43,697 nt of DNA from Chiloscyllium plagiosum (taxonomy: Eukaryota): positions 11,491,179-11,534,875 of the forward strand of contig NC_057753.1 of assembly GCF_004010195.1 (NCBI RefSeq), written 5' to 3'. The position numbers and the translations under genes were made by a program. Of the stretch, positions 1 through 43,697 are shown one piece after another; positions within the stretch are counted from its first letter, which is position 1, and each line of letters starts with the position of its first letter. The notes beneath the pieces are model-generated. The model saw nothing but the letters and a program-made list of their open reading frames with translations, ran no database searches and was not told the origin of the DNA.

Positions 1-178
1 ACTCTCTGGATTCATTTAAGGAGGAGTTGGATAGAGCTCTCAAAGATAGTGGAATTAAGGGTTATGGAGATAAGGCAGGAACAGGATACTGATTAGGAAT
101 GATCAGCCATGATTATATTGAATGGCGGTGCAGGCTCGAAGGGCTGAATGGCCTACTCCTGCACCTATTGTCTATTAA
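1..178 (+). mobile_element. CR1 LINE 3' end
   Basis: Typical CR1 tail ending GGGCTGAATGGCCTACTCCTGCACCTATTGTCTATT; near-identical copy at 10838-10982. Confidence 0.8.
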
Positions 179-229
179 CTCAAGCCGCATTGACTTGGAG
201 GAGAGCGAAGGGAGTTTGCAAAGTGTCCT

Positions 230-370
230 CCCCTCCCCACGTGCCTCAGCTGCAGGGCAGCGCAGGCGCAGTGCTGGCCCGCTGTCAGCCGCGCCGCGCC
301 CCCCCCCCATTGTTGAGGTCACAGCCCGCTGGCAGCCCTGTCAGTTTCAGAGTGAAACTCCGCCCCCTCT
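230..370 (+). promoter_or_regulatory. GC-rich promoter/first-exon region of ZNF pseudogene 1
   Basis: CpG-rich; GCGCAGGCGCAGT at 260-272, same motif as upstream of ZNF gene 2; downstream sequence (TATTCCCTCAGTTTG...TTCCTCATGTTCAC) resembles 7523-7580. Confidence 0.5.
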
Positions 371-809
371 GGGCAACATCCGGGAGCAAAGCAACGTCTC
401 CCCCCTTTCTGCTCCCCATCCTGGGAGGGAGGGTGGAGACACTGCTCACTTGTTGCAACTGAAGTGCTCAGACCCTCTCTGTCCCTATTAAAGGAATTCT
501 CATTGTGTATTCCCTCAGTTTGGCACCTATACAGTTTGCAGCCCAGAAAAGGATTGCTACTTTCCTCATGTTCACAATTAAAGGGGTAGTTTCTCATGGA
601 ACTGAGCAGCATTTAAGGGATTGGCACATTGATGTAAAATGTAGACGCATGTTGTTTCTTATGGTGTATATCTGGTATTGTTGGCTGTTGTAAAAGCTTC
701 TTTGCAATTATTTTTCACCTTCTAATGTAGTAATGGAGTTACATCTGGTGTTTCTTGTCTTTTTTTTATTTAATAATACAGCAGGAAGTCATTCAGCAAC
801 TTTACTGAC

Positions 810-1077
810 TTTCTTTTCTCGAGCAGCCCTGACATTTCATTATCATGTCCCTGATTGAATTCCATTTCCAGCACCTTTGTAGGCAGCTTGTTCCAGGTCA
901 TTGTCACCTAAATGAAGTTTTCCTCCATACACACTTAAGGCGATTTCTTTTCTCGAGCAGCCCTGACATTTCATTATCATGTCCCTGATTCAGCTCCATT
1001 TCCAGCACCTTTGTAGGCAGCTTGTTCCAGGTCATTGTCACCTAAATGAAGTTTTCCTCCATACACACTTAAGGCGA
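810..1077. repeat. Two-copy tandem duplication, period 134 bp
   Basis: 810-943 repeated at 944-1077 with about 3 mismatches. Confidence 0.9.
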
Positions 1078-1516
1078 TCTGGCTGCATGAGGGTTTTCAG
1101 GTTTCTGTGTCCTGGATAGTAAGAGATCAGCAGGCATCTGGCAATCTACAGGAATTGTCACCAATGTTATGTAAATTTAACTGTACTGACAGTGATCACT
1201 TATTTTGTGATTTTTTTTCTGCAGAAAGAAATGCGGAATGAAATCTGAAAGCAAATGATACATCGACTTCTAACAGACTCACTTGATTCATTGGGACTTG
1301 AATATCAGCAGCCATTCAAGTAGAGAAGAAATGTTTGCTTTTGTCTGCTTGAGAGATTTTGGACACTGGTGTGGCAGGAAGAATACTGAGACACCCGAGT
1401 GAGGGAGATTCGGTGCGCTGACTGTGAAAAGTGCTTCAAACCATTTTCTCAGCTTGGGGGAATCAAGATCTCACCACTCACAGTGGGGAGAGACTGTGTC
1501 CCCGTTCTGTTTGTAA

Positions 1517-2250
<734 letters not shown>

Positions 2251-2289
2251 CACAGGGGGATTGAAGGAGCGATGGACGAGTGCCATTAT

Positions 2290-2570
2290 CGACTGGACTA
2301 TCAGCCCAGTTCTGGGGACAGTCCGGTTTGAATCCAGCTGTGACAGATGGCGGAATTGGAATTCGGACAGAGATGTGGAGTTCAGAATCTAATGATGAAA
2401 CCATGTTCAGGGGAAAAATTTCACCAAATTCTCTCTTGTCCTTTTTTGGGAAGGAAGCTGCCGTTGCAGGAAAGGATTCACTTGGTCGTCCCATCTGCAT
2501 CCTTTACCCAGTCTGGCCTACACGTGACTCCAGACCTACAGCAGTGTGGCTGACTCTTGACTGCCCCTCA
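2290..2570 (+). mobile_element. Degenerate tRNA-derived SINE (same family as 5703-6040)
   Basis: Shares TGGCCTACACGTGACTCCAGACC...TGTGG.TGACTCTT.ACTGCCC with 5703-6040. Confidence 0.65.
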
Positions 2571-2694
2571 CCCCACCATCACCACCGCAGTAAATGAGTG
2601 AGGAGAATCTTACTTGGAGACAGTGTGTAGGTTGAAATTGCTGAGTTTGGCAATACTTCCTAAGGGTTAAGGATGTACCAGGGATCTAATTACT

Positions 2695-3039
2695 CATTTC
2701 ACCAGTTTCCTCATTTCCCCTCCCCCCCCACCTTGTCTCAGTCAAATCCCTCGAACTCAGCACCGCCTTCCTAACCTGCAATCTTCTTCCTGACCTCTCC
2801 GCCCCCACCCCACTCTGACCTATCACCCTCACCTTGACCTCTTTCCACCTATCGCATTTCCAACGCCCCTTCCTCCAAGTCCCTCCTCCCTACCTTTTAT
2901 CTTAGCCTGCTGGACACACTTTCCTCATTCCTGAAGAAGGGCTTGTGCCCGCAACGTCGATTCTCCTGTTCCCTGGATGCTGCCTGGCAACACATTTTCG
3001 GCTCTGATCTCCAGCATCTGCAGACCTTACTTTCTCCTC
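2695..3039 (+). mobile_element. Penelope-like element 3' end / pLTR (family A), non-palindromic copy
   Basis: Pyrimidine-rich tract, then hammerhead-like CTGAAGA-A-GGGC-TTGT-GCCC-GCAACGTC at 2931-2958 (GAAA mutated), then the family-A terminus CATCTGCAGACCTTACTTTCTCC. Confidence 0.7.
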
Positions 3040-3435
3040 TAATTACAATGAGACAACTCAGCTGACCAACAGAAAAGCGTGTGGGGGTATGGGGGGAGTA
3101 TGTGCGCTTTGACCTTGAGCTGTTTTTTAAAAAAAAAGCTAGCTTTTGTACACCTTTTTGCTGGGAAAATGTGAAGCTGTAACAAAGTTGGGTCGGAATA
3201 AAGGTTACCTGAACTTACCGCCTGGCTCAGACTCTCATTGAAAGAGGTTTTTGTTTTAAAGCTGCTGATTTCTTTCAACCTCCAGCACTAAGTTTCCATT
3301 GTCATGTATCAGAAGGAGCAGTGAATTAATAGCCAGTATCATTAGAAATTGTAAATTTTTCAGGAATGCAGCTACTGCATTGTTTCATCAGCATTGTAAA
3401 GTTTACTGGAGGTGTGGGATGTGTTCACTAGAAAC

Positions 3436-3975
3436 AATGTGGAGGAGCCGGTGTTGGATTGGGGTGGACAAAGTTTAAAGATCACACAACATTATACTGC
3501 AACAGGTTTATTTGGAAGCACTAGCTTTCTGAGCGCTGCACCTTCATCGGCTAGCTGTGGAGCAAGATCATAAGATATAGAATTTACAGCAAAAGATCAC
3601 AGTGTCATGCAACTGAAATGATATATTGAACAAACCTGGATTGCAGTTCTGTCTTTCATCTTTTAGAATGGGTAGCAGGTTTCTGTTCATTAATATGTAA
3701 ATCCCAAAACTACTTTTTAGTCACGTTCTCAAGATAACTTATAAAAAGAGGTGACATCTCAGCTCAGACAATGCATGAAAGGTGTGAGATTAAAGTCTTT
3801 CTTTATCCCAATCTTGAATCAGACTGGTTCTACTTCCAAAGTAGGAATTTATAAAATGTTACATGGATTGACTGTGTGTTTTTTGAGCAAAATAGAATGT
3901 ATCTCCAAATATAATTCTGCAAATGCAAATTCACCTCATAGACTTGTATGGGCGTGTGCTTGCATGAGTGAGAGA
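3436..3975 (-). mobile_element. Penelope-like hammerhead-bearing element, family B (single arm)
   Basis: Reverse complement of the sequence at 15220-15688 and 40070-40660; degenerate core CCGATGA-AGGTGCAGCGCTCA-GAAAGCTA-GTG at about 3518-3551. Confidence 0.7.
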
Positions 3976-4194
3976 GATGGTGTGAACATCTGATTTGAAT
4001 AATAGTCACCTCCCATGAGAGCTTCATAAAAGACTTTCAAGATAGTTTCTTATAATTCTGCAAATGCAAATTCACCCCATAGACTTGTATGGGCGTGTGC
4101 TTGCATGAGTGAGAGAGAGATGGTGTGAACATCTGATTTGAATAATAGTCACCTCCCATGAGAGCTTCATAAAAGACTTTCAAGATAGTTTCTT
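3910..4194. repeat. Two-copy tandem duplication, about 141 bp
   Basis: 3910-4050 repeated at 4051-4194; differs by a GA unit and a SNP. Confidence 0.9.
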
Positions 4195-4549
4195 AGCACG
4201 TTCTGAAACTGACCAAGGATCCTGCCAGGCTTGGATAACATGGTAATGTTACAACATGGGGTAAACCTTTCTGCTAATTAAACCTGGCACACAGAAAAGC
4301 TCACCTCGCACCGTGATCTGTATAAGTATGACTGACAAAGAACTACTAAATCCCACCATTTAAAGAAAAAAATTCACAATTTATTCTTTAACTCCAAGAA
4401 AAAAAATTAAACAACTATCTACACTGTAATCTTCCTTTGTCTGATCGATTTATCTACCTCCCACTCTACAACACTAAACTGATCCGATTAAGTTTAAAAT
4501 TTGATTTTCTTGTTAAAACCAGTCAGCTGGGTCGATTCTTATCTGTATC

Positions 4550-4763
4550 GAGATGGAAATGTGTTGCTGGAAAAGCGCAGCAGGTCAGGCAGCATCTAGG
4601 GAACAGGAGAATCGACGTTTCGGGCATTAGCCCTTCTTCAGGAAAAGGGCTAAGGCCCGAAACGTCGATTCTCCTGTTCCCTGGATGCTGCCTGACCTGC
4701 TGCGCCTTTCCAGCAACACATTTCCATCTCTGATCTCCAGCATCTGCAGACCTCACTTTCTCC
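4550..4763. mobile_element. Family A fold-back hammerhead element
   Basis: About 85 bp inverted arms centred near 4640; perfect 13-bp TSD TCTTATCTGTATC at 4537-4549 and 4764-4776. Confidence 0.9.
4611..4645 (-). ncRNA. Minimal type-I hammerhead ribozyme motif
   Basis: Minus strand CUGAAGA-A-GGGC-UAAU-GCCC-GAAACGUC; intact core with palindromic ACGU stem III; stem I weak. Confidence 0.65.
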
Positions 4764-5702
4764 TCTTATCTGTATCTTCCTGGCTTCTTTTCTTCGGTCT
4801 TTCGCTTCACAGATTTCATAGGAAAACGTGCCTTTCAGAGATTGTCTCTGCAGGCCGTCTCTTTGTTGGTGCTCTTTGCTCTGGCTAACTGCCTGATTTT
4901 TATACCCCCAAAAGTCAGACTATCGCATTGGTTTGATGTGGTCAAAACAGAAATTCAAATTTGATTGGATTTTCATATCTTCAGGCATAACTTAAACTGA
5001 TTTTGGCCAAATTCAAATTTGTTGTGTCTCATAGCAACTCAGCTCAGCTATTTGTTTCACAGCCAAATATTACATTTTTAAATTTTTCAGCACACTCTGT
5101 GCCTTTCTAGGTCCGTGCCAGCTTTCAGTCTCTCTTAAAGATACAGTACACACCTACCCCTTCATAACAGTAGTCTGGTGTTCGCTCAAATTTCACGTCC
5201 TGTTTTCTCTGTCCTTCATTGATCTCCCTGTTCCCACAGGGTTAAGATGTCTGTTCTCAGCTATGCTAGATTTCTGCTTTGACCCACACCCCTCCCTTTA
5301 CACCTTCCAGATCAATAAAACATTCAGTCAATCAAAGCCCAACTCTCAATCTCCAAGCATGTCAATCATCTAGTCATTGTAGCAGGGAATACAAGTGAAA
5401 CAAGATTAGAAATAAATACATAGTTGGGGCTTGTGCTCCATTTTATGTTCATTAAGATGTAAACCAGAAACCAGGGTCTCCCAGGATTCTTATAGGGGAG
5501 GAATTCTCTCTCACCTCCATCTCACTTTTAGTACTGAGTTATGATTTATAACAATATTTACATCAACAGAAATAAAGCATCTGTTAACTGTTCCAATCAA
5601 ATACTATTTGTTAAGATGAAATAGTTCATAAAATAAGCAATTTCTACACAGTGCCCAGCATTGCTTCCACAGTTAAAATGCTTTTTAACAGCCCATTATT
5701 AT

Positions 5703-6040
5703 GGAGAGACGATGGCCTGGAGGTATTATCGCTGGACTGTTAATCCAGATACCCAGGTAATGTTCTGGGGACCCGGGTTTGAAAACTGCCACGGCAGATG
5801 GGGAATTTAGATTTAATATATGCTGACCATTAATCCATTTTCGATTGTCGGAAAAACCCATCTGGTTCACTCATGTCCTGGAGGGAAGGAAGCTGTCGTC
5901 CTTGCCTGGTATGGCCTACACGTGACTCCAGACCCACAGAAATGTGGTTGACTCTTAACTGCCCTCTGGGCAATTAGGGATGGGGCAATAAATGCTGGCC
6001 TGGCCAGGGATGCCCTCACCCCATGAATAAATTTTAAAAA
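5703..6040 (+). mobile_element. tRNA-derived SINE with LINE-derived tail (SacSINE1-like by recall)
   Basis: tRNA-like head with a B-box-like GGTTTGAAAAC; tail GCAATTAGGGATGGGGCAATAAATGCTGGCC...CCCATGAATAAAT plus A-run; tail shared with 28850-29085. Confidence 0.7.
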
Positions 6041-6203
6041 AACATTGTCTTCCCAGGATACAGGACATTTGCTGCTCTCACCTACCAAAACTATCCTGAA
6101 ACTAATTGCACTGATACTCTGGTTAAACAGGAAGATTATCATGGGAGCCATCTACACAAAAATCTCCATTTCATGTTCTTTGGGTCACCCAAGGATCGAA
6201 ATG

Positions 6204-6341
6204 ATTTGGAGGTGCTGGTGTTGGACTGGAGTGGGCAAAGTTAAAAATCACACAACATCAGGTTATAGTCCAACAGGTTTATTTGGAAGTCCTTCCAAAT
6301 AAACCTGTTGGACTATAACCTAGTGTTGTGTGATTTTTAAA
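6204..6341. mobile_element. Family B fold-back element (collapsed hairpin)
   Basis: About 50 bp near-perfect inverted arms meeting at GGAAG-TC-CTTCC (6285-6296); TSD CAAGGAT(C/A)GAAATG at 6190-6203 and 6342-6355. Confidence 0.85.
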
Positions 6342-6421
6342 CAAGGATAGAAATGCAAGGACATATTTCTCCAAACTTCGTGTTTGACTTGCCCTTGAAT
6401 TTAGAGTGTTCCATGATATAG

Positions 6422-6631
6422 GGGTTGGGAGTGTGATGCTGGAAAAGCACAGCAGGTCAGGCAGTATCCAAGACAGCAGGAGAATCGACGTTTCAGGCAT
6501 AAGCCCTGATGAAGGGCTTATGCCCGAAATGTTGATTCTTCTGTTCCTCGGATGCTGCCTGACCTGCTGTGCTTTTCCAGCATCACACTCCCAACTGTGA
6601 TCTCCAGCATCTGCAGTCCTTACTTTCTCCC
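6422..6631. mobile_element. Family A fold-back hammerhead element
   Basis: Inverted arms centred near 6509; perfect 15-bp TSD TGTTCCATGATATAG at 6407-6421 and 6632-6646. Confidence 0.9.
6506..6538 (+). ncRNA. Minimal hammerhead ribozyme motif
   Basis: CUGAUGA-A-GGGC-UUAU-GCCC-GAAAUGUU; the 5' strand of stem I is lost at the fold-back junction. Confidence 0.55.
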
Positions 6632-7171
6632 TGTTCCATGATATAGTATTTAATTATCATCCATCAAAAGCAGTGTCCAGTCTTGTCTGAGTGCAGAGCC
6701 AACTCAACTGACCCAACAAGCTGCATAACCCTTCTGTCTGTTCTTTAGATGTGACATCCTCTTTCTCTGTTGACCCAACCGGATGACTCTCTGGTACTCA
6801 TCCACATCTTTATACTGCTTAACCTAAGTATTTAAAAGCAGCTAGCCTGAGCTTCCACAAACAATGGGATGGTTGTGGCACACAAAAAAAGGGCACGTTC
6901 ACCCGTCATGTCTGTGTAAGGAATAAATTTCAACTAGAATTGTTCACAAAATAACAGCTACACAACTCTCTGTGTTTCCCCTGTCACAGATGCTGGACAG
7001 AGGAGCAAATTTCAGTGAATCTGGAACCATGTGCTTTGTTTGAACTAAAACTGCATGACTTGGAGGGAAATGAAAAGAAGGCATTTTGCTAAGTGTCCTG
7101 CCCACTGCCCACTGCACCAGGTTCGCGCAGCCGCAGTGCGGGCTTGCTGGCCAGCGCGAGCACGCGGTCTA

Positions 7172-7431
7172 GAGCAGGCGCAGTTCGGGCTCGCTGCCTC
7201 GGGCGGGCCTGATGTGCGGAGCAGGCGCAGTGCGTTCCCTCTGTCTAGCTCTTGCCCGCCGTCCGGAGCAGGCGCAGTGCGGACCCGCTGTCCGGAGCAG
7301 GCGCAGTGCGTCCCCTCTGTCTAGCTCTTGCCCGCCGTCCGGAGCAGGCGCAGTGCGTTCCCTCTGTCTAGCTCTTGCCCGCTGTCCGGAGCAGGCGCAG
7401 TGCGGACCCGCTGTCCGGAGCAGGCGCAGTG
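7172..7431 (+). repeat. CpG-rich minisatellite in the ZNF gene 2 promoter/5'UTR
   Basis: GAGCAGGCGCAGT core present 7 times; units start at 7218, 7265, 7294, 7341, 7388 and 7417 (47/29/47/47/29 bp). Confidence 0.9.
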
Positions 7432-7481
7432 TGAGCTGCCTGTCCAGCAGTGAATGCAGGAAGAGTGCCAGCTGTGCAAAG

Positions 7482-8146
7482 GTATGGTGTCCATCTCTTT
7501 CTCAGAGACATTGACATCCTCTTATTCTCTCAGTTTGAAATATTTGCTTGGCTTCAAAGGCTGACATTCCTCATGTTCACCGTTGCAATTTTACTTTGCA
7601 GAGGGAGACCCCGTTTGAGTGATACAAAACAGAGCCATGTCTTATGTGCTACGCTTCTGACTTTTGTTTGTGGTTCTCTCATCGTCATTTCCAATTATTT
7701 CTGGTCCCGTGAGGGGATTCAACAAATGTTGCACATATTTCCAGTAATGGAAAGTATTCAGCAAATCAACTGCTCACTAACCCAGCTGCCCCCATGTATC
7801 CTTCCCAACTCCCTCTATCCCTGCAATTCTATTTCTGCCAAATACCCATCCAGTTTAGTTTTGTTATCATTAATGATCTTTACTTCCGTCTTGCTCGCAG
7901 GCAGAGAATTCCAGAGAGTCCCAAACTGTTTCTCAAGCTAAGAAACAGTGTATAGTATGCAACATAGTTATTTAGAATTTGTCTTTCAGTTTGAATCAGC
8001 AGGAAGATTAGTTACAGCAGATATGGGATGGTGGTTTACAGAGTTTTGGCAGATATGAGAGAACAGATTGTTCTGTGGATTATTCTCTTTGCTCCAAATT
8101 CCTAACCAGGACTGACACAGATGACTTTTCTAATCTCCTTTTACAG
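7482..8146 (+). other. Probable 5'UTR intron of ZNF gene 2
   Basis: Donor AAG|GTATGG at 7481/7482; acceptor TTTTCTAATCTCCTTTTACAG ending at 8146 with a CTAAT branch point. Confidence 0.55.
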
Positions 8147-8387
8147 GCTACTGAGGGGGAGGATGATTTTGAAATGGAAATCTCAAACCAAACCGAACAT
8201 CAGTTCATCGGGAACTGAACGTGTGGGCCTTTGAGGGGAACCTCAGTTCTGTTTGCTTCAGACTGGTAAAAGCAACAAACACACACCTGAGTGACAGTTT
8301 CACAGTGATTTGACCGTGGGTAGAGGTTTACCCATTGGACGGGCGAAAGAAATCGCACCGAGCACATGTTCTAAGGGCACTCCCTCC

Positions 8388-9146
8388 ATGGAGAAACCGT
8401 GGAAATGTGGGGACTGCGGGAAAGTGTTCCCAACACCGTCCGCGCTGGAAACTCACCGGCGCAGTCACACGGGGGAGAGGCCGTTCACTTGCTCAGTGTG
8501 TGGGAAGGGATTCACACAGTCGAGCCACCTGCGATTGCACCAGCGGGTTCACACTGGAGAGAAGCCATTCACCTGCTCGGTGTGCGGGAACGCTTTCCGT
8601 GACTCGGGCAGCCTTCAGAAGCACCAGCGATTCCACACGCGGGAGAAGCCGTTCACCTGCTCTGTGTGCGGGAAGGGATTCGGTCAGTCGTCCAGTTTAC
8701 GCAGACACCAGAGCAGCCACACTGAGGACAGGCCTTACAAATGCTCTGACTGCGGGGCTGCTTTCAAGAGCTCCTGGGACTTGATGCTGCACCAGCGCAT
8801 CCACACTGAGGAGAGGCCATTCGGCTGCTCCCACTGCGCCAAGAGGTTTAAAACGTCGTCTGAGCAGCAGCGACATCAGCGGGTTCACACTGGGGAGCGG
8901 CCGTCTGTCTGTCCCGTCTGCGGGAAGGGCTTCGTTCAGTCCTCTGGCCTGCAGAGGCACCGGCGGGTCCACACCGGGGAGAGGCCGTTCATCTGCTCCG
9001 TCTGTGGGAAGGCCTTCACCCAGTCCACCAACCTGCGGACCCACCAGCGCATTCACACCGGGGAGAGGCCGTTCTCCTGCTCCGAGTGCGGGAAAGGATT
9101 CACTCAGCTGTCCAACATGGTGTCGCACCAGCGCGTTCACAAGTGA
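8388..9146 (+). CDS. Tandem C2H2 zinc-finger protein, 9 fingers, 252 aa, no effector domain
   Basis: ATG at 8388 ([12 protein letters not shown]); nine CxxC-x12-HxxxH repeats with TGE(R/K)PF-type linkers; TGA ends at 9146. Confidence 0.92.
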
Positions 9147-9447
9147 TTGCGGGGTTGGGGGAGATGGAGGTTGGTTTGATTCTGCCTGAGAGCCACATCC
9201 GGGACTCGACCCTGCTCACTTTGACATTGGGAGAGGAGGGGGCGGAGGGTTCGGACAAGCCGCTCTCTCACCCACTTTACTTCCAGAGGGGGCTGACACT
9301 CTCTGAGTCTGGGACTGCACCTTCCCTATGGAAACGATCCGCAGGAACACAAGAAGGACATTTTGTATTGTGGATGGAGCATATTATTTGTCCGACCACT
9401 GCAGTTAGATCGGAAATAGACATATTTCCGGGAAATAGACATCTCTG

Positions 9448-10325
9448 GGAGAAAGTGAGGGCTGCAGATGCTGGAGATCAGAGCTGAAAAATGTGTTGCT
9501 GGAAAAGCGCAGCAGGTCAGGCAGCATCCAGGGAGCAGGAGAATCGACGTTTCGGGCATAAGCCCTTCTTCAGGAATGAGGAAAGTGTGTCCNNNNNNNN
9601 NNNNNNNNNNNNNNNNNNNNNNNNNNNNNNNNNNNNNNNNNNNNNNNNNNNNNNNNNNNNNNNNNNNNNNNNNNNNNNNNNNNNNNNNNNNNNNNNNNNN
9701 NNNNNNNNNNNNNNNNNNNNNNNNNNNNNNNNNNNNNNNNNNNNNNNNNNNNNNNNNNNNNNNNNNNNNNNNNNNNNNNNNNNNNNNNNNNNNNNNNNNN
9801 NNNNNNNNNNNNNNNNNNNNNNNNNNNNNNNNNNNNNNNNNNNNNNNNNNNNNNNNNNNNNNNNNNNNNNNNNNNNNNNNNNNNNNNNNNNNNNNNNNNN
9901 NNNNNNNNNNNNNNNNNNNNNNNNNNNNNNNNNNNNNNNNNNNNNNNNNNNNNNNNNNNNNNNNNNNNNNNNNNNNNNNNNNNNNNNNNNNNNNNNNNNN
10001 NNNNNNNNNNNNNNNNNNNNNNNNNNNNNNNNNNNNNNNNNNNNNNNNNNNNNNNNNNNNNNNNNNNNNNNNNNNNNNNNNNNNNNNNNNNNNNNNNNNN
10101 NNNNNNNNNNNNNNNNNNNNNNNNNNNNNNNNNNNNNNNNNNNNNNNNNNNNNNNNNNNNNNNNNNNNNNNNNNNNNNNNNNNNNNNNNNNNNNNNNNNN
10201 NNNNNNNNNNNNNNNNNNNNNNNNNNNNNNNNNNNNNNNNNNNNNNNNNNNNNNNNNNNNNNNNNNNNNNNNNNNNNNNNNNNNNNNNNNNNNNNCGCTT
10301 TTCCAGCAACACATTTTTAAGCTCT
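9448..10325. mobile_element. Family A element with inverted arms spanning an N gap
   Basis: Full 3' end on the minus strand at 9448-9592; inverted arm end CGCTTTTCCAGCAACACATTT at 10296-10318. Confidence 0.8.
9541..9578 (-). ncRNA. Minimal type-I hammerhead ribozyme motif (best-preserved family A copy)
   Basis: Minus strand CAUUC-CUGAAGA-A-GGGC-UUAU-GCCC-GAAACGUC|GAUUC. Confidence 0.7.
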
Positions 10326-10544
10326 ACATTTGTCTCTGTCCCATTGAGTCTCCAGCACAGGGCCAGGCCAGTCGGCTCAGTTGGCCTCTGTCGGTGTTTA
10401 CGCTACACCTGAGCCTCCCACCCCTTTTTATCTCCTCCCACCATCCGCATATCATATCCTTCTGTTCCTTTCTCACTCGTGTCTGTACCCAGCTCCCTCT
10501 TTAATTGGATTCCCCCCTTCAACTCCTTCCCCTCCGTCAGTGTA

Positions 10545-10830
10545 CAGCTATCCCCTGCTGTCCACTAGCCGAGCGTTCCTGTGAAACCTCTGGTAAGCCG
10601 AAATGGTGGAAAGCGAAGAAGCGATTACCATTAGTTCGCCTTTTCTCGCAAAAGCGAAAATCCTCTTCGGATTTCCTCTGGTTAGCAAAAACAGGTACCA
10701 GATTCTGGATTAGTGGTGCTGGAAGAGCACAGCAGTTCAGGCAGCATCCAAGGACAGGTACCAACCTACCAGCCTTTCGTACAAGGGAAGTGGGCGTAAA
10801 CCGAGCTTCCGCCAAGTGGGGGTGTGCCTG
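10545..10830. mobile_element. Degenerate Tigger/pogo-type MITE
   Basis: TA flanks at 10543-10544 and 10831-10832; imperfect TIRs CAGCTATCCCCTGCT / AGTGGGGGTGTGCCTG. Confidence 0.45.
10701..10753 (-). mobile_element. 53-bp family A-related fragment with its own TSD
   Basis: GTGCTGGAAGAGCACAGCAGTTCAGGCAGCATCC flanked by ACAGGTACCA at 10691-10700 and 10754-10763. Confidence 0.75.
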
Positions 10831-10837
10831 TATCTTG

Positions 10838-10982
10838 TAGAGCTCTCAAGGATAGTGGAATCAAGGGTTATGGAGATAAGGCAGGAACAGGATACTGATT
10901 AAGGATGATCAGCCATGATCACATTGAATGGTGGTGCGGGCTCGAAGGGCTGAATGGCCTACTCCTGCACCTATTGTCTATT
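10838..10982 (+). mobile_element. CR1 3' end
   Basis: Near-identical to 31-178. Confidence 0.8.
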
Positions 10983-11778
10983 GTTCGGAAGAAGGCCAGA
11001 CATGAGTTGCTTTCCAGATGAAGCAGGAGGGTGAATCCGAATCGCCCGGGCCCTGCTCCGGCCCCCAGCCCCTTTGGGATTCGGTCACAGATGTGCACCA
11101 GCGACAAGGTCAGGCACTCTCTTCAAGAGGAGCAACAGCAAGGATGAGCCCCGCGGTTGGAGGGGGGCGGCAGGAGGTCCCCAAACCCGATGGTGCTACC
11201 GGACTCCGTGTCGACGGGCGGGGGGGGGGGGGCGGATAAGGCGGGAGTGGGACAGAGTCTTTCAGGAGCTGTCAGCGAGAGCAAGGACTTCTCCGAACCC
11301 CCCTCCCGGGGAGGCCAGCAATTGGAGTTTGACCCTCATCCGAGGAGGGACATATACCTCTGTCCCTCCTCCTGGGCCCCCACCGATACAAGAGACTGCT
11401 GCTCGGTGTCAGATTTCCGCACACGGTTTGCATTCAGTGATACAAGGGGACCCCAGTGTCTCCAAGGGGGGGATTGGAGTAGATGGATAGGAACGTGGCT
11501 GGGATTAGTATTGACTCGAGCAGGACGTACGGTCTGTCGGAGACAAACTACTCGCTGGCTGTGGCACTGCTAACTCACGAGCGGTGAAATCAACCCCAGC
11601 CGGGGAAAAAAAAAGCAACAAAATTACGTTGGACTGGGATGTGACTGGCAATTTGTAATCGCAAATTGCTTAGTGAGTTGTGGTTTGTTCAATTTGTTCA
11701 CAAACTCTCTGGCACTCGCTTTGTAAATGTGCAACAGTAGAATATGTGTGTTTCCTCTGGTTCAGAGGAGGTGGTCAT

Positions 11779-12230
11779 GGCGGCTCAGTGGTTAGCACCG
11801 CTGCCTCACGGCGCCAGGGACCCTGGTTCGATTCCAGCCTCGGACCAACTGTCTGTCTGTGTGGAGTTTGCACATTCTGCCATGCTAAAGGTTAGGGTGG
11901 ATTGTCTGTGCTAAATTACCAGTAGTGCCCAGGGATGTGCAAGTTAGGGTGAGTTGGCCATGCTCAGTTGCCCTGTAGCATCCAGGGATGTGTAGGTCAG
12001 GGTGGATTGGCCATGCTAAACTACCCATAGTGCCCAAGTATGTACAGGTTAGAGTGGATTGGCCATGCTAAATTACCAATAGTGCCCAAGGATGTGCAGG
12101 TTAGGTGAGTCAGCCGTGGTTAAAAACCCCATGAGGGGTTACGGAAAGGGATGGGATGCTCTTCAGTGGGTCCTTGCAGTCTCAGTGGGCTGAATGGCCT
12201 ACATCCGGACTGTAGGATTCTACAATTCTA
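11779..12230 (+). mobile_element. HE1-type tRNA SINE with an internal ~50-bp tandem expansion
   Basis: GGCTCAGTGGTTAGC A-box and GGTTCGATTCC B-box; about 5 copies of GGTTAGGGTGGATTGGCCATGCTAAATT...GGATGTGCA. Confidence 0.8.
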
Positions 12231-12329
12231 TGTGGTTGCAATGGGGATCAGAGCTGGGTACTAAATATCCAAGGCGGGCAGATAGGGCAAACCCGTAGGC
12301 GAGAAATTACATCAATAGCAAGACGTGAT

Positions 12330-12705
12330 ATAGAGTCATAGAGATGCTCAGCACCGAAACAGACCCTTCAGTCCAACTCGTTCACGTCGACCAGATATCC
12401 CTAAATTAGTCTGGTTTATCAGCATTTGGCCCATATCCCACCAAACTCTTCCTAGTCATGTTCCCATCCAGATGCCTTTTAAATGCTGTAATTGTACCAG
12501 CCTCCATCACTTCCTCTGGCAGCTCATGTCAGACACACACCACCCTCTGCGTGAAATAGTTGCCCCCCGCCCCCCCCCCTTCCCCCAGGTCCCTTTTAAA
12601 TCTTTCCCCTCTCACTCCCACCCTATGGTCCTCTAGTTCTGGACTCCCCTACCCCTGGGGAAAGTCTTTGTCTGTTTATCCTATCCCTGCCCCTCACAAT
12701 TATAT
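12330..12705 (-). mobile_element. CR1 3' fragment
   Basis: Reverse complement of the CR1 terminal region seen at 14054-14355. Confidence 0.75.
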
Positions 12706-12882
12706 GAACCAGAGTCAGAAGACGTAGAATCTGTGTGGGTAGAGTTCAGGAACTACGAAAGAAAAAAGAAGACAGTGATGGGAGTCAGGATGCGGGGAAG
12801 AAAATAAATCCAAGGATTAAAAAGGCATGTAAGAAAAGCACTATTACAATAATCACAGGGGACCTCAATATCATCAATCACA

Positions 12883-13160
12883 GGCGGCTCAGTGGTTAGC
12901 ACCGCTGCCTCACAGCACCAGGGACCCAGGTTCGATTCCAGTCTCGGGCGACTGTCTGTGTGGAGTTCGGACATTCTCCCCGTGTCTGCGTGGGTTTCCT
13001 CCAGTCTCCTCTCACAACCCAAACATGTGCGGGTCAGGTGAATTGGCCATGCTAAATTGCCCATGAGTCAGAGGGAATTGGGTCTGGGTGGGTTGCCCTT
13101 CGGCGGGTCGGTGCGGGGCCGAAGGGCCTGTTTCCAACCATGTAGGGAATCTAATCTAAT
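12883..13160 (+). mobile_element. HE1-type SINE
   Basis: A and B boxes; tail GGGCCTGTTTCC...TAGGGAATCTAATCTAAT. Confidence 0.85.
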
Positions 13161-13592
13161 AATATATGCAGGTGGGCTGGGGAAAATCAGTTTGATAGCA
13201 GATCTCAAGAAAAGAAGTTCACGGAATGGGATTTTGGAACAGCTTGTGGTAGAGCCCACCAGGGAACCGGCGATTCTGGATTTGGTGATGCCTAACGAGG
13301 CAGACTTGATTAGGGAGCTTAAGTTGAAGGAACCCCTCTGGGGGAGAAACTGTAATACAAGAGAATTCCCCCTGCCTTTTGAGAGGGAGAAGCTGGAATC
13401 AGATATAACCGTCTTACAACGAGTACAGGTAACTCCAAAGACATGAGAGAGGAGCTGCCCAGAGTTGATTGGGAGGGGGAGCCAAACAGGGACGATGGTG
13501 GAGCAGTAAGGGCAGGGATTTCTGGGGATAATATCGAAGGCACAGCAGAAATTCATCCCAAGGAAGACGAAACATACTAAGGGGAGGATAAG

Positions 13593-13787
13593 CGCAGCAG
13601 GTCAGGCAGCATCCAGGGAACAGGAGAATCGACGTTTCGGGCATAAGCCCTTCTTCTTATGCCTGAAGAAGGGCTTATGCCCGAAATGTCGATTCTCCTG
13701 TTCCCTGGATGCTGCCTGACCTGCTGCGCTTTTCCAGCAACACATTTCCAGCTCTGATCTCCAGCATCTGCAGACCTCACTTTCTCC
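13593..13787. mobile_element. Family A fold-back hammerhead element
   Basis: Inverted arms centred near 13660; core CTGAAGA-A-GGGC-TTAT-GCCC-GAAATGTC at 13663-13690; 16-bp TSD CTAAGGGGAGGATAAG at 13577-13592 and 13787-13802. Confidence 0.9.
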
Positions 13788-13904
13788 TAAGGGGAGGATA
13801 AGGCAACTACGGCTGACAAGAGAAGCCAAAGTCAACATAAAAGTAAAAGAAAAAGCACGCAATGTGTTGGTGATAAGTGGAAAGCCTTTAAACACCAGCA
13901 GACG

Positions 13905-14855
13905 ACAACCTTTATTGGTCAGAGTATTGAGTACAGGAGTTGGGAGGTCATGTTGTGGCTGTACANNNNNNNNNNNNNNNNNNNNNNNNNNNNNNNNNNN
14001 NNNNNNNNNNNNNNNNNNNNNNNNNNNNNNNNNNNNNNNNNNNNNNNNNNNNNTCCAGAACTAGAGGGCATAGGTTTAGGGTGAGAGGAGAAAGATATAA
14101 AAGAGACCTAAGGGGCAACATTTTCACGCAGAGGGTGGTACGTGTGTGGAATGAGCCGACAGAGGAAGTGGTGGAGGCTGGCACAATTACAGCATTTTAA
14201 AAGGCATCTGGATGAGTATTTGAATAGGAGGGATATGGGGTATGAAATTGGAGGGATAGGTGGGTGCTGGCAGGTGGGACTAGATTGGGTTGGGATATCT
14301 GGTCAGCATGGGCAAGTTGGACTGAAGGGTCTGTTTCCGTGCTGTACATCGCTATGGCTTAATAACTTTAAAAAAAAATCATAGAGCAGAGGATGTGGAA
14401 GCGTTGAAAAGGGTGCAGAGGAGATTTACCAGGATGATGCCTGGTATGGAGGGAAGGTCTCATGAGGGATTTTAGGCTGTTTTCCTTAGAGAGAATAAGG
14501 TTAAGAGGTGACTTAATAGCAACGTACAAGATGATCAGAGGATCACATAAAGTGGACAGTGAGAGTCTTTTTCCTTGGATGGTGATGGCTAGCACGAGGG
14601 GACATAGCTTTAAATTGAGGGGTGATAGATATAGGACAGATGTCAGAGGTAGGTTCTTTACACAGAGAATAGTAAGGGTGTGGAACGCCCTGCCTGCAAA
14701 AATAGACTTGCCAAAATTAAGGGCCTTTAAATGGTCATTGGATAAACATATGGATGATAATGGAATAATGTGGATTAGATGGGCTTCAGATTGGTTTTAC
14801 AGTTCGGCACAACATCGAGGGCCGAAGGGCCTGTACTGCGCTGTTATGTTCTACA
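13905..14855 (+). mobile_element. Two consecutive CR1 3' fragments
   Basis: TRGHRFRVRG...FTQRVVRVWN and RLRGDLIATYK...TRGHSFKLRG...FFTQRIVRVWNALP C-terminal motifs. Confidence 0.85.
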
Positions 14856-14924
14856 TGAGGGTAAGCTAGCTAGTAATATAAAAGAAGATCGCAAGAATTT
14901 TTTAAAAGATCTATTAAAGGTAAC

Positions 14925-15688
14925 CATGCTGTGGAGGTGCTGGTGTTGGACTGGGGTAAACAAACTTAAAAATCACACAACACCAGGTTATAGTCCGTCA
15001 GGTTTATTTGGAAGCACTAGCTTTCGGAGCGCCGCTCTTTCGTCAGATAGCTAGCGGGACAGGATCATAAGACACAGAATTTAGAGTAAAAGATCACTGT
15101 CATATAATTGAAATGAAACCTGCAATCCATTCTAAAAGATGAAAAACGTAACAGTATCGCATGCACACACACATTCTCCTTCTCTACCCCTCTCTCTCTC
15201 ACACATACACACAAGTCTGTGGGGTGAATTTGCATTTGAAGAATTATATTAGCAGATACATCCTATTTTTGCTCAAAAAGCGCACAACCTGCAGGTAGTC
15301 AATTATGTATAACATTTTATCAATTCCTACTTTGGAGATCGACCCAGTCTGACTCTAAATTGGGATACAGACAGACTCGAACCAACCTGTAATGCATTGT
15401 CTGAGCTGAGATGTTACTTTTTTTTTTACAAAACCTTAAGTTATCTCAAGAATGTGACTTAAAAGTAGTTCTGGGATTTACATATTAATGAACCGAAACC
15501 TGCAACCCATTCTAAAAGATGAAGGACTTAACAGCAATCAAGGTTTGTTCAATATATTGTTTCAATTGCATGACACTGTGAGCTTTTGCTATAAATTCTG
15601 TGTCTTATGATCCTGATGAAGGAGCAGCGCTCGTCCTTCCAAATAAACCCTGTTAGACTTTAACCTGGTGTTGTGTGATTTTTAACCT
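14925..15688. mobile_element. Family B element with inverted arms
   Basis: 14968-15115 is the inverse of about 15560-15686; TSD TAT(T/A)AAAGGTAA at 14912-14923 and 15689-15700. Confidence 0.85.
15015..15049 (-). ncRNA. Minimal hammerhead ribozyme motif (family B)
   Basis: Minus strand UAU-CUGACGA-A-AGAGC-GGC-GCUCC-GAAAGCUA|GUG; palindromic AGCU stem III; 3-bp stem I. Confidence 0.65.
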
Positions 15689-15804
15689 TATAAAAGGTAA
15701 GGGTGAGGCAAGAGTGTATATGAGGCAGGAGAAATATTAATGGGGAATGAAGAAATGGTGGAGGAATTTCTATTTTCTGATGACATTGGCATTTAAGATT
15801 TGAC

Positions 15805-16042
15805 AGAGTCTAGATTAGAGTGGTTCTGGAAAAGTACAGCGGGTCAGGAAGCATCCGAGGAGCAGGAAAATCGACATTTCAGGCAAAAGCCCTTCATCAG
15901 GGATGGACATTTCTGATAAAGGGCTTTTGCCCGAACCGTCGATTTTCCTGCTCCTCGGATGCTGCCTGACCCGCTGTACTTTTCCAGAACCACTCTAATC
16001 TAGATTCTTGTTTCCAGCATCTGCAGTCCTCGGTTTTACCCC
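15805..16042. mobile_element. Family A (variant subfamily) fold-back element
   Basis: Inverted arms centred near 15906; minus-strand core CTGATGA-A-GGGC-TTTT-GCCT-GAAATGTC; TSD TTTAAGATTTGAC at 15792-15804 and 16043-16055, repeated again at 16059. Confidence 0.88.
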
Positions 16043-16289
16043 TTTAAGATTTGACCCCTTTAAGATTTGACAGACTGTTTCCTAAGCAAGGGTGATTCGT
16101 TTGAGATTTTCCCCACCGGATTAAAAAGTCTAGCCCAGCTACAGGGATGATTTAACATCAGAAATAAACCACAGCTGTCAGCCTGAACATGGTTCAAATT
16201 TGGATATCATTGACAGCAGCAACGTCATCTTTGCTCAGTTCCCGGAGTCAAATGTGAACATTTGTCCATTGGAAACTTTCCCTGGTGTT

Positions 16290-16885
16290 GAGCCTAAGAG
16301 CTGGCAAGTCATGTTAAAATTGTACAAGACTTTGGTTCGGCTGCATTTAGAATACTGTGTACAGTTCTGGTCACCACATTACCAAATGGATGTGGTCGCT
16401 TTGGAGAGGGTGTAGAGAAGGTTTATGAGGATATTGTCTGGTGTGGAAGGTGCGAGCTATATAGAAAGGTTGAGTGGATTGGGTTTATGTTCATTAGAAA
16501 AAAGAAGATTGAGGGGGAACCCTGATTGAGGTTTACCAAATCATGAAGGGTCTAGACAGGGTGGATAGAGACAAGCATTTTCCCAGGGTGAAGGATTCAA
16601 TAATGAGAGGTCACACTTTCAAGGTGAGAGGTGGAAAGTTTAAGGGGGATATACGCAGCAAATACTTTACACAGAGGGTGGTAGGTGTCTGGAACGCGTT
16701 GCCAGCGGAGGTGGTCGAAGCAGGCACGGTAGATTCATTTAAGATGCGTCTGGACAGATGCATGAGTAGGTGGGGAGCAGAGGGTGCTTAGGAGTTGGGT
16801 GACAGATTTAGACAGTGGATTTGGATTGGCTCAGGCTCGGAGGGCCGAAGGGCCTGTTCCTGGGCTGTACATTTTCTTTGTTCTT
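16290..16885 (+). mobile_element. CR1 3' fragment
   Basis: [29 protein letters not shown]...YFTQRVVGVWNALP. Confidence 0.85.
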
Positions 16886-17255
16886 TGAAAATGGGATGAG
16901 TGAGTGAATCCTGTGGCTCACGCCAAACATGCTGCTCCCTAATATGGGTTTGTTGGCAGAGTTACTGAAGTCCTTCCCACATTTAAATGACCTTTCTCCA
17001 ATCTGAAGGGACAGGTTTGCCAGCATGTTGGCTTATGGAGTGAATTTCTGCCCACAGATCTGGACGGCTATATGAATAGGAAAGGTTTAGAGGCGTGTGG
17101 GCCAAATGTTGGCAAATGGGACTAGATTAATTTAGGATATCTGTTTGGTATGAACGAATTGGACTGAAGGACTGTTGCCATGCTGTACAGCGCTATTGCT
17201 CTGAGACGGAGCAGATGTGATTGAGCTCAATGAATGAATGTACCGTTCCCACAGT

Positions 17256-17665
17256 TAAGAATCACACCACTCCAGGTTATAGTCCAACGGGTTAATTTGG
17301 AAGCACTAGCTTTCCAGAGCACTGTTCTTTTATCAGGTAACTGTGGAGCAGGATCACCAAGACACAGAATGTATAGCAAAAGATGTCGGTGTCATGTAAT
17401 TGAAGTGAAACCTGCAACCCATTCTAAACGATGAAAGACTTAACAGCATCACATGCGCACACACACACACACTCTCTCTCTCTCTCTCTCCCCTACATGT
17501 GTGCATGTGCACACACACACACAAAAGTGAATTTGCATTTGCAGAATGAAGGAGCAGCGCTCCAAAAGCTAGTGCTTCCAAATAAATCTGTTGGACTATA
17601 ACCTGGTGTTTGTGTGATTTTTCACTTTGTCCGCCCCAGACCAACACTGGCTCTTCCACATCATG
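17256..17665. mobile_element. Family B element with inverted arms
   Basis: 17256-17335 is the inverse of 17546-17625; degenerate hammerhead cores in both arms; TSD TTCCCACAGT at 17246-17255 and 17668-17677. Confidence 0.85.
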
Positions 17666-17954
17666 CCTTCCCACAGTGTGGACACGCTGGTGTCACAGCA
17701 AGATAGAGGCATCTCGGAACCTCTTCCCCACAAGCAGTCAAAGGGCAACCTCACTGGTGTCGAAGTGGGACAGATGAGCGAGTGAATCCTTTACGATATA
17801 CATTGCAGGTGAACAGCTTATGCCCTGTGTGGCCATGTGGTTGAGTTTACTGTTTGGTGATTTCCCCAGAATCCCCCCTCCTGCCATATTCATACAGCTC
17901 ATTCCAAGTCTGGTTACAGTTGTCCATCACCAGGCTTTGGTGAGCAGTTCATTG

Positions 17955-18210
17955 TATTCATAGTAATAGAAGCAGGAGTGGGCCATTTGGCCCGTCCAGC
18001 CGCTCCCCCATTCATTAAGATCACAGCTGATCTATCCATTGTCTCAGCTCCTCCTCCCTGCATTATCCCCATAGCCCTCAATTCCCCTATAATGCAAAAA
18101 CCCATCACTGTGTCGTGAATATATTTACGAAGCTGCATCTACCGCTTCCTTGGGCAGAGAATTCCATAGATTCACTACTCTCTGGGAAAAGCAGTTCCTC
18201 CTCATCTATG
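17955..18210 (-). mobile_element. CR1 3' fragment
   Basis: Minus-strand GGGCCAAATGGCCCACTCCTGCTTCTATT tail. Confidence 0.65.
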
Positions 18211-18764
18211 TCCTCTTATTGATATCTTGTAGCACAGCCAAACCACATTCCAGCTGATTAAGTGATACTGTGGGATCATGAAAAGATGTTTACTGTATAG
18301 TCATTCCTGCTGTAATGGGAGGTTATGAAACACAGCTCTGTAAATAAAGGATACAAACCCAGAACTGTCCATTCCAGGTGTCCAAATTCTTACTGAGAAA
18401 AACTCACTTTCGATCTGAAGACTTAACTTTTTGTCCTTCCTCCGCAGATGATGCCACACTTTTATTATTAGGGCTTAACTGGGCGGCGTAATTTTAAGGT
18501 GAAAGGAGAAAGATTTAAATGGGACCGGAGGGGCAGTTTTTTCAACCAGATGGTGAAGTGCTTGAAGCAGGTATAGTTACAGCATGTAAAAAAAAAAATG
18601 TGGACCAGTAGGAAAGGTTTGGAGGGATACGGGCTAAGCGCAGGCAGGTGGCACTAGCTTAGTTTAGGAAACTCGGTCGGCATGGATGAGTTGGACCAAA
18701 GGCTCTGCTTCCGGTCTGTGTGACTCTGTGCCTGAGGCAATGAACTGTTTTGCTAAGGAGATGT

Positions 18765-19340
18765 TGGCACAGTGGTTTACACTGCTGCCTTCACAGCGCC
18801 AATGAGTCATGTGGAGTTTGCAATATTTCCTTCCACGTCTACATGGATTTCCTCTGGGTGCTCTGGTTCCCTCCCACAGTGGAGAAAGTGAGGGCTGCAG
18901 ATGCTGGAGATCAGAGCTGAAAATGTGTTGCTGGAAAAGCGCAGCAGGTCAGGGGATTTCCTCTGGGTGCTCTGGTTCCCTCCCACAGTGGAGAAAGTGA
19001 GGGAGTGCAGATGATGGAGATCAGAGCTGAAAATGTGTTGCTGGAAAAGCGCAGCAGGTCAGGCGGCATCCAGGGAACAGGAGAATCGACGTTTCGGGTT
19101 CCTGAAGAAAGAGCTTATGCCCGAAACGTCGATTCTCCTGTTCCTTGGATGCTGCCTGACCTGCTGCGCTTTTCCAGCAACACGTTTTCAGCTTCCCTCC
19201 CACAGTCCAAGGATGTGCAGTTTAAATGGATAGGCCATGCTAAAGAATTGCCCCCTAGTGTCTGCAAATGTGCAGGTTAGGTGGGTTACCCATGCTTAAA
19301 AACCCAACGTGGGGTTACGGAATGGGTGTGGGATGCAGAC
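18765..19340 (+). mobile_element. HE1-type SINE interrupted by a family A palindrome
   Basis: GGCACAGTGGTTTACACTGCTGCC head; SINE body resumes at CTCCCACAGTCCAAGGATGTGCAG after 19192. Confidence 0.75.
18990..19192. mobile_element. Family A fold-back hammerhead element
   Basis: Inverted arms centred near 19100; perfect 14-bp TSD TTCCCTCCCACAGT at 18976-18989 and 19193-19206; left junction duplicated (109 bp, 18845-18953). Confidence 0.88.
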
Positions 19341-21075
19341 TCATAGAGATATGCAGCATAGAAACAGACCCTTTGATCCAACTTGACCACGCTGACCAGA
19401 TATCCTCTATTAATCAAGTCTCATTTGCCAGCACTTAGCCCGAATCCCTTTAAATCCTTCCTGCTCATGCACATGTCCAGATACCTTTTAAATGTTGTAG
19501 TTGTACCAGCCTCCACCACTTCCTCTGGCAGCACATTCCATCCACACATCACCCTCTGCGCAAATAAGCTGCTACTTTGGTTCCTTTTAAATCTTTCCCC
19601 TCTCACCTTAAACCCATACCCTTTTNNNNNNNNNNNNNNNNNNNNNNNNNNNNNNNNNNNNNNNNNNNNNNNNNNNNNNNNNNNNNNNNNNNNNNNNNNN
19701 NNNNNNNNNNNNNNNNNNNNNNNNNNNNNNNNNNNNNNNNNNNNNNNNNNNNNNNNNNNNNNNNNNNNNNNNNNNNNNNNNNNNNNNNNNNNNNNNNNNN
19801 NNNNNNNNNNNNNNNNNNNNNNNNNNNNNNNNNNNNNNNNNNNNNNNNNNNNNNNNNNNNNNNNNNNNNNNNNNNNNNNNNNNNNNNNNNNNNNNNNNNN
19901 NNNNNNNNNNNNNNNNNNNNNNNNNNNNNNNNNNNNNNNNNNNNNNNNNNNNNNNNNNNNNNNNNNNNNNNNNNNNNNNNNNNNNNNNNNNNNNNNNNNN
20001 NNNNNNNNNNNNNNNNNNNNNNNNNNNNNNNNNNNNNNNNNNNNNNNNNNNNNNNNNNNNNNNNNNNNNNNNNNNNNNNNNNNNNNNNNNNNNNNNNNNN
20101 NNNNNNNNNNNNNNNNNNNNNNNNNTTGGTGTCAGCCAGACAATGTGTTGAAGGTGTTAGCCCCCTGTGTTCCCTGTCTGTGCCATTAAGTGTACATGTC
20201 CTGGCCTGATTTGCCTTTCCAAAATTCAGCACCTCACATTTATCTAAATTAAAACTCCATCTGCCACTCCTCAGCCCATTGGCCATCTGATCAAGATCCT
20301 GTTGCATTCTGAAGTAATCTTCTTCGCTTGTCATCAGACCTCAAATTTTGGTGTCATCTGCAAACTTATTAACCACACCTCCTATATATACATTCTATCA
20401 TTTATATAAATTACAAAAAACAGTGGACCCAGCAGTTATCCAGGTTTTAGATCATGGAGTCAAAGTGTTGTACAGCATGGAAACAGACCCTTCAATCCAA
20501 CTCGCCCATGCTGACCAGATATCCTAAATTAATTTAATCCCATTTGCCAGCAGCATTTGCCCCATATCCCTTCAAACCCTTCCTTTTCATATATCCATCC
20601 AGATGCTTTTTAATTATTGTAATTGTACCAGCTCCCACCACTTTCCCTGGCAGCTCGTTCCATTCACACACCACCCTCTGCATGAAAAAGATGTCTCTTA
20701 GGTCCCTTTTAAATCTTTCCCCTCTCATCCTAAACCTATGCTCCTCTACTTTTGGACTCCCCCACCCTAGGGAAAAGACCTTGACTATTCACCTTAACCA
20801 TGCCCCTCATGATTTAGTAAACTTCTATAAACCTCCAGGGAAACAGCCCCAGCCTATTCAGCCTCTCCCTGTAGCCCAAACCCTCCAACCCTGGCATCAT
20901 CCTCGAAAATCTTCTCTGAAACCTTTTCATGTTTCACAACATCTTTCCGATAGGAAGGAGACCAGAATTGCACGCAATATTCCAAAAGTCGCCTAACCAG
21001 TGTCCTGTACAGCTGCAACATGACCTCCCAACTCCCATACCCAATACGCTGACCTATAAAGGCAAGTGTACCAAA
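19340..21075 (-). mobile_element. Stacked CR1 3'/RT fragments around an N gap
   Basis: FAQRVMCGWNVLP; minus-strand KFADDTK near 20345-20366; [19 protein letters not shown]. Confidence 0.8.
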
Positions 21076-21081
21076 CGGTCT

Positions 21082-23972
21082 TAGAACATAGAACATTACA
21101 GCGCAGTACAGGCCCTCGATGTTGTGCCGACCTGTGAAACCAGTCTGAAGCGCTCCTAACCTACACTATTCCATGTATGTCCATAGTCTTGCCCAATGAC
21201 GACTTAAATGTACTTAAAGTTGGCGAATCTACTACCGTTGCAGGCAAAGCATTCCATACCCTTACTACTCTCTGAGTAAAAAAACTACCTCGGACATCTG
21301 TCCTATATCTGTCACCCCTCAATTTAAAGCTATACCCCCTCGTGCTCGCCGTCACCATACTTGTAAAAAGGCTCTCCCTATCCACCCTATCTAACTCTCT
21401 GATTATTAGATTAGATTAGATTAGATTAGATTAGATTACTTACAGTGTGGAAACAGGCCCTTCGGCCCAACAAGCCTTTCCAAAGCTTCCACATCCTTCT
21501 TATAATGCAGTGACCAGAACTGTACACAATACTCCACAATGCGGCCGCACCCAGAGTTTTGTACAGGTGCAGCATAACCTCATGGTTCCGGAAATCGATC
21601 CCTCTATTAATAAAAGGCAAACACTGTATGCCTTCTTAACAACCCTGTCAACCTGGGTGGCAACTTTCAAGGATCTGTGTACATGGACACCGAGATCCCT
21701 CTGCTCATCTACACTACCAAGAATCTTACCATTAGCCNNNNNNNNNNNNNNNNNNNNNNNNNNNNNNNNNNNNNNNNNNNNNNNNNNNNNNNNNNNNNNN
21801 NNNNNNNNNNNNNNNNNNNNNNNNNNNNNNNNNNNNNNNNNNNNNNNNNNNNNNNNNNNNNNNNNNNNNNNNNNNNNNNNNNNNNNNNNNNNNNNNNNNN
21901 NNNNNNNNNNNNNNNNNNNNNNNNNNNNNNNNNNNNNNNNNNNNNNNNNNNNNNNNNNNNNNNNNNNNNNNNNNNNNNNNNNNNNNNNNNNNNNNNNNNN
22001 NNNNNNNNNNNNNNNNNNNNNNNNNNNNNNNNNNNNNNNNNNNNNNNNNNNNNNNCCACCACCCTCTGTCTTCTTTCAGCAAGCCAATTACTGATCCAAA
22101 CTGCTATATCTCCCACAATCCCATTCCTCCACTTTTTGTACAATAGCCTACTGTGGGAAATCTTATCGAAAGCCTTGCTGAAATCCATATACGCCACATC
22201 AACCGGTTTACTCTCATCTACCTGTTTGGTCACCTTCTCAAAGAATGCAATAAGTTTTGTGAGGCATTACCTATCCTTCACAAAACCGTGCTGACTATCC
22301 CTAATCAAATTATTATTTTCTAGATGATTATAAATCCTATCTCATATAACCTTTTCCAACACTTTACCAACAACCAAAGTCAGGCTCACTGGTCTATAAT
22401 TACCAGGGTTGTCTCTACTCCCCTTCTTGAATGGGGGAACCACATTTGCTATCTTCCAGTCCTCAGGCACTATTCCTGTAGACAATGACGATTTAAAGAT
22501 CAATGCCAAAGGCTCGGCAATCTCCTCCCTGGCTTCCCAGAGGATCCCAGGATAAATCCCATCCGGCCCAGGGGACTTATCTATTTTCACACTCTGCAGG
22601 ATTTCTAATACCTCTTCCTTGTGAACCTCAATCCCACCTAGTCTAGTAGCCTGTATCTCAGTATTCTCCTTAACAACATTGTCGTTTTCTAGAATGAATA
22701 CTGTCAAAAAATATTCATTTAGTGCTTCCCCTATCTTCTCTAACTCCACACACAACTTCCCACTACTATTCTTGATTGGCCCTAATCTTACTCTCATCAT
22801 TCTTTTATTCCTTAAATACCAATAGAAAGCCTTAGGGTTAACCCTGATCTTATCCGCCAACAACTTCTCATGTCTCCTCCTGGCTCTCCTGAGCTCTCTT
22901 TAGATCTTTCCTGGCACCTTCTAACCCTCAAGCGCCCTAACTGAGCCTTCACATCTCATCCTAACATAAGCCTTCTTCTTCCTCTTGACCAGAGATTCCA
23001 CTTCCTTCGTAAACCACGGCTCCCGCGCTCTACAGCTTCCTCCCTGCCTGACAGGTACATACTTATTTAGGACACACAGGAGCTTTTCCTTGGATAAGCT
23101 CCACATTTCTAATGTGCCCATCCCCTGCAGTTTCCTTCCCCATCCTATGCTTCCTAAATCTTGCCTAATTGCATTGTAATTGCCTTTCCCCCAGTAGTAA
23201 CTCTTGCCCAGTGGTATACACCTATCCCTTTCTATTACTAAAGTAAACGTAACAGAATTGTGATCGCTATCACCAAAGTGCTCACCTACTTCCAAGTCTA
23301 ACACCTGGCCGGGCTCATTACCCAGTACCAAATCTAATGTGGCTTCGCCCCTTGTTGGCCTGTCTACATACTGTGTCAGGAAGCCCTCCTGCATACACTG
23401 GTCAAAAACTGACCCAACCCATCTATAGTACTCGTACTATAGTGTTCCCAGTCAATATTTGGAAAGTTGAAGTCCCCCATGACAACTACCCTGTCTCTCT
23501 CACTCCTATCGAGAATCATCTTTGCTATCTTTTCCTCTACATCTCTGGAACTATTCGGAGGCTTATAGAAGGGTGACCTCTCCTTTCCTGTTTCTAACCT
23601 CAGCCCATACTACCTCAGTTGATGAGTCCCCAAGCATCCTTTTTGCAACTGTAATGCTGTCCTTGACCAACAATGCCACATCTCCCCCTCTTTTACCATC
23701 TTCTCTGTTCTTACTGAAACATCTAAATCCTGGAACCTGCAACAACCATTTGTGTCCCTGCTCTATCCATGTCTCCGAAATGGCCACAACATCGAAGTCC
23801 CAGGTACCAACCCATGCTCCAAGTTCACCCACTTTATTCCGGATGCTTCTGGCATTGAAGTAGACACACTTCAAACCAACATCTTGCTTGCCGTTCAGAT
23901 GTAGACCATCTTGGTTGTAGAGGTCTCACCTACCCCCGAAAGAGCCCCAATTATCCAAGAATCCAAAACCCT
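21082..23972 (-). mobile_element. Long decayed CR1 LINE (ORF1 esterase end, ORF2 APE endonuclease and RT, 3' tail)
   Basis: ORF1 FLDNWGSF..DLYNQDGLHLN (23890-23972); CVYFNARSIRNK..DVVAISETW; DSDHN; KSPGPDGI; NYRPVSLT; VDVAYMDFSKAFDK; multiple frameshifts; (TAGAACA)n tail. Confidence 0.92.
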
Positions 23973-24174
23973 TCTTCACTATCCTGAGGAAATGCAAGGA
24001 TTACTTGCCCTAAGAAGACAATAGTACAACTATTGCAGAGATGCCCCAATGATGCTGCTGTCTGTATTCTCGGAGGTTCTGACCCCGACAGTGAATAAGA
24101 ATACAGTATAACCAGTTCAAAGGCACTTGGAGTTGATGCATTCCCATCCTGAACTTCATATTACGTGTAAGCTG

Positions 24175-24375
24175 CTGTTATGGACTAGGCCAGACCACTC
24201 AAAACGTTCTTAAGCAGGCAGCCCAGACTGTAACTTTGCAATTTGTTTCGGCAAAGTGCACAGTGAAAATTACCCAGAGTAAGTTAGCTAGGTTGACTAC
24301 CTAGGTTTTAAAACAGACAAAGGTTTATTCATAGTACAGTACAGAGGTACAGTACACCTTACACCTTCATAAGAC
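24175..24375 (-). mobile_element. Internally deleted LTR-like fragment
   Basis: Starts TGTTATG; ends TACAGTACACCTTACACCTTCATAA, similar to the end of 4247-5169. Confidence 0.4.
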
Positions 24376-24377
24376 AA

Positions 24378-24775
24378 CTGTGTGGAGTTAGCACATTCTC
24401 CCTATGTCTGCGGGTGTTTCCTCTGGTTGCTCAGGTTTCCTCACACAGTCCAAAGATGTGTAATGTGTAGGTTAAGGTGGATTGGTCATGCTAAATTGTC
24501 CCATGGTGCCCAGGGATGTGTAGTTTAGTGTGGATTGGCCATGCTAAATTACCCATAGTACCCAGGGATGTGCAGGTTAGGGTGGATTGACTATGCTAAA
24601 TTATCTATAGTGCCCAGGCTTATGTAGGTTAGAGTGGATTGGCCGTGCTAAATTACGCATAGTGTCCAGGGATGTGTGGGTTGGGTGTATTAGTCAGGGG
24701 AAATGAATCATAATAGGTAGGGGAATGGGTCGGTGTGGACTTGTTGGGCCAAGTGGCCTGATTCCGCACTTGTAG
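24378..24775 (+). mobile_element. 5'-truncated HE1-type SINE with a ~50-bp tandem expansion
   Basis: Four copies of GTGGATTGGCCATGCTAAATTACCCATAGTGCCCAGGGATGTG. Confidence 0.75.
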
Positions 24776-26096
24776 ATGTTCAGGATGATGAATGGCTTGT
24801 AAAGGAACTTTCAGGTGGCAGCGTTCCCAAACGTTGCCCTCATCAGGTATGGATTTGCAAGGCACTTCCAAAGCAGCCTTGGTGGCCCTCCCGTAACAGG
24901 CATCAGCGGTGGAGAGAATGATTGTTTGGGGTTGGCGGGTGGGCCACTAATCAGAGTGAGCTTCTTTGATCTGGACGGCATTGAGCCCTCTTGGACGTTG
25001 TTGAAACCGCAATCATCCAAGTGACTGGAGAGCATTCCCTGACTTGTGCCTTGTCGATGGCAGACAAGGTCTGGGAAGTCAAGAGACAAGCTACGTGTGG
25101 TATTCGCAACCTCGGACTCCACCTGAAGGAACTCCTGCAGCAATGTCCCAGAACGGAGATGATCGCATCCCCAACCACCATCTTCCTCTGTGCTGGGTAC
25201 GACTCCAGCCAGCGGGCAGTTTTCTAACAAATCCCAGTAGCTTCGACTTCACTCAGGTTCTTTGATACTGCACCAAGATTAATGCTCATCGACGCCAAAG
25301 GCAGCTTCGCTGAACTCGCCTCAAAGTCAAAAGAAAACGTTTCCAGTTCTGGCTCAACCTGAAACCGAGGATTGGAGAACGGAGTAACAAACAAATCCAG
25401 TCTGGAATTCAAGAGAAACTCCCTTCACTCGGAATGGTTAGTATGCGGAACTCCCAAGCATCACGTAATTGAGTCAAGTAACATGGATGCATTAAATAGG
25501 AAGCTAGGCGCAGACATGAGAGACAAAGGCAGGAGGATTGCGTGCTGCAGAATTTGATGAAGCAGGGAGACTCGTTTGGAATATAAACTCTAATGAAGCT
25601 CTGTTGGCCCAGTGGTCTAGTTCTCTGCCAAAATCTTGATTTTGTTTTAACTTCAATCACCATCACATGCTAATTGCTGCATTTCTGTATGTCCTCAGGT
25701 CAATAATTTGCCTTATCCCTCCTCCCATACAAGTTTTTCACTGTTGATATGGTGCAGCAGAACCTGAGGGGACACACAAGGCCAACAAAGGAGGCTTAGC
25801 ATTCCTTAAGATACTTTTTCACATCCTTTGTACGTTCTAGTTCAGCTTTTACTTGTCATTGCTTGACATAGTCGCAGACCATGATTGAAAAGTGAAACTA
25901 CCACGCTGATAGGTGTACATAACATATTGATTGTTTAACCATGTATTGATTGTTTAAGCAGTGCTATGGTGTAAAGTGATAGCCCGGGTGTCTCTGGAGA
26001 AGGAGCACGTGGTGTCCACCAACACCCTCGAGCTGTTCAGGGAGAGGTGGGAACCGCGGGGAGTGGAGTGCATTATTTCCCCCTCCAACTCCCCCG

Positions 26097-26400
26097 GGCA
26101 GCACAGTGGTTAGCACTGCTGGCTCACAGCACCAGGGACCTGGGTTCAGTTCCCGCCTCGGGTGACTGTCTGTGTGGAGTTTGCACGTTCTCCCCATGTC
26201 TGTGTGGGTTTCCTCCGGGTGCTGCGGTTTCCTCCCACAGTCCAAAGATATGCAGGTCAGGTGGATTGGCCATGGGAAATTGCCCGTCGTGTTAGGTGGA
26301 TTCGTCAGGGGTAAATATTGGGGGGTAGGTTTCTCTTTGGAGGGTCGGTATGGACTTGTTGGGCCGAAGGGCTTGTTTCCACACTGTAGGTAATCTAAAA
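26097..26400 (+). mobile_element. HE1-type SINE
   Basis: GGCAGCACAGTGGTTAGCAC head; GTTTCCACACTGTAGGTAATCT tail. Confidence 0.85.
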
Positions 26401-26924
26401 AAAAATTCTATTTTGATTTAATCCCTGCCCTCCCCTTCACTGTTTGATCACACAGCACTGTTTGTCACTGGCCACTTGGGTGTTTCTTTTCTTCCTGGAG
26501 GTGGGAATTGAATCAAGATTTGTGCACCTTGTGTCTTTCACTGTGTCTCATACCTGCAAACACACAACAAGGGTGCGGGGAGAAAAATAAGCACTACCGC
26601 AGTTAGGCGGTAGTGTGGGGGGGTAAAAAAAGAAAAAAAAACAGGAGTGTCAGAGGTTCTGTTCACTCTAAAATAAAGCGATAGAGATGGAAAAATTGGG
26701 AGAATGCAACCGGGTCTCTACAGGAAGCAGGGAGTGGGGATGCACAGCCCAAGTAACCGCCAGGCTCGGTGGATACGTAGCAGATTTCGATGGCCAGCCC
26801 ATCATCAGAAATGGAAGCTGAGATGTTGAGAAAGGGAATTGATAAGTCAGTGATGGACCCGGCGAAGGTTACAACAAGACAGAAATCAAAAACTGTCTTA
26901 AGTTTTCAAATTCTAAGGGACAGC

Positions 26925-27025
26925 AGGAAGCAGGGCTTTTGCCCGAAATGTCGATTTTCCTGCTCCTTGGATGCTGCCTGACTTGCTGTGCTTTTCCAGC
27001 ACCACTCTAAATCTCGACTCTGATC
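26925..27025 (+). mobile_element. Family A single-arm fragment
   Basis: AGGGCTTTTGCCCGAAATGTCGATTTTCCTGCTCC...; begins at stem II. Confidence 0.75.
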
Positions 27026-27492
27026 ACTAGAGTGAGTGAGATGTCTTCCCAAGAAAGATTGCATGAGCCACGAGTAGTGTTAGACTGAAAGGACTGAATG
27101 GGTACTTGAAGGCCTGATCAAAACGATTCCAAACAGAAATGTGTGCTCCAAAACAGAGCAACTTTATTCACTGAATCTACTTTAGGTACACGCAAACTAA
27201 TGAATGACTGTATCAGCTTAAAAGACTTTTGATACAGTCAACAAGTGAGTCTCACTGCCTTGTCGTCACATCGGGGTCTCCTGGGTGATGGCTGTCACTT
27301 TCAGCTCTATCTCCATTCCCATGATCTGGTCTCTCAAACCCCAGTCTGATAGTGAAGGTCTCTCAAGCTGGGAAAAGTCCCCATTGTTAATACTGTTCTG
27401 ATTTGGATATGACATGCTGTATTGCAGTCCCTGAGTACCTTTCCCACTCATTCCACAAACAGGTGGATGTGTCTCTGTGTCTTTGGACAACA

Positions 27493-28371
27493 GTCTGTTC
27501 CCAAGACCAGCCAAGGTCATTGCAGTTACCGTACAACCAGAACGGCCCGTGTTTACCCAAAACCTGTTTCTCACATATTCTCCTTTCAATTGCTTATTGC
27601 CATGCACAATTAACCCTTAACAATCTGGGCTGGAGACATTTTCCTCCCTCATTGACACAAGGCTTGATCACGTGGAATCCAGGGAGAGCTAGCCAATGGG
27701 ACACAAAATTAGCCTGACGGTAGGAGACCGAGGATGGTGGTGGACGACTGGTACTCAGGCTGAGTGCTGAGAGAACCTGAGGACTGCAGATGCTGGAGGT
27801 CAGAGTCGAAAAGTGTGGTGCTGGAAAAACACAGCAGGTCTGGCAGCATCTGAGGAGCAGGAGAGTCGAGATTTCAGGCATAAGCCCTTCATCAGGAATG
27901 TGATGAAGGTCTTATGCCCGAAACGTCGGCTCTCCGTCTGTTCCCAAGACCAGCCAAGGTCATTACCGTACAACCAGAACGGCCCGTGTTTACCCAAAAC
28001 CTGTTTCTCACATATTCCCCTTTCAATTGCTTATTGCCATGCACTATTAACCCTTAACAATCTGGGCTGGAGACATTTTCCTCCCTCATTGACACAAGGC
28101 TCGATCACGTGGAATCCAGGGAGAGCTAGCCAATGGGGCACAAAATTAGCCTGACGGTAGGAGACCGAGGATAGTGGTGGACGACTGGTACTCAGGCTGA
28201 GTGCTGAGAGAACCTGAGGACTGCAGATGCTGGAGATCAGAGTCGAAAAGTGTGGCGCTGGAAAAGCACAACAGGTCTGGCAGCATCTGAGGAGCAGGAG
28301 AGTCGAGATTTCAGGCATAAGCCCTTCATCAGGAATGTGATGAAGGTCTTATGCCCGAAACGTCGGCTCTC
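27493..28371. repeat. Two-copy tandem duplication, about 440 bp
   Basis: 27493-27935 repeated at 27936-28371 with a few SNPs and a 6-bp indel. Confidence 0.9.
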
Positions 28372-28428
28372 CTGCTCCTCAGAGGCTGCCGGACCTGCTG
28401 TGCTTTTCCAGCGCCACACGTTTCGACT
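28205..28428. mobile_element. Family A fold-back element (older subfamily); partial duplicate at 27768-27935
   Basis: Inverted arms centred near 28337; degenerate TSD ACTCAGGCTGA/ACTCAGATTGA; empty paralogous site at about 35398-35422. Confidence 0.85.
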
Positions 28429-28849
28429 CAGATTGAAGGCCTGTGACCAGCGGTGTGCCGCATGGTTTGGTTCTAGATCCACTGTATTTCAACATGCATA
28501 TAAATTATTTGGATGGGACTAGTTGGTTATAAAGTTTGCAGATGACACCAAATTTGGTGGTCTAGTTTAAGAGGAAGGAGGTTATCTGAGAGTACAATGG
28601 AATAAGCTGGGCAAAGGAATGGCAGATAGAGTATTGCTGAACAAAGAGACCTTGGAGTGTAGGTTCATAGCTCCTTGAAAATGGAGTCGCAGGTAGATAG
28701 GACAGCAAAGGAGACATTTGGTATGCTTTCCTTTATTGTTCAGAGTATTGAGTACAGGAGTTGGATTGGGATATCTGGTTGGCATGGACGAGATGGACCG
28801 AAGGGTCTGTTTCTGTGCTGTACATCTCTATGGAGTTTAATTTAGATTT

Positions 28850-29085
28850 TTAAAATTCATTTGTGGGACTTGGGCATCACTGGCTGGGCCAGCATTGATA
28901 GCCCATCCCTATTTGCCCCAGAGAAGGTGGGGGTGAGCTGCCTTCTTGAATCGCTGCAGTCCACTTGCTCTGGGTTGACCCACAATGCCGGTAGGGAGGG
29001 AATTCCAAGGCATTCCAGGATTTTGACCCAATGATTGTGAAGGAACACCAAGTCAGAGTGGTGAGCAGCTTGGAGGGGATCTTGC
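28850..29085 (-). mobile_element. LINE 3' end sharing its tail with the SINE at 5703-6040
   Basis: Minus strand GGCAAATAGGGATGGGCTATCAATGCTGGCCCAGCCAGTGATGCCCAAGTCCCACAAATGAAT. Confidence 0.6.
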
Positions 29086-29807
29086 AAATAAAGGCAAGAT
29101 GTTGCATTTTTCTAAGACAAACCAAGGGAGGACTTACACAAGTGGGGAGTGTTGTCAAACAGAGAGAGACGATGGGGTGCAGGCACATAGGTCCTTGAAA
29201 GTAGCGTCACAGGTAGACAAGGTGCTGCAGAAGGCGTTTGGTACACTTTCCCTCATCGGTGCGAGCATTGAGTATAGAGTTGGGACATTGTGCTATGGCT
29301 GCACAAGACATTGGTAAAGCCACCGTTGGAGCACCGCATATAAATCTGGTCGCAATGTTATAGAAAGGCTATTATTCAACTACAAAGTATACAATAAAGA
29401 TTTGAAAGATGTTACTGAGGCTGGAGTGTTGGAGTTATAAGGACAGGCTGCACAGACTGGGACTTCTTTGCCTGGAGCATGGGGTAAACTTATAAAGGTT
29501 TCAAAAACCATGACGTGCATAGAAAGGGTGAACAGCCAAAGGCAGGGGAGTCCAAAACTAGAGGGCATAGGTTTAAAGTGAGATGGGAAAGATTTAAAAG
29601 GGGCCTGAGGGGCAGCGTTTTCATGGAGAGGGTGGTTCATATATGGAATCAGCTGCCAAGGAAGTCATAAAGTCATAACGCACAGAAACAGACCCTTCGG
29701 TCCAACCAGTCCATGCTGAACATAATCTCAAACTAAACTAGTCCCACCTGCCTGCTCCTAGCCCATATATACTGGAGTTGAGAAGTCATATTGAAGTTGT
29801 ACAGGAC

Positions 29808-30237
29808 ATTCTCCCCATGTTTGCATGGGTTTCCTCCAGGAGCTCCGGTTTCCTCCCACAGTCCAAAGATGTGCAGGTTAGGTGAACTGGCCACGCTAAT
29901 TTGCCCGTAGTGTTAGGTGCAGGGGTAAATGTAGGGGAATGGGTCTGGGTGGGTTGCTCTTCGGAAGGCCGGTGTGGACTTGGTGGGCCAAAAGGGCTTG
30001 TTTCCACACTGTAGGGAATCTAATCTGATCTAATCTTTCCGATTCATGTATCTATCCAAACATTGTAATCCAACGTTACAATAAATGTAGGGGAATGGGT
30101 CTGGGTGGGTTGCTCTTCGGAAGGCCAGTGTCGACTTGGTGGGCCGAAGGGCTTGTTTCCACACTGTAGGGAATCTAATCTGATCTAATCTTTCCGATTC
30201 ATGTATCTATCCAAACATTGTAATCCAACGTTACAAA
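29808..30237 (+). mobile_element. HE1-type SINE fragment with a 156-bp duplicated tail
   Basis: SINE body and AATCT tail; 29926-30081 repeated at 30082-30237. Confidence 0.8.
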
Positions 30238-31419
30238 AATGTTGTAATTGTACCCGCATCCACCACTTTCTCACTCGCGAACCATCCTCTGAGCAAAACA
30301 TTTGCCATTCCGGTCTTATTTAAATCTCTCACCTTAAAAACGCTCTCCCAAACTGAAATTCCCCCATTCTCGGGAAAACACAAGAACAACCAACTCTATC
30401 TATACCTCTCATCATTCTATCAACTTCTATCAGATCGCCTCTCAAGCACTTGTACACTCCAGTGAAAAAAGTTTCAGCCTGTCCAGCCACACTTTTTAAC
30501 TCATAACTTCAAAATCAAGCAACATCCTGGTAAATCTCTTCTGAACCCATCTCCAGCTTGACAAAATCCTTCCAAACACCAGGTGACCAGAACTGGACAC
30601 AGTACTCCAGATGAAGCCTCACCAGTACCCTGTACAACCTCAACATAACTTCTCAACTCCTGTATTCAAAGGACAGACCAATGAAGGCAGTGGTAGAGAT
30701 GGATACAGTTAGACCATTTAAAAGGCATCAGGACAGATATGTAGATTGGAAAGGTTTAGAGGGATATGGGTCAAATGCTGGCAAATAAGAATACATCCGT
30801 TGACTCATCATCTTTAGCCGTTTACTCAGCATGGGAAGGATATTTAACCTTGTGGGGAAATTTGGAATGACAGGTCATTGGATAAGGAGTAGCAGATTTC
30901 AAACAGATGTGGAGAAATTACTTAACTCAATAGGTCATTATTTCTTGAAATTCACTCCCCAGACTGGTCTGGATGATAGAACATGGAGTACATTTAAGGA
31001 GGAGATAGACAGATGTTTGATCAGAATAGGGTTGAAGGGTTATGGAGAGGAAGCAAGAAAGGGGAGTTGAAGCCGAGATACGATCAGCCTCGATGGTATT
31101 AAATGGTGGAATTGGCTCAATGGGCTGAATGGTGTACTCCTGCTCCCCGATGTCATGGTCTCACTGGGTTGACTTCTGATCTACCTGCAGTGGGAGGCAA
31201 ACTCTGTTTCCTAACCAGGATAAAGTAAATGTTGCTCATCAGCTTCTGGGGATCGTTTCAGAGGAAACGTGCAATCCCAGGCTAGGACAGCATCAGCCCC
31301 ACTGGAATTTTTTAAAAAACTCACACTGACCCTCCCACTTCACCCACTGTCCGAATGAACATGGTTCAGTCCTGGATGTGATTCTCAGCAGCAAGAATAG
31401 CAGAGTCCAATTGCTGTCT

Positions 31420-32766
31420 TCACTGATGAACTTTCTGGTGTCGCCTCAGCTTGCATGACTGGATAAATCCCCTCCCACACACAGAGCAGGTGAAAGGCTT
31501 CTCCCCAGTGTGAATTCGCTGATGTTTCAGCACAGCAGATGAATCCCGGAAAGCTTTCCCACACACGGTGCAGGGGAATGGTCTCTCCCCGGTGTGAATG
31601 CGCTGGTGGATCAACAGTCTGACCGACTGAGTGAATCCCTTCCCACACTCAGAGCAAGTAAACTGCCTCTCCCCGGTGTGAAGTTGCTGGTGTTTCTTGA
31701 GGCTACAGGAGTGAGCAAATCCCTTCCCACACTCAGAGCAGGTGAACGGCCTCTCCCGGGTGTGCACTCGCCGGTGCCTCCGCATGCTGCAGGGATCGCT
31801 GAAGGTTTCTCCACACACGGAGCAGGAGAACGGCCTCTCCCCGGTGTGAACCCGCTGGTGTGTCAGCAGCCTGGATAACGTACTGCATCCCTTCCCGCAC
31901 TCTGAGCAGGTGAACGGCCATTGCCCGGTGTGGGTTTGCTCGTGTTGCTGAAGGCTGCATAACCGAGTGAATCGCTTCCCACATACAGAGCAGGTGAATG
32001 GCCGCTCCCCGGTGTGAACTCTCTGATGTGACAGTAGTGAAGCAGAGTGAGCAAATCCCTTCCCGCACTCAGAGCAGGTGAATGGCCTCTCCCCGGTGTG
32101 AATTCGCTCATGTTTTCGAAGGCAGGATAACCGACTGAATCGCTTATCACACCCAAAGCAGGTGAATGGCTTCTCCCCGGTGTGAACTAGCTTGTGTGCC
32201 AGTAGGGAAGAGGAGTGCACAAATCCCTTCCCGCAGTCAGAGCAGGTGAACGGCCTCTCCCCGGTGTGCACTCGCTGATGTGACAGCAAGTGGAATGACT
32301 CTGTGAATCCCTTCCCACACTCGGAGCAAGTGAACGGCCTCTCCCCGGTGTGAACATGCTGGTGCGCCAGCAGTCTGGACGATGCACTGAATCCCTTCCC
32401 GCACTCGGAGCAGGTGAAAGGCCATTCCCCGGTGTGAATTCGCTCATGGTTTAGCAGGCTGGATGATCGACTGAATCCCTTCCCACACTTGAAGCAGATG
32501 AACGGCCTCTCCCCGGTGTGGACTCGCTTGTGCGCCACCAACAAAGAAGACTGAGTGAATCCCTTCCCACAATCGGAGCAAGTGAACGGCCTCTCCCCGG
32601 TGTGAACTCTCCGGTGTCTCTGCAGGTCGGAGAAATGAGTGAAACGCTTCCCACAGTCAGAGCAGGTGAAAGGCCTCTCCCCGGTGTGAACGCGTCGGTG
32701 AATCTCCAGGTCAGACGGATACCTGTACCGTTTCCCACAGTCCCCACACTGCCATGGCTTCTCCAC
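31420..32766 (-). CDS. Tandem C2H2 zinc-finger protein, 16 fingers; start uncertain (GTG at 32766, or upstream in-frame ATG at 33105/33120)
   Basis: Uninterrupted ORF with 16 CxxC-x12-HxxxH repeats and TGERPF linkers. Confidence 0.9.
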
Positions 32767-32884
32767 GGTGCTGTTGTCCTTGTGTCCCTCCAGGTTGGAT
32801 GATGAACTGGAGCCTGAAGTGCCCACACACACAGAACCCCCTGATGGTGTCTCCTGGAGGAATGTTATTGCAGCAGCAGCAGCA

Positions 32885-33080
32885 ACAATAACTTCCGCAT
32901 TCACACAATAGACACGCTCTGATTGGCTGGAGGACCAGTGCGCTTCCGGTCCTCCAGCGCTGTCTATTGGACAGTCCGAATGCCGAGCTGTCGGGAGCCA
33001 GCCAATAGGAGCCGCGGCTGTTCCGGACAAAGGGCCTCGCGCTGCCCCCGTGCTGAGGGAGCTGGAGGAGGGGAGGGCAC
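32885..33080 (-). promoter_or_regulatory. CpG-rich promoter with CCAAT and ETS-type boxes
   Basis: ATTGG at 32922 and 32966, CCAAT at 33002; CGGAAG cores (ACTTCCG at 32891, CTTCCGG at 32943); GGGGAGGG tract. Confidence 0.65.
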
Positions 33081-33919
33081 TTTGCAACAAATCCCTTCCC
33101 TTCATTTTCCTCCAAGGCATGTGTTCACACAAAGCCCAGGGTTTCACTGTAACCTCACACTCACTGAAACTTCCTCATCTGTGAGCACAACACTCTCTGT
33201 TCCCGTTCTGGGGTTAAAATATTCAGGAACTGGAGGAAACGGAAGTGAATCCAGGGAGGGGGGCTGACTCTAGAAGGGTTGGTCTCGGTCTCTGTCGAAA
33301 GATAGTGACATTGCGTGCTCCCTGATCAAAATGAATACACGCAGAAATGTGCGATTCAACACAAAGCAACTTTATTCACTTAATTTGCTTTAGGCGCATG
33401 CAAAGTGACCCTATTCGCTTAGAAGACTTTTGATACCGTCATCAAGTTAGTCTCACTGCGTTGAGACTATCGGGGTCTCCTGGGTGACGGCTCACTGGGA
33501 GCTCGATTTCTGTTCCCACGATCTGTTCTCTCGAACCCCAGGCCGATGGTGAATGTCTCTCGAGCTGAGAAAAATACCCAATACTATTCTGAATTGGATA
33601 TGACGGGCTGCATTTCAGTCTCAGTACTTTTCCCACTTATTTCTCTATGCAAAAAATAACAGGTGCAGCTGTCTCTGTGCCTTCGTATGACAGTCTATTC
33701 CCAAGACCAACCAAAGTCATTGCAATTACCTTCCAGCCAGAACAGCCTGTGTTTACCTGAAGCCTATTTTTCACGTATTCTCCTCCAGACCCGAAGGGCT
33801 AAATGGCCTACTTCTGCACCTATTTCCTATTGTCTAATTGATTATTGTCGTGCCCAATGAAACCTTAGCAATCTGAGTTGAAGACATTTTGCTCCTTCAT
33901 TTGACACATGAATTGACAC

Positions 33920-35300
33920 AAAATACGGAGGCGGGGGATTGAGGGTGATTTAGCGGTTTGGATCAGACATTGCTAGCTGAAAGAAGACAGAGGGTGGTGA
34001 ATGATGGGAAATGTTCATCCTGGAGTTCAGTTACTAGTAGGGTACTGCAAGGATCTGTTTTGGGTCCACTGTTGTTTGTCATTTATATCAATGACCTGAA
34101 TGAGGGATTAGTAAATTTGCGGATGACACTAAAGTCGGTAGAGTTGTGGATAGTGACGAAGGATGTTGTAGGTTACAGAGAGACATAGCTGGGTTGAGAG
34201 GTGGCAAGTGGAGTTTAATGCGGAAAAGTGTGAAGCGATTCACTTTGGAAGGAGTAACAGGAATGCAGAATACTGAGCTAATAATAAGATTCTCGGTAGC
34301 GTAGATGAGCTGAGAGACCTTGGTGTCCATGTACATAGATCCCTCAAAGTTGCCACCCAGGTTTTTTAGATTGGATTCGATTCCCTTACAGTGTGGAAAC
34401 AGGCCCTTTTGCCCAACAAGTCCACATCGACCCTCCGAAGAGCAACCCACCAAGACCCATTCCCCTACACCGAACACTACGGGCAATTTAACATAGGCAA
34501 TTCACCTAACCTGCACATCTTTGGACTGTAGGAGGAAACCGGAGCACCGGGAGGAAACCCATGCAGACACAGGGAGAACTGTCTCCACACAGACAGTTGC
34601 CCAAGGCAGGAAATGAACCCAGGTCCCTGGTGCTGTGAGGCCGCAGTGCTAGCCACTGAACCACCATCCACTGAGCCACCGTGCCATCCGGGTTGATAGG
34701 GTTGTTAAGAAGGCACACTGTGTGTTAGCTTTTATTGGTAGAGGGATGGAATTTCGGAGACATGAGGTTATGCTGCAGCTGTACAAAACATTTGGAGTAT
34801 TGCGTACAGTTCTGGTCATCGCATTATAGGAAGGATGTGGAAGCTTTGGAAAGGGTGCAGAGGAGATTTACCAGGATGTTGCCTGGTACGGAGGGAAGGT
34901 CTTATGAGAAAAGGCTGAGGGACTTGAGGCTGTTTTTGTTAGAGAGAAGAAGGTTGAGAGGCAACTTAATTGAGACATGTAAGATAATCAGAGGGTTAAG
35001 TTGGACAGTGAGAGCCTTTTTCCTCGGATTGCAATGGCTAGTATGAGGGGACACAACTTTAAATTGAGGGGTGATAGATATAGAACAGATATCAGAAGTA
35101 GTTTCTTTACTCAGAGTAGCAGGGGTGTGGAACGCACGGTCTGCAACAGTAGTAGACTCGCCAACTTTAAGGGCATTTAAATGGTCATTGGATACACATA
35201 TGGATCAGAATGGGATAGTGTAGGTTAGATGGGCTTTGGGTTGGAACAATATCGAGGGCTGAACATTCCTGCCCTGGAATGTTCTACGTTCTATGTTCTA
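33920..35300 (+). mobile_element. CR1 RT/3' fragment interrupted by a SINE
   Basis: [49 protein letters not shown]; (TTCTATG)n tail. Confidence 0.88.
34367..34686 (-). mobile_element. HE1-type SINE
   Basis: Reverse complement of 12883-13160; approximate TSD GCCA(C/T)CC(A/G)GGTT. Confidence 0.85.
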
Positions 35301-36055
35301 CATTGACATAAGGTTCGATCACAAGGAATCCAGGAAGAATTAGCCAATGGTATACGATTTGGCCTGACGGTAGAAGACAGACAGTGGTGGTAGAGGATTG
35401 GTATTCAGACTGAAGGCCTGTGACAGCAAAGATTGTGTCGCGGTACACTATCATTCGTCATTTATAAAAACGATTTGGATGAGACTACAGCAGGCATGTT
35501 TAGTAAGTTTATGCATGACACCAAAATTGGTGAAGAAGGTTATCTCCGAATACACTGAGATATTGATCAGCTGGGCTGAAGAATGGCAAATGGAGTTTAG
35601 AATTAGAATTCATGTCCACACTGACCCTCCGAAGAGTAACCCACCCAGACCCATTACCCCTGACTAATGCAATTAACCTACACATCCATACTTATACACA
35701 TCTACCAGAATCCATCTACCAGGCCCGCTGTCGAGGAAAGGCCGCCAGCATTCTCAAAGCTCCATCCCATCCCCTGGCAATGTTTTTCTACAACCTCTCC
35801 CATCAGAGAGAAGGTACTGAAGCCTGAACACACGCACCAGCCGGTTTCCAAACAGTTTCTACCCTGCTGTTGTTAGAATCCTGAATGGACTCAAACTCTT
35901 AGCATTCACCTGTAGCTGTGCTTTTGTTTTTGCTGCTATTTACCTGTTATTTACTTATCTGTGCTATTTTAACTCCGTGATCTGCCTGTATCGCTAGCAA
36001 GACAAAGCTTTTCACTGTGCCTCGGTACACGTGACAATAAATTCAATTCAATCCC

Positions 36056-36265
36056 TGAACACTATGGGCAATTTAGCAAGGCCAATTCATCTAACCTGCA
36101 CATCCTTTTTTGGATTGCGGTAGGAAACCGGAGTACCCAGAGGAAACCCATGGGAGAATGTGCAAACTCCACACAGACAGTCGCCCGAGACTGGAATCAA
36201 ACCCGGGTCCCTGGCGCTGTGAGGCAGCAGTGCTAACCACTGAGCCCACTGTGCTGCCCACGGTG
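36056..36265 (-). mobile_element. HE1-type SINE 5' part
   Basis: Minus strand GGCTCAGTGGTTAGCACTGCTGCCTCACAGCGCCAGGGACCCGGGTTTGATTCC. Confidence 0.8.
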
Positions 36266-36723
36266 CCCATTTAATTTAGATAAGTGCAAGGTGTTGCATT
36301 TTTGTTAAGACAAACCAAGGCAGACCTTACACAGGTAGGGACTGTTGTCAAACAGAGAATAGGGGGGGTGCAGGTACACAGTTCCATGAAAATCGCATCA
36401 CAGGAAGAAAGTTGATGAAGGCAGCATTTGGTACACTTGCTGTCATCAGTCAGAGCATTGAGTATCGGAGTTGGGACGTCATGTTACGGCTGCAGAAAAC
36501 ATTGGTAAGGCCACAGTTGGAGTACAGCAGACAGTTCTGGTCACACTGCTGTAGGAAGGCTATTATCAAACTGCAAAGTGTGCAATAAAGATTTACAAGG
36601 ATGTTACTGAGTTTGCAGAGTTTGGTGTTCTAAGGACAGGCTGGACAAACTGAGACTTCTTTCCATGAAGTGTAGGAGGCTGAGGGGTGGCCTTATGGAG
36701 GTTTATAAAATCACGAGGGCAGG

Positions 36724-37030
36724 ATTAGATTCACTACAGTATGAAAACAGGCCCTTCCACCCAACATGTTTCACATCGACCCTCCAAAGAGTAGCCCACC
36801 CAGACCAATTCACCTAACCTACATTTACTCCTGACTAATGCACCTGTCACTATGGGCAATTTATCATTTCACCTGACCTGCACATCGTTGGACTGTGGGA
36901 GGAAACCGGAGCACCCAGAGGAAACCCACGCAGACACGGGGAGAACGTGCAAACTCCACACAGTCAGTCACCCGAAGTGGGAATCGAACCCGAGTCAGTG
37001 GTGCTGTGAGGCAGCAGTGCTAACCACTAC
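36724..37030 (-). mobile_element. HE1-type SINE within a CR1 fragment
   Basis: B-box GGTTCGATTCC and AATCT tail on the minus strand. Confidence 0.85.
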
Positions 37031-37924
37031 CCCACCCCCATGGGTGAAGTGAATAGATTGGCTCTCCCCAGGCTAGGGGAGAGCAAAACTCGACGTCACA
37101 AGTTTAAGGTGACAGGGGTAAGATTTGAAAGGGGGCCCGAAAGGCAGCGTTTTCACGCAGGGAGTGGTCCGTATATGGAACGAGCTGCCAGAGGAAATTG
37201 TAGAGGAGAGTACAATTACAACATTTAAAAGACATATGGACAGGTATGTGGATTGGAACGGTTTGTAGGGATATGGGCCAAATGCTGACAAATGGGACTG
37301 CACCACTTTACCCATCAAGTTTACTCATTCACACAGGATTGGAAGGGTATTTGCCCTTCTGGGGCAATTTAGAGTGAGAGGTCATTGGATATGGGGTAGT
37401 AATTTCAAACACAGACGTGGAGAAATTACTTTCATCAATAGGGTCATTAATCCGTGGAATGCATTCCCCCAGAGTGCTGTGGATGCCAGGACATGGGGTA
37501 AACTTGAGGAGATTGACAGATGATGTTTAATCAGTAACAGGTTGAAGGGTTATGGAGAGGAGGCAGGAAAGTGGAGTTGAAGCCGAGATGCGATCAGCCT
37601 CGATGGTATTAAATAGTGGGGCAGGCTGGATGGGCTGAATGGTGTACCCCTGCTCCTCGATGTCATGGTCTCACTGGGTTGACTTTAGATCTACCTGCAG
37701 TGGGAGGCAAACTCTGTTTCCTAACCAGGACAAAGTAAACGTTGTTCATCAGCTTCTGTGGATCATTTCAGAGGGAATGTGCACTCCCAGGCTGACAGAG
37801 CATCAGCCCCACGGGAATATATAACGCCTCTGACCCTCCCACTTCACCCACTGTCCGAATGAACATGGTTCAGTCTTGGATATGATTTTCAGCAGCAAGT
37901 ACAGCAAAATCTAAATGCAGTTGA

Positions 37925-38787
37925 GGTTGATGAACTTTCTTGTGTCTCCGTATCATTCATGACTGGATAAATCCCCTTCCCACACACTGAGCAGGTGAAT
38001 GGTTTCTCCCCGGTGTGAATTCGCTGGTGTTTCAGCACAGCAGTTGGATCCCTGAATCCTTTCCCACACACTGAGCAGGTGAATGGCTTCTCCCTGGTGT
38101 GAATTCGCTGGTCTTTCAGCACAGCGGATGAATCCCTGAATGCTTTCCCACACACTGTGCAGAGGAATGGTCGCTCCCCAGTGTGAACGCGCTGGTGGAC
38201 CAACAACTGGCACAACTGAGTGAATCCCTTCCCACACTCAGAGCAAGTGAACGGCCTCTCCCCGGTGTGTACCCACCGTTGTCTCCGCATGCTAGACGGA
38301 TCGCTGAATCATTCTGTACACTCAGAGCAGGAGAATGGCCTCTCTCTGGTGTGAACCCACTGATGTGACAGTAGGGAAGAGGAGAGTGCGAATCCCTTCC
38401 CGCACTCAGAGGAGGTGAATGGCCTCTCCCTGGAGTGAAATCGTTTGTGTTTTACAAGGCAGGATAACCGACTAGATCACTTATCGCACCCAAGGCAGGT
38501 GAATGGCTTCTCCCCGGTGTGTCAGCAGGGAAGAGGAGTCAGCGAAACCCTTCCCACAGTCTGAGCAGGTAAATGGCCTCTCCCCGGTGTGTACCCGCTG
38601 GAGTGCCAGCAGTTTGGACGAGAAACTGAATCTCTTCCCATACTCAGACCAGGAGAAAGGCCATTCCCTGATGTGAAGGTGTACAAGGCAGGATGACCGA
38701 CTGAATGCCTTACCGCACTCGGAGCAGGTAAACGTCCTCTCACCTGTGTGAACCCGTTTGTGTGCCACCAGCGAAGAAGACTAATTG
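37925..38787 (-). pseudogene. C2H2 ZNF pseudogene, paralog of 31420-32766
   Basis: About 10 finger remnants with frameshifts, deletions and lost Cys/His residues; 5' part deleted. Confidence 0.88.
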
Positions 38788-38838
38788 AAAGGCCCTTGCG
38801 CTGCCCCCGTGCTGCGGGAGCTGGAGGAGGGGAGGGAA

Positions 38839-39870
38839 TTTTTTTTATATTTCAAAAATATACTTTATTCATAAAATAATTTGATGGTCTGTACAGTTGG
38901 TCATGCCATACATATGTAAACATGTACATACAGAGATCAGAATTTATCATTTTTATACAGGTCTGTACATTTTTCAATCATATGCCCATATAATTAGCTG
39001 AGGCGTCAGCAGAGCCCAAATGACTGCGCGGGCCCCCTGTTCTTCGTTAGGCANNNNNNNNNNNNNNNNNNNNNNNNNNNNNNNNNNNNNNNNNNNNNNN
39101 NNNNNNNNNNNNNNNNNNNNNNNNNNNNNNNNNNNNNNNNNNNNNNNNNNNNNNNNNNNNNNNNNNNNNNNNNNNNNNNNNNNNNNNNNNNNNNNNNNNN
39201 NNNNNNNNNNNNNNNNNNNNNNNNNNNNNNNNNNNNNNNNNNNNNNNNNNNNNNNNNNNNNNNNNNNNNNNNNNNNNNNNNNNNNNNNNNNNNNNNNNNN
39301 NNNNNNNNNNNNNNNNNNNNNNNNNNNNNNNNNNNNNNNNNNNNNNNNNNNNNNNNNNNNNNNNNNNNNNNNNNNNNNNNNNNNNNNNNNNNNNNNNNNN
39401 NNNNNNNNNNNNNNNNNNNNNNNNNNNNNNNNNNNNNNNNNNNNNNNNNNNNNNNNTTCAGCGTGTCCCTCAACACGTAGTCCTGGACCTTGGAATGTGC
39501 CAGTCTGCAACACTCAGTCGGGGTCAACTCCCTCAGCTGGAAGATCAGCAGGTTTCGGACCACCCAGAGAGCGTCCTTCACCGAGTTGATGATCCTCCAG
39601 GCACAGTTGATGTTTGTCTCGGTGTGCGTCCCGGGGAACAGGCCGTAGAGCACGGAATCCCGCGTCACAGCGCTGCTCAGGACGAACCTCGACAGACACC
39701 ACTGCATTCCTCTCCAGATTTCCTCTGCATAGGCACATTCCAGAAGGAGGTGTGTAACAGTCTCGTCCCCCCCCGCAGCCGCTTCGAGGGCAGCGTGCGG
39801 TGCGGCAGAGAGTCCGGGCGTGCATAAAGGATCTCACAGGCAGAGCCCTTCTCACCACCAGCCAAGCCAT
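38839..39870 (-). mobile_element. Tx1/L1-clade LINE 3' fragment
   Basis: AWLVVRRALPVR...CPRSGCG..ETVTHLLLEC zinc knuckle (frameshifted); VKDALWVVRN; AATAAA plus poly(A) at 38839-38870. Confidence 0.8.
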
Positions 39871-40029
39871 GGATGACCATCCTCCAAGATGAACTTCAGG
39901 ACAGACGACAGCGCAAAGTGGCCGAGCAGAGTCCGGTACCCATAGGGATGGCCTCAACTGTGTGCTTGGGTTCATGTCACACTACAGGTGACCCCACTGC
40001 ACTATACACTCACTCTTTCTCTCTCTCTC

Positions 40030-40660
40030 TTTCACACACACACACTCACAATCTTACGTACTCACGCATCTTGAAAATGTGACTGAAAAGAAGTTCTGGG
40101 ATTTACATATTAAAGAACCAAAACTAGCAAACCCATTTTAAAAGATGAAAGACTTAAATCTAGGTTTGTTCAATGATTCATTTCAGCTACATGACACTGT
40201 AATCTTTTGCTATAAATTCTGTGCCTTAGATTCCCTACAGTGTGGAAACAGGCCCTTCAGCCCAACAAGTCCACACCAACCCTCCGAAGAACAACCCACC
40301 CAGACCCATTCCCTTACATTTACCCCTGCACCTAACACTACAGGCAATTTAGCATGGCCAATTCACCTGACCTGCATATCATTGGACTGTGAGAGGAAAC
40401 CCACGCAGACACGGGAGAATGTGCAAACTCCACACAGACAGCTGCCCAAGGTGGGAATTGAACCCGGGTCCCTGGCGCTGTGAAGCAGCAGTGCTAACTG
40501 CTGAGCCACTGTGCCGTCTTATGATCCTGCTTCACAACTACGAGATGAAGAAGCAGCGCTTCGAAGGCTAGTGCCTCCAAATAAATCTGTCGGACTATAA
40601 TATGGTGTTGTGTGATTTTTAGGTTTGTCCACCCCAGTTCAACACCGGCTTGTCCAAAAC
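40030..40660 (+). mobile_element. Family B single arm with a decayed hammerhead, interrupted by a SINE
   Basis: GAGATGAAGAAGCAGCGCTTCGAAGGCTAGTG at about 40542-40573; family B terminus CCACCCCAGTTCAACACCGGC. Confidence 0.78.
40228..40515 (-). mobile_element. HE1-type SINE
   Basis: Full head-to-tail match; short TSD G(C/T)CTTA. Confidence 0.85.
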
Positions 40661-41938
40661 ATATTTTGGTGTTGCATTTTGATCAGACAAACCAAGTCAG
40701 AACTTGCACAGGTAGGGACTGCTGTCAAACAGAGAGACTAGGGTGCACAGTTCCTTGCAAGTGGTGTCGCTGGTAGTGAAAAGTGGTGAAGAAGGTGTTT
40801 GATACGCTTGCCCTCATTGGTCAGACCACTGAGTATCGGAGTTGGGATATCATGTCACGGCTGCACAATACATTGGTAAGGCCACAGTTGGTCACACTGC
40901 TGTAGAAAGGCTCTTATCAATATGCAAAGTGTGCAGTAAAGATTTACAAGGATGTTACTGAGACTGGAGAGTTTGAATTCTAGGGGAGAGGCTGGACAGA
41001 CTGGGACTTTTTTGCCTGGAGTGTAGGAGGCTGAGCAGTGGCTTTATAGAGGTTTATAAAATTATGACGGGCACAGATAAGATGAATACCAAGGTCTTTT
41101 CCCCAGGTGACAGGAATCCAAAACTAAAGGGTTTAGGGTGAAAGGGGAAAGATTTAAAAGAGATCTGATGGGCAGCTTTTTCATGCAGAGAGTGGTCCAT
41201 TTGTGGAACGAGCTAGGAGAGGAAGTGGTAGAGATGGGTACAATTACAACATTTAAAAGTCATCTGGACAGATATGTTGATTGGACAGGTTCAGAGGGAT
41301 AGTGGCCAAGTACTGGGAAATTGGACTACATCGGTTAACTCATCAACTTTATTCACTTCGTTAGGATTGGAAGGATATTTCCCCTTGTGTGGAAATTCAG
41401 AATGAGAGGTCATAAGATCATGGTTTGCAAATTTCAAACACAGACGTGGAGAAATTACTTCCGTCAAAGCAGCATTAATCTGTGAAATTCCTTCTCCCAG
41501 AGTGCTGTGGATGCCAGGAGATGGAGTAAACTTAAGGAGGAGATAGGCAGATGTTTAATCAGTAACAGGTTGAAGGGTTATGGAGAGTTGGCAGGAAAGG
41601 GGAGTTGAAGCCGGGATGCGATCAGCCTCAATGGTATTAAATGGTGGGGTAGGCTCGATGGGCTGAATGGTGTACTACTGCTCCTCGATATCATGGTCTA
41701 ACTGGGTTGACTTTAGATCTACCTGCAGTGGTAGGCAACTTCTGTTTCCTAACCAGGATAAAATAAATGTTGCTCATCAGCTTCTGTGGAGGATTTCAGA
41801 GGAAATGTGCACTCCCAGGCTGAGAAAGCATCAGCTCCTCTGGGATATAAAACCCCACTGACCCTCCCACTTCGTCCACTGTCTGAATGAACATGGTTCA
41901 GTCCTGGATGTGATTCTCAGCAGCAAGAGCAGCAGAAT

Positions 41939-43228
41939 TCAACTGGTGTCTTCACTCATGAACTCTCTGGTGTGAATTCGCTGGTGTGACAGCAGACTGG
42001 ATGACGTACTGCATCCCTTCCCGGTCTCCGAGCAGGAGAACAGCCATTTCCCGGTGTGAGCTTGCCAGTGTTGTTTCAGGTTGCATAACGACACAAACTG
42101 CTTCCCACACTCAGAGCAGGTCAATGGCTTCTGCCCAGTGTGAACTCGCTTGTGTCTCACCAGCGCAGACAACTGATTGAATCGCTTCTCGCACACGGAG
42201 CAAGTGAACGGCTTCTCTCCAGTGTGAACACGCTGGTGCACCAGCAGTTTGGATGAGGAACTGAATCCCTTCCCGCATTCATGGCAGGTGAACGGCCGCT
42301 CCCCAGTGTGAACCCTTTCGTGTTGTCGAAGGTCGGAGAACTCACTGAATCGCTTCTCACACGTGATGCAGGTGAATGGCTTCTCCCCGGTGTGACGCCG
42401 CTGGTGTTTCAGCAGGGAACAGGAGTACAGGAATCCCTTCCCACAGTCCGAGCAGGTGAATGGCTTCTCCCCGGTGTGAACTCGCTGATGTTCCAGTCGG
42501 GCAGAGGAGTGAGCAAATCTCTCCCTGCTCTCAGAGCAGGCGAACGGCCTGTCACCGGTGTGAATCCGCTCGTGTTTTCGAAGGCTGGATGACTGACTGA
42601 ATCGCTTCTCACACCAGAGGCAGGTGAATGGCTTCTCCCCGGTGTGAACCCGCCGGTGCCTCAGCAGGGAAGAGGAGTGGACAAATCCTTTCCCACAGTC
42701 TGAGCAGGAGAATGACTTCTCCCCGGTGTGCACTCGCTGGTGTGACAGCAGTCTGGATGATGAACTGAATCCCTTCCTGCACTCGGAGCAGGTGAAAGGC
42801 CATTCCCAGGTGTGAATTCGCTCGTGCTGTCCAAGGCTGGATGATCGACTGAATCCTTTTCCACACCTGAAGCAGGTAAACGGCCTCTCCCCAGCATGAC
42901 CTCGCTTGTGCGCCACCAGCCAAGTAGACCGAGTGAAGCCCTTCCCACAGTCTGAGCAGGTGAATGGCCTCTCTCCGGTGTGGATTCTCCGGTGTGTCAG
43001 TAAGGAAGAGGCGTGAGTGAAACCCTTCCCACAGACGGAGCACGTGAACGGCTTCTCCCCGGTGTGAACTCGACGGTGTCTCAATAGGGAAGAGGAGTCA
43101 ACAAAACCCTTCCCACAGTCAGAGCAGGTGAACGGCCTCTCCCCGGTGTGAACACGTCGATGAATCTCCAGCTCAGATGGAGACCTGTACCGTTTCCCAC
43201 AGTCCCCACACTGCCATGGCTTCTCCAC
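41939..43228 (-). CDS. Tandem C2H2 zinc-finger protein, 15 fingers (9 and 15 lack the second Cys); start uncertain (GTG at 43228 or an upstream ATG)
   Basis: Uninterrupted ORF of C2H2 repeats with TGE(K/R)PF linkers. Confidence 0.88.
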   Translation of the reverse strand: MEKPWQCGDCGKRYRSPSELEIHRRVHTGERPFTCSDCGKGFVDSSSLLRHRRVHTGEKPFTCSVCGKGFTHASSLLTHRRIHTGERPFTCSDCGKGFTRSTWLVAHKRGHAGERPFTCFRCGKGFSRSSSLGQHERIHTWEWPFTCSECRKGFSSSSRLLSHQRVHTGEKSFSCSDCGKGFVHSSSLLRHRRVHTGEKPFTCLWCEKRFSQSSSLRKHERIHTGDRPFACSESRERFAHSSARLEHQRVHTGEKPFTCSDCGKGFLYSCSLLKHQRRHTGEKPFTCITCEKRFSEFSDLRQHERVHTGERPFTCHECGKGFSSSSKLLVHQRVHTGEKPFTCSVCEKRFNQLSALVRHKRVHTGQKPLTCSECGKQFVSLCNLKQHWQAHTGKWLFSCSETGKGCSTSSSLLSHQRIHTREFMSEDTS

Positions 43229-43344
43229 GGTGCTGTTGTCCTTGTGTCCCTCCAGGTTGGATGATGAACTGGAGCCTGAAGTGCCCACACACACAGAACC
43301 CCCTGATGGTGTCTCCTGGAGGAACGTTATTGCAGCAGCAGCAG

Positions 43345-43540
43345 CAATAACTTCCGCATTCAGACAATAGACACGCTCTGATTGGCTGGAGGACCAGAGC
43401 GCTTCCGGTCCTCCAGCGCTGTCTATTGGACAGTCCGAATGCCGAGCTGTCGGGAGCCAGCCAATAGGAGCCGCGCCTGTTCCGGACAAAGGGCCTCGCG
43501 CTGCCCCCGTGCTGAGGGAGCTGGAGGAGGGGAGGGCACT
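43345..43540 (-). promoter_or_regulatory. CpG-rich CCAAT/ETS promoter, near-identical to 32885-33080
   Basis: Same three CCAAT boxes and two CGGAAG cores. Confidence 0.65.
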
Positions 43541-43697
43541 TTGCAACAAATCCCTTCCCTTCATTTTCCTCCAAGGCATGTGTTCACACAAAGCCCAGGG
43601 TTTCACTGTAACCTCACACTCACTGAAACTTCCTCATCTGTGAGCACAACACTCTCTGTTCCCGTTCTGGGGTTAAACTGTTCATGTGCAGGAGCTG

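Follow-up and report, generated by a model that had tools for sequence, protein, structure and literature searches.

How a series of short insertions in one stretch of the Chiloscyllium plagiosum genome (43,697 nucleotides, hereafter the window) came to be folded back on themselves around a hammerhead motif is the question that this locus raises. The first-pass annotation had proposed that each palindrome was made de novo during integration, when a reverse transcriptase (RT) stalled at the ribozyme and the cDNA snapped back on itself. The preferred reading, to which a probability of roughly 0.6 is given, is that the palindromes of this family (family A) are pseudo-LTR (pLTR) ends of an endonuclease-bearing Penelope-like element (PLE), produced from two target-primed cDNAs that started 33–37 nt apart.

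Six palindromic insertions and the geometry of their arms

Family A comprises six genuine fold-back insertions (Table 1). All six were already claimed as complete head-to-head inversions with a different junction each, and both claims were borne out: they measure 195–238 bp, their two arms diverge by 2–11% over the shared body, and the six central junctions are all distinct. The five TSDs of 13–16 bp reported earlier were likewise recovered on tabulation, being exact at the first five copies, with no sequence repeated. Random 40-nt flank pairs had a word of at least 13 nt in common in 29/2000 draws, and this number is raised by the window's own repeats. The sixth copy has an eroded 11-bp TSD, which could be recognised because an empty paralogous site (~35403–35413) carries the sequence once. 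Over all family A insertions with a TSD, its length spans 9–16 bp, and every pair of arms in the window is head-to-head.

Table 1. Positions and structure of family A features in the window (in brackets, the span with TSDs unless marked as feature)
Feature	Position	Strand	TSD	Arms	Junction and remarks
Minimal type I hammerhead motif, +1 to +36	2927..2962	+			By alignment to PLE-hammerhead features
Non-inverted, 5'-truncated copy, 344 bp	2694–3037 (2685..3046)	+	9 bp		Last codons of the element frame, ~155 nt of 3' UTR, TCATTC/hammerhead motif (A at 2927), body with 17-nt deletion, then tail
Fold-back copy 1	4550–4763 (4537..4776)		13 bp, 4537–4549 / 4764–4776	Tail-less (-) 4550–4641; tailed (+) ~4640–4763	Inner ends: tail-less +2; tailed +11 (or +7 given 1-nt deletion)
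Intact hammerhead example	4601–4640	-			
Fold-back copy 2	6422–6631 (6407..6646)		15 bp	Tail-less (-) 6424–6510; tailed (+) 6508–6631	Microhomology 3 nt; inner ends +12 and +4
Probable longer inverted insertion	9448..10325			Tailed (-) 9448–9592, runs past ribozyme upstream; tail-less end (+) 10296–10325	Spans 703-N gap
Intact hammerhead example	9537–9577	-			
Single tail-less arm	10701–10757 (feature 10691..10763)	-	10 bp	~+39 to tail boundary	
Fold-back copy 3	13593–13787 (13577..13802)		15–16 bp	Tailed (+) 13662–13787; short arm (-) stops 59 nt early	Short-arm end coincides with 6/7-nt match of TSD end to element; junction contains 8-nt copy of stem II loop region (13656–13663 = 13674–13681)
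Fold-back copy 4, diverged subfamily	15805–16042 (feature 15792..16074)		13–16 bp		Position 0 reached by both arms, 2 filler nt between; 16-bp tandem duplication on tailed side
Local duplicate ahead of copy 5, 109 bp	18845–18953				Family A copy at 18881–18953
Fold-back copy 5	18990–19192 (18976..19206)		14 bp	Tailed (-) 18990–19098; tail-less (+) 19099–19192	Tailed stops at +22; tail-less starts at +2
Single tail-less arm fragment	26924–27015	+			
Partial duplicate of copy 6	27771–27935				Identical junction; within 437-bp tandem duplication
Fold-back copy 6	28205–28429 (28190..28436)		11 bp, 28190–28200 / 28426–28436; overlaps short-arm end	Tailed (-) to 0; tail-less (+) from +6	

The arms are not equivalent. 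One tailed arm is always paired with one tail-less arm, in all seven family A inversions (9448 counted) and in 3/3 inversions of family B, where the tail measures 34–36 nt; were each arm to choose its site independently at an assumed rate of p=0.5, such pairing would have a chance of 0.001. The second arm had been described as stopping at a variable point, which does not hold, as in five of the six copies it falls short of the long arm at the outer end by 33, 36, 37, 36 and 36 nt; in copy 3 the shortfall is 59 nt and does not match the tail boundary. At the centre, counted from the A of TCATTC, the inner ends of the six complete copies lie between 0 and +22, and in each of them the farther-reaching arm stops within 0 to +4, the 5' edge of the ribozyme. 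The claim that every inversion is centred on the motif is valid for the complete copies and fails for 9448 and family B. Stem II is crossed by 11 of the 12 arms, and the predicted cleavage site (+32) is the end of none of them. The tail-less arm reaches farther inward in two copies (by 20 nt in copy 5 and 5–9 nt in copy 1), the tailed arm in three, and copy 4 is a tie; in family B copy 17255, the tail-less arm exceeds the tailed one by well over 100 nt. This minimal-palindrome geometry is that of six family A copies in one window, and post-insertion deletions can reshape palindrome centres. A templated insert considered at the copy 4 junction was dropped, given that both arms extend to position 0.

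The earlier listing of copies stands for the six inversions and 9448, and had missed the insertion at 2694–3037, the lone arms at 10701–10757 and ~26924–27015, and the duplicates at 18881–18953 and 27771–27935. Longer inverted forms comprise 9448 and, in family B, 14925 and 17255. The tailed arm of 9448 extends at least 14 nt farther upstream than the motif, into the assembly gap, and the whole is a probable longer inverted insertion, although a TSD was sought at 9448..10325 and none found, so that it may also represent two separate elements. No TSD was found at the 26924–27015 fragment either. The lone tail-less arm at 10701–10757 suggests that the inner start site can prime without a partner.

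The hammerhead motif and the parent element

In line with the first-pass annotation, family A most likely represents a Penelope-like pLTR that carries a minimal hammerhead motif. The motif consists of CUGA(A/U)GA, one extra A, a GGGC/GCCC stem II and GAAAC-GUC, with cleavage predicted after +32, and holds the core features of PLE hammerheads, namely CUGANGA / GAAA / UH, an extra nucleotide before stem II, G10.1-C11.1 and a palindromic 15.2-16.2. PLE hammerheads have a helix I of ~4–5 bp and a dimeric helix III; here, stem I is weak (3/4 pairs), the copy at 2927..2962 has a point change inside GAAA, and the predicted dimer pairs via GUCGAU and not via the catalytic ACGU. The predicted minimum-energy fold is not the hammerhead fold, the pLTR body folded no better than its shuffles (z -0.7 to +0.2), and no hammerhead family was present among the 11 Rfam matches at E<=1. 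The ribozyme, whose activity is putative, is probably a passenger that marks the 5' end and not the cause of the fold. A TTC-CT-GAA mini-hairpin sits at the centre of copy 1.

Penelope/Poseidon-type elements with an endonuclease (EN+) have an ORF that joins a telomerase-like RT to a C-terminal GIY-YIG endonuclease, full-length copies that are partial tandems (pLTR-ORF-pLTR), and variable 5' truncation. The insertion at 2694–3037, together with public reads, would place family A at the end of a longer element, the frame of which terminates in a GIY-YIG-like sequence. This insertion is 5'-truncated, with the terminal repeat downstream of the ORF end, and loose read ends upstream of 2696 continue the frame as T-L-Q-P-H-G-I-N (100 contigs, agreement 0.67, hand translation), which presumably resembles the C-terminal motif of PLE GIY-YIG domains. 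The putative nuclease link relies on this motif, since no full-length RT + GIY-YIG partner was obtained. Of the 175 stop-to-stop frames of the window, 86 were searched; they contained no GIY-YIG family, and their sole RT-related matches were LINE-type debris. Protein searches with a 40-aa frame across the pLTR and a 32-aa frame at 2695–2790 returned no matches, which is weak evidence because the queries are short.

In the public run X21, read depth falls toward 5', and from 2908–2921 to 2950–2963 it rises 3.2-fold in X21, 2.9-fold in X17 and 2.0-fold in X2; the step is absent from X5 (0.7x). The step counts in favour of the preferred reading, but could also reflect subfamilies whose upstream sequence is less than 80% alike. 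At least three joints fall at 2928–2931 among the 15 listed and at least two at 2927 among the 12 of a second joint table, and at least two of the joints listed are between opposite strands; the loose ends are dominated by the 17-nt deletion of the reference. No pile-up of molecule starts marked an RNA 5' end at the element, in a library not built to show 5' ends. A first motif-pattern scan of metagenome and viral contigs gave 0 matches; a second pattern gave three metagenome loci and three genome loci, the latter from Algoriphagus, which were taken as chance, the one locus inspected by eye having no further similarity.

How the two arms may have been made

The first-pass annotation was right to place the origin of each palindrome at integration, as the six different junctions and the TSDs support, and to set it apart from MITE amplification. 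Under the preferred reading, the GIY-YIG nuclease of the element would make a staggered cut of 9–16 bp, after which RT would be primed at the two borders of the tail, by one target 3' end at its end and by the other at its start, the template for both probably being the same RNA, or RNAs of one source locus. Where the primed pLTR was the first one in the transcript, each cDNA would extend for only 90–130 nt before run-off at a predicted RNA 5' end, the Inr-like TCATTC that is also the 5' edge of the ribozyme. The cDNA 3' ends would then be trimmed by 0–20 nt, joined via microhomology or short filler, and filled in. Longer forms (2694, 9448) would come from priming on the last pLTR, and the palindromic products are probably dead ends.

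The stall and snap-back of a single cDNA, which would halt at the ribozyme, fold and copy itself into the second arm, is poorly supported and considered unlikely. It would account for loops that are tiny or absent, for the natural mini-hairpin of copy 1, for the loop being held by the tailed arm in copies 2, 3 and 6, as the model demands, and for private variants that are common to both arms, and unmatched in other window copies, in four of the six insertions; palindromic junctions have also been read as self-priming in print, in the available text of PMC3846280. However, everything in a snapped-back arm must already be present in the first cDNA, and the tail-less arm holds sequence missing from the tailed arm in copy 5, the clearest case against this route, as well as in copy 1 and family B 17255. 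Moreover, the arms of copy 4 reach the same base, nearly all arms read through stem II although RT runs into the 3' side of the ribozyme first (+36 to +24), and the stop of the second arm at the tail boundary (5/6 family A, 3/3 family B) is left unexplained. The variants common to both arms count for the preferred reading as well, and are compatible with snap-back and also with later gene conversion.

Similarly improbable is a two-primer route in which the common inner end is fixed not by the transcription start but at the ribozyme, where RNA structure or processing (the stem I boundary, cleavage, splicing or another cut) would set it. The inner ends do coincide with the ribozyme's 5' edge, an intron in D. 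virilis has one end at the 5' end of helix I, no transcript 5' end was seen in the reads, and the turn of family B 6201 lies where cleavage is predicted (+29/+33), so that ribozyme cleavage may set some 5' ends. Nevertheless, no family A arm ends at that site, stem I is weak and the fold of predicted minimum energy is not that of a hammerhead, TCATTC fits the initiator consensus, and, as far as PMC11167929 is available, insertion in vitro does not require ribozyme cleavage.

Amplification of a palindromic master as a whole, whether as a MITE-like unit or as a hairpin RNA of SINE type, would fit the uniform size, the dense local clustering, the TSDs and the occurrence of the sequence in RNA reads, but is very improbable given that the one junction seen twice belongs to a local tandem duplicate, the tail makes the two arms unequal, TSDs differ in length, there are copies without inversion as well as longer ones, and the long arms diverge by 3–28% from copy to copy. 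Equally hard to credit is a post-insertion origin, in which longer inverted insertions collapsed or a later copy landed in an earlier one, for which the known longer inverted forms and the instability of long palindromes can be adduced, since deletion would not keep leaving the farther arm inside a 5-nt window and each palindrome has a single TSD pair and no internal one.

Returning to the two target-primed cDNAs, it can be proposed, tentatively and at rather less than even odds, that the palindromes are a direct genomic footprint of the unsolved Penelope step: a dimeric RT-endonuclease would use both ends of a single staggered cut as primers on one RNA, at two sites one tail-length apart, and run-off at a capped 5' end followed by end-joining would yield the head-to-head junction. 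If true, this proposal would replace the published model of self-priming on antisense and explain the one-sided tail, and the start site and the two priming sites could be mapped from thousands of copies by DNA alone.

Family A among known systems

As an element, family A is ordinary, a minimal form of a published insertion pattern, and its palindromes are useful mainly as a mechanistic test set, whose arm geometry can separate self-priming from two-primer models because the copies are short, fully assembled and abundant. They could be mistaken in annotation for MITEs or miRNA hairpins, and sub-threshold miRNA matches were indeed obtained in Rfam. It is also plausible, by analogy with a palindromic frog Harbinger repeat described in the available part of PMC5625713, that they form self-contained dsRNA substrates for A-to-I editing.

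Family A shows neither the single master, true terminal inverted repeats, constant centre and fixed TSD length of MITEs nor the head-to-tail hammerhead units of retrozymes. In L1 twin priming, two target ends prime cDNA and the junction shows microhomology, the cDNAs copying adjacent, non-overlapping parts of the RNA. The contrast that had been drawn with this process was overstated: unlike L1, both family A arms copy the same stretch, from fixed sites 33–37 nt apart, but a route akin to twin priming, with that stretch used by both primers, fits the data. Like the non-LTR retrozymes described in the available text of PMC7761336 and bioRxiv 10.64898/2026.07.22.740005, family A is small, non-coding, PLE-related and carries a type I hammerhead, whereas retrozymes form head-to-tail tandem arrays and family A copies are head-to-head, TSD-bounded and made anew each time. 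The core features of the motif are those of PLE minimal type I hammerheads, whose motif pairs on opposite strands, 100–700 bp apart, were previously noted; unlike these, family A has the weak stem I, and its motif pairs lie back to back or overlapping.

The available text of PMC11167929 reports that the Anolis Poseidon_Ac (PAc) protein, a predicted dimer, cleaves and extends both target strands, and that its RT begins at two internal sites bounding the tail, with the ribozyme ~100 nt upstream of the start sites. In that text these in vitro activities are not tied to inverted products. EN+ Penelope/Poseidon units have a head-to-head inverted pLTR, a junction palindrome, 5' truncation and TSDs of 8–10 bp (PMC3846280 and PMC8557442, as available), and PLE tails, on one end only, are given as 30–40 bp (PMC8557442, in part), 34–37 bp (PMC2377424) and 31 bp (PMC3846280, in part). 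Family A shares the head-to-head palindrome, one-sided tail and TSD, the latter being somewhat longer, and differs in that the insert consists of two pLTR ends only (~200–240 bp), with no ORF. A literature search, with subscription papers mostly outside its scope, found none that describes minimal palindromes of this shark type or explains PLE inversions by a two-primer model. The novelty claimed earlier was overrated, as the accessible portion of PMC3846280 already gives palindromic head-to-head junctions, the one-sided tail, TSDs and the self-priming explanation, against which the arm geometry of family A argues; PMC8557442, in the part available, calls the origin of the inverted repeats and one-sided tail undefined. 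The family A palindromes are likely a known PLE insertion pattern in its smallest form, and not a new self-copying element.

Structure and setting of the family A copies

A BLAST search of the window with one family A arm returned 20 matches, and the six complete head-to-head pairs described in the first-pass annotation were recovered (195-238 bp each). Exact target-site duplications (TSDs) of 13-16 bp adjoin five of them at the insertion junctions, a match of at least 13 nt being found in 29 of 2000 random flank pairs. In the sixth copy, 28205 (copies are named by start position), the TSD is decayed (11 bp) and occurs once in an empty paralogous site. As had been noticed, the junctions are distinct in all six copies; the junction of 28205 recurs in 27771 only as the result of a 437-bp tandem duplication to which 27771 belongs. 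Two other early claims did not hold: the short arm, thought to stop at a variable point, stops 33, 36, 37, 36 and 36 nt short of the long-arm end in five copies and 59 nt short in one, and the centre is not always at the hammerhead motif, since the arm of 9448, a probable inverted copy spanning an assembly gap, runs on upstream of it into the gap. Tandem duplications of 16, 109 and 437 bp adjoin several insertions and a 12-bp repeat lies left of 9448; they may have arisen during insertion, through palindrome instability or as errors of the assembly.

A cluster of C2H2 zinc-finger genes makes up the window and is interspersed with LINE debris and SINE-like repeats, a repeat content suggestive of a shark genome. 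Three zinc-finger ORFs are open (283, 584 and 564 aa) and two others decayed, the cluster being partly triplicated together with its flanks. A 47-bp GC-rich tandem repeat with a unit based on the word GCAGGCGCAGTG, at 7105-7444 and again at about 255-275, lies upstream of zinc-finger genes and is possibly a promoter element. Three paralogous minus-strand CTGATGA...GAAAC matches (31242, 37752, 41780), located 3' of zinc-finger ORFs and without a clear stem II, are probably not ribozymes.

Features of the window and inner ends of family A arms (+1 is the A of TCATTC, window 2927)
Feature	Positions	Tail-less arm end	Tailed arm end
C2H2 zinc-finger ORFs, single-exon-like, clustered	1428-2330, 8295-9146, 31420-33174, 37890-38850, 41939-43633		
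Family B inversions	6190-6355, 14912-15700, 17244-17677		
Family B single arms	3438-3958, 40516-40662		
Local tandem duplications near insertions	16040-16074, 18845-19062, 27526-28382, 9409-9442		
Family A copy	4550	+2	+11 (or +7)
Family A copy	6422	+12	+4
Family A copy	13593	+7	+4 (own reading; aligner -2, due to 8-nt templated filler)
Family A copy	15805	0	0
Family A copy	18990	+2	+22
Family A copy	28205	+6	0

Inner ends and the origin of the two arms

The hammerhead core begins at +5, with stem II at +13 to +24 and a predicted cleavage site after +32. Stem II is traversed by 11 of 12 family A arms, no arm stops at the predicted cleavage site, and the farther-reaching arm stops at 0 to +4 in all six copies; these inner ends are better explained by cDNAs running off a fixed RNA 5' end than by a stall. 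Under such a two-primer model, both target ends would prime cDNA at two start sites on the element RNA, and both cDNAs would run off the fixed RNA 5' end, at the ribozyme 5' edge, before being joined.

The snap-back originally proposed, in which one cDNA halts at the ribozyme and folds back to copy the second arm, fits less well. Under snap-back the second arm can hold no sequence beyond that of the first, and an arm with a tail must have been primed at the tail end; however, the tail-less arm has sequence missing from the tailed arm in 18990, 4550 and family B copy 17255, and the arms of 15805 tie. Copies 6422, 13593 and 28205 are compatible with snap-back and equally with two primers. A tailed arm is paired with a tail-less one in every inversion (7/7 in family A, 3/3 in family B; p about 0.001, assuming an independent 50:50 site choice per arm), and window-private variants are common to both arms in four of six family A copies, which points to coupled priming, either on a single RNA or from a single source. 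Other possible origins of the shared variants are gene conversion and snap-back. At 10701-10757 a tail-less arm stands by itself between the copies of its own TSD, suggesting that the inner start site is able to prime unaided. Family B copy 6201, which turns at the predicted cleavage site, speaks against a model built purely on a start site.

Family B is a second hammerhead-bearing family of the same design, in which short arms all stop at +81 and long arms at +115 to +117, with TSDs of 10-14 bp; in 17255 the long arm is the tail-less one.

The probable parent element and matching public reads

The non-inverted copy 2694-3037, with a 9-bp TSD, continues for about 230 nt on the 5' side of the hammerhead motif and opens with the final codons of a frame (FTSFLISPPP). 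Public sequencing runs contained 34,198 (X2), 124,342 (X5), 1,962 (X21) and 5,451 (X17) records matching this stretch, which are not copy numbers; X2 and X21 bear organism code A, X5 B and X17 C. The upstream continuation was found in 100 X2 contigs (consensus agreement 0.67), and its hand translation lengthened the frame by T-L-Q-P-H-G-I-N, which resembles the end of the GIY-YIG domain of a Penelope-like element (PLE). Two protein searches gave no matches to the element frames. Among 86 of 175 window frames, picked to avoid gaps and, for the most part, zinc fingers, Pfam gave no GIY-YIG family, and the RT-related matches were AP endonuclease and weak RVT_1, in LINE-type sequence. The motif agrees with the published feature list of minimal PLE hammerheads, but its stem I is weak, its predicted dimer pairs via the wrong palindrome, and the hammerhead family was not among the Rfam matches.

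Depth steps up across the predicted start 3.2x in X21, 2.9x in X17 and 2.0x in X2, and is not raised in X5 (0.7x). Joints at 2928-2931 account for 3 of 15 among those listed, and 2 of 12 rows in a second joint table go to 2927; a start site as such did not show up directly in these runs. A splice-acceptor-like pyrimidine tract ending in TAG (2890-2905) lies about 22 nt 5' of the predicted start; introns occur in PLE pseudo-LTRs (pLTRs). In raw RNA reads on 2670-3060, A>G/T>C places numbered 36/48 in X21 versus 11/24 in X2 and 7/22 in X5, a hint of possible A-to-I editing of family A hairpins; C>T was also higher in X21 (49 versus 29 and 34).

Relation to published Penelope-type insertions

The accessible literature, short of some key older papers and of Dfam and Repbase, contained no description of such minimal palindromes in sharks and no two-primer model for PLE inversions. 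Minimal hammerheads on opposite strands, 100-700 bp apart, had already been observed (PMC4209133). In PMC3846280 a typical Penelope insert consists of direct pLTRs with an adjoining inverted pLTR (15 bp overlap, 37 bp shorter), a one-sided tail and a TSD of 8-10 bp, and the abundant palindromic head-to-head junctions are interpreted as self-priming; the pattern is generalised, and its mechanism termed undefined, in PMC8557442. According to PMC11167929, a Poseidon protein, a dimer by prediction, cuts and extends both strands in vitro and initiates at two positions that delimit the tail, ribozyme cleavage being dispensable. In family A the tail boundary lies at a CT(C/G)TGATC word (about 13755-13765 and 6593-6603). 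The stem-loop of PAc, the Anolis Poseidon, in supplement 1 of that paper has the same CUGUGAUC, there following an AC-rich run, a likeness short enough to be chance. Since published Penelope and Poseidon inserts share this layout, the family A architecture is already known, and the mini-insertions are a real feature that represents its shortest form.

Follow-up and report, generated by a model that had tools for sequence, protein, structure and literature searches.

Single-tailed, inverted insertions in a shark genome, very probably derived from the pseudo-LTR of a Neptune-type Penelope-like retrotransposon

Introduction

The architecture of Penelope-like retrotransposons (PLEs) has been described in several studies (PMC3846280, PMC8557442, PMC4209133 and PMC11167929), and the comparisons made here refer to parts of each. 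EN+ PLEs of the Neptune clade (Craig et al. 2021, PMC8557442) encode a C-terminal GIY-YIG endonuclease preceded by a linker with a CX2-5CxxC finger, and their copies are 5'-truncated, adjoin an inverted copy and bear a tail of 30-40 bp at one end. In the Penelope elements of Adineta vaga (Arkhipova et al. 2013, PMC3846280), pseudo-LTRs (pLTRs) lie head-to-head in inverted orientation, with an optional tail on one of them, target site duplications (TSDs) of 8-10 bp and microhomology at the junctions. Metazoan PLEs also contain minimal type I hammerheads (Cervera and de la Pena 2014, PMC4209133), characterized by an unpaired base between positions 9 and 10.1, a G10.1-C11.1 pair, a palindromic 15.2-16.2 segment and a short stem I; these occur as opposite-strand pairs 100-700 bp apart and are known in fish Neptune elements. 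Poseidon of Anolis carolinensis (PAc; Frangieh et al. 2024, PMC11167929), a member of the Penelope/Poseidon clade whose ORF starts inside the hammerhead, has two fixed 3' ends that bound the tail, AT-rich targets and a hammerhead upstream of these ends. Non-LTR retrozymes, found in a chondrichthyan according to part of a recent preprint (bioRxiv 10.64898/2026.07.22.740005), are pLTR-derived head-to-tail tandem units, each with a complete type I hammerhead. The origin of the PLE tail and of the inverted arm is still an open question (PMC8557442, PMC11167929).

Here we analyze a 43,697-nt stretch of Chiloscyllium plagiosum contig NC_057753.1 (the window), in which a preliminary description had recognized two hammerhead families, A and B, and attributed their geometry to a common mechanism. 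Family B has the truncation, adjoining inverted copy and one-ended tail of the Neptune elements, and the endonuclease and linker finger appear in the proteins that it matches; it differs from them in consisting mostly of non-coding stumps, in its very high copy number and in the 41-nt length of its tail in the window consensus. It shares the head-to-head arrangement, tail, TSD and microhomology of the Adineta elements, but its TSDs measure 12-14 bp, its pairs lack an ORF and the centers of two of them are non-palindromic. Each of the hammerhead traits listed above recurs in B, as do the end structure, AT-rich targets and hammerhead position of PAc. In contrast to PAc, the AUG in the core of the B consensus meets a stop at the cleavage site, and B appears to have a poly(A) site downstream of its hammerhead but ahead of the tail, a feature that goes unmentioned in the parts of PMC11167929 considered. 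Like the non-LTR retrozymes, B is a pLTR derivative with a type I hammerhead, but its copies in the window are head-to-head or solo and decayed, with no tandem units bearing complete hammerheads. The inverted pLTR, the tail, the TSD and the opposite-strand minimal hammerheads are therefore all features already published. The AGCU/CUA hammerhead variant of B does not appear in two supplement files of PMC4209133, although it may be present in file 1 of that paper or in the supplements of the retrozyme preprint; the parts of PMC4209133 considered name no shark. A literature search covering mainly open-access papers returned nothing on point concerning shark PLEs, and no report of twin priming, local template capture or a pLTR poly(A) site in PLEs.

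Results

The family B repeat is very probably the 3' UTR, or pLTR, of an abundant Neptune-type EN+ PLE of the shark, and its five copies in the window (E1-E5) old, 5'-truncated insertions. The link to an ORF is based on one copy, E5, which extends over 39873-40660 on the plus strand. The C-terminus of a PLE GIY-YIG endonuclease ORF (39873-39991, plus strand), split into two frames by a short deletion and represented in the window by its last ~40 residues only, lies directly 5' of the B 3' UTR, and the remaining 3' part (39992-40660, plus strand) comprises a microsatellite, an internally deleted 3' UTR, a SINE inserted at 40226-40515, the arm and the tail. Two window frames at 39870-39992 match Chiloscyllium proteins with E values of 2.7e-9 to 4e-7 (three of 86 candidates). 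The ORF end matches P0001 and P0002, and the best match of P0002 in the window is at 39840-39988 (E 1.8e-8), its sole further match having an E value of 0.26. Relatives of these proteins carry RVT_1 and GIY-YIG, and the shark proteins matched by the E5 fragment consist of an RT, a CX4CxxC linker and the endonuclease; a CX2-5CxxC finger in the RT-EN linker and a Cys pair within the GIY-YIG core are present in P0002, P0004 and P0005. The finger itself lies outside the window fragment and is known from the matched proteins. Assignment to Neptune rather than Nematis would follow from the linker motif and the vertebrate host. A search of all representatives gave 11 matches; four of five further ones examined share the PLE C-terminus, while P0033, also matched, proved unrelated. 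Pfam returned no family for P0001 or P0002, a PDB sequence search with a profile of the ORF-end fragment gave no match, and the best ESM Atlas score for the 32-aa ORF end was 0.79, an uninformative value. The window holds no full-length pLTR-ORF-pLTR partial tandem of B, and metagenome contigs scanned with the 23-nt core motif yielded no locus. An RT-thumb-like fragment at 26675-26845, used as a clade query for the partner of family A, matched none of 11 candidates. The autonomous partner that the preliminary description had presumed for B appears, then, to be a Neptune-type PLE whose ORF end lies within the window itself.

E5 and E4 are solo copies. E4 (3436 to ~4000, minus strand) contains a tail (3436-3472), an arm and 3' UTR body. 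Both had been described as single arms, at 3436 and 40030; they are indeed unpaired, but they are long 5'-truncated copies, and the arm proper of E5 is at 40516-40660. Neither has a TSD, the best match being 6 bp, the null level.

The other three copies are pairs, and at all three places the arms are inverted with their 3' ends outward, as had been reported: 6204-6341 (E1), 14924-15688 (E2) and 17256-17665 (E3). E1 consists of a left TSD (6190-6203, plus strand; 14 bp, the final 3 nt being also compatible with the tail end), a tail on the left arm only (6204-6240, minus strand), the left arm (6241-6289, minus strand), a tailless right arm (6290-6341, plus strand) and the right TSD (6342-6355, plus strand); its 49-nt arms (6241-6289 and 6292-6340) are 96% complementary and spaced by 2 nt. 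E2 begins with a 12-bp TSD (14912-14923, plus strand) and a tail, again on the left arm only (14924-14965, minus strand), whose borders (14930-14932 and 14966) coincide with contig ends of other copies. Its left, inverted arm (14966-15116, minus strand) is followed by a tailless right part (15155-15685, plus strand), which contains a CA/CT microsatellite, the 3' UTR body and an arm whose hammerhead has two small deletions, and by the right TSD (15689-15700, plus strand); the inverted segments are 14966-15113 and 15560-15685. In E3, a left TSD (17244-17255, plus strand; 12 bp, 10 of them exact) adjoins a left arm without a tail (17254-17408, minus strand), and the right arm (17546-17665, plus strand), which carries the tail (17627-17665), begins at junction J3, within the 5' margin of the hammerhead core, and is followed by the right TSD (17666-17677, plus strand); the inverted segments are 17250-17333 and 17546-17629. 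B pairs thus contain an adjacent inverted, 5'-truncated copy.

The TSDs of the three pairs (14, 12 and 12 bp, with one mismatch apiece) agree with the 10-14 bp given previously, and matches of at least 12 bp arose in 11 of 3,000 random flank pairs. Their AT content is 57%, 83% and 42%, strongly AT-rich in one of three. When the flanks were joined in silico, no paralogous empty site for E1 or E2 was found in the window, and the joined flanks of E3 gave weak zinc-finger matches only, mostly within the TSD and right flank. The paired arms are inverted, in agreement with the preliminary description, but they are unequal: a tail of ~40 nt is found on exactly one arm in three of three B pairs and six of six A pairs, an outcome with a probability of 0.002 if arms were independent (p = 0.5). 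The arms of A and B are unrelated in sequence, as had been stated, since their alignment score was reached by 136-466 of 500 shuffles in four tests.

We consider it reasonably probable that B pairs arise by priming at both ends of the target. The RT/GIY-YIG protein would cut the target with a 12-14 bp stagger, and each of the two target 3' ends would prime cDNA by initiating internally on the pLTR RNA, one at the start of the tail and the other at its end. The two cDNAs would halt at variable points and be joined head-to-head via microhomology, giving outward-facing arms, a single tail and a TSD. A common mechanism for A and B is upheld in that their shared insertion geometry can be explained jointly, but the pattern is the published one of EN+ PLEs, not a new one. 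A less probable route, bearing on the mechanism only, is that a single cDNA or antisense template folds back and primes itself, the endonuclease then trimming the product at the tail. Priming of this kind from an antisense template was proposed, in the portion of Arkhipova 2013 (PMC3846280) considered, from palindromes at inverted junctions, and E1, whose loop measures only 2 nt, forms an almost perfect hairpin. The non-palindromic centers of E2 and E3, however, do not fit this route, and a further step would be required for a single tail and a direct TSD to remain. Nor do the arms within an element resemble one another consistently more than they resemble those of other elements (2, 4+1 and 7+1 differences within, 3-11 between), which is weak evidence because all copies are old.

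E2 and E3, which lie 2.3 kb apart, have two rare internal junctions (J1 and J2) in common; their TSDs differ and their tails are on opposite arms. The 40-nt sense piece between J1 and J2 (15115-15154, plus strand), a second copy of 15495-15534, is common to E3, and the E3 center (17407-17547, plus strand) is colinear with 15115-15245 of E2 across both junctions. An assembly artefact was rejected, as a 270-nt X1 contig spans 15008-15273 with no other letters and four gap positions, and so was a J1 hot spot as sole cause, the imperfect inverted match there (8-10 of 16) being equalled by 494 of 129,540 monomer 16-mer pairs. We lean slightly towards a center that arose once and was then copied between neighbors at the DNA level, during insertion or later repair, in either direction. 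Counting against local copying, E2-left and E3-left have one private allele in common over 121 columns, approximately the level of recurrent mutation. The alternative for this part of the data only, which we regard as less likely, is that both E2 and E3 descend from a non-autonomous inverted-repeat PLE master that already had J1 and J2 and moved as a unit, each daughter retaining one tail. Such a master would account for colinearity from the left arm across J1, J2 and the microsatellite between different TSDs and flanks, and for the identity of E3-left with E2-left at four of five informative columns; moreover, pLTRs alone can mobilize unrelated sequence in trans in Adineta, according to the part of PMC3846280 considered. 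Against it, the J1 bin reaches no more than 0.9-1.3% of the depth found for the same sequence in the monomer (three DNA runs; a soft bound), and so rare a subfamily would seldom place two of five copies within 2.3 kb. Nor can either element have been copied directly from RNA of its neighbor, given that the two tails occupy opposite arms and that 370 bp are missing from E3.

The hammerhead core as first written is present in the majority consensus of the eight window arms, with a 5-bp stem II, a palindromic AGCU and a CUA triplet, but is intact in none of the eight arms taken singly. The anticipated refutation, a consensus devoid of the core, did not come about; the consensus has all minimal type I features (core, G10.1-C11.1, unpaired base, palindromic 15.2-16.2 and NUH triplet). 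E2-left holds the best-kept core (15018-15046, minus strand; predicted cut between 15018 and 15017), in which G10.1 alone is changed, and the majority of three DNA runs restores the consensus letters at 15038 and 15042. The core of E3-left is broken at G8, G10.1 and C11.1, and E1 has no hammerhead whatever. Rfam gave no match at its gathering score. In the monomer, the hammerhead fold lies 2.5 kcal/mol above the minimum, with a stem II probability of 0.01-0.13, and it was not obtained as the minimum-energy fold of monomer or dimer. The B hammerhead seems to be carried along passively with the pLTR, its activity probably depending on a dimer or on protein, and is dead in these copies. In the one PLE tested in vitro, PAc, hammerhead mutants inserted normally (PMC11167929, in the part considered); given this result, the decay of all copies and the absence of a core from E1, the ribozyme as driver of the geometry lacks support. 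It is improbable that cleavage sets the template, the B mini-elements being cDNA of self-cleaved RNA in the manner of retrozymes. Besides the full core in the consensus, such a template would explain why both E1 arms begin at or shortly after the predicted cleavage site, with an offset of 0-3 nt in the 3' direction (3 nt for the left arm), and why a deletion in E2-right ends at that site. But five of eight arms continue for over 100 nt beyond the cut in the 5' direction, E3-right begins at the 5' edge of the core, tandem units are absent, the active fold is disfavored, PAc mutants insert, and no stack of read starts or ends is seen among the rows listed, a weak test in a 3'-biased library.

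Contigs of other copies have loose ends stacked at 14966 (459 in X7, 621 in X16, 39 in X1) and at 14930-14932 (770 in X16 and 35 in X1; none among the rows listed for X7), with mixed, mostly AT-rich flanks. Summed depth in X7, a measure that does not equal copy number and is skewed by the mutations E2 itself carries, falls from ~7e5 at 15582-15614 to ~2e4 at 15219-15251. Joints in other copies place left-arm ends at 14989, 14996, 15016, 15029 and 15035, so inner ends vary. Because other copies share two end sites and become scarcer 5'-ward, fixed terminal inverted repeats (TIRs), which the preliminary description had named as a possible refutation, are excluded, arm and TSD lengths being variable. 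The inverted ends, TSD and very high copy number notwithstanding, a DNA transposon or MITE with TIRs is refuted by the copy joined to an RT-GIY-YIG ORF end and by the one-sided tail, a 40-nt overhang on one arm, and is further opposed by unequal arms (49, ~150 and ~80 nt), inconstant TSD length, solo copies and 5'-ward thinning.

Of 3,753 aligned reads from a single poly(A) run, 874 terminate in poly(T) right after the AATAAA of the arm, upstream of both insertion ends. The signal (15006-15011, minus strand) lies 9 nt downstream of the point at which the consensus hammerhead is predicted to cut, and poly(A) addition sites in RNA reads of family copies fall at 14988-14991 (minus strand), 15-18 nt past AATAAA and followed by a GU/U-rich stretch. 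The B end piece thus appears to act as a poly(A) signal. Since this site is 22-25 nt upstream of the nearer insertion end, the template cannot be RNA cleaved there, and must instead be a read-through transcript or, in a tandem, the upstream pLTR.

Discussion

Taken jointly, these results allow a tentative reading with two facets unreported for PLEs. One is a pLTR whose poly(A) site is functional and lies downstream of the hammerhead but ahead of the two RT start sites; the other is the building of inverted pairs by an asymmetric dimer, with capture of a center from a neighbor in E2/E3. An asymmetric dimer would prime once per start site, giving the one-tail rule seen in nine of nine pairs here, and a free cDNA end could invade a neighboring copy and capture its center.

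One insertion rule is followed in one genome by a Neptune-type family and by another hammerhead family unrelated to it in sequence, as expected for PLEs. In a shark genome rich in short pairs, adherence to the one-tail rule, the range of junctions and events of local capture could be counted. If the joint reading is true, the poly(A) site of the pLTR would be placed like the R/U5 border of an LTR, and the mature polyadenylated RNA would be unable to template an insertion end. The very many dispersed arms may then supply 3' ends to shark transcripts, and, should host genes use the B poly(A) site, these relics would shape shark 3' UTRs.

Family B copies and their ends

BLAST of five named places against the window identified eight family B arms (each one copy of the repeat). 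As the preliminary description had proposed, these form three inverted pairs, E1 (6204-6341), E2 (14924-15688) and E3 (17256-17665), all head to head, while the single arms placed at 3436 and 40030 correspond to two solo copies, E4 (from 3436, minus strand) and E5 (ending at 40660). The pairs are bounded by target site duplications (TSDs) of 14, 12 and 12 bp, respectively, with one mismatch in each; when flanks were paired at random, the identical search returned a match of at least 12 bp in 11 of 3,000 trials. For E4 and E5 it gave only 6 bp. Alignment showed, as a feature absent from the preliminary description, a C-rich tail of about 40 nt past the shared arm end on exactly one arm in all three pairs, the left in E1 and E2 and the right in E3; both solo copies are also tailed. 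The sense strand of the tail ends in ATG (14924-14928, 17662-17665), where the ORF of a Penelope-like retrotransposon (PLE) may start.

Similarity between family A and family B arms is no higher than that of shuffled sequences, bearing out the claim that the two are unrelated in sequence. Their proposed common architecture holds: family A pairs in the same window also carry one tail each (6/6), with TSDs of 13-18 bp in 5/6. The inner ends are unlike. Most A arms terminate where the hammerhead core begins on its 5' side, whereas five of the eight B arms reach more than 100 nt beyond that.

To survey other genomic copies, contigs and reads were matched to 14790-15770 at 82% likeness, yielding 62,855, 57,957 and 3,042 contigs from DNA runs X7, X16 and X1 and 3,753 reads (about 2% of the run) from RNA run X21, totals that include a SINE-like flank (14790-14855). 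Among the matches listed, loose contig ends accumulate at the two tail borders, at 14966 in each of the three DNA runs and at 14930-14932 in two of them, and the flanks are mixed. In X7, depth, which when summed does not equal copy number, is about 35 times lower over the 5' body than over the part of the body next to the arm. Further fold-back copies were seen at joints, with left arms of many lengths among the matches listed. These features make family B a 3'-anchored retroelement whose ends fall at two fixed positions. The alternative that the inverted arms are fixed TIRs of a DNA transposon is ruled out by these two ends, the 5'-ward loss of depth and the varied arm lengths.

The autonomous partner

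An autonomous partner, anticipated in the preliminary description, was found upstream of the E5 microsatellite, where 39873-39991 reads, in two frames, as the end of an ORF. A profile of these frames matched three Chiloscyllium punctatum proteins (3 of 86 candidates; E 2.7e-9 to 4e-7), and a search of all representatives gave 11 matches with the top protein unchanged; the window fragment finds its best protein matches in Chiloscyllium and other sharks, and the host is accordingly treated as a shark. Protein P0002 contains, as read off its sequence, an RT thumb, a CX4CxxC linker and a GIY-YIG domain; a Pfam scan assigned it no family. Searched back to the window, it matched 39840-39988 (E 1.8e-8). 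Among 2,633 candidates, 29 proved to be longer relatives of P0002, and these include shark proteins of 65-74% identity as well as ORFs of 730-960 aa; four of four scanned passed the Pfam cut-off for RVT_1 and two for GIY-YIG, and DKG, YIDD and the linker finger are visible in the alignment. Because Craig et al. (PMC8557442) assign this finger to Neptune and Nematis and state that Penelope/Poseidon lack it, the family B partner is most probably a Neptune-type PLE.

Pieces of this ORF also occur in shark gene models (P0003, P0008, P0011, P0013 and P0031; PPP1R12A-like, NOXP20-like, septin 5a, XRCC5 and USP8 isoforms), probably through exonisation or annotation artefact. At 26675-26929 (minus), a decayed RT-thumb fragment from a different PLE family, matching protein P0015 at E 0.001, faces the family A arm at 26927 in head-to-head orientation. 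This fragment may come from the autonomous partner of family A; a homologue search with it found none among 11 candidates.

The window is a repeat-rich vertebrate C2H2 zinc-finger gene cluster with five arrays (1545-2265, 8380-9146, 31380-32790, 37960-38790 and 41930-43290), three of them inside a segmental duplication of about 4-6.5 kb. Near-identical tandem duplications of 120-440 bp at 3910-4195, 821-1077, 27526-28262 and 29920-30235, one covering the 5' end of E4, are possibly assembly gap-closing artefacts. Directly against the 5' end of E5, in head-to-head orientation, lies a LINE (38840-39875, minus) that is truncated at its own 5' end and has a C-terminal Cys/His motif; we take it to be Tx1-like. 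The mismatch between the flanks of this LINE/E5 pair suggests that a deletion occurred later. Neighbouring repeats are presumably SINE, CR1 and Tx1.

The hammerhead core

The core as originally described (AGCU palindrome, CUA triplet, 5-bp stem II) is present in the majority consensus of the eight arms, which passes a minimal type I descriptor, and intact in none of the eight. CUA triplets should be cleavable in hammerheads. E1 is without a core, E2-left lacks G10.1 and the remaining arms carry 2-9 deviations; majority letters in three DNA runs revert the E2-left deviations at 15038 and 15042 to consensus. An Rfam search at gathering score found nothing. Folding placed the hammerhead form at -9.3 kcal/mol against a minimum of -11.8, with a stem II probability of 0.01-0.13, and this unfavoured predicted fold fits the low, dimer- or protein-dependent activity published for motifs of this kind (PMC11167929).

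An AUG within the core meets a stop at the predicted cleavage site. In two cases only, arm structure changes near this cut: both E1 arms start 0-3 nt 3' of it (6289-6292), and in E2-right (15630-15636) it is the end point of a deletion of 9-10 nt. A G-to-C change three bases past the cut is common to E1-right and E2-right. In E5 (40540-40560), a double change from G-C to A-U in stem II keeps pairing, yet the core is broken. Loose ends at 15046 (244 and 259 contigs and 367 reads among the matches listed) mark many copies that diverge 5' of the core; this difference replaces the U-G pair of the window consensus by C-G in stem I, and the copies appear to be a second family B subfamily.

A probable polyadenylation site in the pLTR

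X21 is a single-cell poly(A) library from one sample. Among the matches listed, 874 of 3,753 reads have a loose end made of poly(T), which sits before 14988 in 454 reads, before 14991 in 263 and before 14999 in 157; because the loose letters of the last group carry the element on to about 14990, all three represent one site. It lies 15-18 nt past AATAAA (15006-15011) and is followed by a GU/U-rich stretch. Most of these reads are less than 95% alike to E2, placing their origin in other copies. Such ends could also arise where oligo-dT primed on an A-run in the genomic sequence of some copy. Among the matches listed, the DNA runs show no loose end at this site. The nearer insertion end lies a further 22-25 nt downstream, so RNA cleaved and polyadenylated in the pLTR, the PLE terminal repeat, cannot template either end, which agrees with the internal initiation described for Poseidon of Anolis carolinensis (PAc; PMC11167929). 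Our literature searches found no report of a poly(A) site in a PLE pLTR.

The shared centre of E2 and E3

E2 and E3 are colinear from the left arm up to ~15245/17547. This stretch takes in two junctions, J1 (~15115/~17407), at which the sequence inverts, and J2 (~15155/~17449), with 40 nt in sense orientation between them, and then a microsatellite; at its end E3 passes into a short right arm starting at the core 5' edge. Their TSDs, flanks and tail sides are all unlike. Both junctions are real in E2, where an X1 contig crosses them with no other letters. J1 reaches no more than about 1% of the depth that its sequence has in the monomer (a soft bound), and the weak inverted match at J1 is of a kind that is not unusual. 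Colinearity through both junctions, the rarity of J1 and its unexceptional match make a single origin likely.

As the two elements lie only 2.3 kb from each other, the simplest account is that one was copied locally from the other at the DNA level, and we lean slightly towards it. Descent from a mobile composite master is a less probable, though serious, alternative. Repeated independent formation is improbable. Point mutations (one private allele in common over 121 columns; 79-90% identity by segment) do not discriminate between these accounts.

Insertion mechanism

The link to an ORF, the tail rule, the two ends, truncation and TSDs are established here. Insertion more likely than not begins with a staggered cut at the target, whose two ends would prime on uncleaved pLTR RNA at two start sites; the products would then be joined head to head through microhomology, with an occasional template switch to a nearby copy. 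In PAc, according to PMC11167929, both strands are cleaved and extended from two internal start sites by a predicted dimer. That paper saw the two strands use these start sites no differently, so published data leave the one-tail rule without explanation. Self-priming is the published alternative for the inverted arm (PMC3846280).

Family B pairs share the inverted pLTR, one-sided tail and TSD with the PLE insertions described in PMC3846280, PMC8557442 and PMC2377424; PMC4209133 describes minimal hammerhead pairs on opposite strands, 100-700 bp apart. The original observation is real and is explained by the known PLE insertion pattern. Two findings add interest beyond that pattern, the junctions common to E2 and E3 and the poly(A) site in the pLTR.
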